A program made the translations under genes and the position numbers. Positions 1 to 52,845 of a stretch of 52,845 nucleotides of DNA are shown one piece after another. Source of the stretch: an uncultured Elstera sp. GTDB lineage: Bacteria > Pseudomonadota > Alphaproteobacteria > Elsterales > Elsteraceae. Within the stretch, counting starts at the first letter, position 1, and each line of letters starts with the position of its first letter. Location: contig CAIZEE010000120.1 of NCBI GenBank assembly GCA_903931835.1, positions 1-52,845 on the forward strand, in the 5' to 3' direction. The notes below the pieces were generated by a model. It had not been told where the DNA came from. It saw only the letters and a program-made list of their open reading frames with translations, and searched no databases.

Positions 1-1366
1 AGGCGTAGAGCAAGGCGCGATTGACGGTAAAGCCATTCGGCGGAACCCAAGGCGGCTCAGGATAGAAAGCCGCATCATAGCGCATTCCCGTCGTCTGCTG
101 AATCTGCACGGCGAGGCGCATGGCGAGGCCGGGCATGCCACCCCGTTCAGCGATGGTCAGCAGGGTCGGCGCCAAGGCTGGCGGCAAGCGGCAGAACACA
201 TGCCGTAATTCTGTCTCCGCCGCCTCCCGGTCGCCGATCTGCAGCAAGGCGAGCGCACGGGTGACGCCGGCAAATGACTGAAGCCGAGCAATTTCGCCGC
301 CATGCACAACAGGCAAGCTCCAATCGAAGCCGATATCCGATCCCAGCCGCTGGCGGGCCAGCAAGCCATAGAATGTGTATTGATGGTCGGCTGCTTCGCC
401 GAGCCAATGATCGGCCTCAACCAGATGACCGGAGGCTAGGTGACTGCGCCAGGCCCAGAAGGCGCCGGCAGACTGCGTCCAGGGCGAGGCCATACCGGAA
501 GTCGCGACACGCTCAAAATACACCGAGGCGACCCCCGGACGTCCCAGGCGCCAGGCGGCCAGCCCGGCGATCCAGCCCGCCATCGGAACTCGATCGGCGG
601 AACGCGACGCGGTCGACGCAAGCTCGAAGGCGCTGTCATCCCGGCCACTGGCAAAAAGGCTTGCCGCAATCTCAGCGCGCAGCTGGTCGCTTGCGGCTTG
701 GTCCTTGATCTGTCCTGACCGCTGTTGGAGAACGCGCAACGCGTCGACCGCATCGCCGTGCCGCAGCGTCTCACGAACCGCCGACGCGGTGGCGTCGAAG
801 GAAGCTGCGCCGGAACCGGGTCGATACGGTTGATCCCCCCAATTGCGCATATCGTCGCCATTGCCGATCAACTCAGCACCGGTAAGCGGCTTGGTCGGCC
901 GTTGCACGCCCTTGGCGCTGACAGCCAGACGATAAATCTGATCTGCCTGTGGCATATCGGGATAGGCCGCCAGCCACCGCTCCAATTCGCGTCCGGAAGA
1001 CTTATAGCGGCGGTCGAGATAGCGGATGGCGAGTACCTGACCGACGAGACGCCGATCCTCCAATGCCGCAATTAGGCGATCGGCCATCGCCCAATCGGCG
1101 GTGGCCTCAGCTGACAAGATACGGCGATACAGCACAACGTCGCCGGCCGATAGAATGTCCGGCAGGCTAACGGTGACTTGTCTTTTCACCTGATAGGCAG
1201 ATCCCGTCGGCTGCGCTTGCTGTGCCGCCGGATCAACGCTCAACGGCAGCGCCGACACCCGTTCTGCGACGATCAGAGCCGTGATTAGGAGAGCGGCGCA
1301 CAGCCCATTTTGGACGACCCGGCGCTGCCGGAATCGGCTAGGAAAGCTTGGTTGGCTTCGAATCAT
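1..1366 (-). CDS. Soluble lytic murein transglycosylase-like protein, N-terminal part (gene continues past the left window edge)
   Basis: Absent from the ORF track because no stop lies inside the window. Hand translation of the minus strand from ATG (1366..1364) stays open to position 1: MIRSQPSFPSRFRQRRVVQNGLCAALLITALIVAERVSALPLSVD...RRLVGQVLAIRYLDRRYKSSGRELERWLAAYPDMPQADQIYRLAV...HQYTFYGLLARQRLG. It has a signal-like N-terminus plus a helical-repeat region resembling the Slt70 U-domain. The track ORFs 147..1170 are in other frames. Confidence 0.65.
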   Translation of the reverse strand, partial: MIRSQPSFPSRFRQRRVVQNGLCAALLITALIVAERVSALPLSVDPAAQQAQPTGSAYQVKRQVTVSLPDILSAGDVVLYRRILSAEATADWAMADRLIAALEDRRLVGQVLAIRYLDRRYKSSGRELERWLAAYPDMPQADQIYRLAVSAKGVQRPTKPLTGAELIGNGDDMRNWGDQPYRPGSGAASFDATASAVRETLRHGDAVDALRVLQQRSGQIKDQAASDQLRAEIAASLFASGRDDSAFELASTASRSADRVPMAGWIAGLAAWRLGRPGVASVYFERVATSGMASPWTQSAGAFWAWRSHLASGHLVEADHWLGEAADHQYTFYGLLARQRLGSDIGFDWSLPVVHGGEIARLQSFAGVTRALALLQIGDREAAETELRHVFCRLPPALAPTLLTIAERGGMPGLAMRLAVQIQQTTGMRYDAAFYPEPPWVPPNGFTVNRALLYA

Positions 1367-1462
1367 GGCGCTGCATATAAAGCATTGTTTGCTTTTTTGC
1401 AAGATAGGGGGTTAACCCCGACAGTCACAGCGGATTACTTCGCGTTAACCAACAACATAAAA

Positions 1463-2287
1463 TCAGGTTAATATACCGAGTTCTTGGAGTTTCATTTTTA
1501 CTAATAAAAAGTCCTTCCAAGTCTCGCGTTTTTGTCCTGGAGAGCGTAACAGATACGATGGATGAAAAGTTGCAATGGTCGCGATATTTTCCAAAACCGG
1601 CACGTTACTATCGGTCATCCAACGCCCACGAAACTTAGTGATTCCGTCGGTTCTGGACAGCACGGTGCGCGCCGAAACACTGCCGCTCAGGATCAAGACT
1701 CGCGGTCTCAGAAGAGCGATTTGACGCTCGACAAAGGGAAGGCAGATAGCGGTTTCGATAGGCGTCGGCGCGCGGTTGGCGGGCGGCCGCCAGAAGATCA
1801 CATTGGTAATGTAGACATTGCGCTGCCGATCAAGGCCGATGGCGGCCAGCATCTGATCCAGCAGGCGACCGCTGGGGCCGACAAAGGGTTTGCCGAGCCT
1901 GTCCTCCTCCGCCCCCGGCGCCTCCCCGATCACCATGACCGGCGCGTCCGGGGCACCGTCGCTGAACACAGTCCGTGTTGCCGGCGTCCGCAACGGGCAG
2001 CCGGTGAAAGCGGCCACAGCCTCCGCCAATTCGGCAAGCGTCGCGCATTTCGCCGCGATCGCAGCAGCGTCGGCGCCGGCCTGTCCTGCACCAGGTGCAA
2101 GGGCCGGCGCCTGCGCCTGTTGAGCGGGCGGCAGGCGCTGCGATGGCGGCGGCGGCGGCGCTTTGACCGGCGCGTCTGCCTCTGCCACATCGGTCAAACG
2201 GTTCAGGGCGTGATCCGACAACGCCTCATCGACACCGATCGCCTTGTACCAGTCCAGCCACGCTTTGGTTGCTTCCGGGGATTCCAT
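1463..2287 (-). CDS. Uracil-DNA glycosylase, family 4
   Basis: 274-aa ORF. The C-terminal half has family-4 UDG motifs (VMVIGEAPGAEEDRLGKPFVGPSGRLL, FHPSYLLR). The N-terminal region is Pro/Ala-rich. Confidence 0.88.
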   Translation of the reverse strand: MESPEATKAWLDWYKAIGVDEALSDHALNRLTDVAEADAPVKAPPPPPSQRLPPAQQAQAPALAPGAGQAGADAAAIAAKCATLAELAEAVAAFTGCPLRTPATRTVFSDGAPDAPVMVIGEAPGAEEDRLGKPFVGPSGRLLDQMLAAIGLDRQRNVYITNVIFWRPPANRAPTPIETAICLPFVERQIALLRPRVLILSGSVSARTVLSRTDGITKFRGRWMTDSNVPVLENIATIATFHPSYLLRSPGQKRETWKDFLLVKMKLQELGILT

Positions 2288-2497
2288 TCACCCAGGCTAG
2301 CACAGCTGAAAAATCTGGAGCAGGGGTTGCGCGCAGCCCCACGGTCAAGGCATTGTTTTGCAGCCGCCGATAGAGTGTCCTGCTTCAAATCCGCCACAAA
2401 GGATGACTATCCAGGCCCCTGGCTTCGTATAATGTGAAAGCCGCAGGTCGTCTGGCGCCGCGGGCGCCGCCTTGTTCAACAGAGTGCTGGAACCGAT

Positions 2498-4270
2498 TTG
2501 ACCGATTATCAGATGCTACCGTCGCCACCCGCCGCGTCTGGATCCCGCAAATCGCGGCCAGTTTTGCTGGTCGCCGCCCTGGCCGCAGTCGGCCTGTTCG
2601 GCTGCACACCCAATCCATCCTCGCAATCGGCCGGCCCGGCATCCTCAAGCAGCGACGGCACATCGTCGTTTGGCGCCTATCTGGCGGGAACGGCGGCGGC
2701 GGCGGCCGGCGATTTCGGCGTTGCGGCGCATTATCTGGAACGCGCACTGAGCGATGACCCGCAAAACGTGGAATTGTTGCGCGAGACCTTCACCGTCGAA
2801 ACCGGGGAAGGCAACATCCCGCGCTCGCTCGATCTGGCGCGCCGGCTGATCGCGGTCGAACCCGATTTCACCGTCGCCGACATGGTTCTGGCGGTCGAGG
2901 ATATCAAAGCCGGTCGGTTGGATGCAGGCGATAAACGCCTAGCCGCGTTGCCTGCGACCGGGCTCAATAATTTGCTGGTGCCGCTGTCGCGCGCCTGGAT
3001 CGCTGCTGGACAGAAAAACAAGGACGCCGCTATCGAGTTTATGAAGCCGCTATCGACCGTGAGCGCCTTCCAGACGCTCTATAACCTGCATCTTGGTCTC
3101 ATGATGGATTTGATCGGCGATCAGCAAGAGGCGCAGGCCCGCTTTGATGCGATGTTCAACGCCGATTCTCAGCCGCCCTTCCGCGTTATCGAACTGGTCG
3201 GAAATTACTATGAGCGTCACGGTCAAGCGGATCGGGCACGTCAACTCTACAACGATTTCCAGACGCATAATCCGGACAACGTCTTGTTGTCCGTGGCTTT
3301 CCAGCGCCTGACAAGCGGTACCATTCCCCACGCATCGGTCGCGTCATTGCGCGATGGTCTGGCAGAGGCGATTTTCGACATTGCTTTCATCGTCCAGCAC
3401 GAACGGCCAGGCGATCAACTAGCGCTGGTCTATAACCGGGTCGCCTTGTCGCTGAAGCCGGATTTCCCGATGGGTGAGATGCTGCTCGCCGATATCCTGG
3501 AAACGGCCAATCGGGAAAAAGAGGCTATCGCGATCTATCAGCAGGTATCGCCGGACTCGCCTTTCCGTTGGAGCGCCAGGCTTCGCGCAGCGGGTGCCGA
3601 AGATGCCGCCGGAGAGACCGATCGCGCGGTCGCCGAACTGCAGCAGATGTCGGTGGAGGCCCCCGAACGCGCCGACGCATTGGCCGAACTTGGCGACATT
3701 CTGCGCTCGCATGAGCGGTTTGCCGAGGCGGCCGTAGCCTATGACACCGCCATCTCCCGCCTGCCCAAGATTGAGAAGCGCGATTGGCCCTTGCTGTTCA
3801 ACCGCGCCATCGCGTTCGAACGGAATCATCAGATCCCGCAAGCGGTCGCCGATCTGGAGCACACGCTGCAGCTTCAGCCCGATGAGCCCTATGTGCTGAA
3901 TTATCTGGGGTATGTCTGGGTTGAAAAGGGCATCAACCTGCCCCGTGCGCGTCAGATGATCGAGAAGGCAGTGACGCTGAAGCCCAATGACGGCAGCATC
4001 GTGGATAGTTTGGGCTGGGCCTGCTATCAGCAAGGGCAGTTCAAGGATGCCGTCCGCTTCCTGGAACGCGCCGCAGAGCTCCGGCCGCATGACCCGACCA
4101 TCAATGACCATCTGGGCGATGCCTATTGGCAGGTCGGCCGCCATGCCGAGGCGCACACGCAATGGCAGCGGGCTTTATCCTTTGACGCGGACCCGCCCTT
4201 GCGCGCCGCGATCGCCCATAAGCTTGAAAGCGGCGCTACCAAGCCGAAATCCGCCGAGCAGCATTTGTGA
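2498..4270 (+). CDS. TPR-repeat lipoprotein
   Basis: 590-aa ORF with a lipobox-type signal (LVAALAAVGLFGC) and repeated TPR-like helices (e.g. LGDAYWQVGRHAEAHTQWQRAL). Its stop overlaps the ispE start (GTGA at 4267..4270). The start codon is uncertain (TTG 2498 or ATG 2513). Confidence 0.85.
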   Translation: MTDYQMLPSPPAASGSRKSRPVLLVAALAAVGLFGCTPNPSSQSAGPASSSSDGTSSFGAYLAGTAAAAAGDFGVAAHYLERALSDDPQNVELLRETFTVETGEGNIPRSLDLARRLIAVEPDFTVADMVLAVEDIKAGRLDAGDKRLAALPATGLNNLLVPLSRAWIAAGQKNKDAAIEFMKPLSTVSAFQTLYNLHLGLMMDLIGDQQEAQARFDAMFNADSQPPFRVIELVGNYYERHGQADRARQLYNDFQTHNPDNVLLSVAFQRLTSGTIPHASVASLRDGLAEAIFDIAFIVQHERPGDQLALVYNRVALSLKPDFPMGEMLLADILETANREKEAIAIYQQVSPDSPFRWSARLRAAGAEDAAGETDRAVAELQQMSVEAPERADALAELGDILRSHERFAEAAVAYDTAISRLPKIEKRDWPLLFNRAIAFERNHQIPQAVADLEHTLQLQPDEPYVLNYLGYVWVEKGINLPRARQMIEKAVTLKPNDGSIVDSLGWACYQQGQFKDAVRFLERAAELRPHDPTINDHLGDAYWQVGRHAEAHTQWQRALSFDADPPLRAAIAHKLESGATKPKSAEQHL

Positions 4271-5151
4271 CCACGACGATAGTGCAGGCAGGTAACGGCG
4301 TCACCGAATCGGCGCCCGCCAAGATCAATCTATTCCTGCGCCTCACCGGTAAGCGCGACGACGGTTATCATCTGCTCGACAGCCTGGTCGGCTTCACCGA
4401 ATTCGGCGACAGCCTGACCGCCGAGCCGGCCGAAACCTTGAGCCTGACAATCGACGGCCCCTTCTCGGCCTTATTGAGCGTTGAACCCGATAATCTGGTT
4501 CTGCGCGCGGCGCGCGCTCTACAAGCGGCGACGGGGGTGCAAGCGGGCGCCCATCTGACCCTGACAAAACGCCTGCCGATCGCGTCGGGCATAGGCGGCG
4601 GTTCGAGCGATGCCGCCGCCACCCTGCGGGCGCTGTGCCGCCTATGGAGCCTCAGTATTGATCAATGCGCGCTGGAGGCGATCGGCTTGCCGCTTGGCGC
4701 TGATATTCCGGTCTGTATCGAGGCCCGGCCGGCGCGCATGACCGGGGTTGGCGAACAGGTGGAACGGCTGACGGGCCTACCCGAAGTGGCGTTGTTACTG
4801 ATCAATCCAGGCGTGGCGCTTGCGACCGGGCCGGTTTTCAAGGCGCGCAGCGGCGCGTTTACTTCGCCATTTGGCGCGTTGCCTACCCTCGCCAATGCGG
4901 CAAGCCTGGCCGAGTTGGTTCGGCAAGCGGGCAACGATCTGACCGAACCCGCCAAGGCGTTGTGCCCGCCTGTTGCAAAAGTTCTGGTGGCGCTTGAGGC
5001 GGAGCCAGATTGCCTGGCGGCGGCCATGTCAGGAAGCGGCGCCACGTGTTTTGGCGTATTTGCCAATCTGACGGCGGCGCAATCGGCTGCGGCGAGATTG
5101 GCGAAAACCGAAAGCTGGTGGGTTTGCGCCACGCTCCTTAGATCAAACTAG
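4267..5151 (+). CDS. ispE: 4-diphosphocytidyl-2-C-methyl-D-erythritol kinase
   Basis: GHMP-kinase/IspE motifs APAKINLFLRLTGKRDDGYH and PIASGIGGGSSDAAATLRAL; 294 aa; GTG start overlapping the upstream stop. Confidence 0.95.
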   Translation: MTTTIVQAGNGVTESAPAKINLFLRLTGKRDDGYHLLDSLVGFTEFGDSLTAEPAETLSLTIDGPFSALLSVEPDNLVLRAARALQAATGVQAGAHLTLTKRLPIASGIGGGSSDAAATLRALCRLWSLSIDQCALEAIGLPLGADIPVCIEARPARMTGVGEQVERLTGLPEVALLLINPGVALATGPVFKARSGAFTSPFGALPTLANAASLAELVRQAGNDLTEPAKALCPPVAKVLVALEAEPDCLAAAMSGSGATCFGVFANLTAAQSAAARLAKTESWWVCATLLRSN

Positions 5152-5220
5152 GCGACGGCTGCAACATTCGCGTATCGCCGCTTGCCTGATGGCAGGTTCG
5201 TCGATATTTTCCCCGCTCCT

Positions 5221-5294
5221 TGGGGTGTGGTGAAATGGTATCACACCGGATTTTGATTCCGAGATTCCAGGTTCGAGCCCTGGCACCCCAGCCA
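5221..5294 (+). tRNA. tRNA-Gln (anticodon UUG)
   Basis: 74-nt cloverleaf read by eye. The acceptor is TGGGGTG/CACCCCA followed by G-CCA, the anticodon loop is TTTTGAT with TTG central, and the T-arm is CAGGTTCGAGCCCTG. It closely resembles bacterial tRNA-Gln. Confidence 0.9.
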
Positions 5295-5327
5295 ATCACC
5301 CTGTCTCACACCTGATCCTTCAGGCCG

Positions 5328-5828
5328 CTATTCGGTCTCGCGCGGATATCGCTGTTCGATTTCCAGTACTGCGAGGCGGGCGAGCTTTTTCAAAAGGATG
5401 AGCTCCCTATCCTCGACACGCGGATGCGCCACGGAATCGATGATGCATAACGTACCGATCCGGACATTGTTTGAGGTAATCAACGGAACGCCGGCGTAGA
5501 ACCGGATATGGGGTTCGCCAGTCACGAACGGATTGTTTTTGAACTCCGGATCAGTCTTTGCATCGTTGACGATGAAGGCGTCTCTTGGTTCAAGCAGCCT
5601 TGAACAGAACGCCACGTCGAGGCTGCTTTGGCCCCTTGGTATGCCGAAAGCCGCCTTGAACCATTGCCGCTGGTCGTCCAGCAGCGAGATGACGCTGATT
5701 GGCGCATCAACCACCATGGATGCCGCGTGAACCAAGTCATCAAGGACCGCATCGGGGGCGCTGTCCATGATCTTGAGGCGGCTGAGTTCCGCCAGCCGCG
5801 CCGCCGTTTCCTTCGCTACCAGCTTCAT
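5328..5828 (-). CDS. Stand-alone GAF domain protein
   Basis: 166 aa consisting only of a GAF-type module (RLAELSRLKIMDS...QRQWFKAAFG...FYAGVPL...IGTLCIID). It is a paralog of the N-terminal GAF of the kinase at 28323..31940. RBS AAGGGGG lies upstream of the ATG. Confidence 0.85.
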   Translation of the reverse strand: MKLVAKETAARLAELSRLKIMDSAPDAVLDDLVHAASMVVDAPISVISLLDDQRQWFKAAFGIPRGQSSLDVAFCSRLLEPRDAFIVNDAKTDPEFKNNPFVTGEPHIRFYAGVPLITSNNVRIGTLCIIDSVAHPRVEDRELILLKKLARLAVLEIEQRYPRETE

Positions 5829-5910
5829 CTTTGCACCCCCTTTTGTTTATTTAACAAACGATAAGCGCCCCTGTCCCTTCAGCACGACTATTTGTAACTA
5901 CAGTATGCGT

Positions 5911-6624
5911 TCAAACTCTTCGGGTAATTACTTGGTTGAGAAGGCGACTGTTTACGGCGCTTAGCACAACCGGATCAGCATCGAACAGCTCGATCGAGCC
6001 ATCCACGCTCGGCTGCGCCAAGGTCTGCTCGTAACGCTGTTCGGCGGCAACCAGCGTAACTTCCTCGTTGCGGCGCAGCTCCAGCATCTGCACCTTACCG
6101 GTGTCGGGGAAGTAGTGAATGCGACGGGGATGAGCCCCGCGCAAATGGCCGGCGGCAATCGGCAGCCCCTCCGCATCCAGATAATCCTCGACGAAATCGG
6201 CATTCTTCCAGCCGATGGTCGCGCCGTTATTCAGCACGTTGGCGCCACTGAACACCTTTATCTCGAGGCGATCGCGCTTGGCGCCACGCATCAGCAGATC
6301 ATTGATCAGACGCTCCATGGCAAAATTGCCATAGCGCAGGCTGGCCTTCGAGGCCCCCCACTGACCGGCTTCGCTGGAGGGCAGCATGAAGTGGTTCATG
6401 CCGCCAACACCGGCGATCGGGTCGCGGATGCAGGCGGCGACACAGCTACCGAGTACGGTGATGACCGCCGTATCCAGATCGTCGCTGACATAGTGCTCGC
6501 CCGGCAGTACCCGGACCGGCGCACTGGTGGCGTCCAGAGTGGGCACGGACGAAAATGTACGTCCCATCGCGCACCGATCAAAGCGCCGGTCCAGGGTTTG
6601 CGCAATTGGCATAATCATGGTCAT
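5911..6624 (-). CDS. cheD: Chemoreceptor glutamine deamidase CheD (copy 2, with C-terminal extension)
   Basis: CheD core motifs VLGSCVAACIRDP..GVGGMNHFMLP and RYGNFAMERLIN; 237 aa. It follows cheY2 after a 31-nt gap. The exact start (6624, 6618 or 6612) is uncertain. Confidence 0.9.
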   Translation of the reverse strand: MTMIMPIAQTLDRRFDRCAMGRTFSSVPTLDATSAPVRVLPGEHYVSDDLDTAVITVLGSCVAACIRDPIAGVGGMNHFMLPSSEAGQWGASKASLRYGNFAMERLINDLLMRGAKRDRLEIKVFSGANVLNNGATIGWKNADFVEDYLDAEGLPIAAGHLRGAHPRRIHYFPDTGKVQMLELRRNEEVTLVAAEQRYEQTLAQPSVDGSIELFDADPVVLSAVNSRLLNQVITRRV

Positions 6625-6655
6625 GATCGGGCGATCCTATGTCTATCTGTGCAGC

Positions 6656-7021
6656 TCAAGCGCAAACGCGCGTGACGAGTTCGATCAGCTTCGCCGGATC
6701 GAACGGCTTGACGAGCCAGCCGGTGGCGCCTGCCGCCCGTCCTTCCGCCTTCTTCTGCGCATCGCCTTCAGTCGTCAGCATCAGAATCGGAACCGCGCGG
6801 TATTTCGGGTCGTTGCGCAGGCTGCGGATCAGAGACAGACCGTCCATTTTCGGCATGTTCAGGTCGGTGATGATCAGATCGACCGGGCTGCGGTCGAGGG
6901 ACGACAGGGCCTGCTGCCCATCTTCGGCGGATACAACCTGGAAGCCAGCGCTGCTCAACGTGTAGGCGACCAGATCGCGCATCGTCTTTGAGTCGTCTAC
7001 CGCCATAATCCGCTTTTGCAT
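6656..7021 (-). CDS. cheY: Single-domain response regulator CheY (copy 2)
   Basis: 121-aa receiver only: MAVDDSKTMRD, phospho-acceptor context DLIITDLNMPKMDG, and a LVKPF lysine motif. RBS AGGAG is 8 nt upstream. By eye it is about 80% identical to the CheY at 26298..26663. Confidence 0.95.
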   Translation of the reverse strand: MQKRIMAVDDSKTMRDLVAYTLSSAGFQVVSAEDGQQALSSLDRSPVDLIITDLNMPKMDGLSLIRSLRNDPKYRAVPILMLTTEGDAQKKAEGRAAGATGWLVKPFDPAKLIELVTRVCA

Positions 7022-7140
7022 TCGATCGTCTCCTGTTCGCCCAAGGTTTGCGGTTCCGTGTCTGACGGCCCCTGCATTCGCTTCGTGTGAACAGAAGGTA
7101 GCAACTCCTTTTGGTATTGAATGATATGAAGTGTCCTGAT

Positions 7141-7159
7141 TTGTAAGGGAAAGTTACAA
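7141..7159. promoter_or_regulatory. Palindromic candidate operator TTGTAAG-ggaaa-GTTACAA
   Basis: Inverted repeat read directly (6/7 arm complementarity; TTGTAA/TTACAA is perfect). It lies about 120 nt upstream of the cheY2 start and is near-identical to the site at 12270..12289. Confidence 0.5.
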
Positions 7160-7265
7160 TTTCTGTTTACCGCCCATTAACGATAATTTATAGTGAGAAT
7201 TTCATATATTGTAGTATTGATTTTTATAACGTCGCTTTTGGCAGTGAATTGACGCACGCCAATCC

Positions 7266-7291
7266 ACCTTTACTTACAAATATATATAAAA
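7266..7291 (+). promoter_or_regulatory. Shared AT-rich box ACCTTTACTTACAAATATATATAAAA
   Basis: Aligns with 27148..27171 (ACCTTACTCACAAATATATCAAAA), about 21 of 24 positions with two 1-2 nt indels. Both lie in AT-rich islands upstream of cheY-led operons. Confidence 0.4.
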
Positions 7292-7329
7292 CTATATTTC
7301 GTCAAACCGCTAATTAACTATACAGTATA

Positions 7330-7358
7330 TTGACGATAGCGGGCTTGAATGTTCTAAT
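7330..7358 (+). promoter_or_regulatory. Sigma70-like promoter candidate (TTGACG-N17-TCTAAT) facing the REC-EAL gene
   Basis: The hexamers and 17-nt spacer were counted by hand. If used, transcription starts near 7365, which argues against the TTG at 7374 as the translation start. Confidence 0.35.
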
Positions 7359-7547
7359 GCCGCGTGCGCATCTTTGGTCAACTTGATCGGACCGTTAGCG
7401 GCAACGATCTCGGCAGCGCACATTGAGGCCTCACGTTTCATTACAAGAGTTAGTCCTTTCCGACATGTCTCGACACACAGAAACACGGTTCGTCGATATG
7501 GTTGGCCTCAGTTCAAAGACACGCCAATCCTCCGAGGAGTCCGGGAC

Positions 7548-8828
7548 ATGATCGACAGTGCCGATATGATGATGGAAGAACATGGCTTTGAGAGTGACTA
7601 CCTGTCCCTCGCCGTATCACCCGCATCTGAGACGGTCTTTCAACCGAAGGACGTACGCCAGAACAGCGCGCAGTTCGTCGGCGCCAACCGTGTTCTGATC
7701 GTCGATGACGACCCACAGATCCAACGGTTGCTGTCGCAGGTTGCCCGTCGGGTCGGTTATGAAACCATTGCAGCCGACACGATAGATAGCGCACTGGAAT
7801 CGATTCAGGGTGGCGCTGCACTGATCCTGCTCGATCTCCAGCTTGACGGCTGCGACGGCCTTGGCCTGATCGATCGCTTGTCTCTGTCGCATCCCGGCAC
7901 GCCGATCGTGCTAATGAGCGGCTGCGACCCTCGGCTGCTGACGATGGCGGAGAATGCCTGCAAGGAGCATGACTGCACCATCGCCGGCGTCCTGTCCAAG
8001 CCGTTTGAGATGTCGGCGCTCGCCACGATTCTAAAACGCTATCGCCGTGATACGGCGGAGACGGCACGTCAGCGACTGGAACAGGCGATGCGCACCGGCG
8101 CCATCGTTGCGCATTATCAACCGATTGTTGATCTGCAGACCGGAATTCTGGCTGGCGCCGAAGCGCTGGTCCGGTGGGCGCATCCCGAGCTTGGCTTGCT
8201 GTCGCCGGCCAACATCATTCCGCAGGCGGAGGAAAACGGTCTGATGCCGGACTTGACCTTCCTGATGCTGGAACAGGCAATCCGAGACTGGGGAAATTTA
8301 CCGGTTGATTACCGAAACCTAAATGTCGCGGTCAACGTGTCGCCGAGCGTGCTGGCGGATGATCATCTGGTCGTGAAGGTCGTGGAACTGCTCAAGACCT
8401 ATGATTTGCCGCCGGAGCGTCTCACCCTCGAGATCACGGAATCAGCCAGCCTGCTGGACGTTCCCAAGGTTCGCACAGCGCTGTGCCGTCTGCGCCTTCT
8501 CGGCGTGGAATTGTCGTTGGACGATTTTGGTACCGGTTATTCGTCACTCCTGGCGCTGCGCGATCTGCCGTTCAACAAGGTCAAGCTCGACCGGGCATTC
8601 GTCACCCATGCCGATGCCCAGCCCGAACAGCTCGCCATTGCAACCTCGGTCACCCGCCTGGTCCACGACCTCAACCTTAAGCTCGTTGGCGAAGGAATCG
8701 AGTCACAGCAGTGTTTCGATCTATCTCGACAGATTGGCATGGACTACGGACAAGGCTTTTTGATCGCGCGTCCAATTGGCTATAGCGATTTCAGAAAATA
8801 CGCTTGTATGCATCCAAGCATGAACTAG
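7548..8828 (+). CDS. Response-regulator receiver + EAL domain protein (c-di-GMP phosphodiesterase)
   Basis: REC (VLIVDDDPQIQ...LILLDLQLDG...SKPF) followed by an EAL domain with catalytic signatures (EALVRW, LEITES, DDFGTGYSS, KLDRAF, GEGIES, QG). The track ORF extends to TTG 7374. I prefer ATG 7548, preceded by GAGGAG 8 nt upstream. The lower-GC 7374-7547 stretch looks non-coding. Confidence 0.85.
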   Translation: MIDSADMMMEEHGFESDYLSLAVSPASETVFQPKDVRQNSAQFVGANRVLIVDDDPQIQRLLSQVARRVGYETIAADTIDSALESIQGGAALILLDLQLDGCDGLGLIDRLSLSHPGTPIVLMSGCDPRLLTMAENACKEHDCTIAGVLSKPFEMSALATILKRYRRDTAETARQRLEQAMRTGAIVAHYQPIVDLQTGILAGAEALVRWAHPELGLLSPANIIPQAEENGLMPDLTFLMLEQAIRDWGNLPVDYRNLNVAVNVSPSVLADDHLVVKVVELLKTYDLPPERLTLEITESASLLDVPKVRTALCRLRLLGVELSLDDFGTGYSSLLALRDLPFNKVKLDRAFVTHADAQPEQLAIATSVTRLVHDLNLKLVGEGIESQQCFDLSRQIGMDYGQGFLIARPIGYSDFRKYACMHPSMN

Positions 8829-8906
8829 AAATTCAATCAGCAAGCGCGCGACGCCTTACCACAATATCATTCCATGCACATCGATATGGGGGCCTATCAC
8901 TTCGAT

Positions 8907-8922
8907 TTAACTGCGCGTTAAC
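8907..8922. promoter_or_regulatory. CtrA-box-like sequence TTAA-N7-TTAAC
   Basis: TTAACTGCGCGTTAAC read directly, about 175 nt upstream of the CHASE kinase ATG (9097). It matches the established alphaproteobacterial CtrA consensus TTAA-N7-TTAAC. Confidence 0.3.
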
Positions 8923-9096
8923 AACCCAGACGATATCGTAATCTTTGACGCTCGGCGAAACTTACGTCGAACGGCAGGGCGGTTACTCGACCAAAGGTAC
9001 ATTTTTAGGTTGTGATTGTCTGCTGCTTCCCCGCAGGCAGATATGAGAGAGGCTTATTCCGCGTGAGCGGGGAGCGCGAAGGTCAGGCCTATTCGC

Positions 9097-11823
9097 ATGG
9101 TTTCCTGGACGCCTAGTCTCAACACCAGTTCGGGAAAGCCCCGGAAGCTGTTGTGGTTTCAGCGTTGGCGACCGTTGATTGCGATTGTCTTTATCGGCGT
9201 GGCGCTGTCCTGCCTTGCCTTCGTCCTCGCCCAACAGGCGGACGACCGGCGCGTCCGCACGTCTCTCGAACTGCGCGCGCAGTGGCGCGCGCAAGACTTC
9301 CAGGCAAAGCTCCTGGCGGCGGCGGCCCCGATCGAGGCGATCGCAACCTACGTCAACACCAACGGCAATTTCACGCAGGAGCAGTTTCTGCGGCTAGCCG
9401 CTGGGACGCGTGATAACGGCGACGCGACCAGGGTCTTTGCCTGGACACCTCTGATCACCGCCGAAAACCGCGCAGCGTTCGAGCAGGCGGCAGAGGCCGA
9501 CGGTCTTGGCCCCTCTTTCATTGTCGAGCGGCGCGGTGATGGGACCGTCGTGCCCGCCAGCAGCCGCGACTTCTACGTGCCGGTCTGGCTCGAGCATCAT
9601 GGACGGACCGGCGTCGGCCCGTTACGCGGGTTGGACCTGGCCGCCGGCGAAAGGCGACGGCAGGCGATCGAGCAAGCGATCGAAACCGGTCGGCCAGTGG
9701 GTGTCGCCCCGGTGCAGTCGCTTGCCGCGCCAAACAGAGGACCCCGGTATGTCGTCACCTGGCCTATTTTCGCCTCGGGCAAAGCGCCCGCCACGCCCGC
9801 TGAACGCAAGGAGCAGATAAGGGGATTTGTCATCAGCGGGGGGGATTTTGAGACGCTGCTGGTGTCGTCGATCAAGGACACGCCCAAGATTGTCGAAGAT
9901 ATCGTCATATATATCGACGGCCAGCCCGATGGATCGGACAAACCGGCGGCGGTTTATCTGACGGATACCGATACCTTCAAGGTGACCGATCTCGACAAGA
10001 TCGGCGACCTGACAAACTCAGATGGGATCGCCATCTCCCGGCAGTTCGAGGTTCTAGACCGCCAATGGACCCTCAATTTCAAATTCAAGCCGGCGATGAT
10101 CAATCAGCTAAGATCCCCGGCATCCTGGCTTTGGCTTTCGGCGGGCCTGTTGCTGACCTTTATGGCAGCGAATTATGCCGGCCGCGAACGCTTGAAGCGC
10201 GTTCGTGTCGAAGCGGTCGCCTTGCAGCGGACGGAGGAACTGACGGCCAGCAACGAGTCGCTCAACAAAGAGGTCGCGGAGCGCGAGCGGGCCGAACACG
10301 CCCTCCTCCACCACACCAATTTATTGGGCAAGACGCTCGAAGCGTCGCCTTTGGCGATCGTCCATCTGGGACCAAACCGCGAAGTGCTGGTCTGGAACCA
10401 GGGTGCAGAAAACATGTTCGGTTATACTTCGGAAGAGGTGATGGGCCGGCAGTACCCAGTTCTGAGGGACGACGACGAGGAAAGTTTCCGTGAACTGCTT
10501 GACCGCCTGGAGAAAGGTGAAACCGTCCGTGATCGCCCGGTAGATCGCCGGCACAAGGACGGTCGAATCGTAAAGGTCAATACATCTGCCGAGGCAGTTT
10601 ATGAGAATGGCGTATTTCAGGGCGTCGTCATCGTTCTGGAGGATATGACGCAACGCTTCGCACTAGAGGCGCAGCTTCGCCAGGCGCAAAAGATGGAGGC
10701 GATTGGCCAGCTCACTGGCGGCCTTGCCCATGACTTCAATAATCTGCTGCTGGTGATCCTTGGCAATCTCGGACTGTTACTCGAAATCCGAGCCGGTGAT
10801 GGCGAGGTTGAGGAGATTTGCCGCGAAGCACGCGACGCTGCGCTGCGAGGAGCAGAACTCATCAGAAGCCTGCTCGCCTTTGCGCGGCGGCAGCCCTTGC
10901 GCCCGGAACCGATCGACGTCAACGCCCTGATCAACTCGCATTTCAGGCTTCTGCAGCGAACCCTGGGCGAACAGATCGAGGTCACTGTCGATCTGGCCCC
11001 CCGCGTGTGGACCGTCATGGCGGATACAGCGCAACTCGAAGCAGCGCTCGTCAATCTGGCGACCAACGCGCGCGACGCCATGCCCAAGGGCGGGCATCTG
11101 AAGATCGCGACATTGAACCGGCGCCTCGACAAGGATTACGCAGCCGAACATCCGGAGGTGGCGCCCGGCGATCACACGATGATCGAGGTCAGCGACAACG
11201 GCGAGGGAATGCCCCCCGAGGTGATCAGCCATATTTTTGAACCGTTCTTTACCACCAAGGAGCGCGGCGAAGGCACCGGTCTTGGCCTCAGCATGGTGTT
11301 CGGTTTCATGAAACAGTCGGGCGGCCACATCAGTGTGTATAGCGAGGTCGGCGTTGGCACGACCTTTCGTTTGTTCCTACCGCGCGCGAAGGAACCAACC
11401 TCCAGCGACGGGGTAACCGCACCACCGTTGATCCCGATCGGGCGCGGCGAGGCGATCTTGCTGGTAGAAGATAATGACTCGATCCGCCGCCTGGCCGTGC
11501 GTCAGCTGACCCAACTTGGCTATCGGGTGCATGATGTCAGCAATGTCGCCGACGCTATCGATTATCTGGAAAGCGGCAGGCTCGTCGATCTGCTGTTCAC
11601 CGATGTCATTATGCCAGGCGGCGCCGATGGCCTGGATCTCGTCCGCATCGTCCGCGCGCGCTGGCCAAGTATCAAAATCCTGATGTCGTCGGGTTTCCCC
11701 AGCACTGACACGGTATCGGAGGATTTCTCTAACCTTAACGCCCGGCTACTCAGCAAGCCCTACCAGCGCGACGAACTTGCACTTCGAGTGCGCGAGGTTC
11801 TCGACGAAGCGGATCCCTCGTGA
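9097..11823 (+). CDS. CHASE-PAS hybrid sensor histidine kinase with C-terminal receiver
   Basis: 908 aa. It has TM1 ([19 protein letters not shown]) and a periplasmic CHASE-like region ([17 protein letters not shown]...[10 protein letters not shown]...RYVVTWPIF), then TM2 and a PAS domain. The H-box is [13 protein letters not shown], followed by HATPase motifs (NARDAM, DNGEGM, GTGLGLS) and a REC (ILLVEDND...[10 protein letters not shown]...SKPY). Confidence 0.9.
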
Positions 11824-11865
11824 CGGGGCTGCGTCAGTTCGGCGTCGGGAGATCGAGGGCCTGGG

Positions 11866-12201
11866 TTAGCGGGAGGCCACGGTGATGACGATCGGCGCGT
11901 CGGACACAGAATCACACTTGGTCAACTGCGGTCGCTGATGGGCATATTTAAGAGCCGAAACGAGCTTGCCGACGGCATCGCAAACACTGCCGCCGGTAAC
12001 GGTAACACGGCCGACGGAGACGGATGCCACGCGAGGATCGATCTGTGGCTTCGGCAGGCCGGCCTGGGCGGCCCATTGTTCAACCGCATCGGACAGGCTC
12101 GCCTCGGTCGGGGTTTCCCAATGATGCTTTTCCAGCGCCGGGCCCGAACCGATCACGGTGACGGAAACGGCGATGGCAGCGCTGGCTACGAAAGCGGACA
12201 T
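11866..12201 (-). CDS. Small secreted protein, function unknown (weak TcpQ/PilL-like resemblance)
   Basis: 111 aa with a hydrophobic N-terminus (FVASAAIAVSVTVIG) and two Cys. The segment SLSDAVEQWAAQAGL...AVGKLVSAL loosely resembles TcpQ-type pilus accessory domains. It is divergent from the pilus operon. Confidence 0.5.
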   Translation of the reverse strand: MSAFVASAAIAVSVTVIGSGPALEKHHWETPTEASLSDAVEQWAAQAGLPKPQIDPRVASVSVGRVTVTGGSVCDAVGKLVSALKYAHQRPQLTKCDSVSDAPIVITVASR

Positions 12202-12269
12202 TTGATCGTTCGATCCATTTCGAGAGGCGAATCTGGATATGCGGCTGAGAAACAGTTCGTTCCAGAGTG

Positions 12270-12289
12270 TTGTAAGGTTGCGCTTACAA
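12270..12289. promoter_or_regulatory. Palindromic candidate operator TTGTAAG-gttgcg-CTTACAA
   Basis: Perfect 7-bp inverted arms read directly. It is 69 nt upstream of the 11866..12201 gene start and 182 nt upstream of the pilin ATG. Confidence 0.5.
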
Positions 12290-12365
12290 ATTTAAAATTC
12301 CCTTACGCGGCTCTGACACCAAAACCGCGAGTGTCAGCAAATGGCCAATAAAAATCACCGAGCTG

Positions 12366-12390
12366 ACAATTCCAAAAACTACTTAACTCG
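12366..12390 (+). promoter_or_regulatory. 25-nt conserved box ACAATTCCAAAAACTACTTAACTCG, pilin leader
   Basis: Differs at one position from 16546..16570. It starts exactly 105 nt before the pilin ATG (12471), as its twin does before the ATG at 16651. Confidence 0.55.
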
Positions 12391-12470
12391 TCTGCATTCA
12401 CAATTATCACGACAGTGCTCTGGCAGGCCGAACCCAACCCAACGGGCTTGCGGTAACCAGGAGCAAGTCG

Positions 12471-12989
12471 ATGATTACCGTATTCAACTCCAAACGTTTT
12501 CTGATCACTGCCAGCACGGCAGCCATGCTTGTGTCGGGCCTGTTCGCGCCATCAGCGAATGCATCGACAACGACAACGTCGGCCTTCCCGGTGACAGCCA
12601 CCGTGTTGTCGGCCTGCATCGTCACGGCCTCGCCGCTCGCCTTCGGCAACTACAACCCGACCTCGGCAACGCCGTTGACCGCCAACACCAACGTCCTGGT
12701 CACCTGCACGTTCGGCACGCCCTACAATGTGGGACTGAACCAGGGTCTCGGCACCGGCGCTACGATCACCAATCGCAAGATGATGTCCGGCGTCAATTCC
12801 CTGACCTATCAGCTATTCCAGGACGCGGGCCACACGACCAATTGGGGCCAGACGATCGGCACCGACACCGAAACCGGCACCGGCACCGGTGTGGCGCAGA
12901 ACTATGTCGTCTATGGCAGCATCCCGGCCTCGCAAGTAGCACCCGCCGGCCTTTATGCCGACACCATCACCGTATCCGTAACCTACTGA
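12471..12989 (+). CDS. SCPU-domain (spore coat protein U / Csu-type) pilin subunit
   Basis: 172 aa. It has a signal peptide ending SANA, a Cys pair (SACIV...LVTCTFG), a Thr/Gly-rich body and a C-terminal beta-strand ADTITVSVTY, typical of SCPU/CsuA-B-like subunits. RBS AGGAG lies upstream. Confidence 0.85.
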   Translation: MITVFNSKRFLITASTAAMLVSGLFAPSANASTTTTSAFPVTATVLSACIVTASPLAFGNYNPTSATPLTANTNVLVTCTFGTPYNVGLNQGLGTGATITNRKMMSGVNSLTYQLFQDAGHTTNWGQTIGTDTETGTGTGVAQNYVVYGSIPASQVAPAGLYADTITVSVTY

Positions 12990-13008
12990 CATCCGCCGAA
13001 AGGGGCGA

Positions 13009-13752
13009 ATGATCATGCGGTCACTTTCGAAATTGCGAGGCAGCCCCCTTACCGGCGTCTGCCTTGCGATCGCGATCTGCATGCTGGCTGGCGGCGCGCT
13101 CGCAGGAGAAATCAAGCTCAGCACGGTCAGGCTCGATTTGTCCGATCGGCAGACAAGTACCTCCCTCACCTTGACGAATGCCGATCCCGAGAAGACGGTG
13201 ATCCATCTGCGTGCTCTGTTATGGAACCAGAGTAACGGGCATGACGCGGTCGAGCCGACAGATGACCTAATCATCAACCCGCCTATCGCCGAAATCGCGT
13301 CAGGAGCCTCTCAGCTCGTCCGCATCGGTTATCGCGGCAAGTTGCAGACAGCGAGTGAGAAATCCTATCGGCTGCTCGTCGAGGAAGTACCGCAGCGCGA
13401 CCGCGAGCACAAACAAGTGGTCGAAACCTATCTGAAAATCAGCGTGCCGATTTTCATTGCCCCCCTCGACAAGCCGGAGGCCAAGCTTACCGCAGCGTTC
13501 TCGCACGATATGACCGACGCTCTGGTGCTCCATAATGCCGGTGCGGCGCATATCCGCGTCGTCAAATACGGCGTCTCCAGCGGCGGCGCCGCACTGGCGG
13601 CAGCCCATCAGGGTCTGTTCTATGTGCTGCCCGGCGCCAATCTTCTGTTGCCCCTCGATCCGCACGAATTGAAACCGGCTGCATCAGCCGTGCTCGATGT
13701 CATGAGCGATGAGGGGCCCATGCAATTGCCCCTGGCGCCGGCTTCCGAGTGA
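13009..13752 (+). CDS. Periplasmic pilus chaperone (PapD/CsuC-like)
   Basis: 247 aa with a signal peptide and an Ig-like chaperone pattern (LVRIGY...KSYRLLVEEVP...LKISVPIFIAP). It lies between a pilin and an usher. Confidence 0.85.
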   Translation: MIMRSLSKLRGSPLTGVCLAIAICMLAGGALAGEIKLSTVRLDLSDRQTSTSLTLTNADPEKTVIHLRALLWNQSNGHDAVEPTDDLIINPPIAEIASGASQLVRIGYRGKLQTASEKSYRLLVEEVPQRDREHKQVVETYLKISVPIFIAPLDKPEAKLTAAFSHDMTDALVLHNAGAAHIRVVKYGVSSGGAALAAAHQGLFYVLPGANLLLPLDPHELKPAASAVLDVMSDEGPMQLPLAPASE

Positions 13753-13758
13753 AGCCGC

Positions 13759-16053
13759 ATGTCGCCCCGCCTTTTCTGGGCGTCACTTGTCTGTGTCGTT
13801 CTGGTTCTGGTTGTGTTTCCTGGGGCATCACGCGGCGCCGATGACGAGGAAAGACTGATCCTGAGCCTGACGGTGAACGAACGCCGCGTGGACGACGCGG
13901 CCCTGGTGCTGCGCCGGGCGGATGGGTTCTATGTCGCGCGCGCCGCGTTGGTCGACGCGCGGATCATTGTCGATCCAAAGGTCAAAATCGTCCAGGGCCC
14001 GGGCAGTGCCGAATATGTTGCCTTGTCGAGCCTCGAAGGTTTGGTCGTCGATTTCGACAGCGGCGCTCAAGATCTCAAAATCCAAGCGGACGCGAAGCGG
14101 CTGACGACCGAAGTGGTCGAGGCTAACAAACCCATCCCGATCACTGTCGAGCCGCCCTCATTCGGCGGCTTCGTGAATTACGACATTGTCGGCCAGGTCG
14201 GCGACGATCCAGCCTATCTCTCGGGCCTGTTCGAAGCGGGCGCCTTCATCGCCGACGGGACGCTGATCGGTACCGGCCTAGCGCGCGCCGCCAATGGCGT
14301 GCCCGGCTTTCTGCGCCTCGAAACTTCCTTCACCAGGGATTTCCCCGACGATCTGATACGCCTCAAAATCGGCGACTCGATTTCGCGCGGCGGCGATTGG
14401 GGACGCCCCTATCGCTTCGGCGGTATTCAAATCGGTACTGATTTCTCGACGCAGCCGGGCTTCATCCCCTATCCGCTGCCGAGTTTCGCCGGTCAGGCCG
14501 CTCTGCCATCGACCATCGACGTCTTCGTCAATGACACGCTGCGCTATCGCGGCTCGGTCGATCAGGGACCGTTTTCGCTCAATCAGATCCCGACGGTGGT
14601 CGGTGGCGGCGAAGCCCGCGTCGTGCTGACCGATCCGCTCGGCCGACAGCAAAGCGCCACCCTGCCCTTCTATGTCAGCCCGCAGACGCTACGCGAAGGC
14701 GTATCGGATTTCTCCTACGAGGCCGGATTCCTGCGCACCGGGTATCAGATTTCGAATGGCGGTTATAGCGATTTCACGATGTCGGGAACGCAGCGCTATG
14801 GGCTGACCGACAGCCTGACAGTCGAAGGGCATGGCGAAGCGACCCTGTCGCGCGGAACGCTGGGCGCAGCCCTCACGAAATCCTTCATAGGCGTCGGCGA
14901 CATAACCGCCGAGGCCGCCGGCGGCGACGGGCCCAACGGCGGCGGATGGCTTACCGGCGTCGGTTTTTCGCACACCAGCGACTGGTGGAGCGTCGGGTTC
15001 AGGCAGCGCTGGCTATCACCCGAATTCGACCGTGACCGGCCGGTCCTGTCGGTTATCGGCACGCCGGAACGCGCCGAATCGCTCGTCAACGGCAGTGCTT
15101 CCTTCAAGGATGTCGGGTCGTTCAGCCTGTCGATCGCGCGACAGAGCTATCAGGACCTTCCAAGAGCGTTGGTGAGCTCTGCTTATTGGAGCCTTGCCGT
15201 ACGCGACGACACGATTTTGAGCGCCTACGCGCTCGACTCGCGCCAGGGACCGCACGTTGCTACCATCGGTTTTACGCTGACATTCCTGTTCGGCGGTTCG
15301 ACCACTGGTTCGGTGGAGGGCTACTCCCGCAATCATGTGCCCGGCGGCGATGCAGAGATACGTCATCAACCGGATTTCGACTCCGGTTGGGGCTGGGGCG
15401 CCATCGCGTCGCAAGGGGTGCCCAATCGCATCGGCGGCGACACGACATGGCGAACCCCGGCCGGGGATTTCGGCGCTGCTATCGATCATTTCGATGGCCG
15501 GACGGATGGCCGTCTCACTGCGAGCGGCGGATTTGCCATCGCCGACGACAAAATCTTCGTTACCAGACGGGTCGACGATGCGTTCGGCGTGGTCTCGATC
15601 CCAGGCTTCCCGGATATCACGGTGATGCAGGAGAACCGTCCAATCGGCAAGACGGACGACGATGGCGACGTATTCCTGCCCAAACTGATGTCGCATTACC
15701 CAAACAAGATCAGCGTCGATCCCGCCGATTTCTCGCTCGACGCCGACATTCATGATATCGAGCAATTGGTGACGCCCGGATATCGCACCGCGATCAAGGT
15801 CACGTTCGACGCCCATATGACGGCATCCAAGCTCCTGACCATCCGCCGCCCCGATGGCGCTCCGATCGACGCCGGCGTGCAGGTCACGCGAGTCAAGGAC
15901 GGGAAGGAATTCCATTCAGGCTTCGAAGGCGAAGTCTACGTCGACGGCGAACCGGGGGATGCCTTTCGGGTCGAGGATATCGCCGCCGCGTGTTTCATCC
16001 ACTTCCCTACACCGAACGCCTCAACCAAAATCGCTTGCCAGGCAGCACCATGA
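13759..16053 (+). CDS. Outer-membrane pilus usher (CsuD-like)
   Basis: 764 aa with a signal peptide and a beta-rich Gly/aromatic composition. It sits immediately after the chaperone, and its stop overlaps the next start (ATGA). Confidence 0.85.
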   Translation: MSPRLFWASLVCVVLVLVVFPGASRGADDEERLILSLTVNERRVDDAALVLRRADGFYVARAALVDARIIVDPKVKIVQGPGSAEYVALSSLEGLVVDFDSGAQDLKIQADAKRLTTEVVEANKPIPITVEPPSFGGFVNYDIVGQVGDDPAYLSGLFEAGAFIADGTLIGTGLARAANGVPGFLRLETSFTRDFPDDLIRLKIGDSISRGGDWGRPYRFGGIQIGTDFSTQPGFIPYPLPSFAGQAALPSTIDVFVNDTLRYRGSVDQGPFSLNQIPTVVGGGEARVVLTDPLGRQQSATLPFYVSPQTLREGVSDFSYEAGFLRTGYQISNGGYSDFTMSGTQRYGLTDSLTVEGHGEATLSRGTLGAALTKSFIGVGDITAEAAGGDGPNGGGWLTGVGFSHTSDWWSVGFRQRWLSPEFDRDRPVLSVIGTPERAESLVNGSASFKDVGSFSLSIARQSYQDLPRALVSSAYWSLAVRDDTILSAYALDSRQGPHVATIGFTLTFLFGGSTTGSVEGYSRNHVPGGDAEIRHQPDFDSGWGWGAIASQGVPNRIGGDTTWRTPAGDFGAAIDHFDGRTDGRLTASGGFAIADDKIFVTRRVDDAFGVVSIPGFPDITVMQENRPIGKTDDDGDVFLPKLMSHYPNKISVDPADFSLDADIHDIEQLVTPGYRTAIKVTFDAHMTASKLLTIRRPDGAPIDAGVQVTRVKDGKEFHSGFEGEVYVDGEPGDAFRVEDIAAACFIHFPTPNASTKIACQAAP

Positions 16054-16523
16054 AAACGCCGATCGCCGTTGCTCTGGCCGTCAGCCTTACAGCCTCACCA
16101 GCGGCGGCCTTGTCGCTTGCCTCTTGCGCGGTCGGATCTACGCCGGTTGCCTTCGGCACCTATGATCCAACAAGCGGCGTACCGGTAGCCTCGATCGGCA
16201 CCGTGACCGTGTCGTGCAATCTGATCGTCGGCGTATCCCTGTTTGTCGCGTATTCGATCACCTTGTCGACCGGCAGCGGAAGCTACACGCAACGCACGAT
16301 GCATTCGGGGGGAATGGCGCTCGGCTATAATCTCTACAGCAGCTCCAGTTATGGCAGCGTGTGGGGCGACGGCACGGGTGGCTCTTCGCCCCAGTCGGAC
16401 GCCTATCTGTTGGGGTTAGGAAGCACGATCAAGAACTATCCGATATATGGCCGCATTCCGGCGTCTCAGATCGTCGGCGCCGGCACTTATAGCGACAGTA
16501 TCGTTGTGTCCGTGACCTATTAG
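16050..16523 (+). CDS. Second SCPU-domain pilus subunit (minor or tip subunit candidate)
   Basis: The internal ATG at 16050 gives 157 aa: a signal peptide (MKTPIAVALAVSLTASPAAA), a Cys pair (ASCAV...TVSCN) and a terminal SDSIVVSVTY strand, parallel to the first subunit. The track ORF 15990..16523 has an implausible extension inside the usher. Confidence 0.8.
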   Translation: MKTPIAVALAVSLTASPAAALSLASCAVGSTPVAFGTYDPTSGVPVASIGTVTVSCNLIVGVSLFVAYSITLSTGSGSYTQRTMHSGGMALGYNLYSSSSYGSVWGDGTGGSSPQSDAYLLGLGSTIKNYPIYGRIPASQIVGAGTYSDSIVVSVTY

Positions 16524-16545
16524 ACGCCGTGTGTCGGCGCGCCTT

Positions 16546-16570
16546 ACAATTCCGAAAACTACTTAACTCG
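16546..16570 (+). promoter_or_regulatory. 25-nt conserved box ACAATTCCGAAAACTACTTAACTCG, second copy
   Basis: Twin of 12366..12390 (24/25 identical). It starts 105 nt before the ATG of the small ORF at 16651. Confidence 0.55.
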
Positions 16571-16650
16571 AACGTACCCGTGCCCTCACCGATACTGTTC
16601 ATGCAGGCCGCACCGACGAGCTTGTAACCGGAACACCGAGGAGCAACCCC

Positions 16651-16818
16651 ATGACCAGCGTAATCAATCCCCAGCATTTCATGCTCGTTATCGGCGCGTT
16701 GTCCTGCCTAATTTGCGGCATGTTCAGCCAATATCTGTACAACCACGACCTTAGCGTTTCACACAACGGCAATCGCGCCGCCAACATGCATCGCCACGCG
16801 AATACCGCTCGCCCTTAG
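16651..16818 (+). CDS. Candidate 55-aa single-pass membrane peptide (not in ORF track)
   Basis: Hand translation: MTSVINPQHFMLVIGALSCLICGMFSQYLYNHDLSVSHNGNRAANMHRHANTARP*. RBS GAGGAG is 7 nt upstream. There is one hydrophobic helix and an Asn/His-rich tail. Its leader is homologous to the pilin leader. Confidence 0.35.
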   Translation: MTSVINPQHFMLVIGALSCLICGMFSQYLYNHDLSVSHNGNRAANMHRHANTARP

Positions 16819-16860
16819 TCCCGGGCAAACGGCCCGATATAGGGGTGCTCTATCGGGCTG

Positions 16861-17577
16861 CTAGTTGCGCTTCGGCACGAACATATAGCCGGCGCCGCGA
16901 ACGGTTCGGATCAAGCTCGGCAAGTCAGGATCAAGGTCGAGCTTCTTGCGCAGATTGCTCACGTGAACATCGATACTGCGGTCCATAGGATCCCAATCGC
17001 GCCCGGCGGCAGCGCTCATCAAATCGTCGCGCACAATGACACGGCCCGGATTGCGAACCAGCAGCGCTAGGATTCGATATTCCGCCTGTGTCAGATGAAG
17101 CAGATCGCCATCGTCGGATTTCACCAACTGGCTGGTCGGGTCAAGCACCCAGCCGGCAAAGCTGATCTTCTCATCGGCAGGCGCCTCCACCTGGATTGCC
17201 GCCTTCTCCGTCCGTCTCAGAATCGTCCTGATCCTGGCGAGCAATTCGCGGAACTCGAACGGCTTCGACAGATAGTCGTCAGCCCCCAGTTCCAGCCCGA
17301 TCACCTTATCGATCGTCTCATTCTTGCCGGTCAGCATGATGATCGGCACATCGCTGCGCGCACGAAGCCATTTCAAGGCACTCCAGCCATCCTCGTCGGG
17401 CAATCCGACATCGAGCAGCACAAGATCGACCTGTGTCGACTCGACGGTTCTGCGCATCGCTGCGACCGTATCGGAATCCGATACCGCGTAGCCTTCGCGT
17501 TCGAGATAGGTATGCAGCAATTTGGCGATCGACCGATCGTCCTCGACCGCTAAGATTTTGACTTTATTCGTAATCAT
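16861..17577 (-). CDS. OmpR/PhoB-family DNA-binding response regulator
   Basis: 238 aa. REC (ILAVEDD...LVLLDVGLPDEDG...SKPF) plus a winged-helix output (LTQAEYRILALL...IDVHVSNLRKKL...IRTVRGAGYMF). There is no adjacent kinase. It lies 110 nt downstream of the last che-operon gene on the same strand. Confidence 0.95.
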   Translation of the reverse strand: MITNKVKILAVEDDRSIAKLLHTYLEREGYAVSDSDTVAAMRRTVESTQVDLVLLDVGLPDEDGWSALKWLRARSDVPIIMLTGKNETIDKVIGLELGADDYLSKPFEFRELLARIRTILRRTEKAAIQVEAPADEKISFAGWVLDPTSQLVKSDDGDLLHLTQAEYRILALLVRNPGRVIVRDDLMSAAAGRDWDPMDRSIDVHVSNLRKKLDLDPDLPSLIRTVRGAGYMFVPKRN

Positions 17578-17686
17578 ATCAGCCCCACTCGTTGCCCAGT
17601 CCTGATCCGCAGCGGCGTCGACGCTCTTTGCTCAAGGGACCCACGAAACTGGCATTTTGGAAGGTTTTCTCTCCAGCTCCACGCCA

Positions 17687-18823
17687 TCAAAACAGCTCAA
17701 CCGATCCGGCTTCTGAGTCGCCGGACGGCGTAACCGCCACGTCACTTTCGCTGCCACCGTCGATCACCCTGGAAACGAAGCGAGCCCGCATTTCGCTTAG
17801 CTTGTATCGAGCTGACAGCCCCTTCAGCCAGGCAACGTCGCCCGCCGTCTGAGCGGCGGCTTCCCCTGGTGACGCGCCGCCGCTTTCGCGCTGCCATTCG
17901 CCGACCGCATCGCCGATGATCGTCAGCGTGTCGAGAACCTGCTCAAGGCGCTGCGTGACCCGATCCTGGAACTGCATGCCGGTGACAATGGCGCTGATCC
18001 GTGCCGAAATCTGATGCTGATCGGAAGCCGCCTCGGTCACGATCTGGCCGAGATTGATGCCCCGCTGGATCATCGCCTCGACCAGCCTTTGCAGTTTCGA
18101 GCGCCGTTCGATATCGCTCGACATGTCGACGGAGGCGACTTCCTGAAGCGCAGTGCGGCTATCACGAATGGAGCGCACGACTTCCGACATGTGATGCCGC
18201 ATCGTTCCTGACAGGGACTTGGTCGATTGCGACAGGGTCCCGAGTTCATTGGCGACAACGCCAAACGCCTGACCGATGGTACCGCCTGCACGAGCGGCTT
18301 CGATTCGGGCGTTGACGGCGAGCATATTGGCCTGGCGATTAACGCCTTCGACCTTGTCGATGCACGCCTCGACCTGATCGACGCTCTTGCTCATGCCCTC
18401 CAACACGCCAACCATGGCAAGGGCGTTTTCCGAAAGAGCGCTGACCTTCGACACGATGTCGTCGAGAATCGTGTCGAACATGGCCGCCATCGCGCTGAGT
18501 TCGATCTCGTCGCCATCGACCGAAACCCGTCCCGCCATTGAGGCGATCTCTGCAATCCGGTCGCTCTGCGACTGCGCCTTGCCGGCGACATCGCGGAACG
18601 ACTCGACGACGACACCCGTCTCGGTCTCCATATCGCGGGAGGCATGTTTGATCTCGGCGCCGGCACTCTCGATAATCCGACGCAACATGCCGGCCCGCGA
18701 CGCCCAATGACGAACGAACCCGACGATGCGCGATGTCCCCTGTTCGGTGGCGCCGTGCACCACCCCGACATCGTCGCTTCCCGGGATCGGTTCCTTGGTC
18801 AAAACAGAAACGTTCATGCTCAC
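17687..18823 (-). CDS. Soluble, divergent MCP-signalling-domain protein
   Basis: 378 aa with no TM segment. It has a recognisable but degenerate MCP hairpin tip (NRQANMLAVNARIEAARAGGTIGQAFGVVANELGTLSQS, versus the canonical [32 protein letters not shown] found in the neighbouring MCP). It ends in GSVELF. Confidence 0.75.
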   Translation of the reverse strand: MSMNVSVLTKEPIPGSDDVGVVHGATEQGTSRIVGFVRHWASRAGMLRRIIESAGAEIKHASRDMETETGVVVESFRDVAGKAQSQSDRIAEIASMAGRVSVDGDEIELSAMAAMFDTILDDIVSKVSALSENALAMVGVLEGMSKSVDQVEACIDKVEGVNRQANMLAVNARIEAARAGGTIGQAFGVVANELGTLSQSTKSLSGTMRHHMSEVVRSIRDSRTALQEVASVDMSSDIERRSKLQRLVEAMIQRGINLGQIVTEAASDQHQISARISAIVTGMQFQDRVTQRLEQVLDTLTIIGDAVGEWQRESGGASPGEAAAQTAGDVAWLKGLSARYKLSEMRARFVSRVIDGGSESDVAVTPSGDSEAGSVELF

Positions 18824-18849
18824 CCGACCTTCACGAGTTAAAGGCGCCT

Positions 18850-19872
18850 TTACTGCAACATCTCCTGGGCCATACGCGACAGCGGCACTTCACGGTCGAC
18901 GGCACCCAGTAATTTCGCGGATTTGGGCATGCCATAGATCAGGCAGCTTGCTTCGTCCTGGCCGAGTGTGCGCGCACCAGCCCGCCGCATCTCAAGCAGA
19001 CCCGCGGCGCCGTCATTCCCCATACCGGTCAAAATGACGCCGGTCGCATTCTTGCCTGCGGCGACAGCAACTGAGTTGAACAGCACGTCAACCGATGGCC
19101 GGTGACCGGAAACGGGCGCTCCGTCATGCAGCCTGATCCGATAGGTGGCGCCGGAGCGGACCAGCTCCATGTGCCGGTTCCCATTGGCGATATAGACGTG
19201 GCCCGGCAGCACGCGCAGCCCGTCGATCGCCTCGACCACGCTCACGGTACATTGCTGATCAAGCCGGCGCGCAAAGGATGCGGTAAATCCGGCCGGCATG
19301 TGCTGGGTCACCAAAACCGGAGGCGTTGTGGCCGGGAGGGCCGATATCAGTTGCTGCAGCGCCTCAACCCCGCCCGTCGACGCCCCCACTGCGATAACCC
19401 GGCCAATCGACGACAAACGGTGATCGAAAATGATCGGCGGAGCATGGGTCTGTTGCGTTTCGCGCGCCCGAACGTGGGCGGATGCTGCTTCCTTTACCTT
19501 TTCGATGATCTCGTCGGCTGATCCGGCGATGCCGTTTCTGATGTCGAGGAGCGGCTTGCCAACATAATTGATGGCGCCCAATTCCAACGCCCTGAGCGCC
19601 GCCTCGGCATTCCTCTGGGTCAAGGTGGAGACCACCACGACCGGCGTTGGCCTCAGACTCATGATCTTCTCGAGGAAGGTCAGGCCGTCCATCTTCGGCA
19701 TCTCGATATCCAGCGTGATGACATCGGGGTTCAATGCCTTGATACGCTCACGCGCTATGATCGGATCGGGTGCCGTGCCAACGACCTCAATATCGGGATC
19801 GGCGCCGAGAAGTTCGGTCAGGAGCTGTCGGATGAGAGCCGAGTCGTCGATGATCAGAACCCGGATGGTCAT
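18850..19872 (-). CDS. cheB: Protein-glutamate methylesterase/glutaminase CheB
   Basis: 340 aa. REC (VLIIDDSALIRQ...ITLDIEMPKMDG) plus a methylesterase domain (AVGASTGG, HMP.GFT, GMGNDGA). Its start overlaps the cheD stop by 4 nt. Confidence 0.95.
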   Translation of the reverse strand: MTIRVLIIDDSALIRQLLTELLGADPDIEVVGTAPDPIIARERIKALNPDVITLDIEMPKMDGLTFLEKIMSLRPTPVVVVSTLTQRNAEAALRALELGAINYVGKPLLDIRNGIAGSADEIIEKVKEAASAHVRARETQQTHAPPIIFDHRLSSIGRVIAVGASTGGVEALQQLISALPATTPPVLVTQHMPAGFTASFARRLDQQCTVSVVEAIDGLRVLPGHVYIANGNRHMELVRSGATYRIRLHDGAPVSGHRPSVDVLFNSVAVAAGKNATGVILTGMGNDGAAGLLEMRRAGARTLGQDEASCLIYGMPKSAKLLGAVDREVPLSRMAQEMLQ

Positions 19873-20528
19873 AGCGGCGTCCCCGTGTCGAACAGCTCTG
19901 CCGAGCCATCGAGCGGCGTTGTCTTGAGCATTTGGCCGTAGCTTTCCTCCGTCTCGACGATCATGAGATCCGACTGACGGCGCAGTTCGAGCATCGCCAC
20001 CTTGCCGGTGCTGGGAACGTAATGAATGCGCCGCGGGTAAATGCCGTAGAGGTGTCGCGCCGAGATCGGCAATCGTTCAGCGGCGAGATAAGACTCAACA
20101 AATTGCGCGTTAAGCCACCCGATATTGCTGCCGTTCTGAAGCACATTGGCGCCACCGAAAACCTTTATTTCCAGTGAGTTGCGGCGACCGCCGCGCACCA
20201 AAATGTCGTTGATCAGCCGCTCCATCGCGAAATTTCCGTATCTGAGGCTGGCCGTCGCCTCCCCCCAATCGCCGCTTTCGCTCTGCGGCAACATAAAATG
20301 GTTCATGCCGCCAACCTCCGCCGCGTGGTCGCGGATACAGGCGGAAACGCAGCTGCCGAGCACCGTCACGATGGTTCGCCCCGGATCGTCGGTCACGTGA
20401 TGCTCGCCCGGCAGAACACGCACCTTGGTTAGTTCGAGCGGCGCCTCTTCAAGTGACACGACAGGGAATGCCGCCGAACGGCGGTCGAAGGCCGGCTGGC
20501 AGTAAGACAGCGCGTGCCCTCGACTCAT
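19869..20528 (-). CDS. cheD: Chemoreceptor glutamine deamidase CheD (copy 1)
   Basis: CheD motifs VLGSCVSACIRDH..VGGMNHFMLP and RYGNFAMERLIN. I chose the internal ATG at 20528 (MSRGHALSY...), 2 nt after the cheR stop. The track ORF up to 20738 would overlap cheR by about 200 nt. Confidence 0.88.
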   Translation of the reverse strand: MSRGHALSYCQPAFDRRSAAFPVVSLEEAPLELTKVRVLPGEHHVTDDPGRTIVTVLGSCVSACIRDHAAEVGGMNHFMLPQSESGDWGEATASLRYGNFAMERLINDILVRGGRRNSLEIKVFGGANVLQNGSNIGWLNAQFVESYLAAERLPISARHLYGIYPRRIHYVPSTGKVAMLELRRQSDLMIVETEESYGQMLKTTPLDGSAELFDTGTPL

Positions 20529-20530
20529 GA

Positions 20531-21367
20531 TCAGGAAACCTTCTGGTAAATAGTGCGGCCGAGATGGCGGAACCGGTCGGAGACGCCGTATAGCGTTTCG
20601 GAATGCCCAACGAACAACCAGCCGCCCGGCACCAGAAAATCGGCATAGCGGGCGAATAAGCTGCGTTGATCGTCCTTGCTGAAATAGATCACGACGTTGC
20701 GGCAGAAGATGACGTTGAACGGCCCCCGCATCGGCCACGGATCGAACAGATTCAAAGGGTTAAACGTGATCAACTCCTTCAGATCATCGGCCGCAACGAC
20801 ATGGCCTTCGTCGGCCTTGCGGAAGAAGCGCCGGCGATATTCGGCGGATACTGTCGACAAGCGCGACGCGTCATATCGGCCCGCCTTGGCGTGTGCGACC
20901 ATGTTGGTATCGATATCGGTGGCAAGGATCTTTGCATCCCAATTCGGCCCGGCGCCGAGCTTGTCGCGCACCGTCATCGCAATCGAATAGGGCTCCTCGC
21001 CAGAAGAGCATCCGGCCGACCAGATGCGCAGGCGGCTGGTGCTCGCCTGTTCCTTGAGCTCCGCCAGAACGGTATCGCCCAGGAATTCGAAATGATGCGG
21101 CTCGCGAAAGAAGCCGGTGAGGTTGGTCGTAATGGCGTTGACCATATTACGACGTTCGGCCTCACCATCCTCGCTCTCCAAAAGCTCGCAATATTCGCTG
21201 AAGTCGCTGAGCCCCATCGCTCTCAGACGCTTCGCCAGGCGGCCATAGACAAGGTCGCGTTTTTGAGCGCTGAGAACGATGCCGGTTTCTTCGCGCACCA
21301 AACGGACGATTGTCGAAAACTCACCTTCGCCGAGCGGAAATTGAGTGCGCTGTTGCAAGCCAGACAT
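20531..21367 (-). CDS. cheR: Chemotaxis protein methyltransferase CheR
   Basis: 278 aa. CheR N-domain (FREPHHFEFL) and SAM-binding domain (RIWSAGCSSGEEPYSIAM, FCRNVVIYF). Confidence 0.95.
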   Translation of the reverse strand: MSGLQQRTQFPLGEGEFSTIVRLVREETGIVLSAQKRDLVYGRLAKRLRAMGLSDFSEYCELLESEDGEAERRNMVNAITTNLTGFFREPHHFEFLGDTVLAELKEQASTSRLRIWSAGCSSGEEPYSIAMTVRDKLGAGPNWDAKILATDIDTNMVAHAKAGRYDASRLSTVSAEYRRRFFRKADEGHVVAADDLKELITFNPLNLFDPWPMRGPFNVIFCRNVVIYFSKDDQRSLFARYADFLVPGGWLFVGHSETLYGVSDRFRHLGRTIYQKVS

Positions 21368-21381
21368 GGCCCACCCCTGCC

Positions 21382-23643
21382 CTAGAATTCCTGCCAGTCA
21401 GTATCGACGGCAGTAGCAGCTTTGCTCGTTCCGTTCGACCGCGGCATCGCCTTGGCCGCAGCCCGCATCGGGCTTCTGCTAGGGGCCGGTACTTTAGGCT
21501 TGCGCACGTCCGGTGCGGCACTTGCGGTTGGACGCCGGGCCGGCATGCGGGCAGGCGCCTCATCCTCAAGCAAGGTGAAGCCCGCGACCATCTCGGCCAA
21601 GGATGAGGTCTGTTCCTCCATTGATTTCGCGGCAGCCGCAGCTTGTTCGACCAAAGCGGCGTTCTGCTGGGTGATCTTGTCCATCTGGGTGACGGCGGTA
21701 TTGACCTGTTCGATGCCGGCACTCTGTTCCTGCGAAGCCGCAGAAATCTCCGCGATGATATCGGTCACACGCCTTACCGACATGACGATCTCATCCATCG
21801 TCTTGCCGGCGCTATCGACAAGTTTCGATCCGGATTCGACCTTGGAGACGGAGTCGGAAATCAGCGCCTTGATCTCCTTCGCCGCATTCGCGCTGCGTTG
21901 TGCCAGATTGCGAACCTCAGCGGCGACAACTGCAAAGCCCCGTCCCTGTTCGCCGGCCCTCGCCGCCTCGACTGCGGCGTTGAGCGCCAGGATATTGGTC
22001 TGGAACGCAATCTCGTCGATCACGCCGATAATATCGGCGATCTTGCGGCTAGCCTCGCTGATCCCCTCCATCGTGGAGACAACTTCGGTGACGACATGGC
22101 CACCTTTCACCGCAACATCGGAGGCGGAGTTGGAGAGCTTGTTCGCCTGCTGCGCGCTTTCGGCGTTCTGACGCACTGTGGTGGTCAGTTCCTCCAGGCT
22201 AGCCGCCGTTTCCTCAAGGCTTGAAGCCTGTTCCTCGGTGCGTTGGGACAGATCGGTGTTACCCATCGCAATTTCGCGTGATGCCGTGCTGATCGTCTCC
22301 GCCGCCTCGATGATGCCGCCGATGATTGTCGTCATGCTATCGAGCAAGCCGTTGACGCCGGCGCAGAGTTCACCGATCTGGCCGTCCTTGCCATCCATTG
22401 GCACGCGCCGCGACAAGTCATTTTCCTTCGCCGCCGTCACCACTTCCTGTGTCTGCTCGACTGCGAGTTGGAGGGCGCGCGAGGCATTGACCTGGGCGGT
22501 AATGTCGGCGGCGAACTTGACCACCTTGAAGGGTTTTCCCTCCGCATTGAGGATCGGGTTGTAGCTCGCCTGCAACCACAGCTCGCGGCCGCCCTTGGCG
22601 ACACGACGGTATTGCCCGGCGTCGTATTCACCGCGTCCCAGTTTGTCCCAGAACAAGCGATATTCGGCCCCTTGCCGTTCGATCGGGTCGACGAACAGCG
22701 AGTGGTGCTGCCCCTTGATCTCGTCGAGCGAATAGCCGACGGCTTTGAGGAAATTCTCATTCGCCATAACGATCTTGCCGTCGAGGGTGAATTCGATCAC
22801 CGCCTGGGCCTTGCTGATCGCCGCCAACTGGCCTTCAAAATCGGAATTTCGGATCATCTGCTTGGTGATGTCGGTCGCGTATTTGACGACCTTGAACGGC
22901 TTGCCGTCAGCATTGAGGATCGGGTTGTAGCTCGCCTCGAGCCAGATATCCCGCCCACCCTTGCCGATGCGCTTGTACTGACCGGCATCGAACTCGCCGC
23001 GGCCAAGTCGCTCCCAGAACATCCGATACTCGGCACTCTGGCGGTAGGACGGCTCGACGAACATACCATGGTGCTGGCCCCTGATCTCGTCGATCGAGTA
23101 GCCGACCGTGCTCAGGAAATTCTCGTTGGCGTTCAGAATCTTGCCGTCGAGCGTGAACTCGATCACCGCCTGCGACTTGCCGATCGCCGCCAGTTGGCCC
23201 TCAAAATCGGCGTTCCGAAGCTTCTGATCGGTTATGTCGGCCGCATACTTCACGACCTTGAAAGGTCTGCCCTCGATATCCAGGATCGGGTTATAGCTCG
23301 CCTCTAGCCAGATTTCCCGGCCGCCCTTGCCGACACGCTTATACTGCCCGGCATCGTATTCACCCCGACCGAGCCGCTCCCAGAACATCCGATACTCGAC
23401 ACTCTGCCGGAACGCGGGATCGACGAACATCCCGTGATGTTGCCCCTTGACCTCGTCCAGCGAGTAGCCGACCGTTTTCAGGAAATTCTCATTTGCCGTC
23501 AGGATCCTGCCATCCGGTGTGAATTCGATGACAGCTTGTGATTTGTCGAGAGCGGCAATCTTGCCCTTCAACTCCCGCAGCTCGGCTTTTTGATTGTCGT
23601 TGCTGGAACCGTTTTGGCTGAGAACGTTGGTGAACCAGGACAT
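21382..23643 (-). CDS. Cytoplasmic methyl-accepting chemotaxis protein with three tandem PAS domains and a C-terminal DWQEF pentapeptide
   Basis: 753 aa with no TM segment. Three 122-aa PAS units are followed by the canonical MCP tip ([40 protein letters not shown]). A Pro/Ala/Lys-rich tether ends in DWQEF, which fits the xWxxF CheR/CheB docking pattern. Confidence 0.95.
22468..23565 (-). repeat. Intragenic tandem triplication, period 366 nt (3 x PAS unit)
   Basis: The landmark GATCGGGTT recurs at 22552, 22918 and 23284 (spacing exactly 366 nt). The protein units [29 protein letters not shown]...YR.FW..LGRGE.DAGQY.R..KGGR..WL.ASYNPIL...G.PFKVVK.A.DIT are highly similar. Confidence 0.9.
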
Positions 23644-23691
23644 CTCATGTCTCCTAAGGATCAGAATTCGTTGACGATTGGCGTCAGGAAG

Positions 23692-24231
23692 TCAGGCGGC
23701 CTGGATGGCCAGGGGGGCGATGGGCTCGCCATCGCCGTGATTGCCGAAAAGCCCGTCGAGCGAGACCAGCGTCACCATCCGGTCGCCGAGAGCCGCGAGC
23801 CCTTGCAGAAAATCGGCATCGACCGACATGCCCATCTCAGGCACCGGGCGGATCGCCTCAGCTTCGACCGATATGATGTCTGACACCGTGTCGACCAGCA
23901 GCCCGATGGTGCGCTGACCGTTGGTTACGATGATCACCACATGCATGCGCGTCGGTTCGGTCATCCCCATGCCGAAACGGGCGCGCAGATCAAAGATCGG
24001 CACGATAACGCCGCGCAGATTGATCACGCCGCGAACATGAGGCGGCGCGTTGGGGATGGTGGTAGTGACCGTCCAGCCCTTGATCTCCCGCACGACCATG
24101 ATGTCGATACCGTATTCCTCGACGCCGAGCGTAAAGGTGATGAATTGCAGCGCCGTATCGCTGGCGCTGGCCAGCAGATCGGGAACGTGCTGACCGACTG
24201 ATTTTGCAGGCGTGAGCTCAACAGCATTCAT
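23692..24231 (-). CDS. cheW: Chemotaxis coupling protein CheW
   Basis: The internal ATG at 24231 (MNAVELTP...) gives 179 aa with CheW motifs (FITFTLGVEEYGIDIMVVREI, VINLRGVIVPIFDLR). The longer track ORF (to 24405) overlaps cheA. Confidence 0.9.
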   Translation of the reverse strand: MNAVELTPAKSVGQHVPDLLASASDTALQFITFTLGVEEYGIDIMVVREIKGWTVTTTIPNAPPHVRGVINLRGVIVPIFDLRARFGMGMTEPTRMHVVIIVTNGQRTIGLLVDTVSDIISVEAEAIRPVPEMGMSVDADFLQGLAALGDRMVTLVSLDGLFGNHGDGEPIAPLAIQAA

Positions 24232-24250
24232 GATCGAGCGTCCTTCGGGG

Positions 24251-26287
24251 TTAGTGAAGACCAGGCGGCGGTGATATGTTCTGTTCGCTGGAAGTGATGG
24301 ACGGGCGCCGCGCGGACGGCGAAATAATGTCGCGCAGGCGACCGATATCGAGGATGAGGGCAACCCTGCCATTGCCGAGAATTGTGGCGCCGCTGATCCC
24401 CTCAACCGGGTCGTAATTGGCCTCCAGGCTTTTCACGACGACCTGCTGTTGGCCGACTAGCTCATCGACCACGAGGCACATCCGCCCATCGCCCTCGCTT
24501 TCGACGATCATGACGATGCCGCGACAGGGATCGGTCACGGCGTCGGCGACATTGAAATGCCGATGCAGATAGACCAGCGGCAGGTATTCGCCACGGATGG
24601 CGAGCACGTCGCCCGCTCCTAAAACCGGGCGGATATCAGCCGGTTTCGGTCGCAGGCTTTCGCGAATCTGAGTCAGCGGCACGATGTAGGTTTCAGCGCC
24701 AACCGCGACGACCATGCCGTCGAGCACCGCGAGCGTCAGTGGCAGTGACAGGACAAATCGCGACCCTACGCCGAACTGAGATTCCACCGTGATGCGTCCG
24801 CCCAGCGCCTGCATGTTGCGCTTGACCACATCCATGCCAACGCCGCGGCCGGAGATGCTGGAGATGTTTTCCGCAGTGGAAAAGCCGGGCAGAAAAATCA
24901 GATTGTCGATTTCCTCGTCCGACAGCGCGCTGCCGGGCGCCACTAACCCGCGCGACTCGGCCTTTGCCAGTACGCGGGCGCGATCGATGCCACGGCCATC
25001 GTCGCTTATCTCGATGACGATCCGTCCACTGCGATGACCGGCACCGAGATGGATCGTGCCTTGACGGGGCTTACCCGCAGCCTCGCGCTGATCCGGCATC
25101 TCGATGCCGTGGTCGAGCGCATTGCGCAGCAAATGGGTCAACGGATCGGCCAGCTGCTCGATCACAGTCTTGTCGATTTCCGTACCTTCGCCGGTGACGA
25201 CCAGCCGGACCTCTTTCTGGAGCTGTCCGGCCACTTCGCGGACCAGCCGGGGCATACGGGCGAAGACCGATTTGACCGGCTGCGCGCGCATCGCCATCAC
25301 GCCTTCTTGAAGCTCGCGTAAATGCTGCGACAGCGTCTCCAGCCCGTTGACCAGACCCGGGCAAAGATCGGGCGGCAAATCGCTGCTGAGTTCGGACAGC
25401 ATCGCCTGGTTGATCACCAGTTCGCCGACCAGATTGACCACGCGGTCGACCTTGTCGACATCGACACGGATGGAATGGGGCGCGCCCGCGTCGCTCTTAC
25501 CGGTTTCGGTCAGCACGGTCGGCTGGGCCGACGGCACGGTTGCCAAAGGTCGTTCAACCTTGGCGGGTTGAAGATGCGTGGAGATGGTCAGGTCGCAATC
25601 GTCGACGACGAAGTCGAAGATTTCCTCGATCACCGATTTCGGGGCGGTCGTCTTGAGGCTGATCGACCAACTGAGATAGGCGTGCTCCGGCTCGATCGCG
25701 CCAAGCCGGGGAAGGCGGCTTAGATCAACTGCGACCGTTGCCTCGCCCAGCCGCTTCAGCTCGCGGATCAGCAAAAGCGGTTCGTTCGCGCGCTTGAAAA
25801 GCTCGGGATGCGGCTCGAAGCGGATTTCATAAGTCCGCATCACCTCAGGCTCGTCGGCCACGACCATCTGTTTTGCAGGTACCTTAGCACCCTTGGCCGG
25901 CCCGATCTCAGCAGCGGCCTCAAGCAGGGCGACCAGCTCGTTCTCAAATCCCGGCGGCGGATCGCGCTCAACCCGCGCGGCGTCGATCAGGTCGCTCAGC
26001 GTATCGGTCGCTTTGATGAGCAGGGCCGCCATGTCGGTGGTCGGCATTTGTCCATCGGCCCGCAACAGATCGAGCAGGGTCTCCAGCACATGCGCGAACT
26101 TGACCAGCCGCTCGAACCCGAACGCCCCGCCACCGCCCTTGATCGAATGGACGGCGCGAAAGACCGCATGCATCGTCTCGCCATCCGCCCCGCCATCGGC
26201 AAACAACGCGAGATAGCCGTACAACGCGTCGAGGAGTTCGGAGCACTCCTCAAAATAGGTCGTCTTGAACTGGTCGATACTGGCCAT
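24251..26287 (-). CDS. cheA: Chemotaxis histidine kinase CheA
   Basis: Hpt (FRAVHSIKGGGGAFGF), dimerisation and HATPase regions (HLLRNALDHGIE, DDGRGID, GRGVGMDVV) and a C-terminal CheW-like domain. The preferred start is ATG 26287 (MASIDQFK), 10 nt after the cheY stop. Confidence 0.95.
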   Translation of the reverse strand: MASIDQFKTTYFEECSELLDALYGYLALFADGGADGETMHAVFRAVHSIKGGGGAFGFERLVKFAHVLETLLDLLRADGQMPTTDMAALLIKATDTLSDLIDAARVERDPPPGFENELVALLEAAAEIGPAKGAKVPAKQMVVADEPEVMRTYEIRFEPHPELFKRANEPLLLIRELKRLGEATVAVDLSRLPRLGAIEPEHAYLSWSISLKTTAPKSVIEEIFDFVVDDCDLTISTHLQPAKVERPLATVPSAQPTVLTETGKSDAGAPHSIRVDVDKVDRVVNLVGELVINQAMLSELSSDLPPDLCPGLVNGLETLSQHLRELQEGVMAMRAQPVKSVFARMPRLVREVAGQLQKEVRLVVTGEGTEIDKTVIEQLADPLTHLLRNALDHGIEMPDQREAAGKPRQGTIHLGAGHRSGRIVIEISDDGRGIDRARVLAKAESRGLVAPGSALSDEEIDNLIFLPGFSTAENISSISGRGVGMDVVKRNMQALGGRITVESQFGVGSRFVLSLPLTLAVLDGMVVAVGAETYIVPLTQIRESLRPKPADIRPVLGAGDVLAIRGEYLPLVYLHRHFNVADAVTDPCRGIVMIVESEGDGRMCLVVDELVGQQQVVVKSLEANYDPVEGISGATILGNGRVALILDIGRLRDIISPSARRPSITSSEQNISPPPGLH

Positions 26288-26297
26288 GCGATGTCCC

Positions 26298-26663
26298 TCA
26301 GGCGCAGATGCGGTTCGCAAGCTCGACTAATTTTTCCGGGTTGAACGGCTTGACCAGCCATCCGGTCGCGCCGGCAGCACGCCCTTCCGCCTTCTTGTCG
26401 GCGTCGCCCTCCGTGGTCAGCATCAGGATCGGAACCGCCCGGTATTTGGGATCGGCGCGCAGGTTCCGGATCAGCGATATGCCATCCATATTCGGCATAT
26501 TGAGATCGGTGATAATGAGATCGACCTCAGTCTTGCGCAGGGCGCTGAGGGCCTTTTGTCCATCCTCGGCCGCCTCGACCAGGAAGCCGGCCGTGCTGAG
26601 CGTGAACACCACCATGTCGCGCATAGTCTTGGAGTCGTCTACCGTCATGATGCGCTTTTGCAT
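26298..26663 (-). CDS. cheY: Single-domain response regulator CheY (copy 1)
   Basis: 121-aa receiver only (MTVDDSKTMRD, DLIITDLNMPNMDG, LVKPF). Confidence 0.95.
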   Translation of the reverse strand: MQKRIMTVDDSKTMRDMVVFTLSTAGFLVEAAEDGQKALSALRKTEVDLIITDLNMPNMDGISLIRNLRADPKYRAVPILMLTTEGDADKKAEGRAAGATGWLVKPFNPEKLVELANRICA

Positions 26664-26675
26664 GTCACACCCCCC

Positions 26676-26957
26676 TCACGAGAACAGGCTTTGATCGAGC
26701 CCGAGATCAGCGATCGCCTGGCTCAAAACAGGCGATGGCGTAACAAGGCGCAACGCGGCCCCTTGCGAGCGAGCGGTGATCGACGCCGTTACGATGATTT
26801 GCAGGCAAGCCGTGGAAACCCGTTCCACAGCACTACCATCGAGCTCCAGAAGATCCTCTGAGCCAAGATGCGTCCTCAGTTCCTCGCAGAGCGGCACCGC
26901 CGCCAGCAAATCCAGAACAGGTGACAAATGAATCGGGACTGACGCCTGATTCTGCAT
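26676..26957 (-). CDS. STAS-domain protein (CheS/anti-sigma-antagonist-like), first gene of the che operon
   Basis: 93 aa with a STAS-like pattern (LELDGSAVERVSTACLQIIVTA). Its position ahead of cheY-cheA matches alphaproteobacterial che operons. RBS GAGGAG lies upstream. Confidence 0.75.
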   Translation of the reverse strand: MQNQASVPIHLSPVLDLLAAVPLCEELRTHLGSEDLLELDGSAVERVSTACLQIIVTASITARSQGAALRLVTPSPVLSQAIADLGLDQSLFS

Positions 26958-26989
26958 CGATTTCGCGCTCCTCTATGTCGTGCCTCATT

Positions 26990-27280
26990 CGGTCCGCTAG
27001 GGACGACCGCGAAATGGCCGTGAATAAATAGAGAACTGGCAAAACTTTACATTCAAGTAAATTCTATGGTTAAAAACTCCTTTATGAAGATCATACATCC
27101 GTATGCATATGTCATTAAGTGATTTGTTGAAGTATATTCCGCATCGAACCTTACTCACAAATATATCAAAATCGGCATTACGCTTACGTCACTCTTCAAA
27201 AAAATGATTATAACAATTATTTTTACATAATTATTGTACGATATTAATGCAGAATTTATTCGCTGAAGGGGAGGCTTTTG
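26990..27280. other. AT-rich island upstream of the main che operon
   Basis: Hand count of 27041-27100 gives about 27% G+C. The long A/T runs contrast with the flanking >60% G+C coding DNA. Confidence 0.9.
27148..27171 (+). promoter_or_regulatory. Shared AT-rich box ACCTTACTCACAAATATATCAAAA
   Basis: Counterpart of 7266..7291, about 190 nt upstream of the STAS/che operon start. Confidence 0.4.
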
Positions 27281-27458
27281 CCCAAAATAACGCCGTGTTC
27301 CGCCTGTTTCTGTGGCTTTAATAGAAATGATACGGCGGCAGCCTATTCGGACGCCGGCCGATCACTCCAAGCCAAAATAGGCGCGACACCATGCACCCCT
27401 ATAAACCGGGAGATGCAGTGGAAGAGACCTGCGGTTTTAATCGGCCGACAATGCGAGC

Positions 27459-28094
27459 CTAAATATCCACGCCACTTTCCAGCGTGAGCTTGACCGCTTG
27501 AACGCGGCTTTGAACTCCCAGTTTGCGATAAATCGTTCTGAGATAAAGCCCGACGGTGACGGGTTCTAGCGATAGATTCCGACCAATTTCGATGTTGCTG
27601 GCACCAGTGCAAAGCTCGCGGAGAACTTGAAATTCGCGCTTGGTGAGCGCCGAGAACACGCCCCCACCATTTGGTGACGACCCGACGGCAGAATCGACGC
27701 TCCCTGACGCATCAGAGCCTGGAAAGAACCGGTCACCTGAAGCCATGGCGCGAATGGCATTCAGCATGTCCTTTAGCCGAATCGTCTTCGGGATGAAGCC
27801 GACAGCGCCAGCCGCCCTCGCCCCCTCGGCATTCGCTGCGGATACTTCGCCGGACATGACGGCTATCGGAACATTGGGGAGTTTGCGCCTTACCGCAGCC
27901 AATCCACTGAGCCCGTTCATTCCGGGCATGTGCAGGTCCAGCACGATAAGGGCGAGCTGATCGCTATCCGCATGGGCCAGAACAGAGGCCAGATCAGCGA
28001 CGGTTTCGACGGTCAAGTCGGGGGCCAGCCCGCTGGATTGAAGCTCCAGCGTATCGGTTAGCAGGGTATGATCATCCGCGACAAGAATCCGCAT
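27459..28094 (-). CDS. NarL/FixJ (LuxR-type HTH) response regulator
   Basis: 211 aa. REC (ILVADDH...IVLDLHMPGMNG) plus a GerE/LuxR HTH (LTKREFQVLRELCTGASNIEIGRNLSLEPVTVGLYLRTIYRKLGV). It is divergent from the hybrid kinase at 28323. Confidence 0.9.
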   Translation of the reverse strand: MRILVADDHTLLTDTLELQSSGLAPDLTVETVADLASVLAHADSDQLALIVLDLHMPGMNGLSGLAAVRRKLPNVPIAVMSGEVSAANAEGARAAGAVGFIPKTIRLKDMLNAIRAMASGDRFFPGSDASGSVDSAVGSSPNGGGVFSALTKREFQVLRELCTGASNIEIGRNLSLEPVTVGLYLRTIYRKLGVQSRVQAVKLTLESGVDI

Positions 28095-28322
28095 CTAACA
28101 GCCCTCCGGGCCAGAAGATGTAGTCTTTAAGTATAGGTCGCCCGATTGAAATTCGTCAACGGGCGGAGAAAAATTCCCTCACAAGGACAACTTTTAGTTG
28201 AAGCCTTGGCCCAACCATCTAGATAATGCTAAAATGCTATGCAACTGCATAAGCAAGTGGGATCGCGGATCGCCGGAACAACACCGCTTCGATGATTTCG
28301 TGACGAATGCTGGGAGGTAGCC

Positions 28323-31300
28323 TTGGTTGCTATACCGACACCCTTGCCAGAAACGGCGCGGCTTGCGGCGCTCAGCTATTACCAAATTCTCGATACGCCA
28401 CCCGAAGCCGAATTCGACGACATCACAAGCCTGGCGGCACAGATTTGTGATACTCCCATCGCGCTGATCGGCTTCATTGATCACAATCGCCAGTGGTTCA
28501 AGTCGAGGGTCGGGTTAGACTTTGCCGAAATACCACGCGATATCGCGATCTGCGACCACGCTATACGTCAAGGGGGACTCGTCGTGACCCCCGACGCAAC
28601 ACAGGACGCCAGGTTTCGCGATAATCCGCTGGTTACCGGCGAGCAGCATTTACGCTTCTATGCAGGAGCACCGCTCATCAGCCGCGAACGGATGCCGCTT
28701 GGCATGCTGTGCGTCATGGATCGTCACCCCAGGCAGATCGACGACGGGCAGAAACGCGCGCTGCAGCAATTGGCGCGTCAAACCATGTCGATGCTTGAGC
28801 TCAGGGCGCTACGCCAGATACATGTCGGCGCCAATGAGCCGAACGACGCGTTCTGTACCTTGGATCGCGGCTATCGGTTCAGCTATGTGAACGGCGTCGC
28901 CGAAGCGCTTCTTGGTGCCAGCTGGGGTGAGCTTGACGGGCAGCAATTGTGGTCGAGGATTGCCCGATCCGACCTTGCCAGGCCGGATAAGCGGCCGCAG
29001 CAGTACTTCACTGAGGATGAATTTGACGGGTTCGAAGGCTACTGCCGAGCCACCAATAAATGGATCCATCTTAGAATACAGCCATCGCCCTTCGGGTTTT
29101 GGATCTATTTGAGCGATACCACGACCGCACATCGCGAAAAAGACCAGCTGGCGCTGCTAAGGACCGCGATCTCCCGATTGAACGATGTGGTCATCATTAG
29201 CGAAGCCGAACCAATTGATCCAGCTGGGCCAAAGGTGGTTTTCGCCAACGATGCTTTCACGCGTGTTATCGGCTATGCCAAAGACGAGATCATTGGCAAG
29301 TCGCCACCGATGCTGCAGGGCCTGGACAACCAACCGGCAGCTCGCCAGCAAATACGCGAGGCACTCGATCGTCGACAATCAGTCCGCACCGAAGTGACCA
29401 CTCACACGAAGGACGGCAAGGAACTTTGGCTCGAACTCGACATAACGCCAATCGCCGACGAAACTGGCTGGTTCACGCATTGGGTGTCCGTCGAACGCAA
29501 CATAACCGACCGCAAGCGCGACGAGTTGTTGCGTGAAGGAGAATCGCGGATTTTTAAGGAGATGTCGTTCGGCACCAGGCTCAGAGACATATTTGGGCAG
29601 ATATCGGCAGTCGCGGATCGAGTCTTCTCTGGCGGCATGACCTCCATCACCTTGCTGGAGATTGACGGCGTTCATATGCGCCATGGCGCCTCGTTGCGGT
29701 TGCCCAAGCAATTCAGCGATTTGATCGACGGACAACCGATTGGCCCCACTGTCGGATCGTGCGGCACGGCGATGTATCGCCGGGAGACGATCGTCGTCAC
29801 CGACGTCGCATCCGATCCGTTATGGACCGATTATCGAATTCTGGCGCTCGCCAATTCCATCCGAGCCTGCTGGTCGGTGCCGGTGATCGCAGCGAACGGG
29901 ACCGTGTTGGCCAGTTTCGCGATCTATTGGCCCACGCCGAGGGCGCCGAGCGGGGCCGACATCATGCTGGCGGAACGCTTTTCGCACCTCATTGGGCTGG
30001 CCATCGAGCATGCGCGAAAAGAAGAAGAACTTCTCGATAGCGAGCTGCGATTCCGGCAGGTGGTGGACACGATCGACGAATGGTTCTGGATGACCAGCAA
30101 TGACGGCTCAATCGTTTATTATGTAAGCCCGGCTTATGAGACGATTTGGGGCCGCCCGGCGCGCGAGCTCTATGAAAATTGCCGGGCTTGGTTCGATGCT
30201 GTCCATGAAGACGATAAGCCCTGGGTCGCCATCAAACGCCCCCCTGGCTGCGGCGACTGTCAACCAATCGAATACCGAATCAGGCGGGGCGACGGATCGA
30301 TCCGCTGGGTTCGTGACACAGTGTTCGCGCCCTCCGATAGGGAAGGCAAAGTCACCAGGCTGGTGGGCATCGTCAAGGACATAACCGAAGACAAGAACGC
30401 CCAGGCAAGGCTGCAGGAAAGCGAACAGCGCTCGCGTCTGATCGCAACCATCACAACCGACGTCATATGGGAATGGGATATCGCGTCCCGAAAATACTGG
30501 TGGGGCGATGGCATTCACTCAGTCTTCGGGCACAAGCTGGATGATGTCGATGATCAGCGGATTTTCCACGACTATATCGACATAAAGGATCGGCGACGGA
30601 TCTTCGACAGCATCAGGACAGCTTTGGAGGGCGACGCCCAGGACTGGTCTGCCGAATACGGCTTCACGCGATCCGATGGTTCGACAGCGCTTGTTATCAA
30701 CAAGGCGCTTATCATCCGCGATGACACCGGGGCCGCGATCCGCATGGTTGGCGGCATTACCGACATCACGACCCAGCGAGAGTCCCAGGAACGCCGCGGA
30801 CAAGCGCAACGCCTTGAGGCACTTGGCCAATTGACCGGAGGCATCGCTCATGATTTTAACAATCTGCTGCAGGTTATCGTCGCAAACTCGGAATATCTGC
30901 GCGATATGCTGACCGATGGAGAACTCGCCAGCGTCGCCGAACTGATCACCGCCGCAGCAGATCAAGGGGCGCTGCTGATCGAGCGGCTGCTGACATTCTC
31001 TCGGCGCCAAACGCTTCAAGCCAAGCCCGCCGATGTTAAAAAACTCATCATCCGGCTGGAAAGCCTGCTGCGCCGTACACTTGGCGAAAACATACAGATC
31101 AGCTTGTCGTATCCGGCGGCCATCTGGTCAGCCTTGGTCGACGCCTCACAGTTCGAAACGGCATTGCTCAATCTCGCAATCAACTCTCGCGATGCGATGC
31201 CACAAGGCGGGCGCCTGTCGATCGAGATCGACAACGTGCATCTCAATGAACGCCGGGGCGCGCGATTCGAGGATTTTGTGCCAGGCGACTATGTGGCGAT

Positions 31301-31940
31301 CGTGGTAACCGACAGTGGCACGGGCATGGATGAGGCAACCTTGTCTCACGCCTTTGAACCATTTTTTACGACCAAGGATGTTGGAGCCGGAACCGGGCTC
31401 GGCCTCAGCATGGTGTATGGCTTCGTCAAGCAATCAAACGGCTATCTGTCGATAAACAGCTTCGTTGGCATTGGCACGATGATAACGATGTATCTCCCTA
31501 GAGCGGTTGCCAAGGCTGAAGAATCCGCGCCGGCGACCCGCACGGCAAATGAGGTCCGCTGTAGCGGTCGCATTCTGGTCGTGGAGGACAACGACCTCGT
31601 CCGCAGCCAAGTGGCAGTACAGCTTCAAGCGCTCGGCTATGACGTGGTCCAGGCGGAAAACGCTTCCGATGCCCTGGTCCTACTGATGAGCGGCGACCCG
31701 TTCGACGTGATCTTCACCGATATCGTTATGCCAGGCGGTATGAACGGCTATCAATTGGCGGCCGAGGCCCGAAAGCTGTTGCCCGGCATCCATATTCTCC
31801 TGACCACCGGGTATAGCGACCAGATGGTGAAGAACCTTTCCGGCCTCGATCCCGATGTGAGTCTGATTTCGAAGCCGTACCATCGGCGCGAATTGAGCCT
31901 GAAACTTCAAGAGCTCATCGGCGACCAACCGGTCGCTTGA
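28323..31940 (+). CDS. GAF-PAS-GAF-PAS hybrid sensor histidine kinase with C-terminal receiver
   Basis: 1205 aa. It has an N-terminal GAF (RQWFKSRVG...FYAGAPL...LGMLCVMD), several PAS/PAC units, a second GAF and the H-box [13 protein letters not shown]. HATPase motifs (NSRDAM, DSGTGM, GTGLGLS) and a REC (ILVVEDND...VIFTDIVMPG...SKPY) follow. The start is TTG, preceded by GGGAGG. Confidence 0.9.
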   Translation: MVAIPTPLPETARLAALSYYQILDTPPEAEFDDITSLAAQICDTPIALIGFIDHNRQWFKSRVGLDFAEIPRDIAICDHAIRQGGLVVTPDATQDARFRDNPLVTGEQHLRFYAGAPLISRERMPLGMLCVMDRHPRQIDDGQKRALQQLARQTMSMLELRALRQIHVGANEPNDAFCTLDRGYRFSYVNGVAEALLGASWGELDGQQLWSRIARSDLARPDKRPQQYFTEDEFDGFEGYCRATNKWIHLRIQPSPFGFWIYLSDTTTAHREKDQLALLRTAISRLNDVVIISEAEPIDPAGPKVVFANDAFTRVIGYAKDEIIGKSPPMLQGLDNQPAARQQIREALDRRQSVRTEVTTHTKDGKELWLELDITPIADETGWFTHWVSVERNITDRKRDELLREGESRIFKEMSFGTRLRDIFGQISAVADRVFSGGMTSITLLEIDGVHMRHGASLRLPKQFSDLIDGQPIGPTVGSCGTAMYRRETIVVTDVASDPLWTDYRILALANSIRACWSVPVIAANGTVLASFAIYWPTPRAPSGADIMLAERFSHLIGLAIEHARKEEELLDSELRFRQVVDTIDEWFWMTSNDGSIVYYVSPAYETIWGRPARELYENCRAWFDAVHEDDKPWVAIKRPPGCGDCQPIEYRIRRGDGSIRWVRDTVFAPSDREGKVTRLVGIVKDITEDKNAQARLQESEQRSRLIATITTDVIWEWDIASRKYWWGDGIHSVFGHKLDDVDDQRIFHDYIDIKDRRRIFDSIRTALEGDAQDWSAEYGFTRSDGSTALVINKALIIRDDTGAAIRMVGGITDITTQRESQERRGQAQRLEALGQLTGGIAHDFNNLLQVIVANSEYLRDMLTDGELASVAELITAAADQGALLIERLLTFSRRQTLQAKPADVKKLIIRLESLLRRTLGENIQISLSYPAAIWSALVDASQFETALLNLAINSRDAMPQGGRLSIEIDNVHLNERRGARFEDFVPGDYVAIVVTDSGTGMDEATLSHAFEPFFTTKDVGAGTGLGLSMVYGFVKQSNGYLSINSFVGIGTMITMYLPRAVAKAEESAPATRTANEVRCSGRILVVEDNDLVRSQVAVQLQALGYDVVQAENASDALVLLMSGDPFDVIFTDIVMPGGMNGYQLAAEARKLLPGIHILLTTGYSDQMVKNLSGLDPDVSLISKPYHRRELSLKLQELIGDQPVA

Positions 31941-32080
31941 AGTCAGGTAGACATCGACGGTTTACGGGCGCGCACCGCGGCGTGGGGCATTACCAAGCTA
32001 AATCCACCACAGGCGGGAACCGATTGGCTTGCAAGCCGTTAGCCATGGATAAGTCCAAGACGCAATAATTGGAGTTCATC

Positions 32081-32233
32081 ATGGCGTTCGAAGAAATTAC
32101 CCCCGAACGGTCGATCGGATGGCTGGCTAAGGGAGCCGTCGCCCTTTTGATCGCGTTCGTCGTCGCTGGTTGTGTGGTCGAAGAGCGGCCCTATTACCAC
32201 GACCATTATCATGGGTGGCACGAATGGCGTTAA
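32081..32233 (+). CDS. Candidate 50-aa His/Tyr/Trp-rich lipoprotein (not in ORF track)
   Basis: Hand translation: MAFEEITPERSIGWLAKGAVALLIAFVVAGCVVEERPYYHDHYHGWHEWR*. RBS GGAG is 6 nt upstream and the lipobox is VAGC. The stop is 14 nt before the next ATG. Confidence 0.35.
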   Translation: MAFEEITPERSIGWLAKGAVALLIAFVVAGCVVEERPYYHDHYHGWHEWR

Positions 32234-32247
32234 CCAGGGAGAAAAAA

Positions 32248-32730
32248 ATGATTGATTGGCGCATTGCGGCGGCACTGACGTTGGCAGGTTTCTGCGCGAC
32301 GGCGAGTGGGGTGTGGGCCGATGACGGAAGCTTTGTCGGTCGTTGGACGCTGAACGCCGCCCAGTCGAAGTTGTCGCCAGACGAGCCGGTGCCAAAGGCG
32401 GTTATGGCCGAGGTAACGGCGGCGGACAGCCATCATCTGACGTGGACGTCGCGGGTTACCGACGCCAAGGGTCAAACCCATACGGAGACATTCGATGGCG
32501 CTCCCGATGGAAAGTTCTATCCGATCACCGGCGATAGCAAGGGCGTGACCGCGTCCTACACTCTCAAGGGAACGACGATTGTCTCCGTCTTCAAAGGCGG
32601 TGCTGCAGAGGACACGGACACGCAGACCTGCGTGCTCTCGACTACCGGCAAGCAGTTGCTGTGCGACGGCACAATTAGCTTCGGCAAAGGGCATCTCGAC
32701 ACTTACAAAGACGTCTACGACCGGATGTAA
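32248..32730 (+). CDS. Secreted protein of unknown function
   Basis: The internal ATG at 32248 gives 160 aa with a signal peptide (MIDWRIAAALTLAGFCATASGVWA) and a beta-rich Thr/Gly/Lys body. RBS AGGGAG lies upstream. Confidence 0.6.
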   Translation: MIDWRIAAALTLAGFCATASGVWADDGSFVGRWTLNAAQSKLSPDEPVPKAVMAEVTAADSHHLTWTSRVTDAKGQTHTETFDGAPDGKFYPITGDSKGVTASYTLKGTTIVSVFKGGAAEDTDTQTCVLSTTGKQLLCDGTISFGKGHLDTYKDVYDRM

Positions 32731-32760
32731 TGAGCTCACCCGCCTGAAACGCTGCGGACT

Positions 32761-33603
32761 CTAAGCCTTAGTCCGTGCCTTCAGGCGGGCGATTTCAGCC
32801 TCGCGTTCGGCGCATAGCGCGTTAAGCCTGGCCAATTCCATCTGGTCGGATTTATGAGCCGCCTCCAGCTCGTAAATCCGCACCTGATGATCCTGGGCAT
32901 AGGAGGGAATGAACCGATCGAATAAATTGGGCGGGAGCCTGAAATGTTCGCTGAGGTGCAGATCTTCGGCTCTAAGATAGAAATTGTTCAGCGCGTCGAA
33001 CCACACCTTATGGTAATCGGCGGCGGTTAGAATGTGTTCCCATTCCTGCCAATTCTCCGCCTCGTCATTCACCTTGGTCGCTTCCACAATCAGGACGCGG
33101 GGCCGGTATTTCCGCCAGTCGCCGCCTTGGAGGACGGCCAACTCGCCGCCTTCGACATCAATCTTCATGAAGTCGATGACGCGGTCTTTAACAAAGCGCT
33201 CGCAGAGATCGGCGAGAGTGATCACGTCCACCTCATACGCGACCGCTCGCTCATCCTCCTGTATCAGCCGCTCAGCGACGGCTGGATCGAGTGTCGAATT
33301 CTCAGCGCGCGAGAATTGATGGAATGTCGCGCGACCGGGCGCATTGCCGATGCCGCAAAATAGATTGAGATCGTCGGGGCGACGCTCCTGCAGGCGGGGG
33401 TAAAACAGCCGAGACGGCTCGACATTGATACCGCGCCACCCGCGATCATAGAAATACCGGGTTACCGACAGATAATCGGGATCGGCGGCGCCAACATCGA
33501 TATAGAAGCCCTTGTGATCGGAGCTGAACAGTCGAGCCAGCATGACATCCTCAAAATTCTGGGCATAGGAAATCATGTATTCCTTTGATCGACCCTGACT
33601 CAT
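32761..33603 (-). CDS. FkbM-family methyltransferase with C-terminal coiled-coil tail
   Basis: Motifs FYIDVGAADPDYLSVT, GINVEP and MKIDVEGGELAVLQG. I chose ATG 33603 (RBS GGAG) because the longer ORF overlaps the divergent pirin gene. The tail ELEAAHKSDQMELARLNALCAEREAEIARLKA is helical. Confidence 0.8.
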   Translation of the reverse strand: MSQGRSKEYMISYAQNFEDVMLARLFSSDHKGFYIDVGAADPDYLSVTRYFYDRGWRGINVEPSRLFYPRLQERRPDDLNLFCGIGNAPGRATFHQFSRAENSTLDPAVAERLIQEDERAVAYEVDVITLADLCERFVKDRVIDFMKIDVEGGELAVLQGGDWRKYRPRVLIVEATKVNDEAENWQEWEHILTAADYHKVWFDALNNFYLRAEDLHLSEHFRLPPNLFDRFIPSYAQDHQVRIYELEAAHKSDQMELARLNALCAEREAEIARLKARTKA

Positions 33604-33709
33604 TCCCGCTCCACCATGCGATTTATGCAAGGGTGCCGCAAATTTCGCAGCAATTGATGCGGACATACAGGATTGCCACATCTCGGGAAATCGAAATTGG
33701 AGACCGTCG

Positions 33710-34408
33710 ATGATCGATATAAGGCGCTTCGACACCTTGGGTGGCGCCAATCATGGCTGGCTGGACGCAAAGCACCATTTCTCCTTCGCCCAATATTATG
33801 ATCCAGAGCGTATGGGTTGGGGTGCGTTGCGCGTTTGGAACGACGATGCGATCGCGCCTGATACCGGCTTTCCGCCCCATCCCCATCGGGACATGGAAAT
33901 CATCACCTATGTCCGCGAGGGCGCCATTACCCATGAAGACAGTATGGGCAATCGCGGGCGCACGGTGGCCGGCGACGTGCAGGTGATGAGTGCCGGTTCG
34001 GGCATCCGGCACAGCGAGTATAATTGGGAGACAGCGACGACGCGGCTGTTCCAGATCTGGATTGAGCCGAGCGCGCCTGGCGGCAGCCCGTCCTGGGGTG
34101 CCAAGCCGTTTCCCAGAGACACGCGGTTGGGGCGCTTGGTTGCGCTGGCGAGCGGTTTGCCGGGCGACGAGGAAGCCCTGCGTATCCGGGCATCCGCCCG
34201 CGTGCTTGGCGTAACACTCGCTGCCGGGGCCACTGTGGACTATGAGCTTCGCCCGGGTCGCCATGCCTATCTGGTGCCCGCCACAGGAGCCGTCGAGATC
34301 AATGGCATCCGCGTCGGAACGCGCGATGGTGCTGCGATCAAAGATGAGACACGGCTTCGCATCACCGCGCTCGAAACGGCAGAAATTGTCCTGGTTGACG
34401 CCGCCTAG
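33710..34408 (+). CDS. Pirin-family (cupin) protein
   Basis: 232 aa with the pirin N-terminal cupin motif GFPPHPHRDMEIITYV..G...H.DSMGN and QVMSAGSGIRHSE. Confidence 0.9.
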   Translation: MIDIRRFDTLGGANHGWLDAKHHFSFAQYYDPERMGWGALRVWNDDAIAPDTGFPPHPHRDMEIITYVREGAITHEDSMGNRGRTVAGDVQVMSAGSGIRHSEYNWETATTRLFQIWIEPSAPGGSPSWGAKPFPRDTRLGRLVALASGLPGDEEALRIRASARVLGVTLAAGATVDYELRPGRHAYLVPATGAVEINGIRVGTRDGAAIKDETRLRITALETAEIVLVDAA

Positions 34409-35832
34409 GCCTTAAGACGCGACTTGGCCAGCCCGTAATAGATGATAGCCGAGCTCAGCAACCCAACCTCAAAGCTGAGATCGGTACCGCCGAAATAGCG
34501 GACCATCAGGGGGCTGGCATAAACCTCCGAATTGGCGAAGGCGAACGAGAGAAGGAGGCCGACGAAAAAGGCGATCAGGCCCGGCCAGAATACCCCGCCC
34601 TGATACCAATACTTGCCCCCGCCCCAGCGCATCAGGTCAGTACCGCTGTAGCTGCCCTTGCGCAGGAAGTAATCGACCACGACCACCGCCACCCACGGGC
34701 ATGTCCAGAAATTGATGTAATCCAGCCATTGCTGGTACAGGCCGAGAAACTCGCCGTAGAGCAGCGTGACAACACGAAACACCAGCGTTGCTGCCGCAAT
34801 GACCAGTAGCGAGTTCACCCGGCCGAGCGGCAATCGCAGGCCGAGCAAGCCTAGTCCGGCCGTGTAGCCATTGGGCACGTTGGCCGCGATCGAGCCGATG
34901 ATGATGGCGATCAGGAACGGCGTCAGATACCAGAAGGGCAGGATCTTCGGCAGATCGGCCACCGGATTTTCGCTCAACACCGTGCCGATGGCGATCGCGA
35001 AGAAGACACCGACCAACTCACAAAACACCAATGAGACGAATTGCCCGCCTCCTGCGGCCTTGGTGATCGACCACCAACTGGTACCTGGATGGAGATAGCG
35101 GCTGTAATCGGACGCGAAATTGGTCCAGGAGATCGGGTAGGAAAAGATCAGCCCCATGACGACCAACCACGTGCCGAAGCCTGCGGTCTCGGGATTACGG
35201 CCGGTCATCGCGGCCGCCCAGTCGACTTGGGGAATGACGATTGCGAGGACGCCGGCAAACATCACGACAAGGATCACAGCGAGGTATTTCTCCACCGCGA
35301 TGATCGTTGCGTGACCATAGATCGCCAGCAGAATTTCGGCACAGAGCACGATCAGGAGCGATATCCAAGGCAGAGCAGGACTATCGGGCAAGCCGGCACC
35401 GACGAAAAGCTGCGCCAGACTATCCGTCGCGATGACTGAGTTGATCGAGAACCAACCGAGCGCTGATATCGTGCTGACGAGGATCGGCAATATGGCGCCC
35501 ATCTGCCCAAAACTGGTGCGCGAGGTGACAACGCCCGACGAGCCGGTCTTGGAGCCCATGATGCTGGACAGACCGAGCACGAGGCAGCCCAGAACATTGC
35601 CGACCAGAATTGCCGACAGGCTGCCCCAAAGCCCCAACCCCTTATTGACGGCGATGGCGCCGGTCAATAGCACCACATAGTTCACATTGGCGCCGATCCA
35701 CATGCGGAACAATTCCATCGGCGACCCGTGGCGATCGCCAAGCGGAATGGGTTCGAGCGCATGACGTTCAATGCTCCATGCCTTATCGGCTTCAACCACC
35801 GTGGCATGATCCTGCTGTCCCGCTACGCTCAT
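34405..35832 (-). CDS. NCS1-family (purine-cytosine/allantoin-type) permease
   Basis: About 12 predicted TM helices. The N-terminal signature IERHALEPIPLGDRHGSPMELFRMWIGANVN is typical of cytosine/purine permease-like transporters. The preferred start is ATG 35832. Confidence 0.78.
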   Translation of the reverse strand: MSVAGQQDHATVVEADKAWSIERHALEPIPLGDRHGSPMELFRMWIGANVNYVVLLTGAIAVNKGLGLWGSLSAILVGNVLGCLVLGLSSIMGSKTGSSGVVTSRTSFGQMGAILPILVSTISALGWFSINSVIATDSLAQLFVGAGLPDSPALPWISLLIVLCAEILLAIYGHATIIAVEKYLAVILVVMFAGVLAIVIPQVDWAAAMTGRNPETAGFGTWLVVMGLIFSYPISWTNFASDYSRYLHPGTSWWSITKAAGGGQFVSLVFCELVGVFFAIAIGTVLSENPVADLPKILPFWYLTPFLIAIIIGSIAANVPNGYTAGLGLLGLRLPLGRVNSLLVIAAATLVFRVVTLLYGEFLGLYQQWLDYINFWTCPWVAVVVVDYFLRKGSYSGTDLMRWGGGKYWYQGGVFWPGLIAFFVGLLLSFAFANSEVYASPLMVRYFGGTDLSFEVGLLSSAIIYYGLAKSRLKA

Positions 35833-36025
35833 CTTCGCCCCCGCGATACCGCTTGCCGATGCTGAAAGTCGCCTCGGCCGAGTGAACGAGAATGCAAGAA
35901 AAATGCCGCAGGAAGAGCGGCTGAGCGCCTGGACAAGCCTGTTTCTCGACACGCGGCAAGCCGATCACTAACAGAGCATTTGCATCGATCCCGGCTATTC
36001 GCTAACGCTCACTCACAGGCGGGAC

Positions 36026-36847
36026 GTGGACGTTCTGCCGAGAATAGAGAGCGGGCCGGTGACCTTATCCATCGCGATCAATATCATCCTGGCGGCATCG
36101 CTGATCGCGGTGCTGTGGAAACTGAAGAATTACCGGGAGGACCGCAAAAAACGCGGCGTCTTGCGCCCCTGGCCTGTGCGGCAAGTCGATATTGACGGCT
36201 TCGATGAACGCTTCCGCCCGACCGAGTTCGGCCCCCCGCCGCAGACGGAGATCCGTTTCGTCGCAGGATTTCGCGTCGATGGCGGTATTAATGACTTTGA
36301 GACCTGGATTTTGTGCACGCTGGCGAAATCGGCCAGGCGGATCTTCGAGTTCGGCACCTGCACCGGCAAGACAACCTATCTGCTTGCGGCAAACGCTCCG
36401 GCCGATGCCAGAATAACGACGCTGACGCTCGCGCCCGACCAAAAGGACAGCTACCGGCTCGGCGGCGGCGATGATCGCGAGGCAACGGCGGCGGCATTGG
36501 CCGAGTCCGCCTATACCAGCTTCTATTACTCGGGCCATGCAGAGGCTGAACGGATCGAACAGCTCTTTGGCGACAGCAAGGCGTTCGACGAGACGCCGCA
36601 TCTCGCGCAATACGATCTCATCTTTATCGATGGATCCCATGCGCGTTCCTATGTCGAGAGCGACACGGCGAAGGCGTTGCGGATGGTAAAACCGGGCGGC
36701 GTCATCATGTGGCACGACTATCACGGCCCGCGCCGCGCCCGTGGCGTCTTCGACGCACTGAATGAGCTTACCCGGCAACTGGACCTAGTGCACATCAAAG
36801 GCACCAGCATCGTCGCCTATCGTCATCCCGTGCCGGAACCGTCATAA
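36026..36847 (+). CDS. Class I SAM-dependent methyltransferase with N-terminal membrane anchor
   Basis: 273 aa with a TM helix (LSIAINIILAASLIAVLW), SAM motif I (IFEFGTCTGKTT) and later motifs (LIFIDGSH, KPGGVIMWHDY). The start is GTG. Confidence 0.72.
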   Translation: MDVLPRIESGPVTLSIAINIILAASLIAVLWKLKNYREDRKKRGVLRPWPVRQVDIDGFDERFRPTEFGPPPQTEIRFVAGFRVDGGINDFETWILCTLAKSARRIFEFGTCTGKTTYLLAANAPADARITTLTLAPDQKDSYRLGGGDDREATAAALAESAYTSFYYSGHAEAERIEQLFGDSKAFDETPHLAQYDLIFIDGSHARSYVESDTAKALRMVKPGGVIMWHDYHGPRRARGVFDALNELTRQLDLVHIKGTSIVAYRHPVPEPS

Positions 36848-36861
36848 ATTGGGCAACTGTC

Positions 36862-36899
36862 AACAATTCACAAACATACACTTGTCAATGTGAATTGTT
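36862..36899. promoter_or_regulatory. Perfect 11-bp inverted repeat AACAATTCACA-N16-TGTGAATTGTT upstream of aceA
   Basis: Arms at 36862..36872 and 36889..36899 were verified base by base. It is centred about 120 nt before the aceA ATG. No T-tract follows it, so a terminator is unlikely. Confidence 0.5.
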
Positions 36900-36999
36900 T
36901 ACGGATATGCAGGTTTACCTACAAAGATGCTGAGTTTCGTCGACATCCTCCCCATTTCACGCATTATGCATTTGCGAGATGAAATGAGAGGACGTCGTT

Positions 37000-38295
37000 A
37001 TGACCGAGTTAAAAGTCGCTGCAGATCGTTTCAAAGGCATCCGGCGCGATTATTCGCAGGCCGATGTCGAACGGCTTCGTGGCAGCCTGAAGATCGAATA
37101 CACGCTCGCTGAGCGTGGTGCTATCAAGCTGTGGGAAAAGATAAATCGCCCCGGCGATGGCTATGTGAAGTCGCTCGGCGCGCTGACCGGCAACCAGGCC
37201 ATGCAGCAGGTGAAGGCCGGGTTGGAGGCGATCTATCTCAGCGGCTGGCAGGTTGCTGCGGATGCGAACAACGCCGGGCAGATGTACCCTGATCAGAGCC
37301 TGTACCCGGCGTCGAGCGTGCCGGAAGTGGTGCAGCGCATTAACCGCGCCCTGCAACGGGCCGATCAGATCAGCCATTCAGAGGGCGATGATAGCATCGA
37401 TTGGTTCGTGCCGATCGTGGCGGATGCCGAGGCCGGCTTCGGCGGCCCGCTGAACGCGTTCGAACTGATGAAGGCGATGATCGAGGCAGGCGCCGCAGCC
37501 GTCCATTTTGAGGACCAGCTGGCATCTGAAAAGAAATGCGGCCATCTCGGCGGCAAGGTTCTGGTTCCGACCAGCCAGTTCATCCGGACGCTGCAGGCAG
37601 CACGCTTGGCGGCCGACGTGCAGGGCACCTCAACCCTGGTCGTTGCCCGTACCGACGCGGACTCGGCGCAGCTCATCACCAGCGACATCGATCCAAGAGA
37701 TCATCAGTTCCTGACCGGTGAACGGACGCCCGAAGGCTTCTTCCGCCTGGATCAGAAGCGCGGTCTGGAGCACGCGATTGCCCGCGCCATCGCCTATGCC
37801 CCTTATTCCGACCTGATCTGGTGCGAAACCTCGCATCCCGATCTGGAAGAGGCGCGCGAGTTTGCGACCAAGGTTCACGCCCAGTTCCCGGGCAAGAAGC
37901 TGGCCTATAACTGCTCGCCCTCCTTCAACTGGGCAGCCAAGCTCGACGCCAAGACCATCGCCAAGTTCCAGGATGAGATCGGCGCGATGGGCTACAAGTT
38001 CCAGTTCGTCACGCTGGCAGGCTTCCATGCGCTCAATATGAGCATGTTTGAGCTGGCCAAGGGCTACAAGGCGACCGGCATGGCTGCGTACTCGGAATTC
38101 CAGCAGCGCGAATTCGCCGCTGAGAAGGACGGCTACACCGCCACCCGTCATCAGCGCGAAGTCGGCACGGGCTATTTCGATGCGGTCGCCACGGCGATTT
38201 CCGCCGGTGCTTCGTCGACGCTGGCGATGCACGGCTCGACCGAAGAAGACCAATTCCACAAGACCGGCAGCCAGCATTCGCAGGCGGCTGATTAA
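37000..38295 (+). CDS. aceA: Isocitrate lyase
   Basis: 431 aa with the ICL signature KKCGHLGGK and conserved blocks ([29 protein letters not shown]). Confidence 0.97.
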
Positions 38296-38323
38296 CAAGC
38301 GGGTTCAAACAGGAGGAAACGTC

Positions 38324-38572
38324 ATGTCCACTCAATATTGGGTAATCGGCGGCGAATTCCGCGACACGCATTTCTCCGCGATGGTCGAGGGCTCAGCCCA
38401 GGCATTTGGCCCGTTCCGTAGCTATGACGACGCAAAGGCCAAATGGCGCGAGCAGTCGCTCAACAGCCGCCACAAGGCCCACATGCGCTTCACGATCGCA
38501 ACAGAGGCAGCACCGAAGCAACAGCGTGCTCCCGTAATGCAACCGGCTGTGGTATCCTCAGCTGCTGCATAA
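38324..38572 (+). CDS. Small DUF4170-like protein
   Basis: 82 aa starting MSTQYWVIGGEFRDTHF...GPFRSYDDAKAKWRE...HMRF. A strong RBS (AGGAGG) lies 7 nt upstream. The family assignment is from memory of the YWV.GGE...GPF...A...W pattern, not a search. Confidence 0.6.
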   Translation: MSTQYWVIGGEFRDTHFSAMVEGSAQAFGPFRSYDDAKAKWREQSLNSRHKAHMRFTIATEAAPKQQRAPVMQPAVVSSAAA

Positions 38573-38578
38573 ACTGAC

Positions 38579-38630
38579 CCGGTCGCGATCTACTCCCCTG
38601 GATCGCGACCGGTTCCTATTCGGATTTTTG
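38579..38630 (+). terminator. Hairpin terminator candidate after the aceA/DUF4170 pair
   Basis: A perfect 12-bp stem CCGGTCGCGATC / GATCGCGACCGG with a 10-nt loop is followed by TTCCTATTCGGATTTTTGG. The T-tract is not immediately adjacent. Confidence 0.5.
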
Positions 38631-38634
38631 GTGA

Positions 38635-40101
38635 GTGAGACCGTTAAGCTTCCCTCGCTTCGCGGTCATGTTTCTGGCGCTGTTCGCCATGGCGGCTCTG
38701 CCGATCTGGCAAGTCCACACTCTTCCCCTCTTCGACTATCCCAATCATCTGGCCCGGATGCATATCCTGGCATCGGATACGCCTGAGCTTCAGCGTTTCT
38801 ACGCCGTTAACTGGCGCATCGTGCCCAATCTGGCGATGGATTTGATCGTGCCTACGCTCAACACCTTCCTGCCTCTGGAGGTCGCGGGCCGCATCTTCAT
38901 CATGCTGACCATGGCAAGCGTGGTGGGCTCCGTCGCCTTCCTCCATCGCGTGCTGTTCCAGCACTGGTCCCCCTGGCCGCTGCTCGGCTTTGCCCTGCTC
39001 TATAACCGCTTCATGCTGTGGGGCTTCCTCAATTTCCTGTTCGGGACGGGGCTCGCGATCGCCGCACTTGGATGGTGGATCGGCTGGCGGGAACGGTCGC
39101 CCAGACTGTGCGTGGCTATCGCTTGCGTCCTTGGAGTCGCGGTCTTCCTGTCTCATCTCGCAGCGTTTGGCTGCTATGCCATCGCACTCGGCGCCTATGA
39201 GCTCGATCAAATGCGGCGTCGGCCAGGAGCTATAGCAACGCGAGCGGCCCTTGCCGCCTTACCGTTCGTGGCCCCGGCCCTCCTATTCGTGACAGGCCCA
39301 TCCGGGGCCGGCGGCGCCATTGTTTTTAGCCGGTTTCTGCGAAAATTCGACCTGCCCTACAGCCTGTTCAACAACTACACGCCGCCGCTCGACGCCGTGA
39401 CGATGATCCTTTTCGTGGCCTTGTTTCTCATTGGCCTCTGGCGCGGATGGCTGCGCTTTGCCCCATCGATGCAAGCACCCCTGATCGCCCTCGTCGCGGC
39501 CTATCTCGTTATGCCGAACCAGATCTATACGGCAAGCAGCGTGGATCATCGGCTGCCGCTTGTGATCGCGCTGATCGCCATCGGCGGCAGTGACTTGAGC
39601 CAAGGCTTGCGGTGGTCTCGGGCGATCGCCTGTTTTGCTGTAATGCTTTTCATCGCCCGAATGGTCGTGATCTCGGTTGAATGGCAAGGATTCGATCGGC
39701 AATACACGTCCGCCCGCGCAGCGTTGGACAGTTTACCGGTCGGCTCGCGGATTGCCGTCGCCACGCCCGATGATGGATTGCGCATCCGCTCAGGCGAGGC
39801 GCCGATGGTGCATTTCCCCTGCTGGGCGATTATCGATCGCGATGCCTTCGTGCCGACGCTGTTTGCCTACCCGACACAACAGCCGGTCGGTTTCAAGCCC
39901 GGCTATTCCGACCAACCCTCGGCATCCGCCCTGTGGTCGGCTTTGGTCACGAAAGACGCGTCGGCAACACTGCCGCCATCGCTCGACGCCTATGATTACG
40001 TCGTGCTGGCCGCACCGACGGGCTTTGACGTGGCCGAACGGCCCGGATGGGTGCCTGAATACCAATCGCCGCTGTTTCGCATCTATCGCCTGCTCCACTA
40101 G
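38635..40101 (+). CDS. Polytopic inner-membrane protein (GT-C-like glycosyltransferase candidate)
   Basis: 488 aa with about 10 or more hydrophobic helices. The first loop carries LPLFDYPNHLARMH, and there is a C-terminal soluble region. Function is inferred only from context. The start (GTG 38635 or ATG 38665) is uncertain. Confidence 0.65.
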   Translation: MRPLSFPRFAVMFLALFAMAALPIWQVHTLPLFDYPNHLARMHILASDTPELQRFYAVNWRIVPNLAMDLIVPTLNTFLPLEVAGRIFIMLTMASVVGSVAFLHRVLFQHWSPWPLLGFALLYNRFMLWGFLNFLFGTGLAIAALGWWIGWRERSPRLCVAIACVLGVAVFLSHLAAFGCYAIALGAYELDQMRRRPGAIATRAALAALPFVAPALLFVTGPSGAGGAIVFSRFLRKFDLPYSLFNNYTPPLDAVTMILFVALFLIGLWRGWLRFAPSMQAPLIALVAAYLVMPNQIYTASSVDHRLPLVIALIAIGGSDLSQGLRWSRAIACFAVMLFIARMVVISVEWQGFDRQYTSARAALDSLPVGSRIAVATPDDGLRIRSGEAPMVHFPCWAIIDRDAFVPTLFAYPTQQPVGFKPGYSDQPSASALWSALVTKDASATLPPSLDAYDYVVLAAPTGFDVAERPGWVPEYQSPLFRIYRLLH

Positions 40102-40185
40102 CTAAATAGGCGAGACAAGCGGGGCGTTTGTGGTCAATATCCCGCGCCGAATAGAGATGATGCCGGCGCATATTGCCGAGAATGG

Positions 40186-40989
40186 ATGAGAATTCTGGTG
40201 GAACCCGCCACAACGGCGCCCCAAGCGATAAATGCCGGTACTGCCCTGTCAGCACTCGTGGTTGTGCATAACGAGGAAGCCCAGCTTGGCGACTGCCTCG
40301 CGCGTCTGACATTCGCCGACGAGATCGTGGTCGTGCTTGACCGCTGCACCGATCGCTCGCGTGACATCGCGCAAGGCTTCGGCGCCACGCTTGTCGAAGG
40401 CGGGTGGGAGCGCGAGGGCGATCGCCGGAACAACGGCATTGCGCATTGCCGCGGCCCATGGATTCTCGAAGTCGACGCCGACGAGCGCGTGTCGGCCGAA
40501 CTTGCGACCGAGATCAGGTCGGTAAGCGCTACCTCATCCTTCGACTGGCATCGCATCCCGGTCGATAATTATGTCGGCGATCACCTGGTGCGCTTTGGCT
40601 GGGGGGCGTCGTTCGGCAAGGGGTCCTATGTCGGGCTGTTCCGCAAGGGCACCAAAATCTGGGGACAGGACAGGGTCCATCCGAAACTGCAATTAAGCGC
40701 CAATGGCGGTCCGGTGCTGACCAACCGGCTTGATCACTATGTCGACCGCGATCTGACCGACATGATCAATCGCCTGAACCGCTATACCAGTGCGCGCGCC
40801 GCCGATCTGCGCGACAGCGGGGATATCGGCAGATTCTCAACCAATGTGCGGCGCATCTTCACGCGTTTCTATAAATGCTACGTGTCGCGGAAGGGATATC
40901 GCGAGGGCGGCTATGGCTTCATCATAGCACTCTGCGCCAGCCTCTATCCGATCCTCTCCTATCTGAAGGCGCGGCTGGATACAAAGTGA
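40186..40989 (+). CDS. Family-2 glycosyltransferase (WaaE/LgtF-like size and motifs)
   Basis: 267 aa with LSALVVVHNEE, a DxD-type motif WILEVDADE and a C-terminal NRYTSARA block. Confidence 0.85.
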   Translation: MRILVEPATTAPQAINAGTALSALVVVHNEEAQLGDCLARLTFADEIVVVLDRCTDRSRDIAQGFGATLVEGGWEREGDRRNNGIAHCRGPWILEVDADERVSAELATEIRSVSATSSFDWHRIPVDNYVGDHLVRFGWGASFGKGSYVGLFRKGTKIWGQDRVHPKLQLSANGGPVLTNRLDHYVDRDLTDMINRLNRYTSARAADLRDSGDIGRFSTNVRRIFTRFYKCYVSRKGYREGGYGFIIALCASLYPILSYLKARLDTK

Positions 40990-42869
40990 GTGCTATCAGC
41001 CTCCTGGGACAAGACTGGCCATTGCTGATACCGACGATCGAGCAATGCCTGGCCCCCCTGTCCGTCACCTTTGTCGTCTTGCAATTGATCGGCTGGGGCC
41101 GCGCGCTGGCGCCGGGTCGCGGGCTTGAGATTCAGCTCGCTTCCGGCTGGGGTGCAACCGCCGTGCTGGTGACGCTGTGGGGTATCGTCACGACGCTGAG
41201 CCTGAGTATTCCGGCAATCATGGTGGCACTGATCGGGGTCGCCTGCCTGATTCATCCGAAGACGCGGCTCACCTTAGCAGAATGGACGGTGCTGGGCCGA
41301 CTTGCCGTTCTCATCCTGCCGCTCGCGCTGATCCTGCTCACGCTCCGGCCGGTTCTGCCGGACACGATGTGGAACCTGTTGCCGAATGTTGAATATCTCT
41401 ACGATTTCGGAAGCTTTCCGCGCGACGACGCCGCCCGTACCATCTCGATTTTTCCGGGACTGCCTTACAACACTCAGCTTGCGGGATATTTCAGCGGCTG
41501 GTTCTTCCCGCACTACCCGACATCGGCCGTGCCGTATTTCTGTATCGCTGTACAGGTCTTCCTTGGCTTGGCTGTTGGCCGCGTCATCACCGGTGACGCC
41601 AAAGAGATCGGGTGGTCTGCCTGTGCCTGGGGGATCCTTCTGGGCGTTCTGATCAATCCCGGGTTTCGGCCCGATCTCAACCTGTCCGATTATGGTGAGC
41701 CGACTACCGAGGTGCTGCTGGCCCTTGCCGGCTGGCAGGCAAGCGTCGTATTGGGCCGCCTCGCCGGCGGTACGCCCGCACGTAGCGATGCCGTGATCCT
41801 AGGATTGCTTCTGGCGGCGTTTGTGAATGTCAGGCAGTCCAATATCGCCTTGCTGTTGTGCCTTGGCGCCGGCATCGGCCTGATCGTGCTGCTTGACCGC
41901 CGCATCAACAAGCTTGAAGCCATCAAGACGCTAAGCCTTGCCGTCCTGCCGCCGGCCATTCTCTATCTATCCTGGCGCTGGTATGTCGTCAGCCATTTCA
42001 CTGAGGGCGAGCTGAAGCTGTTGCCCTTCGCCGAATGGCAGTTCGATCGCCTGTCGATGATCATCGATGGAATGGCTGATCAGATTCGCCGCCGCGCCAC
42101 GCTCTTCGTCATTTACGGCATCTTGCTGGTCGTGGCCGCCTCTCGATTGGCGCGGCGCGAGTTCTCAGGCCCCAGCCGCTTGCTGATCTTGTCGGGCATG
42201 ATGATCGTGCTGTTCAATCTGTTCCTGATCTTCACCTATATCAGCCATTTCCCGGTGCAGGACGGCGACGAGGCGCATTCGTATTTCCGCTACAATACGC
42301 ATCTGTCGCTGCTGGTCGGACTTGCCGTCATCACCACGGCCGCAGCGCTGCGTCGGCCAAGGATCGGAATGCCAACACAGCGGATCCTTGCAACGGTCGC
42401 GATACTGGCGCTGGTCGTAGCGCCGGCCGTCTTTGTGCGACAAGTCCGCTACGATTTGCAGCGGCCGCGCACGCTGATCTGGACGCTGACGCGCCAATTG
42501 GCGGAGCGCAGCAGCGATGATCAGCGGATTGGATTGGTGCTGCCGGGCAACGACGATATCGGCGCTGTCACGCTGACCATGCGCGGCATGTTGGCGCTGA
42601 GCGAACCCCGTCGCGCCGGACTTACCTTCGACGTGCGTACCAGCTTGGATGAAACCGTGCTAAGCGATCTTGCAAAGGCTGGCGATGATCGTGTCCTGGT
42701 CAGTTGCATGCCCGGCGACCTGCTGGGGATACCGGCCCACCACGCGGCCTTGCTGCGCCGGTCCCCGGACGGCTGGCTGGCAGAAGATCTGGGCGCCTAC
42801 GCGCCGGCGCGGCGCCAAGAATATTGGCAACCGGCACTGGCCGCCGAACCATTTTGTGGACGCTCATGA
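40986..42869 (+). CDS. Large polytopic membrane protein (GT-C/ArnT-like candidate)
   Basis: The in-frame GTG at 40986 overlaps the upstream stop (GTGA) and gives 627 aa with many TM helices and a C-terminal soluble domain of about 130 aa. The track ORF start at 40875 lies inside the GT2 gene. Confidence 0.68.
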   Translation: MSAISLLGQDWPLLIPTIEQCLAPLSVTFVVLQLIGWGRALAPGRGLEIQLASGWGATAVLVTLWGIVTTLSLSIPAIMVALIGVACLIHPKTRLTLAEWTVLGRLAVLILPLALILLTLRPVLPDTMWNLLPNVEYLYDFGSFPRDDAARTISIFPGLPYNTQLAGYFSGWFFPHYPTSAVPYFCIAVQVFLGLAVGRVITGDAKEIGWSACAWGILLGVLINPGFRPDLNLSDYGEPTTEVLLALAGWQASVVLGRLAGGTPARSDAVILGLLLAAFVNVRQSNIALLLCLGAGIGLIVLLDRRINKLEAIKTLSLAVLPPAILYLSWRWYVVSHFTEGELKLLPFAEWQFDRLSMIIDGMADQIRRRATLFVIYGILLVVAASRLARREFSGPSRLLILSGMMIVLFNLFLIFTYISHFPVQDGDEAHSYFRYNTHLSLLVGLAVITTAAALRRPRIGMPTQRILATVAILALVVAPAVFVRQVRYDLQRPRTLIWTLTRQLAERSSDDQRIGLVLPGNDDIGAVTLTMRGMLALSEPRRAGLTFDVRTSLDETVLSDLAKAGDDRVLVSCMPGDLLGIPAHHAALLRRSPDGWLAEDLGAYAPARRQEYWQPALAAEPFCGRS

Positions 42870-43981
42870 TCGACCTTACCATCGTCGTACCAACCCTCAA
42901 CGAACGCGACAATATCGAGCCGATGGTCGCTAAGCTTGAGCGTGTCTTGACCGGAATTATGTGGGAGGTGGTGTTCGTCGATGACGACAGCGCCGATGGC
43001 ACAGCCCAGCGCATCCGTGAGTTGGCGCAGACCAACCCGCGCATACGCTGCCTGCACCGCATCGGCCGTCGCGGCCTGTCATCCGCCTGCATCGAAGGGG
43101 CGCTGTCCAGCACTGCCGCCGTCATCGCCGTCACCGACGCCGATATGCAGCATGACGAAACGCTACTGCCCCAGATGCTGCTGACGCTGAAAAACGGCTC
43201 TTACGACATCGTCATCGGCAGCCGTTACATGGAGGGCGGCAGTGCCGATAGTTTTGACAATTGGCGAGCGAAGGTCAGCGATGTCGCGACCCGTATCGGC
43301 AAGCGGCTGATCAAGGCCGACGTGACGGATCCGATGAGCGGGTTTTTCATGATCCGGCGGGAGGCGTTCGATCGCGCGGTGCGCAATCTGTCGGGTATCG
43401 GCTTCAAAATCCTGCTCGATCTCTTCACGTCATATCCCGGAAAGCTTCGCTTTGCTGAGCTGCCCTACCAGTTTCGCGAGCGGCTGCACGGCACGAGCAA
43501 ACTCGACACCATGGTCATCTGGGAATATCTGATGCTGGTGATCGATAAGCGTTCAGGCGGGTTGGTACCGGCGCGGTTCTTGATGTTCTGCGTAGTCGGG
43601 GGCCTCGGCCTCGGTGTCAATCTCGTCGTCCTGGGTATGCTTCTGCGCGACTTCGGCGTCACCTTCGTGCAAGGGGAGGCGATCGCAACAGTGACCGCGA
43701 TGGTCTTCAATTTCTGGCTCAACAACATCTTCACCTATCGCGATCGCCGCCTGAAGGGCTGGCGCTTTGTCCAGGGGCTGATCAGTTTCTGCCTCGTCTG
43801 CGGCATTGGTGGTGTCGCCAGTGTCGGAGCGGCAAACTTTCTGTTCGGCCAGGGTGGGCGTTGGTGGGCAGCGGGCATTGCCGGTGCGCTGATCAGCGTC
43901 ACCTGGAACTACGCGGCTACCTCCATGGTCACCTGGCGTAATGCTATGAAGCGATCACGCCGTTTGGGGCTGCCGCAGTAG
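42866..43981 (+). CDS. Polyprenol-phosphate glycosyltransferase (GT2) fused to a GtrA-like membrane domain
   Basis: The ATG at 42866 overlaps the upstream stop (ATGA). The GT2 region reads LTIVVPTLNERDNI...VVFVDDDSADGT...AVTDADMQHD...DPMSGFFMIRR, resembling DPM/ArnC/GtrB enzymes. The C-terminal 4-TM segment has the GtrA hallmark (FCVVGGLGLGVNL...FNFWLNNIFTYRD). Confidence 0.85.
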   Translation: MIDLTIVVPTLNERDNIEPMVAKLERVLTGIMWEVVFVDDDSADGTAQRIRELAQTNPRIRCLHRIGRRGLSSACIEGALSSTAAVIAVTDADMQHDETLLPQMLLTLKNGSYDIVIGSRYMEGGSADSFDNWRAKVSDVATRIGKRLIKADVTDPMSGFFMIRREAFDRAVRNLSGIGFKILLDLFTSYPGKLRFAELPYQFRERLHGTSKLDTMVIWEYLMLVIDKRSGGLVPARFLMFCVVGGLGLGVNLVVLGMLLRDFGVTFVQGEAIATVTAMVFNFWLNNIFTYRDRRLKGWRFVQGLISFCLVCGIGGVASVGAANFLFGQGGRWWAAGIAGALISVTWNYAATSMVTWRNAMKRSRRLGLPQ

Positions 43982-44066
43982 ATGGATTTTGAGCCGCAAG
44001 CGTTGCAAAATGAGGCAGAGATACCATTGATAGTCTGCCATATCACCGCGAGCAAAGACTGACGCC

Positions 44067-45017
44067 ATGGCTATCTTGAAGATTACGCCGGACACGATCG
44101 CTGAGGCGGCACGCCATATCCGCGCCGGTGGATTAGTAGCGGCGCCGACCGAAACAGTCTATGGGCTGTTCGCCGACGCAACCTCGGCGAAAGCGGTCAG
44201 CGCTGTCTATGACCTGAAGGGCCGGCCGCGCTCAAGCCCGCTGATCATTCATGTCGCGTCGATCGATATGGCGCGCCAGTTGGCAGAGTTCGACCGGCGC
44301 AGCACCTATCTGGTACAGCGCAATTGGCCCGGCCCCTTGACCCTGGTGTTGAACGCCAAATCGGGCTCTCCGGTCGTCAGCCAGGCTACCGGTGGCCTGA
44401 GCACCGTCGCGATCCGGATACCCGATCACCCCGTGGCATTGGCGCTCATCGAGGCGGCTGGTCGCCCGCTCGCGGCACCCAGCGCCAATCGCTATGGCAA
44501 GCTAAGCCCAACCGACGCCCTGCATGTGGATACGCAATTTGGCCGGTCCCTGGCGATGGTCCTGGATGGCGGAAAGACCCGGGTCGGCGTTGAGTCGACC
44601 GTGGTCGATCTGACTGGACCGCAAGGCATCATCTTACGTCCAGGCGGTATCGCGACGGAGGTTATCGAGGCCGCGCTAGGCTCGCTCGGCACGGCGAGCG
44701 ACAGCGGCGCGCAACGCAGCCCCGGCATGGCGCGCTCCCACTACGCGCCCGGCGCCAAGGTAAGGCTGAACGCGCTCGAACCAGCCGGCACGGAGGTGCT
44801 TCTTGCTTTTGGCCCCAACCCGCCCGAGGGGTTTATTGAGACGCGCAATCTGAGCGAGAGCGGCGATCTAAAGGAAGCGGCGGCCAATCTGTTCGAGTAT
44901 TTGCATCTGCTTGACCGCACCGATATCGACGCGATTGCGGTCATGCCGATCCCTGAAAAAGGCCTAGGTGCTGCGATCAATGATCGCCTGCGCCGGGCAG
45001 CCGCTCCTCGCTATTGA
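44067..45017 (+). CDS. L-threonylcarbamoyladenylate synthase (Sua5/YwlC-type, long form)
   Basis: YrdC-domain motifs PTETVYGL, KGRP...PLIIHV, WPGPLTLVL and AAPSANRYGKLSPT, plus a Sua5-type C-terminal domain; 316 aa. Confidence 0.9.
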   Translation: MAILKITPDTIAEAARHIRAGGLVAAPTETVYGLFADATSAKAVSAVYDLKGRPRSSPLIIHVASIDMARQLAEFDRRSTYLVQRNWPGPLTLVLNAKSGSPVVSQATGGLSTVAIRIPDHPVALALIEAAGRPLAAPSANRYGKLSPTDALHVDTQFGRSLAMVLDGGKTRVGVESTVVDLTGPQGIILRPGGIATEVIEAALGSLGTASDSGAQRSPGMARSHYAPGAKVRLNALEPAGTEVLLAFGPNPPEGFIETRNLSESGDLKEAAANLFEYLHLLDRTDIDAIAVMPIPEKGLGAAINDRLRRAAAPRY

Positions 45018-46438
45018 GAATGACCAGCGCGCCCTTCGACCGGTTGAAACAAGTTGCGGGGCCGGGCGGCTGGGTCGATCAGCCGGCAGATCTGACCGCC
45101 TATCTGACCGAGTGGCGCGGCAATTTCCATGGCACCGCTGAGCTGGTGCTGCGCCCGTCGACGACGCAGCAGGTGGCCGAGATCGTCAAGATCTGCGCCG
45201 AGACAGGAACGGCGATCGTTCCCCAGGGCGGCAACACCGGTCTATGCGGCGGCGCTGTGGCCGAACGCGGCAGCGTGATCGTCAGCCTGTCCCGGCTTAA
45301 CAAGGTTCGCAGCATCGATATCCAGACCAACACCATGGTCGTCGAGGCGGGCGTGATCCTGGGCGATATTCAGCGCGTTGCCGCAGATCACGACCGGTTG
45401 TTCCCGCTCAGTCTCGCCGCCGAAGGCAGTTGCCAGATCGGCGGTGCCTTGTCGACGAATGCCGGCGGCGTTGGCGTCCTGCGCTATGGCAATGCGCGCG
45501 AATTGGCGCTGGGCGTCGAGGTGGTGCTGCCAGATGGAACGGTATTCGACGGTCTGACGCAACTGCGCAAGAACAATACCGGCTACGATTTGCGCGATCT
45601 GTTTATCGGCGCCGAGGGCACGCTCGGCATCATCACCGCAGCCGTATTGAAATTATACGCCCAGCCAAAATCCCGTGTGACCGCCTTTGTCGCGCTGCCC
45701 AGCTGCGCCGACGTCACGCGGCTGTTGACCGCGCTGCACGGCCAGGTCGGCGAGATGGTTTCGCTGTTCGAAGGCATGAACCGGCTGAGCCTACAGACCG
45801 TCTGCAACTACTTAGGCGGGGCACAGGATCCCTTCGCCGGGCCATCGCCCTGGTATGCGCTGATCGAACTGACGAGTGCGGTGCGCGATCTCGATCTTGC
45901 CGCCCAGTTGGAAAGCGCACTGGCCGAAGCCTTCGAGCAAGGCATGATAATCGACGCCGTCATCGCGCAGAACGATACTCAAGCGCAAAATCTCAAGCGG
46001 CTACGCGAGGAGATTTCCGACGCGCAACGCCCGCTCGGCACCGCCATACGGCATGACATCGCAGTCCCGCTCTCCGCCGTGCCGGACTTCGTCGAACAGG
46101 CATCGGCGGCCGTTGCGGCAGCTGAGCCGGGCGCGCGCATTTTCGCCTTCGGGCATTTTGGCGACGGCAATATCCATTTCAATGTCAGCCAGCCAGCCGA
46201 TCAGGACGGCGCCGCGCATCTCGCTCGGCTAGAGGAGATCAGCGGGATCGTGCACGATGTTTCCGATAAGCTCGGTGGCAGTTTCAGCGCCGAACACGGC
46301 GTCGGGCTTTTGAAAATAGCCGATATGCAGCGCTATAAATCGCCGATCGAACTCGATCTGATGCGACGGCTCAAAGGCGCCATCGACCCGGCCGGCATCA
46401 TGAACCCAGGCAAAATCCTGCCTCTAGCTTCGCGCTGA
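45014..46438 (+). CDS. FAD-linked oxidase (GlcD / D-2-hydroxyacid dehydrogenase-like)
   Basis: 474 aa with an FAD-binding PCMH-type N-domain (IVPQGGNTGLCGGAV, GTLGIITAAVLKL) and a C-terminal FAD-oxidase domain (SAEHGVGLLK). Its start overlaps the upstream stop. Confidence 0.9.
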   Translation: MRMTSAPFDRLKQVAGPGGWVDQPADLTAYLTEWRGNFHGTAELVLRPSTTQQVAEIVKICAETGTAIVPQGGNTGLCGGAVAERGSVIVSLSRLNKVRSIDIQTNTMVVEAGVILGDIQRVAADHDRLFPLSLAAEGSCQIGGALSTNAGGVGVLRYGNARELALGVEVVLPDGTVFDGLTQLRKNNTGYDLRDLFIGAEGTLGIITAAVLKLYAQPKSRVTAFVALPSCADVTRLLTALHGQVGEMVSLFEGMNRLSLQTVCNYLGGAQDPFAGPSPWYALIELTSAVRDLDLAAQLESALAEAFEQGMIIDAVIAQNDTQAQNLKRLREEISDAQRPLGTAIRHDIAVPLSAVPDFVEQASAAVAAAEPGARIFAFGHFGDGNIHFNVSQPADQDGAAHLARLEEISGIVHDVSDKLGGSFSAEHGVGLLKIADMQRYKSPIELDLMRRLKGAIDPAGIMNPGKILPLASR

Positions 46439-46466
46439 CACGAAGCGGGGACTCTAGATGGCTTGG

Positions 46467-46943
46467 TTAGTGGGATTGCTGGCCGAGATTGACGGTAATG
46501 CTGGAGGAGCCCGTCACCTTGAGTGCCGCGCCCAGCATGGTCAACGCGGCCATCACGGGAAAAGTATTGGCCTGACGCGGCCCCATCGAAGCCATCTGCT
46601 GGTCGACGGCGCGGATACCGAGATTGGGATCCTGGATATTAGGACGATGAACCGGCACATCGTCAGTCGCAACACGCAGGGGCGATATCATCGGACTGCG
46701 ACTATCCAATTCCCGCGCGGCGCAATCGGGCAGATCTTTCATGGTGAAGGCTTCGGACGGCATAATCAGCGCCGGACGCAACGCCGTGGCATCGGCGTCT
46801 CTCAAGGGCGCGTCGATTGACGCTGCCCCGAGGATCGAAATGCTGCTTTTATCTTGCGCGGGGGCCAGGGTTGGCACGCACGACAATAGAGCAACCGCGA
46901 TTGCAGCCGATCTGATGTTATGCGTGAGAACCCAGCTAAGCAT
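46467..46943 (-). CDS. Secreted protein of unknown function
   Basis: 158 aa with a signal peptide (AAIAVALLSCVPTLAPAQD). I recognise no motif. Confidence 0.55.
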   Translation of the reverse strand: MLSWVLTHNIRSAAIAVALLSCVPTLAPAQDKSSISILGAASIDAPLRDADATALRPALIMPSEAFTMKDLPDCAARELDSRSPMISPLRVATDDVPVHRPNIQDPNLGIRAVDQQMASMGPRQANTFPVMAALTMLGAALKVTGSSSITVNLGQQSH

Positions 46944-47036
46944 TCCATGCCTCGATGAGAATACAAGCTACCTAAGGCGTTTTAATCCTTAATAGGAAAT
47001 TCACCAACCTTTTTTTGGTTAAGGGAAGATTGAAGA

Positions 47037-48188
47037 ATGGTTCTGGCGAGTCGAACGTACAAGCCGCCGCATTCCGGAGCGTCCGTTTTGCTGAGCCCGA
47101 CCAGCGTGATGTGGCTGATTAGCGCGTTGCTCGTTTTGCTGCTGATCATCGGATGCGCGCGAGCTGGCTATGCGGCGGCCCCGGCTCCTGCCGAGCCGGC
47201 GCCGCCGCCAGCCCCTACGATCACCTTGAAAATGTGGACCTCCTTTAGCGCTGCGCGGCTGCAACCCGTCTTCGCTGAGTTCACCAAGACCCGTGGGATC
47301 GACATCGAGTTCGTCTCCGACGAGCCCGACATATTGCTCGGTCGCCTGTTGCGGGGCGGGCCGTCCGCCGTGGCAGATGTGCTGTTGTTGCCAAGTTCCG
47401 CGCGTCTCGACAGGGCGGCGGTTGCGGGGCTGTTGCATCCGGTCGCCGTCCCTGCCCTGGCGGACGCGGTCCCCGCACTTTACCGCGACCCCGCCGGCAA
47501 TTGGTTTGGCATCGCCAGCTATGCCCGCGCCATCGCGACGGCAAATGAGCGCGTGAAACCAGGTGAAATCACCCAATACGCCGATCTTGCCAAGCCCGAA
47601 TGGCATGGGCGGCTTTGTCTGCCGCCGCTTGATAGACCAAGCAATCAATTGCTCTTTGCGGCCGAATTGCTGCATGGCGGTCGAGATGCGGCACAGGCCT
47701 GGATGCAGGCTCTAGCCGATTCAGCCGTAACCTTGCAGCCCGACGGATCAAGCAAGCTCGACGGCGATGACGACGCTCTGGTGGGCGCCATAGCCGAGGG
47801 TAAATGCGATGCCGCGATCGTCGGCAGCAGAACGCTCGCCCGAATGGCCGACCACACTGACGAGGCGAGCGCCAAGACGTTGAACGCGGTGCGCGTGGTC
47901 TGGCCCGATGCCGGTTTCGGCGTCAGTGTCGATATTGTCGGGGTCGCGGAGGTTCAAGGGACGGCTCATGCCGAGGCGGTTGAGGCGCTGCTCGCTTACC
48001 TCGCAAGCGACACGGCACAGCGTGGCCTTGCGGAAGCTCTATGGGCCTATCCGATCAAGGGGGGCGTGCCGCTATCGAATGCGGTGACGCGCTGGGGGCC
48101 GTTCCACGCCGACCAAGCGCCGCTTTCCGACATCCTGCCCTTAATCGGGGATGCCGGCGCGCTGGCGGAACAAGCCGGCTGGAAGTAA
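47037..48188 (+). CDS. Periplasmic solute-binding protein, FbpA/AfuA (ferric iron) like
   Basis: 383 aa with a signal/TM segment. The conserved block RDPAGNWFGIASYARAIATANERVKPGEITQYADLAKPEWHGRL resembles family-1 Fe(3+)-binding proteins. No cognate permease or ATPase is adjacent. Confidence 0.7.
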   Translation: MVLASRTYKPPHSGASVLLSPTSVMWLISALLVLLLIIGCARAGYAAAPAPAEPAPPPAPTITLKMWTSFSAARLQPVFAEFTKTRGIDIEFVSDEPDILLGRLLRGGPSAVADVLLLPSSARLDRAAVAGLLHPVAVPALADAVPALYRDPAGNWFGIASYARAIATANERVKPGEITQYADLAKPEWHGRLCLPPLDRPSNQLLFAAELLHGGRDAAQAWMQALADSAVTLQPDGSSKLDGDDDALVGAIAEGKCDAAIVGSRTLARMADHTDEASAKTLNAVRVVWPDAGFGVSVDIVGVAEVQGTAHAEAVEALLAYLASDTAQRGLAEALWAYPIKGGVPLSNAVTRWGPFHADQAPLSDILPLIGDAGALAEQAGWK

Positions 48189-48227
48189 ACCAACACGATA
48201 CCAGCGTATTTTTGGACGAGGCCGCTC

Positions 48228-49904
48228 TTGGTAAAAACTGGATACTTGGCATCGACACTCGCCAATGCCCTCCTCGGCGTCGTGTTTCTCCTGTCGATCT
48301 GCCCAGTCGCCTCGGCAAAGGACGAATTGGTCATCGGTATGAACCAGTTCCCCTCGAGCCTGCATCCCGATATCGATGCCGAGTTGATCAAGCGTTATGT
48401 CGACGCCTTCGTCGTGCGGCCGATCACGCAATTCGACAAGGATTGGAAAATCACCTGCTTGCTCTGCGCCCAATTGCCGACCCTGGAAAACGGGTTGGCG
48501 CGCCTCGAAAAACGCGCCGACGGCAGCACCGGCATGGCGGTGACGATCAAGCTGAAACCCGAATTGAAATGGGGTGACGGCCAACCGGTCACGGCTCGCG
48601 ATATCGCCTTCACCTGGAAAGTAGGGATCGCCCCTAATTCCGGTTTCTCCAATGTTCATCCCTGGGCGCGCTGCGACCGGGTAGAAGTCGTCGCACCCGA
48701 TACCGCCATCCTGCATTTGACCGGCGTGACCAACTCCTTTGCGGAGTGGGACGAAATCCTGCCCGAACACATCGAAGGACCCATCTTCGCCGAGGCGCCC
48801 GAGCGGTATTTCCAACAGACGCGCTATAACCGTGAGCCGACCATGCCCGGCCTGTTCAACGGGCCGTTCGTGATCACCGGATATCATTCCGGGTCCGAGA
48901 TCATCCTAGCCCCCAACCCGTATTGGCCGGGCGCCAAGCCTGGCTTCAGCCGCATCGTGTTGAAGCTGGTGGAGAATACCGCCGCATTGCAGGCCAATCT
49001 GCTGGCCGGCGATGTCGATATGATCGTCGATGGCGGGCTCGGCCTCACCATCGATCAGATACTGGAGTTGCGGCGCAAGCAGCCCGATCACTTCGATTAT
49101 ATCTTTAAACCTGCGCTCTATTTCGACCGCCTCGAGATCCAACGGGACAATCCGATCCTGGCCGATCTGCGCGTGCGCCAAGCGCTGCTCTATGCCATCG
49201 ACCGAAAGACGATGAGCCAGAAGCTGTTCGACGGCGTGCAGCCCGTCGCCGACAGTTTCGTCAACCCCGCCGATCCGATGTCGGCTGGCCATCTGCCGCA
49301 TTACGATTACGACCCAAGCAAGGCCAAATCGCTACTCCTGGAGGCCGGCTGGACGCCCGGTCCTGACGGAATATGCCGCAATCAGGCGGGCGAGCGCCTG
49401 TCGATCGACTTCATCACCATCGCGGGCAACCGCCTGCGTGAACTCGAACAGCAGGTACTGCAGAGTTATTGGAAATCCGCCTGCATTGAGACGGTGATCA
49501 AGAACGAGCCGGTGCGCACGCTTTTGGGCGAGACGGTTAAAAAGCGTCTCTTCCATGGCCTGGTTCTCTATTTCTGGGTCTATGATCCCAACGTATCGCC
49601 GCGCAACACGCTGGCGAGCGAGAGCATACCGACCCGCGCGAATAACTACGGCGGCAGCAATACGATCGCCTACTCCAACCCGGAAATGGACCGGTTAATC
49701 GGCGTGGTGGAAAGCGAACTCGACCAGAATAAGCGCCGCCAGGCCTGGGCAGGGATCCAGCGACTCTACGCCACCGATCTCCCGGTGGTGCCGCTATTCT
49801 TCCTCGTCGATGCGCATGTGATACCGAAATGGCTCGCCGGTTATGAGCGCGCGGGCTTTGCCGATTACGCCCCGCTTTGGGCGGAAAACTGGCACGCTGA
49901 GTGA
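48228..49904 (+). CDS. ABC transporter substrate-binding protein, family 5 (Dpp/Opp-like)
   Basis: 558 aa with a signal peptide and family-5 SBP blocks (IKLKPELKWGDGQPVTARDIAFTW, VLAPNPYWPG). The start is TTG. Confidence 0.9.
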   Translation: MVKTGYLASTLANALLGVVFLLSICPVASAKDELVIGMNQFPSSLHPDIDAELIKRYVDAFVVRPITQFDKDWKITCLLCAQLPTLENGLARLEKRADGSTGMAVTIKLKPELKWGDGQPVTARDIAFTWKVGIAPNSGFSNVHPWARCDRVEVVAPDTAILHLTGVTNSFAEWDEILPEHIEGPIFAEAPERYFQQTRYNREPTMPGLFNGPFVITGYHSGSEIILAPNPYWPGAKPGFSRIVLKLVENTAALQANLLAGDVDMIVDGGLGLTIDQILELRRKQPDHFDYIFKPALYFDRLEIQRDNPILADLRVRQALLYAIDRKTMSQKLFDGVQPVADSFVNPADPMSAGHLPHYDYDPSKAKSLLLEAGWTPGPDGICRNQAGERLSIDFITIAGNRLRELEQQVLQSYWKSACIETVIKNEPVRTLLGETVKKRLFHGLVLYFWVYDPNVSPRNTLASESIPTRANNYGGSNTIAYSNPEMDRLIGVVESELDQNKRRQAWAGIQRLYATDLPVVPLFFLVDAHVIPKWLAGYERAGFADYAPLWAENWHAE

Positions 49905-50866
49905 CCACCGAGCCGCTGCTCGCAGTCCAGGATCTCGAGATCGGCTTTCCGAGCCGGGGCGGTCCAAGCAACGCTGTCAGCGGGATCAGCTACACGCTTG
50001 CGCGGGGCAAAACATTAGGCGTCGTTGGCGAGAGCGGCTGCGGCAAGTCCATGACGGCGCTGGCGCTACTCGGCTTGGTGCCCGGCCCCGGCGGCGTCGG
50101 GGGATCAATCCGGTTCGATGGTGCCGAATTGATCGGCCAGAGCGAGGCCGCGTGGCGGCAGCTGCGCGGCAGCCGGATCGCGATGATCTTTCAGGAGCCG
50201 ATGACGGCACTCAATCCGGTCATGACGATCGGCCGGCAGATCGCCGAAACCATGGTCCTGCATGAACGCCTGTCCTGGCGCACCGCGACCGATCACGCAA
50301 TCGGGCTGCTGGACCAGGTCGGCATCGCAGCGCCCCGAGAGCGGGCCGATGCCTATCCGCATCAGCTGTCGGGCGGTATGCGCCAGCGCGCCATGATCGC
50401 GATGGCGCTTGCCTGCCGTCCGGCATTGCTGATCGCCGATGAACCGACCACAGCACTCGACGTCACCATCCAGGGGCAGATTCTGGACCTGTTGCAGCGG
50501 CTTCAAGTCGAGACCGGCATGGCGATCCAGTTTATCAGCCATAATCTGGCGGTCGTCTCGGAAATCGCCGACGACATCATCGTCATGTATGCCGGCCGGA
50601 TCGTGGAACGGGCGAAGGCCGAACGCCTGTTCGCCGATCCGAGCCATCCCTACACGCGTGGATTGATCGCAACGCTGCCCGGTCCGGATCGGCGGGTCGA
50701 TATTCTGCCGGTCATTGAGGGCAGCGTGCCGGCGCCAGATCGTTCTATCGTTGGCTGCCGCTTCGCCGATCGCTGTGAATTGGCCGATGCACGATGTCGG
50801 GCAGAAGAGCCCCCTGAGATACAGAAGGAGGCGGGCCATTTCGTCGCCTGTTTCAACGCCCAATGA
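49901..50866 (+). CDS. Oligopeptide/dipeptide ABC transporter ATP-binding protein (DppD-like)
   Basis: Walker A GESGCGKS, signature LSGGMRQR, Walker [13 protein letters not shown] and a C-terminal oligopeptide-transporter motif HPYTRGL. Confidence 0.95.
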
Positions 50867-51825
50867 CCAGATCGCCACTGCTTGAGCTGACCGATATCAG
50901 CGTCGCCTTTGCGCAGAAGGCCGGCTGGTTCGGTGATGGGCGCGGAACGATTTACGCGCTGGCGCATGTAAGCCTGACGCTTGACGCCGGCGAGACCCTT
51001 GCGCTGGTCGGCGAAAGCGGCAGTGGCAAGACCACGCTCGGCCATGTCATCGCGGGATTGCGGTCCCCCGATGCTGGAGCGGTGATGCTGCGTGGCAGGC
51101 CGATCGACAAGGCGGCGCGACGGGACATCCAACTCATCTTTCAGGACCCGTTCTCAGCGCTCGACCCACGGATGACCGTGGCGGCCTTGGTCGAGGAGCC
51201 GTTGCGCATACAGCAGGTTGGCTCATCGAAAGAACGCCGGGCCAAGGTCGCACGGCTGATCGACAAAGTCGGCTTGCCGCAGGACGCGCTCAATCGCTAT
51301 CCGCACGAGTTTTCAGGCGGCCAGCGCCAGCGCATCGCAATCGCCCGGGCGCTTGCCCCCGACCCCATCCTGATCGTTGCCGATGAACCACTTTCCGCCC
51401 TGGATGCGTCAGTGCAGAGTGGCATCGTGAACCTGCTGCGGCAATTCCAGCGGCAACGTGGCCTCAGCTACCTGTTCATCAGTCACGATCTGGGCGTGGT
51501 CAACCATCTAGCCGACCGCGTGGCAGTGCTCTATCTCGGGCGGCTGGTCGAGATCGCGTCAACAGCGCGGCTCTTCAAGCAACCTGCCCACCCCTACACC
51601 GCCGCCCTGCTAGACGCGGTTCCGCGCATCCGGCGCGGCGGACGACGCGCAACAGCCAATCTAAACGGCGAGATGCCGAACCCGCTTGCTCCGCCATCGG
51701 GCTGCGCCTTTCATCCGCGTTGCCCGCGTGCCGCCGACATCTGCCGCAAGGAGATTCCGGTTCTGGCACCGGTTAATGGCGAGGCCACGCAGCTCGCGGC
51801 ATGCCATTTCGCGGGAGCAGCCTGA
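50863..51825 (+). CDS. Oligopeptide/dipeptide ABC transporter ATP-binding protein (DppF-like)
   Basis: Walker A GESGSGKT, signature FSGGQRQR, Walker B LIVADEPLSALD, plus HPYTAALL and a CxxxxRC tail. Confidence 0.95.
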   Translation: MTRSPLLELTDISVAFAQKAGWFGDGRGTIYALAHVSLTLDAGETLALVGESGSGKTTLGHVIAGLRSPDAGAVMLRGRPIDKAARRDIQLIFQDPFSALDPRMTVAALVEEPLRIQQVGSSKERRAKVARLIDKVGLPQDALNRYPHEFSGGQRQRIAIARALAPDPILIVADEPLSALDASVQSGIVNLLRQFQRQRGLSYLFISHDLGVVNHLADRVAVLYLGRLVEIASTARLFKQPAHPYTAALLDAVPRIRRGGRRATANLNGEMPNPLAPPSGCAFHPRCPRAADICRKEIPVLAPVNGEATQLAACHFAGAA

Positions 51826-51826
51826 C

Positions 51827-52780
51827 ATGGCGCGCTTCATTCTAAGGCGACTGGGACAGAGCGCGCTGATTCTGCTGATCCTGTCCTTTGTCATCTATGG
51901 GCTGATCGGCTTGATGCCGGGCGATCCGCTCGACGTGATGCTGGCCAGCGCGCCCGGTGCGACGCCGGATGTGATTGCCCATCTGCGGGACATTTATGGG
52001 CTGGATCAGCCCCTGCTCTCGCGTTATTGGCACTGGCTGATATCGGCGCTGACAGGAGATTTCGGCTTTTCCCGGACACATTCCAGACCGGTTCTGGAGG
52101 TCATGGCCCCGGCATTGTGGCAGACGACTAAGCTGATGCTGACCGCGTTCGCTTTGAGTGCCCTATTGTCGCTTGTCCTGGGCGTCGTCTCGGCGCTGAG
52201 ACCAGGGGGATGGATTGATGGTATTGTCAGCCTATTCGCCTTCGCCGGTATGTCGCTGCCGGTATTCTGGCTGGCGCTGGTTCTGATCCTGGTATTCGCT
52301 CAGACCCTGCATTGGCTGCCGGCGAGCGGCATGAGTGCCGGTCGGGGCGGCGGCGTGATCGATGGGCTGCGCCACCTAATCCTGCCGGTCGCGACGCTGG
52401 TATTGGCCAATACCGGGGGCTTCACCCGTTACGTCCGCGCCTCGATGATCGAGACGTTGCGCCTCGATTTCATTCGAACGGCGCGCGCCAAGGGTGCCGG
52501 ACCGCTGCGCATCGTTTTGGTCCACGCGCTGCGCAACGCGGCCCTACCGATCGTGACGATGTTCGGATTGAGCTTTGGCACGCTGTTCTCAGGCGCGCTC
52601 GTCACCGAAACGATGTTTGCCCAGTGGGGCATGGGCAAGATGGTTTATGACGCCATTCTGGGGAACGACTTCAATCTGGCGCTCACAGGACTGCTGTTAG
52701 CAGCCTTGGTAACCTTGCTGAGCAGTCTGGCGGCCGACCTCGCCTATTGCTGGCTCGATCCCCGGATCGAGATGACATGA
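51827..52780 (+). CDS. ABC transporter permease (DppB-like)
   Basis: ATG 51827 gives MARFILRRLGQSALILLILSFVIYGLIGLMPGDPL, the typical N-terminus, plus the EAA-type loop (YVRASMIETLRLDFIRTARAKG). The track ORF start at 51686 lies inside the ATPase gene. Confidence 0.9.
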   Translation: MARFILRRLGQSALILLILSFVIYGLIGLMPGDPLDVMLASAPGATPDVIAHLRDIYGLDQPLLSRYWHWLISALTGDFGFSRTHSRPVLEVMAPALWQTTKLMLTAFALSALLSLVLGVVSALRPGGWIDGIVSLFAFAGMSLPVFWLALVLILVFAQTLHWLPASGMSAGRGGGVIDGLRHLILPVATLVLANTGGFTRYVRASMIETLRLDFIRTARAKGAGPLRIVLVHALRNAALPIVTMFGLSFGTLFSGALVTETMFAQWGMGKMVYDAILGNDFNLALTGLLLAALVTLLSSLAADLAYCWLDPRIEMT

Positions 52781-52845
52781 GCCGGCCACTCTCAGTCTGG
52801 CAGTTGCGGTGGCGCCGGTTCCGCCAGCATCGGACCGGCATGGCA
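52777..52845 (+). CDS. ABC transporter permease (DppC-like), first 23 codons only
   Basis: ATG 52777 overlaps the upstream stop (ATGA). The sequence MSRPLSVWQLRWRRFRQHRTGMA is a typical DppC-type N-terminus. The gene runs off the right edge. Confidence 0.55.
   Translation, partial: MSRPLSVWQLRWRRFRQHRTGMA

Follow-up and report, generated by a model that had tools for sequence, protein, structure and literature searches.

The window, a contig of 52,845 nucleotides, carries a block of chemosensory and pilus genes between positions 5328 and 28094. The host of this block is an uncultured freshwater alphaproteobacterium. Using Pfam, we could confirm every gene named in the initial annotation, in the order it had given. 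Its statement that the window holds no flagellar gene was also borne out, as a search of all large ORFs for flagellar families found none. The left part of the block contains the following features.

5221..5294, plus strand: tRNA-Gln (ARAGORN and Rfam), left border, context only
5328..5828, minus strand: stand-alone GAF protein (Pfam GAF, E 5e-13), last gene of a cheY2-cheD2-GAF operon
5911..6624, minus strand: CheD2 (Pfam CheD)
6656..7021, minus strand: CheY2, single-domain receiver (Pfam Response_reg)
7548..8828, plus strand: REC-EAL response regulator (Pfam EAL, E 2.5e-64, and REC)
9097..11823, plus strand: CHASE-PAS-HisKA-HATPase-REC hybrid sensor kinase with an N-terminal transmembrane segment (Pfam)
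11866..12201, minus strand: protein of 111 aa, conserved and hydrophobic at its N-terminus, oriented divergently to the pilin gene
12471..12989, plus strand: major SCPU-domain pilin, CsuA/B-like (Pfam SCPU, E 2.6e-34)
13009..13752, plus strand: PapD-like periplasmic chaperone (Pfam PapD_N, E 1.8e-17)
13759..16053, plus strand: outer-membrane usher (Pfam Usher, E 1.5e-22)
16050..16523, plus strand: second SCPU subunit (Pfam SCPU, E 1.3e-27), its start overlapping the usher stop codon
16651..16818, plus strand: 55-codon hydrophobic ORF (65-83% identity in L082, L090 and L096)
16861..17577, minus strand: OmpR-family response regulator (Pfam REC and Trans_reg_C)

The GAF gene and the segment 7022-17577 (overall 5328-17577) form what we call unit P, comprising GAF, REC-EAL, hybrid kinase, small secreted protein, SCPU pilin, chaperone, usher, second SCPU subunit and OmpR. 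The start of REC-EAL was corrected to 7548 (426 aa) and the mechanical ORF start at 7374 was dropped. This protein contains the motifs DDFGTGYSS, EGIE and QG, while its EAL motif reads EIT; it is a probable c-di-GMP phosphodiesterase. The hybrid kinase ends in a receiver but lacks an Hpt domain, and the neighbouring genes do not supply one. The small secreted protein (11866-12201) matches no Pfam family. An ORF at 12341-13012 was rejected as a spurious frame overlying the pilin gene. A 24-nt element occurs in two copies, one before the pilin gene (12367-12390) and one before the 55-codon ORF (16547-16570). No repeat of the tRNA-Gln 3' end was detected elsewhere in the window, and no integrase was found.

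The right part of the block comprises unit C (17687-26957), the spacer that separates it from ompR, and a further regulator.

17578..17686, minus strand: spacer between the McpA-like gene and ompR (terminator scan and fold test)
17687..18823, minus strand: McpA-like soluble MCP-like protein (weak MCPsignal match, 56.7 bits)
18850..19872, minus strand: CheB methylesterase (Pfam)
19869..20528, minus strand: CheD1 (Pfam CheD; start from a start-codon/RBS check and orthologue lengths)
20531..21367, minus strand: CheR methyltransferase (Pfam CheR_N and CheR)
21382..23643, minus strand: Aer2-like cytosolic receptor with three tandem PAS domains, HAMP-like linker and 36H signalling domain (Pfam)
23692..24231, minus strand: CheW (Pfam CheW; start chosen to fit orthologues, which have 179 aa)
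24251..26287, minus strand: CheA with Hpt, dimerisation, HATPase and CheW-like domains (Pfam)
26298..26663, minus strand: CheY1 (Pfam Response_reg)
26676..26957, minus strand: STAS protein, anti-sigma-factor-antagonist-like, first gene of the che operon (Pfam STAS_2, E 6e-12)
27459..28094, minus strand: NarL-type regulator (Pfam REC and GerE)

The ends given here for the second SCPU subunit, CheD1, CheW and CheA are revised ones and are likely the true ones. The gene order STAS-CheY-CheA-CheW-Aer2-like receptor-CheR-CheD-CheB-McpA-like matches the published layout of stage 1 F7 clusters (PMC7184735). Together with the 36H receptor terminating in DWQEF, the SVELF end of the McpA-like protein, and the identities of CheB (58% to E. 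coli CheB), CheA (42% to E. coli CheA along the whole protein) and CheW (49% to the E. coli F7 protein), this order argues, with moderate confidence, for unit C being a complete ancestral-type ("stage 1"-like) F7 chemosensory operon instead of a standard che cluster linked to a flagellar operon. Architectural hallmarks of the Wsp-like (ACF) and Tfp classes are absent from the cluster, and CheA has no C-terminal receiver. An alignment of the Aer2-like receptor's signalling domain with E. coli Tar and Tap needs no gaps (54% identity; Tar is of the 36H type), and the PAS units of the receptor are a 366-nt tandem triplication. In related clusters the McpA-like gene always follows cheB (or cheD), and the C-terminal ..ELF of this family is invariant. 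The proposed cytoplasmic location of both receptors holds, since neither contains a hydrophobic or transmembrane segment by Kyte-Doolittle analysis (maximum 19-residue means of 1.33 and 1.38). Unit C would form a cytoplasmic array around the Aer2-like receptor with its three PAS domains, 36H signalling domain and pentapeptide, with adaptation via CheR, CheB and CheD and with CheY1 as the direct output. In gammaproteobacteria the role of stage 1 F7 systems is non-flagellar or unclear (PMC7184735). Azospirillum Che4, an F7 system and the probable experimentally studied homologue of unit C, sets flagellar reversal frequency (PMC6759762). Because Che4 steers flagella, neither the cytoplasmic location of the receptors nor the absence of flagellar genes from the neighbourhood speaks against a role in motility.

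We then compared gene neighbourhoods in related contigs, building the context tests on a series of usher orthologues. Two relatives without a che cluster (L092/93 and L097) carry REC-EAL, CHASE kinase, the small minus-strand ORF, SCPU, PapD, usher, SCPU and a convergent OmpR gene, followed by the housekeeping genes peptidase M19, TIM and SecG; a third (L098) shows the same left half. Most unit P genes of the window share between 45% (PapD, L097) and 64% (pilin) identity with these che-less relatives. In L092, L097 and L098 this is 49-52% for REC-EAL, 55-57% for the syntenic CHASE kinase and 50-55% for the likewise syntenic small secreted protein. OmpR, visible among them in L092/93 and L097, reaches 78-79% in pairwise alignment (76-78% by tblastn); no other DNA-binding protein accompanies the pilus unit. 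Conversely, L001 (a Rhodopseudomonas MAG), L083 and L088/89 (Azospirillum argentinense) contain STAS-CheY-CheA-CheW-MCP-CheR-CheD-(CheB)-McpA-like without a pilus. Here the che cluster is followed by a partner switch (STAS, RsbW-like kinase, REC-PP2C), to which L083 adds an EAL domain; a GAF-GGDEF gene follows in L085 and unrelated genes in L084. A partner-switch phosphatase is the usual neighbour of stage 1 F7 clusters (PMC7184735 and the related clusters inspected). Unlike these alphaproteobacterial operons, that of the window lacks the downstream partner switch and lies head-to-tail upstream of ompR, both traits of a shallow lineage. At the level of gene neighbourhoods, these comparisons demonstrate that units P and C are inherited independently. 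We consider it fairly probable that the block is a mosaic of these two units, with unit P being an archaic chaperone-usher pilus operon (Csu-type, SCPU pilin) under its own three-part control.

This reading bears on the earlier idea of a chemosensory set split around the pilus. The set is in fact complete on one side, with cheY2 and cheD2 as additional paralogues: protein identity is 79% between CheY2 and CheY1 (78% for the nucleotide sequences) and 63.5% between CheD2 and CheD1. In L180 a GAF orthologue (70% identity) is directly divergent from REC-EAL with no cheY or cheD in between; CheD2 is found in L178, and both cheY2 and cheD2 are missing from L180. By gene neighbourhood, the GAF gene is the older neighbour of REC-EAL. 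As part of the mosaic reading, and with the same moderate confidence, cheY2/cheD2 would be a copy of the cheY and cheD of unit C that was inserted into the GAF operon of unit P and is specific to the shallow lineage.

The adjacency of che and pilus genes is seen in four sets of contigs, namely the window, L081/82, L090/91 and L096, but is absent from more distant che relatives, which limits it to a shallow clade with che proteins about 81-99% identical. The 55-codon ORF is confined to these che-adjacent relatives. An assembly chimera at the junctions can be excluded, because other public pond metagenome runs give contigs spanning 14616-16880, 16658-18220 and 17531-18124 at near identity. The start of ompR lies 109 nt past the stop of the MCP-like gene on the same strand, close to the 110 nt given before. 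A scan detected no terminator in this spacer, which folds more weakly than shuffled sequence (z +1.8), and in L081/L082, where 94 nt are deleted, the gap before ompR shrinks to 15 nt. Our search for RNA sequencing runs containing block sequence found none. The intergenic regions carry the following elements.

7022..7547, no strand: AT-rich divergent control region between cheY2 and REC-EAL
7141-7159, no strand: palindrome TTGTAAGGGAAAGTTACAA, conserved in L178 and L180
7268-7285, minus strand: 18-mer ATATATTTGTAAGTAAAG upstream of cheY2, counterpart of the 18-mer at 27149-27166
7441-7453, no strand: REC-EAL promoter 13-mer TTACAAGAGTTAG, exact upstream of REC-EAL in L092, L097, L178 and L180
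12270..12289, no strand: pilin-promoter palindrome TTGTAAGGTTGCGCTTACAA, candidate operator (palindrome scan)
27149..27166, minus strand: 18-mer ATATATTTGTGAGTAAGG upstream of the che operon (alignment to ATATATTTGTAAGTAAAG)

Sharing of cis-elements between transcription units, as previously proposed, is real and non-random in the window. The intergenic DNA of the block, 2.15 kb in all, contains the half-site TTGTAAG five times (0.24 expected; none of 2000 shuffles reached five), and the TTGTAAGGGAAAGTTACAA pattern is found twice in the window (0.00 expected). The 18-mer common to both che promoters, which resembles the pilin operator, has two matches in the window (0.01 expected); its copy upstream of STAS is known from the window alone, as the contigs of che-adjacent relatives stop short of that region. 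Che-less relatives carry TTTGTAAGCGAACGTAAAGGTTCCTTACAA at the position of the pilin palindrome, and the promoter elements of unit P are kept across che-less and che-adjacent forms.

These features suggest how unit P may be controlled. The membrane-bound kinase would detect a periplasmic cue and phosphorylate the OmpR-type regulator, which may bind the TTGTAAG/CTTACAA candidate operators before the pilin, REC-EAL and GAF genes. The same kinase would phosphorylate REC-EAL, and the phosphodiesterase would cut c-di-GMP as a counterweight. Such control resembles the Roc and Pvr/Rcs systems of Pseudomonas fimbriae, with Roc1 (PMC3083521) and BfmRS-csu (PMC8304980) as regulatory analogues. Since the hybrid kinase lacks an Hpt and none is encoded nearby, OmpR and REC-EAL could also be reached by a wiring other than a Roc-like phosphorelay.

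The initial annotation had proposed that the Che system may control pilus expression or biofilm formation. The ancestral-type layout, unlike that of a standard che cluster linked to a flagellar operon, the recurring adjacency, the missing terminator and the shared motifs agree with this proposal, and the last two, with the 15-nt gap in one relative, hint at coupling. The REC-EAL protein, the CHASE kinase and OmpR, which had been counted as parts of a Che-to-pilus module, turned out to be the pilus operon's own, as they accompany it where no che cluster is nearby. This observation makes direct Che-to-pilus signalling unlikely, as does the finding that distant relatives of the che cluster adjoin no pilus and that the probable homologue Che4 controls flagella (PMC6759762). 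Genuine rewiring would nevertheless look much like this locus, as receiver-containing output genes hold the position of ompR in other F7 clusters. Among close relatives, conservation is 91-99% for OmpR and the che proteins (OmpR 97-99% in che-adjacent relatives) versus 55-76% for the pilus structural genes, which implies that in recent evolution ompR kept its linkage with the che genes as pilus alleles changed. From the sequence, we infer that any link between the two units is one of co-expression, by read-through into ompR and operator-like sites in both che promoters, rather than one of proven phosphotransfer.

Divergent from the NarL gene and beyond the right end of the block, a GAF-PAS-GAF-PAS-HisKA-HATPase-REC hybrid kinase is encoded at 28323-31940. 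This kinase, rather than the che or pilus genes, is probably the partner of the NarL regulator.

Pfam scans of the window recovered every gene named in the initial annotation, in the order and on the strands claimed, and found no flagellar family. The two receptors, described there as cytoplasmic, are indeed both without a membrane segment. The genes that matter here lie as follows.

7548 (start), plus strand: REC-EAL protein of 426 amino acids; the start agrees with the orthologues
11866-12201, minus strand: small secreted protein
12471-12989, plus strand: true frame of the pilin gene; the overlapping ORF 12341-13012 is spurious
16050-16523: second SCPU subunit of the pilus (SCPU2), likely gene ends
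17687-18823, minus strand: MCP-like protein (McpA-like), last gene of the che operon
19869-20528, minus strand: CheD1, likely gene ends
21382-23643, minus strand: Aer2-like receptor
23692-24231, minus strand: CheW, likely gene ends
24251-26287, minus strand: CheA, likely gene ends

The window comprises a whole metagenome contig of 52,845 bp, and its sequence was also recovered from metagenomes of ponds, freshwater, permafrost and moss. Segments 14616-16880, 16658-18220 and 17531-18124 are each spanned near-identically by contigs from other metagenome runs, and therefore the junctions between pilus operon, ompR and che cluster are not chimeric. A plasmid search returned no close replicon, only matches of 70-74% identity confined to PAS and MCP segments. 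The NarL-type regulator (27459-28094), which had been counted as part of a Che-pilus module, is more plausibly the partner of the 1205-amino-acid GAF-PAS-GAF-PAS-HisKA-HATPase-REC hybrid kinase encoded divergently at 28323-31940, just beyond the range first described (5328-28094), as a further two-component pair. Between the cores of this kinase and of the CHASE kinase of the pilus unit, identity is 40-48%.

The best-supported description of the locus is a juxtaposition of two autonomous systems of known kinds, a chemosensory system and a pilus, with signs of regulatory integration between them in a shallow lineage. The chemosensory genes form one operon from 26957 to 17687 with the order STAS, CheY1, CheA, CheW, receptor with three PAS domains, CheR, CheD1, CheB and MCP-like protein, and intergenic gaps of at most 48 nt. 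This gene order is like that of the most ancient F7 clusters, called stage 1 (Ortega et al. 2020, PMC7184735), which comprise an anti-sigma-factor antagonist, cheY, cheA, two copies of cheW, an aer2-like gene, cheR, cheD, cheB, a gene resembling mcpA, a second antagonist and a serine phosphatase (PMC7184735). Vibrio cholerae cluster III and the Methylomicrobium alcaliphilum cluster exemplify stage 1, Pseudomonas aeruginosa Che2 exemplifies stage 2, and alphaproteobacterial F7 systems form a separate clade of their own (PMC7184735).

Most stage-1 features are present in the window. A STAS_2 domain (E 6e-12) is encoded at 26676-26957, 12 nt upstream of cheY1. The Aer2-like receptor has three PAS domains and no hydrophobic segment, and its 36H signalling domain aligns without gaps to those of Escherichia coli Tar and Tap (36H) with 54% identity. 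The C-terminus of this receptor (DWQEF) conforms to the stage-1 pentapeptide x-[HFYW]-xx-[HFYW]. As in stage 1, cheR-cheD-cheB is followed by the mcpA-like gene, and CheA carries no fused receiver. The McpA-like protein has no assignable heptad class and matches MCPsignal with only 56.7 bits; its family is characterized by an invariant QFQD motif and a conserved C-terminal GS[VI]ELF with an invariant final F. The protein in the window ends with SVELF, with valine at position 2, which is non-aromatic as described for McpA. As a proxy for class-specific HMMs or a phylogeny, identities to the E. coli F7 proteins are 58% (CheB), 49% (CheW), 42% (CheA) and 41% (CheR). Assignment to the ACF (Wsp-like) or Tfp (Chp-like) classes, which are marked by a CheA-receiver fusion, REC-GGDEF or PilG/H-type outputs and a 40H-type membrane receptor, is ruled out by the domain build of CheA, the type of receptor and the order of the genes: a receiver domain is missing from CheA, no GGDEF gene occurs in the cluster, and the receptor is 36H and cytosolic.

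The window also departs from stage 1 in several respects. Its host is an alphaproteobacterium, and the cluster contains a single CheW instead of two, as do the alphaproteobacterial relatives L001, L083 and L088. The receptor combines three tandem PAS domains with a single HAMP-like linker, and the McpA-like protein, unlike gammaproteobacterial McpA, has no transmembrane segment. The block also contains a second cheY-cheD pair outside the cluster. The PAS region (22498-23529) consists of three 366-nt tandem repeats, 76% identical, which encode the three PAS domains of the receptor. The orthologue in L090, a related locus, is 874 amino acids long compared to 753 in the window, corresponding to one more PAS unit, and skip and go-back joints occur here in metagenome contigs. 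Strains seem to differ in the number of PAS copies of the receptor.

To place both systems among their relatives, we anchored che contexts on the McpA-like protein and pilus contexts on the usher. The independent lineages sampled are few: four contig sets in which che and pilus genes adjoin, three pilus lineages without a che cluster nearby (che-less) plus Lacibacterium, and five che lineages without a pilus. In a profile search of genome contigs with the McpA-like alignment, L001 from a Rhodopseudomonas MAG was the only true relative among the matches listed, the rest sharing a generic MCP motif. A metagenome contig search with the CHASE kinase yielded, among the matches listed, one useful locus (L098) besides generic kinase motifs.

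In L001, in the metagenomic contig L083 and in the Azospirillum argentinense locus L088/89, the che order is kept, and STAS, an RsbW-like kinase and REC-PP2C come after it, with an additional EAL domain in L083 and an additional Hpt and hybrid kinase in L001. The che cluster is followed by a GAF-GGDEF gene in L085/86 and by unrelated genes in L084. Neither a pilus nor ompR adjoins the che cluster in L001, L083, L084, L085/86 or L088/89. c-di-GMP enzymes recur near these F7 clusters, as GAF-GGDEF after McpA-like (L085, 5660-7258) and as REC-PP2C-EAL after the STAS/RsbW pair (L083, 12013-14433), which suggests that this che class is repeatedly linked to c-di-GMP. The idea that the GAF protein of the window is a relic of the GAF-GGDEF protein of L085 was dropped, as no similarity between the two was detected.

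The sole experimentally studied alphaproteobacterial relative that we identified is Che4 of Azospirillum brasilense, an F7 system that controls flagellar reversal frequency (PMC6759762). L088/89 probably corresponds to Che4, judging from receptor architecture rather than from a locus tag: its receptor (HAMP-PAS-HAMP, 36H) matches the description of Tlp4a from the che4 operon. L088/89 shares the gene order of the window, with proteins that are 34-62% identical. Unlike the receptor in the window, that of Che4 is membrane-bound and contains HAMP domains and a CZB domain; also unlike the window, a STAS/RsbW module and two REC-PP2C genes come after the Che4 cluster, and it has no pilus genes next to it. 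Because the stage-1 features and the relatives match, the che class of the window is an already known one, with flagellar output in the one alphaproteobacterium studied.

The neighbourhood of che and pilus genes could be pure chance, with the F7 system acting as an ordinary flagellar pathway for energy taxis or aerotaxis like Che4, and the pilus being regulated separately. We consider this somewhat unlikely. The role of Che4 in setting reversal frequency (PMC6759762) is in line with such a pathway, and so is the Tar-like 36H receptor with its CheR-tethering pentapeptide. On the other hand, the flagellar motor is not the target of gammaproteobacterial stage-1 and stage-2 F7 systems, and the output of ancestral-type F7 in these bacteria is unclear or stress-related (PMC7184735).

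The pilus genes encode an archaic (sigma, Csu-type) chaperone-usher system, with two SCPU subunits (E 2.6e-34 and 1.3e-27), PapD_N (E 1.8e-17) and Usher (E 1.5e-22) in one operon. Pilin, chaperone, usher and second SCPU product all have a hydrophobic N-terminus. The last subunit is a single SCPU domain of 157 amino acids, and the pilus operon contains neither a larger adhesin gene nor an evident two-domain CsuE-like tip adhesin. In the che-less loci L092/93 and L097 (ushers 55% and 58% identical to that of the window) we found genes for REC-EAL and a CHASE-PAS hybrid kinase, then a small ORF on the minus strand, the pilus genes SCPU, PapD, usher and SCPU, and a convergent OmpR gene, followed by peptidase M19, TIM and SecG. 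L098 contains the left half of the same unit. All nine genes of the che-less loci are orthologous to those of the window, with 78-79% pairwise identity for OmpR (76-78% by tblastn) and about 45-64% for the others. In Lacibacterium L094 (46%) the pilus is accompanied by another kinase/regulator pair, and che genes are absent. Since REC-EAL, CHASE kinase and OmpR are orthologous and syntenic in che-less loci, they belong to the pilus operon, and the proposal that they are parts of a Che-to-pilus module was not borne out. The 111-amino-acid product of the small gene at 11866-12201 matches no Pfam family, and its N-terminus is hydrophobic. In all lineages with the pilus unit, the gene is conserved (50-55%) and lies divergently to the pilin gene; its product is a predicted, uncharacterised accessory of this pilus type.

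This combination of genes has precedents. The Roc1 system, consisting of RocS1, RocA1 and the REC-EAL protein RocR, acts on the Cup fimbriae of P. aeruginosa (PMC3083521), and PvrSR/RcsCB, encoded beside the cupD pilus genes, regulate the cupD fimbriae of the same organism (PMC2696094). As in these systems, a kinase, a DNA-binding regulator (the activator) and a REC-EAL antagonist acting through c-di-GMP would accompany a chaperone-usher pilus in the window; we infer this wiring from synteny, kinase, HTH response regulator and REC-EAL all being syntenic with the pilus in che-less relatives. The window differs in that its kinase has a CHASE sensor and ends in a receiver with no Hpt match, unlike unorthodox Roc-type kinases, whose Hpt domain contacts both regulators, and in that its regulator is OmpR-type and its pilus archaic with SCPU pilins instead of classical. 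In Acinetobacter baumannii, expression of the Csu pilus depends on BfmRS with an OmpR-family regulator (PMC8304980). The window resembles this system in its archaic pilus, SCPU-type subunits and OmpR-family regulator. Unlike csuA/BABCDE, its operon has four structural genes, and unlike the case of BfmRS, the regulator gene is adjacent and convergent, and the unit includes REC-EAL and a CHASE hybrid kinase. The unit defines conserved control of a Csu-type pilus beyond the usual pathogens, consisting of GAF protein, REC-EAL, CHASE hybrid kinase, OmpR and operator motifs.

In the che-adjacent loci L096 (usher 76% identical) and L090/91 (73%), the pilus genes are followed by a 55-codon ORF, ompR, McpA-like, CheB and the remaining cluster, and the pilus-ompR-McpA-like junction of L081/82 has the identical arrangement. 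Relative to the window, OmpR is 97-99%, enzymes and receptor are 88-99%, and CheD1 and McpA-like are 81-93% identical. Judged by these identities, the che-adjacent loci are a shallow clade, and only relatives whose che proteins are about 81-99% identical show the adjacency. It is present in the window, L081/82, L090/91 and L096, and absent from the more distant che and pilus relatives. The independent inheritance of the two units is in line with a chance neighbourhood.

Joint arrival on a horizontally acquired island at tRNA-Gln could also have made these genes neighbours. Consistent with an island, 34 nt separate tRNA-Gln from the block's first gene, two stretches (7-9 kb and 26-29 kb) have a lowered G+C of 0.53-0.55, and the che-less pilus units occupy a different chromosomal site (peptidase M19, TIM, SecG). 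Several observations make this origin highly improbable. Pfam scans of the window detected no integrase or transposase family, the 3' end of the tRNA is not repeated in the window, and the stretches of low G+C correspond to AT-rich control regions between genes. The arrangement of IspE, GAF/REC-EAL and kinase also recurs in L180, a locus with 70-80% identity, which argues for vertical inheritance at this site. We rejected an island origin at tRNA-Gln based on the missing direct repeat and integrase and on the IspE flank shared with L180.

The pilus structural proteins of the window are only 64-66% (SCPU2), 62-66% (PapD), 73-76% (usher) and 65-83% (55-codon ORF) identical to those of L082, L090 and L096, and usher identity drops to 55% at the C-terminus in L082. 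The pilus allele of the window is an outlier among its close relatives, and these values suggest allelic replacement or strong diversifying selection, with a putative breakpoint between ompR and the 55-codon ORF.

Another reading, along the lines of the initial annotation, is an integrated pathway from Che to pilus. An F7 array without partner switch would signal through CheA, which directly or by way of CheY2 would phosphorylate OmpR and/or REC-EAL, so that a redox or energy state sensed by the PAS domains would set Csu-type pilus expression and the level of c-di-GMP. We hold this pathway to be unlikely. The position of ompR is its first argument: the gene lies on the same strand directly after the last che gene, where stage-1 clusters have STAS and serine phosphatase genes and other relatives have REC-PP2C, REC-PP2C-EAL or GAF-GGDEF. 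Pfam scans detected no SpoIIE or HATPase_c_2 family, and no partner-switch gene, anywhere in the 52.8-kb window. The 109-nt spacer between McpA-like and ompR contains no terminator-like hairpin or structured RNA, is less stably folded than shuffled versions (z +1.8), and is conserved in L090. In L081/82, a deletion of 94 nt leaves 15 nt from the McpA-like stop to the ompR start (L081, 9806-9825; L082, 1284-1303), joining ompR to the operon; this counts as a single observation because the two contigs share one sample. The ompR gene of the che-less locus L092 stands alone, behind an upstream region of its own that measures 209 nt and has an unrelated sequence. The missing terminator and the 15-nt gap make read-through from the che operon into ompR plausible, and the tightened junction in one lineage speaks against pure chance. 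A search of RNA sequencing runs found none that contains this sequence. Among close relatives, ompR also co-varies with che (97-99%) and not with the pilus structural genes (55-76%).

CheA kinases of other systems phosphorylate receivers fused to output domains. Direct phosphotransfer from Che to the pilus regulator, with ompR taking the REC-PP2C slot, would follow this pattern, and we regard it as doubtful. Che-less units have orthologues of OmpR, REC-EAL and CHASE kinase, and since this includes the CHASE kinase, OmpR already has a cognate kinase. The OmpR receiver is not especially similar to the receivers of REC-PP2C proteins from other F7 clusters (the comparison gave no hit), the probable homologue Che4 signals to the flagellar motor, and the narrow distribution of the adjacency also weighs against an integrated pathway. 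A literature search for a Che pathway tied to chaperone-usher pili returned general reviews only.

The second set of evidence comes from cheY2 and cheD2 (5911-7021, minus strand). CheY1 and CheY2 are 79% identical (78% at the nucleotide level), CheD1 and CheD2 63.5%. In L178, a close relative from the same sample as L081, the order is IspE, GAF, CheD2, CheY2 and divergent REC-EAL and kinase, as in the window. The more distant L180 (GAF 70%, REC-EAL 80%, kinase 72%, IspE 68% identical) contains IspE, GAF and divergent REC-EAL and kinase with neither cheY nor cheD, and the leader of its GAF gene corresponds to that of cheY2 in the window. The pair was either inserted in the window lineage or lost in L180. 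The che set had been described as split around the pilus operon; because cheY2-cheD2 is an extra paralogous pair inside the GAF operon of the pilus unit, and the full set is contiguous, there is no such split. The precise placement of the pair in this regulatory operon, behind a palindrome that is also found at the pilin promoter, favours an integrated pathway over a chance neighbourhood.

Short motifs recur in the control regions of the block.

7141-7159: palindrome TTGTAA-N7/8-TTACAA between cheY2/GAF and REC-EAL
12270-12289: the same palindrome at the pilin promoter
7268-7285: 18-mer ATATATTTGT[AG]AGTAA[AG]G at the cheY2 promoter
27149-27166: the same 18-mer at the promoter of the main che operon

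The two palindromes compare to 0.00 expected, and the copy at 7141-7159 is kept in L178 and L180. The pilin promoter of che-less relatives contains TTTGTAAGCGAACGTAAAGGTTCCTTACAA, and the 13-mer TTACAAGAGTTAG upstream of REC-EAL is exact in the window, L092, L097, L178 and L180. The half-site TTGTAAG occurs five times in 2.15 kb of intergenic DNA of the block (0.24 expected), a count reached in none of 2000 shuffles. The 18-mer, present twice compared to 0.01 expected, resembles the left part of the candidate pilin operator. These counts confirm that cis-elements are common to distinct transcription units. Under a chance neighbourhood, the motifs would be duplicated or AT-rich promoter DNA without a common regulator. 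The limitation of the 18-mer to two sites agrees with this explanation; the enrichment of TTGTAAG far above composition-matched shuffles and the conservation of palindrome and 13-mer across lineages do not. As the only DNA-binding protein conserved with the pilus unit, OmpR is the simplest candidate to bind the operator-like sites. The 18-mer common to both che promoters, with its resemblance to the pilin operator, speaks for an integrated pathway.

The signs of integration are ompR in operon-like position after che, operator-like sites at both che promoters, and a cheY-cheD copy in the regulatory operon of the pilus. It is conceivable, if improbable, that in a shallow freshwater clade the F7 array lost its partner-switch output and was rewired through CheA or CheY2/CheD2 onto OmpR and/or REC-EAL. 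If so, this would be the first Che pathway to control an archaic chaperone-usher pilus, pilin expression would provide a simple read-out for F7 signalling, and the locus would show a route by which Che pathways gain new outputs. The function and output of ancestral-type F7 systems are unresolved (PMC7184735), and a transcription factor gene in the partner-switch slot together with a cheY-cheD copy in a pilus regulatory operon bears on this question. A neutral adjacency would make the locus an ordinary side-by-side arrangement of two systems of known kinds.

Two further features of the intergenic DNA were observed. The 500 nt upstream of the che operon (26958-27458) are AT-rich (G+C about 0.53-0.55) and contain several A/T palindromes; an Rfam scan of this region gave no match. 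A 24-nt element, CAATTCC[AG]AAAACTACTTAACTCG, is identical at 12367-12390 and 16547-16570, about 80 nt upstream of the pilin and 55-codon ORF starts, each with a similar GGAGCAA ribosome-binding context after it. In L096 both copies are conserved, and L090 and L082 contain the element as well; it could be a leader or regulatory element common to the two genes.

Follow-up and report, generated by a model that had tools for sequence, protein, structure and literature searches.

Comparison with related loci suggests that two palindromes, P1 and P2, in the window (the whole 52,845-nt stretch of DNA analysed here) are probably operators of one sequence-specific regulator with the half-site TGTAAG, or more loosely TGTRAG. 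As far as sequence can tell, both are real, evolutionarily conserved elements and appear to be a gene switch of an ordinary kind in an uncultured bacterium of soil or lakes. The regulator would bind inverted pairs as a dimer and, in related genomes, neighbouring direct repeats as well; P1 would lie at the upstream edge of the minus-strand promoter of a cheY-cheD-GAF operon, and P2 likewise for the minus-strand gene of a 111-aa exported protein. Conservation at the edges of promoter blocks, arms that change without compensation and a half-site that recurs in arrays are what make P1 and P2 behave like sites of a single factor.

7141..7159, no strand: palindrome P1, TTGTAAGggaaaGTTACAA, that is TGTAAG-N5-GTTACA, which bounds the promoter block of the che operon on its distal side
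12270..12289, no strand: palindrome P2, TTGTAAGgttgcgCTTACAA, a perfect TGTAAG-N6-CTTACA

Both palindromes were read directly in the sequence at 7141-7159 and 12270-12289, where an earlier, sequence-only reading had placed them, and the distances that it gave are also correct (120 nt from P1 to the cheY ATG; 69 nt from P2 to the ATG of the small gene and 182 nt to that of the pilin). The arms of P2 are perfect over 7 bp, as described there, whereas those of P1 are perfect over 6 bp only, with a non-complementary G/G at the seventh position. P1 thus reads TTGTAA-N7-TTACAA and P2, wider by one base, TTGTAA-N8-TTACAA. This one-base difference in spacing is a point against a single factor, and the N4-N15 range of inverted-pair spacings seen across relatives would not be tolerable for a rigid dimer.

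P1 and P2 are the sole matches in the window to TTGTAA-N5-10-TTACAA (none of 100 whole-window shuffles had any match) and again the sole matches to the looser TGTRA-N4-10-TYACA. The earlier estimate of far below one chance occurrence was nevertheless too optimistic: of 2000 trials in which each intergenic segment was shuffled separately with its dinucleotide content kept, 2% had a 6-bp-arm inverted repeat (any sequence, spacer of 5-10 nt) that turned up in two segments, and 0.05% had TTGTAA...TTACAA specifically. Taken alone, the within-window statistics are suggestive, not decisive, and with a composition-aware chance of ~2% the case for P1 and P2 rests on comparison with relatives. TTACAA itself is mildly over-represented in the window (11 observed, 6.3 +/- 2.4 expected). 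Four isolated half-sites had also been listed, at 5890, 7273, 16543 and 27154; their coordinates are right, but none is backed by conservation, each being unconserved or part of other repeated boxes.

The related loci compared with the window are labelled L082, L083, L086, L087, L091, L093, L094, L095, L098 and L113. Allowing at most one mismatch, TGTAAG-N5/6-CTTACA occurs nine times at these promoters in ~100 kb (the window plus three related loci) and not once in 1.39 Mb of unrelated loci. A tenth match in the same ~100 kb is a ribosome-binding-site artefact.

P1 lies beyond the leader of an operon that we presume to be regulated through it, judging by position and conservation:

5328..7021, minus strand: presumed regulated operon cheY-cheD-GAF (Pfam and NCBIfam)
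6656-7021, minus strand: cheY (Pfam/NCBIfam)
5911-6624, minus strand: cheD (Pfam/NCBIfam)
5328-5828, minus strand: GAF-domain gene (Pfam/NCBIfam)
7066..7140, minus strand: promoter/leader block between P1 and cheY, which together with P1 is 92/95 identical to L087

In L087, whose CheD is 74% identical to that of the window, P1 is kept as TTGTAAGGGAAAATTACAA with its N5 spacing retained; it forms the end of the 95-nt block of 92/95 identity, and the alignment collapses past it. L087 has no cheY, and the same leader there directly precedes cheD. In L082, P1 is untouched though all four substitutions in 561 nt lie within 25 nt of it. The 12-mer GATTTGTAAGGG occurs both in P1 and in the upstream palindrome of L083/L086. 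Among CheD homologues with an organism name, those closest to the window's come from photosynthetic Bradyrhizobium.

P2 sits between two divergent units:

11866..12201, minus strand: conserved partner gene of P2, encoding a 111-aa protein that has two conserved cysteines and begins with a hydrophobic N-terminus
12290..12307, minus strand: degenerate second unit adjoining P2, CGTAAGGGAATTTTAAAT on the minus strand, recognised by alignment with L083/L086
12270..12298, plus strand: sigma-70-like promoter match TTGTAA-17-TAAAAT, 9/12 consensus positions, facing the pilin and overlapping P2
12471..16523, plus strand: Csu-type (archaic chaperone-usher) pilus operon with SCPU pilin, PapD-like chaperone, usher and second SCPU subunit (Pfam)

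By its distribution, P2 goes with the divergent 111-aa gene and not with the pilin. This gene belongs to a family of about 20 clusters and matches no Pfam or NCBIfam family. Each intact homologue in L083 and L086, two loci without pilus genes, has one or two TGTAAG-N6-CTTACA palindromes like P2 some 70 nt before it, and all three intact copies there are preceded by a conserved array that ends ~70 nt before the ATG and runs TGTAAGG -10- TGTAAGG -17- TGTAAGG -20- TGTAAGGGCATTCTTACA, one base, TGTAAGCGCAATCTTACA. The degenerate unit at 12290-12307 in the window aligns with the second perfect palindrome of this array and holds a GTAAGG half-site at 12301-12306 on the minus strand. In L087, on the other hand, the small gene is a 59-aa, internally deleted remnant and one arm of P2 is mutated (TTGTATG), while the pilin is intact and its leader ~93% identical; the -10 and the full leader to the pilin ATG are conserved there, the promoter at 12270-12298 being a consensus match only. 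P2 therefore follows the small gene into loci without pilus genes and has lost an arm where that gene decayed beside an intact pilin and leader, both of which argue that it is not primarily a pilus-control element.

The proposal that a dimeric factor co-regulates chemosensory and pilus units stands in part. One dimeric or multimeric factor and the chemosensory link are retained, the latter because P1 is conserved before the che operon and similar palindromes precede PAS-MCP genes in distant relatives, whereas the role of P2 as pilus control is not. An indirect link to the pilus is left: the small gene adjoins SCPU/chaperone/usher operons for adhesive pili in four genomes (the window, L093, L098 and L113), and P2 overlaps the pilin-facing -35/-10, so that the pilus operon may be repressed through it.

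In more distant relatives, TGTAAG/TGTGAG half-sites in several spacings precede the small gene and PAS-chemoreceptor genes. A second clade has TGTGAG-N4-CTCACA and three CTTAC-type repeats with a 10-nt period before the small gene, and TTGTAAGGCCGGCCTCACAA and TGTAAATAATTGTAAG before PAS-MCP genes, TTGTAAGGCCGGCCTCACAA being located at the edge of a conserved block. A direct repeat with a 5-bp spacer and hence a 10-bp period was found upstream of small-gene homologues in L083 (twice), L086, L091, L094 and L098, and L094/L095 have it ahead of an MCP gene as well; no such TGTAAG repeat occurs in the window even at two mismatches. Lacibacterium aquatile (L093) and L113 have the small gene beside a pilus operon and no motif, and the TGTAAG palindrome is absent from L093, L098 and L113. 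The 200 nt before each of 18 family members hold 1.70 half-sites per 100 nt, compared with 0.22 per 100 nt in intergenic DNA elsewhere in the window and 0.05 for unrelated loci. The Poisson figure for this contrast overstates significance; the promoters under comparison are homologous, so that their conservation is not fully independent. The arm variants (CTAACA, GTTACA, TGTATG, CTCACA) are single and uncompensated, which points to a protein half-site and not a hairpin.

The site centres lie ~130 nt (P1) and ~78 nt (P2) before the start codons, at the distal boundary of conserved promoter DNA, and from these distances and this position we read them as activator sites that would recruit RNA polymerase. 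No minus-strand promoter hexamers are assignable upstream of cheY or the small gene, and the choice between activator and repressor is accordingly kept tentative. Since P2 overlaps the sigma-70-like -35/-10, a factor bound there could, speculatively, also dampen pilin transcription.

A two-component response regulator is the most likely factor, given that the half-sites occur both inverted and direct and in several spacings. The window encodes two candidates:

16861..17577, minus strand: OmpR-family response regulator, first candidate, last gene of a STAS-CheY-CheA-CheW-MCP-CheR-CheD-CheB-MCP cluster
27459..28094, minus strand: NarL/FixJ-family response regulator (REC-GerE), second candidate, divergent from a hybrid kinase
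28323-31940, strand opposite to the NarL/FixJ gene (divergent): GAF-PAS hybrid kinase, by domain assignment

Our first choice, a tentative one, is the OmpR/BfmR-like regulator at 16861-17577; a NarL/FixJ-type regulator comes second and is rather unlikely, and an unlinked factor takes the remaining probability. The first protein has OmpR as its best NCBIfam match (225 bits) and is not a BfmR or OmpR orthologue by NCBIfam cut-offs; among solved structures, its DNA-binding domain scores 74.7 bits against 6zwt, 72 against 2naz (RstA/BfmR), 65 against OmpR, 57 against CpxR and 55 against RstA. Perfect 18-bp palindromes are atypical of the OmpR-family arrangement, which is a point against a factor of that family. 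The 27459-28094 protein is the only REC-GerE protein in the window, and no solved structure is closely related to its DNA-binding domain; with 66.6 bits against the UvrY/GacA model NF007018 (cut-off 280) it does not qualify as a GacA orthologue. The sequence-only reading had named this NarL-type regulator as one candidate, which the present evidence neither backs nor rejects, and the OmpR-type one is at least as good. Neither gene has a site upstream.

As the factor, the OmpR-type regulator would be the transcriptional output of the chemosensory cluster that it adjoins. An extended scenario, which we hold to be improbable, is that this cluster (16861-26957) serves Che-like signalling and not motility, its OmpR-type output acting on TGTAAG boxes to switch on accessory che genes (cheY-cheD-GAF here, PAS-MCPs in relatives) and the small exported protein found alongside Csu-type pili, and to damp the pilin promoter. 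If true, an uncultured alphaproteobacterial lineage would couple chemosensing to surface attachment transcriptionally, and the small exported protein would be a previously undescribed companion of Csu-type pili.

Other identities of the factor have to be weighed against this. In an unlikely alternative, a NarL/FixJ (GerE helix-turn-helix) regulator, encoded at 27459-28094 or elsewhere, would bind the sites as GacA/UvrY-type boxes and act on protein-coding promoters rather than small-RNA genes. NarL-type proteins use heptamers in several arrangements, which counts for it, as does the REC-GerE regulator beside a hybrid kinase in the window; in L093, L098 and L113 a REC-GerE regulator adjoins the small gene and pilus operon, although these loci are without the palindrome and their pilus-linked regulators (TVKVH...) are unlike the window protein in its recognition helix, TVGLYLRTIYRKL. 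The Gac system is gammaproteobacterial, while the closest relatives found are alphaproteobacterial, and direct repeats with a 10-bp period are foreign to GacA boxes. The identity of P2 and of the paired palindromes of L083/L086 with the UvrY/GacA box (PMC3171408), and the activation of Csu pili by a NarL-family regulator and unorthodox kinase in Burkholderia thailandensis (PMC12124856), have to be set against the low model score of the 27459-28094 protein and the fact that neither P1 nor P2 precedes an Rsm/Csr RNA. We think it improbable that the factor belongs to a different family with TGTAA-N8-TTACA-like palindromes and is encoded outside the window, be it TyrR/PhhR-like (TGTAAA-N6-TTTACA), PpsR/CrtJ-like (TGT-N12-ACA) or of CRP/FNR type. 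The clade-2 small-gene site TGTGAG-N4-CTCACA amounts to TGTGA-N6-TCACA, which is the CRP consensus, and the photosynthetic Bradyrhizobium origin of the nearest named CheD homologues also counts for this reading. P2 equals the CrtJ/PpsR consensus, with two nearby palindromes as in L083/L086 (PMC5362033), and alphaproteobacterial TyrR boxes also precede MCP genes (PMC6375630). Yet the window has no PAS/HTH_8, sigma-54-activator or CRP-family genes and no photosynthesis genes, P1 is TGT-N11-ACA with this spacing kept in L087, and rigid dimers leave the N4-N15 spacings and 10-bp direct repeats unexplained.

Two further alternatives dispense with a shared regulator. We consider it very unlikely that P2 is merely the -35 and spacer of the pilin promoter and P1 an unrelated AT-rich inverted repeat, their likeness due to chance or to an old promoter duplication. 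The 9/12 sigma-70 match, the 2% recurrence in local-composition trials and the shared 12-mer, which could reflect common descent, would fit; but the palindrome goes with the small gene where no pilin exists, both arms are conserved and not just the -35-like one, other clades have the half-site again in arrays and ahead of MCP genes, and P1 has been kept where a conserved block ends. That the palindromes act as nucleic-acid structures or in recombination, as RNA hairpins in divergent transcripts or as core sites of a site-specific recombinase inverting the 5.1-kb segment between them, is already disfavoured and hardly credible. Both sites are inverted repeats with short spacers, and the P2 minus-strand hairpin folds better than its shuffles (z = -4.0), although energies of -1.9 to -6.9 kcal/mol make for weak hairpins, P1 folds the same as shuffles, arm changes in relatives are never compensated and direct-repeat half-sites are unable to form hairpins. 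Strand exchange by tyrosine recombinases requires spacers that match, whereas the spacers of P1 and P2 are unlike in both sequence and length; there is no recombinase gene nearby, and L087 has the same gene order and orientation between the sites. The proposed operators of one shared regulator can be compared with several known systems.

The published UvrY/GacA box is an 18-bp TGTAAG-N6-CTTACA (PMC3171408). P2 is identical to it at 12/12 positions and the paired palindromes of L083/L086 match it letter for letter, in contrast to P1 with its N5 spacer and right arm GTTACA. As in Gac/Rsm systems, the site lies upstream of a presumably activated promoter, and the window has genes for hybrid kinases and a REC-GerE regulator; unlike in those gammaproteobacterial systems, the downstream genes are protein-coding and conserved as proteins rather than Rsm/Csr RNAs, and the alphaproteobacterial relatives show further spacings and have direct repeats in addition. 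At E <= 1, Rfam gave no family in 6950-7600 or 12150-12520 that would indicate an Rsm/Csr RNA, a chance snoRNA match being all that it listed, and at gathering scores the whole window contains one tRNA and nothing else. In the csuFABCDE-bfmSR system of B. thailandensis, a NarL-family BfmR and an unorthodox kinase activate the Csu-pilus promoter, and the excerpted text of PMC12124856 contains no operator sequence. Its neighbourhood there (Csu operon, hybrid kinase, REC-GerE) is matched together with the small gene in L093, L098 and L113, loci in which the TGTAAG palindrome is absent, while the window has these genes more dispersed.

CrtJ/PpsR, with the consensus TGT-N12-ACA, represses through two nearby palindromes (PMC5362033). 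P2 fits this consensus and P1 is one base short, and the window has no PAS-HTH_8 or photosynthesis gene. Alphaproteobacterial TyrR boxes (TGTAACG-N4-CTTTACA) were reported to number one to three and to lie upstream of MCP genes as well (PMC6375630); P2 matches 10/12 positions of the TyrR consensus TGTAAA-N6-TTTACA, and the window has no sigma-54-activator-like gene and no aromatic amino-acid genes. Both systems use at least two neighbouring boxes, but 10-bp direct repeats are not theirs. Acinetobacter BfmR recognises TTACA, repeated directly over 15 bp with 5 bp between the copies, and such motifs often form clusters and are inverted in some cases; BfmR represses pilus genes, and its motif resembles those of OmpR and RstA (PMC11806355). 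This half-site (TGTAA on the other strand) is present in all arms of P1 and P2, and TTACA-N5-TTACA is matched exactly by the L083/L086 direct repeat TGTAAGGTTTTGTAAGG, though not in the window; the inverted BfmR site has a 1-bp gap, whereas the window sites are inverted with 7-8 nt between pentamers. BfmR of Acinetobacter baumannii regulates Csu pili and biofilm, and here too we see promoter clusters, occasional inverted sites and a link to SCPU pili. The window likewise encodes, beside the pilus operon, a nearby OmpR-family regulator with an OmpR/RstA/BfmR-like DNA-binding domain.

The two palindromes picked out in the sequence-only reading are both present at the positions it gave: P1, at 7141-7159 upstream of cheY-cheD-GAF, reads TTGTAAGggaaaGTTACAA, with perfect arms of only 6 bp (TTGTAA-N7-TTACAA), and P2, at 12270-12289 upstream of a gene for a 111-aa exported protein (the small gene), reads TTGTAAGgttgcgCTTACAA, with perfect arms of 7 bp (matching TTGTAA-N8-TTACAA). 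These are the sole matches to TTGTAA-N5-10-TTACAA in the 52,845 bases, and the looser pattern TGTRA-N4-10-TYACA again recovers the same two and no others. The genes that reading placed around P1 and P2 agree with our own calls, listed here, and the distances it quoted from the palindromes to those genes are all correct.

Genes around the palindromes and candidate regulators in the window
5328-5828, minus strand, GAF gene
5911-6624, minus strand, cheD
6656-7021, minus strand, cheY
7548-8828, plus strand, REC-EAL gene
9097-11823, plus strand, CHASE-PAS hybrid kinase
11866-12201, minus strand, 111-aa gene
12471-12989, plus strand, SCPU pilin, followed by chaperone, usher and a second SCPU subunit, ending at 16523
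16861-17577, minus strand, OmpR-type regulator, closing the che cluster
up to 26957, STAS-CheY-CheA-CheW-MCP-CheR-CheD-CheB-MCP cluster
27459-28094, minus strand, NarL-type regulator

Whether two copies are more than chance depends on the null that is used. Whole-window shuffles gave 0 matches, under a null that disregards the AT-rich intergenic setting of both sites; because both lie in such DNA, we shuffled each of the 25 intergenic segments separately. In 2000 trials of this kind, a 6-bp-arm inverted repeat (spacer 5-10 nt) recurred in two segments in 2%, and the TTGTAA pattern specifically in 0.05%; the within-window case for a shared motif is suggestive only. Stronger evidence comes from background counts in other DNA: TGTAAG-N5/6-CTTACA with at most one mismatch occurs 0 times in 1.39 Mb of unrelated loci and nine times at these promoters in about 100 kb (the window together with the related loci L083, L086 and L087). 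An extra L083 match at 8814-8830 falls on the start of a DUF1428 gene remnant, covering its ribosome-binding site and ATG, and was therefore dismissed as a regulatory site. The species collection contains no close genome for the source, an uncultured alphaproteobacterium; the closest matches are labelled alphaproteobacterial, the closest species-named ones being Bradyrhizobium for CheD and Lacibacterium aquatile for the small protein. A whole-collection scan with the hybrid kinase encoded between P1 and P2 returned only relatives of at most 51% identity, without synteny.

P1 is present in two contigs of the same species, and in L082 all four substitutions in the 561 nt compared fall within 25 nt of P1, with none inside it. 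At L087, a more distant locus with a 74% identical CheD and the same gene order, from which cheY and the chaperone/usher genes are absent, P1 reads TTGTAAGGGAAAATTACAA with its spacing unchanged. Window positions 7066-7160 are identical to L087 at 92 of 95 nt, in a block that spans the che leader to the far edge of P1 and ends there, and the next ~250 nt are unalignable up to the start of the REC-EAL leader. That the conserved block ends at the far edge of P1 argues that this palindrome is the distal boundary of the che-operon promoter region, and would belong to that region, not to the REC-EAL side.

The cheY gene itself (6656-7021) is missing from L087 (9462-10000), whose cheD directly follows the same promoter and leader; this is the clean gain or loss of one gene within a conserved regulatory frame. 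The che leader (7022-7140, minus strand) has a long predicted hairpin (-32.1 kcal/mol, z = -2.4) that joins CCUUCUGUUC to the Shine-Dalgarno region GAACAGGAG (7088-7097 paired with 7030-7038). The upstream pairing partner falls in a stretch 100% identical to L087, and the hairpin may exert translational control of cheY/cheD.

The 111-aa protein has just two close homologues (70-73% identity), encoded at loci without pilus genes (L083-L086), where the small gene precedes a xanthine/uracil permease gene and every intact copy has the palindrome upstream. There the palindrome is part of a conserved array in which TGTAAGG is followed at 10 nt by a second TGTAAGG, at a further 17 nt by a third and at a further 20 nt by TGTAAGGGCATTCTTACA; after one more base comes TGTAAGCGCAATCTTACA, and the array ends ~70 nt from the ATG of the small gene. 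The two L083 copies have kept the half-sites (TGTAAG, or more loosely TGTRAG) with diverged spacers between them, and all that remains of the array in the window is P2, the palindrome nearest the gene, together with half a unit beyond it (12300-12307). At L087 the gene beside the pilin is reduced to an internally deleted 59-aa remnant and one palindrome arm has changed to TTGTATG; across the mutated palindrome, the pilin leader is still ~93% identical. A palindrome found with the small gene at pilus-free loci, and losing an arm beside a decayed copy, argues that P2 goes with the small gene, and the direct control of the pilus that had been attributed to it is not borne out. The left arm of P2 is also part of a sigma-70-like TTGTAA-17-TAAAAT directed at the pilin gene, for which a transcription start near 12305 would be predicted, and P2 might in addition act on the pilin promoter as a repressing site. 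A sigma-70 scan of the minus strand showed no promoter for cheY or the small gene, and no sigma-54 or EcfG-type promoter was seen by eye. The small gene and permease gene, adjacent in L083, are split in L086 by an insertion (3052-4755) carrying a DUF3617 gene as well as an RVT_1 reverse-transcriptase gene like those of group II introns.

The 180 nt from P2 to the pilin ATG (12290-12470) are ~93% identical to L087, compared with ~74% for the proteins; they contain an inverted repeat, CTGACAC-N11-GTGTCAG (12313-12319 and 12331-12337), have no family match in Rfam, and may be either a second operator or a 5' UTR that is long and structured. L087 (4173-5140) has kept the pilin gene and its leader, with no chaperone or usher adjoining and only the small-gene remnant. 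A 28-nt box, CTKACAATTCCRAAAACTACTTAACTCG, occurs twice in the window, at 12363-12390, ~80 nt before the pilin ATG, and at 16543-16570, after the last SCPU gene and ~62 nt before a small ORF starting at 16632, and is found also in the L087 pilin leader (about 4775-4802, minus strand); it has the look of a pilus-locus promoter or leader element that was duplicated. Four isolated half-sites proposed earlier did not hold up as functional. The one at 16543-16551 is the start of this box, duplicated from the pilin leader, whose copy reads CTGACAATT at that position (including CTGACA); 5890-5898 is not conserved in L087; 7273-7281 is in DNA unalignable with L087; and 27154-27162 belongs to an AT-rich 20-mer common with 7266-7290 only. 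The AT-rich control regions at 7266-7290 (ahead of the REC-EAL gene) and 27146-27170 (ahead of the large che cluster) have in common the stretch CCTT(T)ACTYACAAATATAT, which is not conserved in L087.

An exhaustive profile search extended the small-protein family to ~20 clusters of ~110-aa proteins with a hydrophobic N-terminus, a conserved Trp and two conserved Cys, and to a 2970-aa protein carrying 14 copies of the domain; a metagenome scan with a 9-sequence alignment gave 13 loci. An AlphaFold model built from three sequences (pLDDT 43) was too poor for a fold search. The small gene lies beside SCPU/chaperone/usher operons in four genomes, and in the cultured species Lacibacterium aquatile (L093), L098 and L113 it adjoins an SCPU-chaperone-usher-SCPU operon, a REC-GerE regulator and a single REC protein, with a kinase also nearby in L093 and L098. 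This recurrence suggests that the association with Csu-type pili is old, and the 111-aa family may be an uncharacterised, unannotated accessory of archaic chaperone-usher pili.

The palindrome was not found at L093, L098 or L113; L098 has a single direct repeat, TGTGAGAGTTTGTAAC. A second clade (L091/92, L094/95, L103-L111) carries CTTAC-N5-TTTAC-N5-CTYAC followed by TGTGAG-N4-CTCACA, ~46 nt before the small-gene ATG, and a third (L100, L102, L104) has TGTAAGGAAGCTTTACCTTCCCTTACA upstream of the small gene. Neighbouring PAS-MCP genes in the second clade have TTGTAAGGCCGGCCTCACAA ~80 nt ahead of their ATG, where a conserved block once more has its edge, and also TGTAAATAATTGTAAG. The TGTGAG-N4-CTCACA site of the second clade (9940-9955 in L091, 5345-5360 in L094, and in L103-L111) takes the shape of a perfect CRP-type site, TGTGA-N6-TCACA, and a shift in regulatory code from clade to clade is possible. 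Half-sites reach 1.70 per 100 nt in the 200-nt upstream regions of 18 family members; the figure for the remaining intergenic DNA of the window is 0.22, and for unrelated loci 0.05. Because the 18 promoters are akin to one another, the formal P value overstates this difference.

Five features together argue that P1 and P2 are putative binding sites of a DNA-binding protein and not nucleic-acid structures: the half-sites are conserved at the sequence level, a change in one arm is not matched by a compensating change in the other, inverted and direct orientations both occur, the sites lie at the upstream edges of promoter blocks, and one of them decays along with its gene (L087). As RNA hairpins the palindromes would be weak (-1.9 to -6.9 kcal/mol), and a permissive Rfam search gave no family in the two control regions; their differing spacers and the unchanged gene order in L087 count against recombination sites, and both readings were rejected.

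One motif is thus common to the cheY-cheD-GAF and small-gene promoters and is kept in relatives, which supports the shared regulator put forward in the sequence-only reading, and the chemosensory side of that proposal is supported by the motif's presence at PAS-MCP promoters in relatives, as well as by P1 bounding the che promoter block. A single regulator would bind both palindromes and would most likely activate, since the palindromes are 78-130 nt from the start codons and mark the limit of the conserved DNA; more speculatively, it might repress the pilin promoter via P2. That the arrangements are so varied suggests a factor whose DNA-binding domains are flexibly tethered, as is typical of response regulators. 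If this reading is right, a small regulon would unite genes with an accessory part in chemotaxis, PAS-chemoreceptors and a new 110-aa protein family that goes with archaic chaperone-usher pili, with its DNA code defined for a group of uncultured alphaproteobacteria. Such an operator and regulon would be useful for annotation and for the regulator search, for which P1, P2 and the five-site array of L083/L086 are concrete probes.

Three published motifs are compatible with the geometry of P2, and a fourth with the half-site and direct repeats. The UvrY/GacA box, TGTAAGN6CTTACA (PMC3171408), is the same as P2 letter for letter. The NarL-type regulator, an earlier candidate, scores 66.6 bits against the GacA/UvrY model (cut-off 280), which rules it out as a GacA orthologue, and its recognition helix is unlike that of the pilus-linked regulators in L093, L098 and L113; comparison with solved structures gave no close relative of its DNA-binding domain and therefore no inference on specificity. 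This candidacy is not supported, and we consider it improbable. The CrtJ/PpsR palindrome TGTN12ACA, used in pairs (PMC5362033), also fits, as do TyrR boxes, reported in Azospirillum too and predicted before MCP genes (PMC6375630); no TyrR, PpsR or CRP-type gene is found in the window. In Acinetobacter, Csu pili are regulated by BfmR, an OmpR-family protein that represses pilus genes and recognises TTACA-N5-TTACA in clustered, sometimes inverted sites; its motif, which resembles those of OmpR/RstA (PMC11806355), fits the half-site and direct repeats. The window's OmpR-type regulator has OmpR as its best NCBIfam match, and the solved domains closest to its DNA-binding domain are 6zwt, 2naz (RstA/BfmR), OmpR, CpxR and RstA. 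It is the end gene of a complete chemosensory cluster (16861-26957, minus strand: STAS, CheY, CheA, CheW, PAS-MCP, CheR, CheD, CheB and a soluble MCP), which suggests a Che-like pathway with transcriptional output. We rank it above the NarL-type regulator, as a tentative choice; another or unlinked factor is a doubtful prospect that falls between the two, and what probability remains goes to there being no shared regulator at all, a reading that the suggestive within-window statistics leave room for and that the motif's retention in relatives argues against. Overall, these sequences point to a putative operator with its regulon, both of a kind already known, from an uncultured lineage and with no new mechanism, and a perfect "GacA box" that lies outside the gammaproteobacteria, with no small RNA behind it, is a caution for motif-based annotation.
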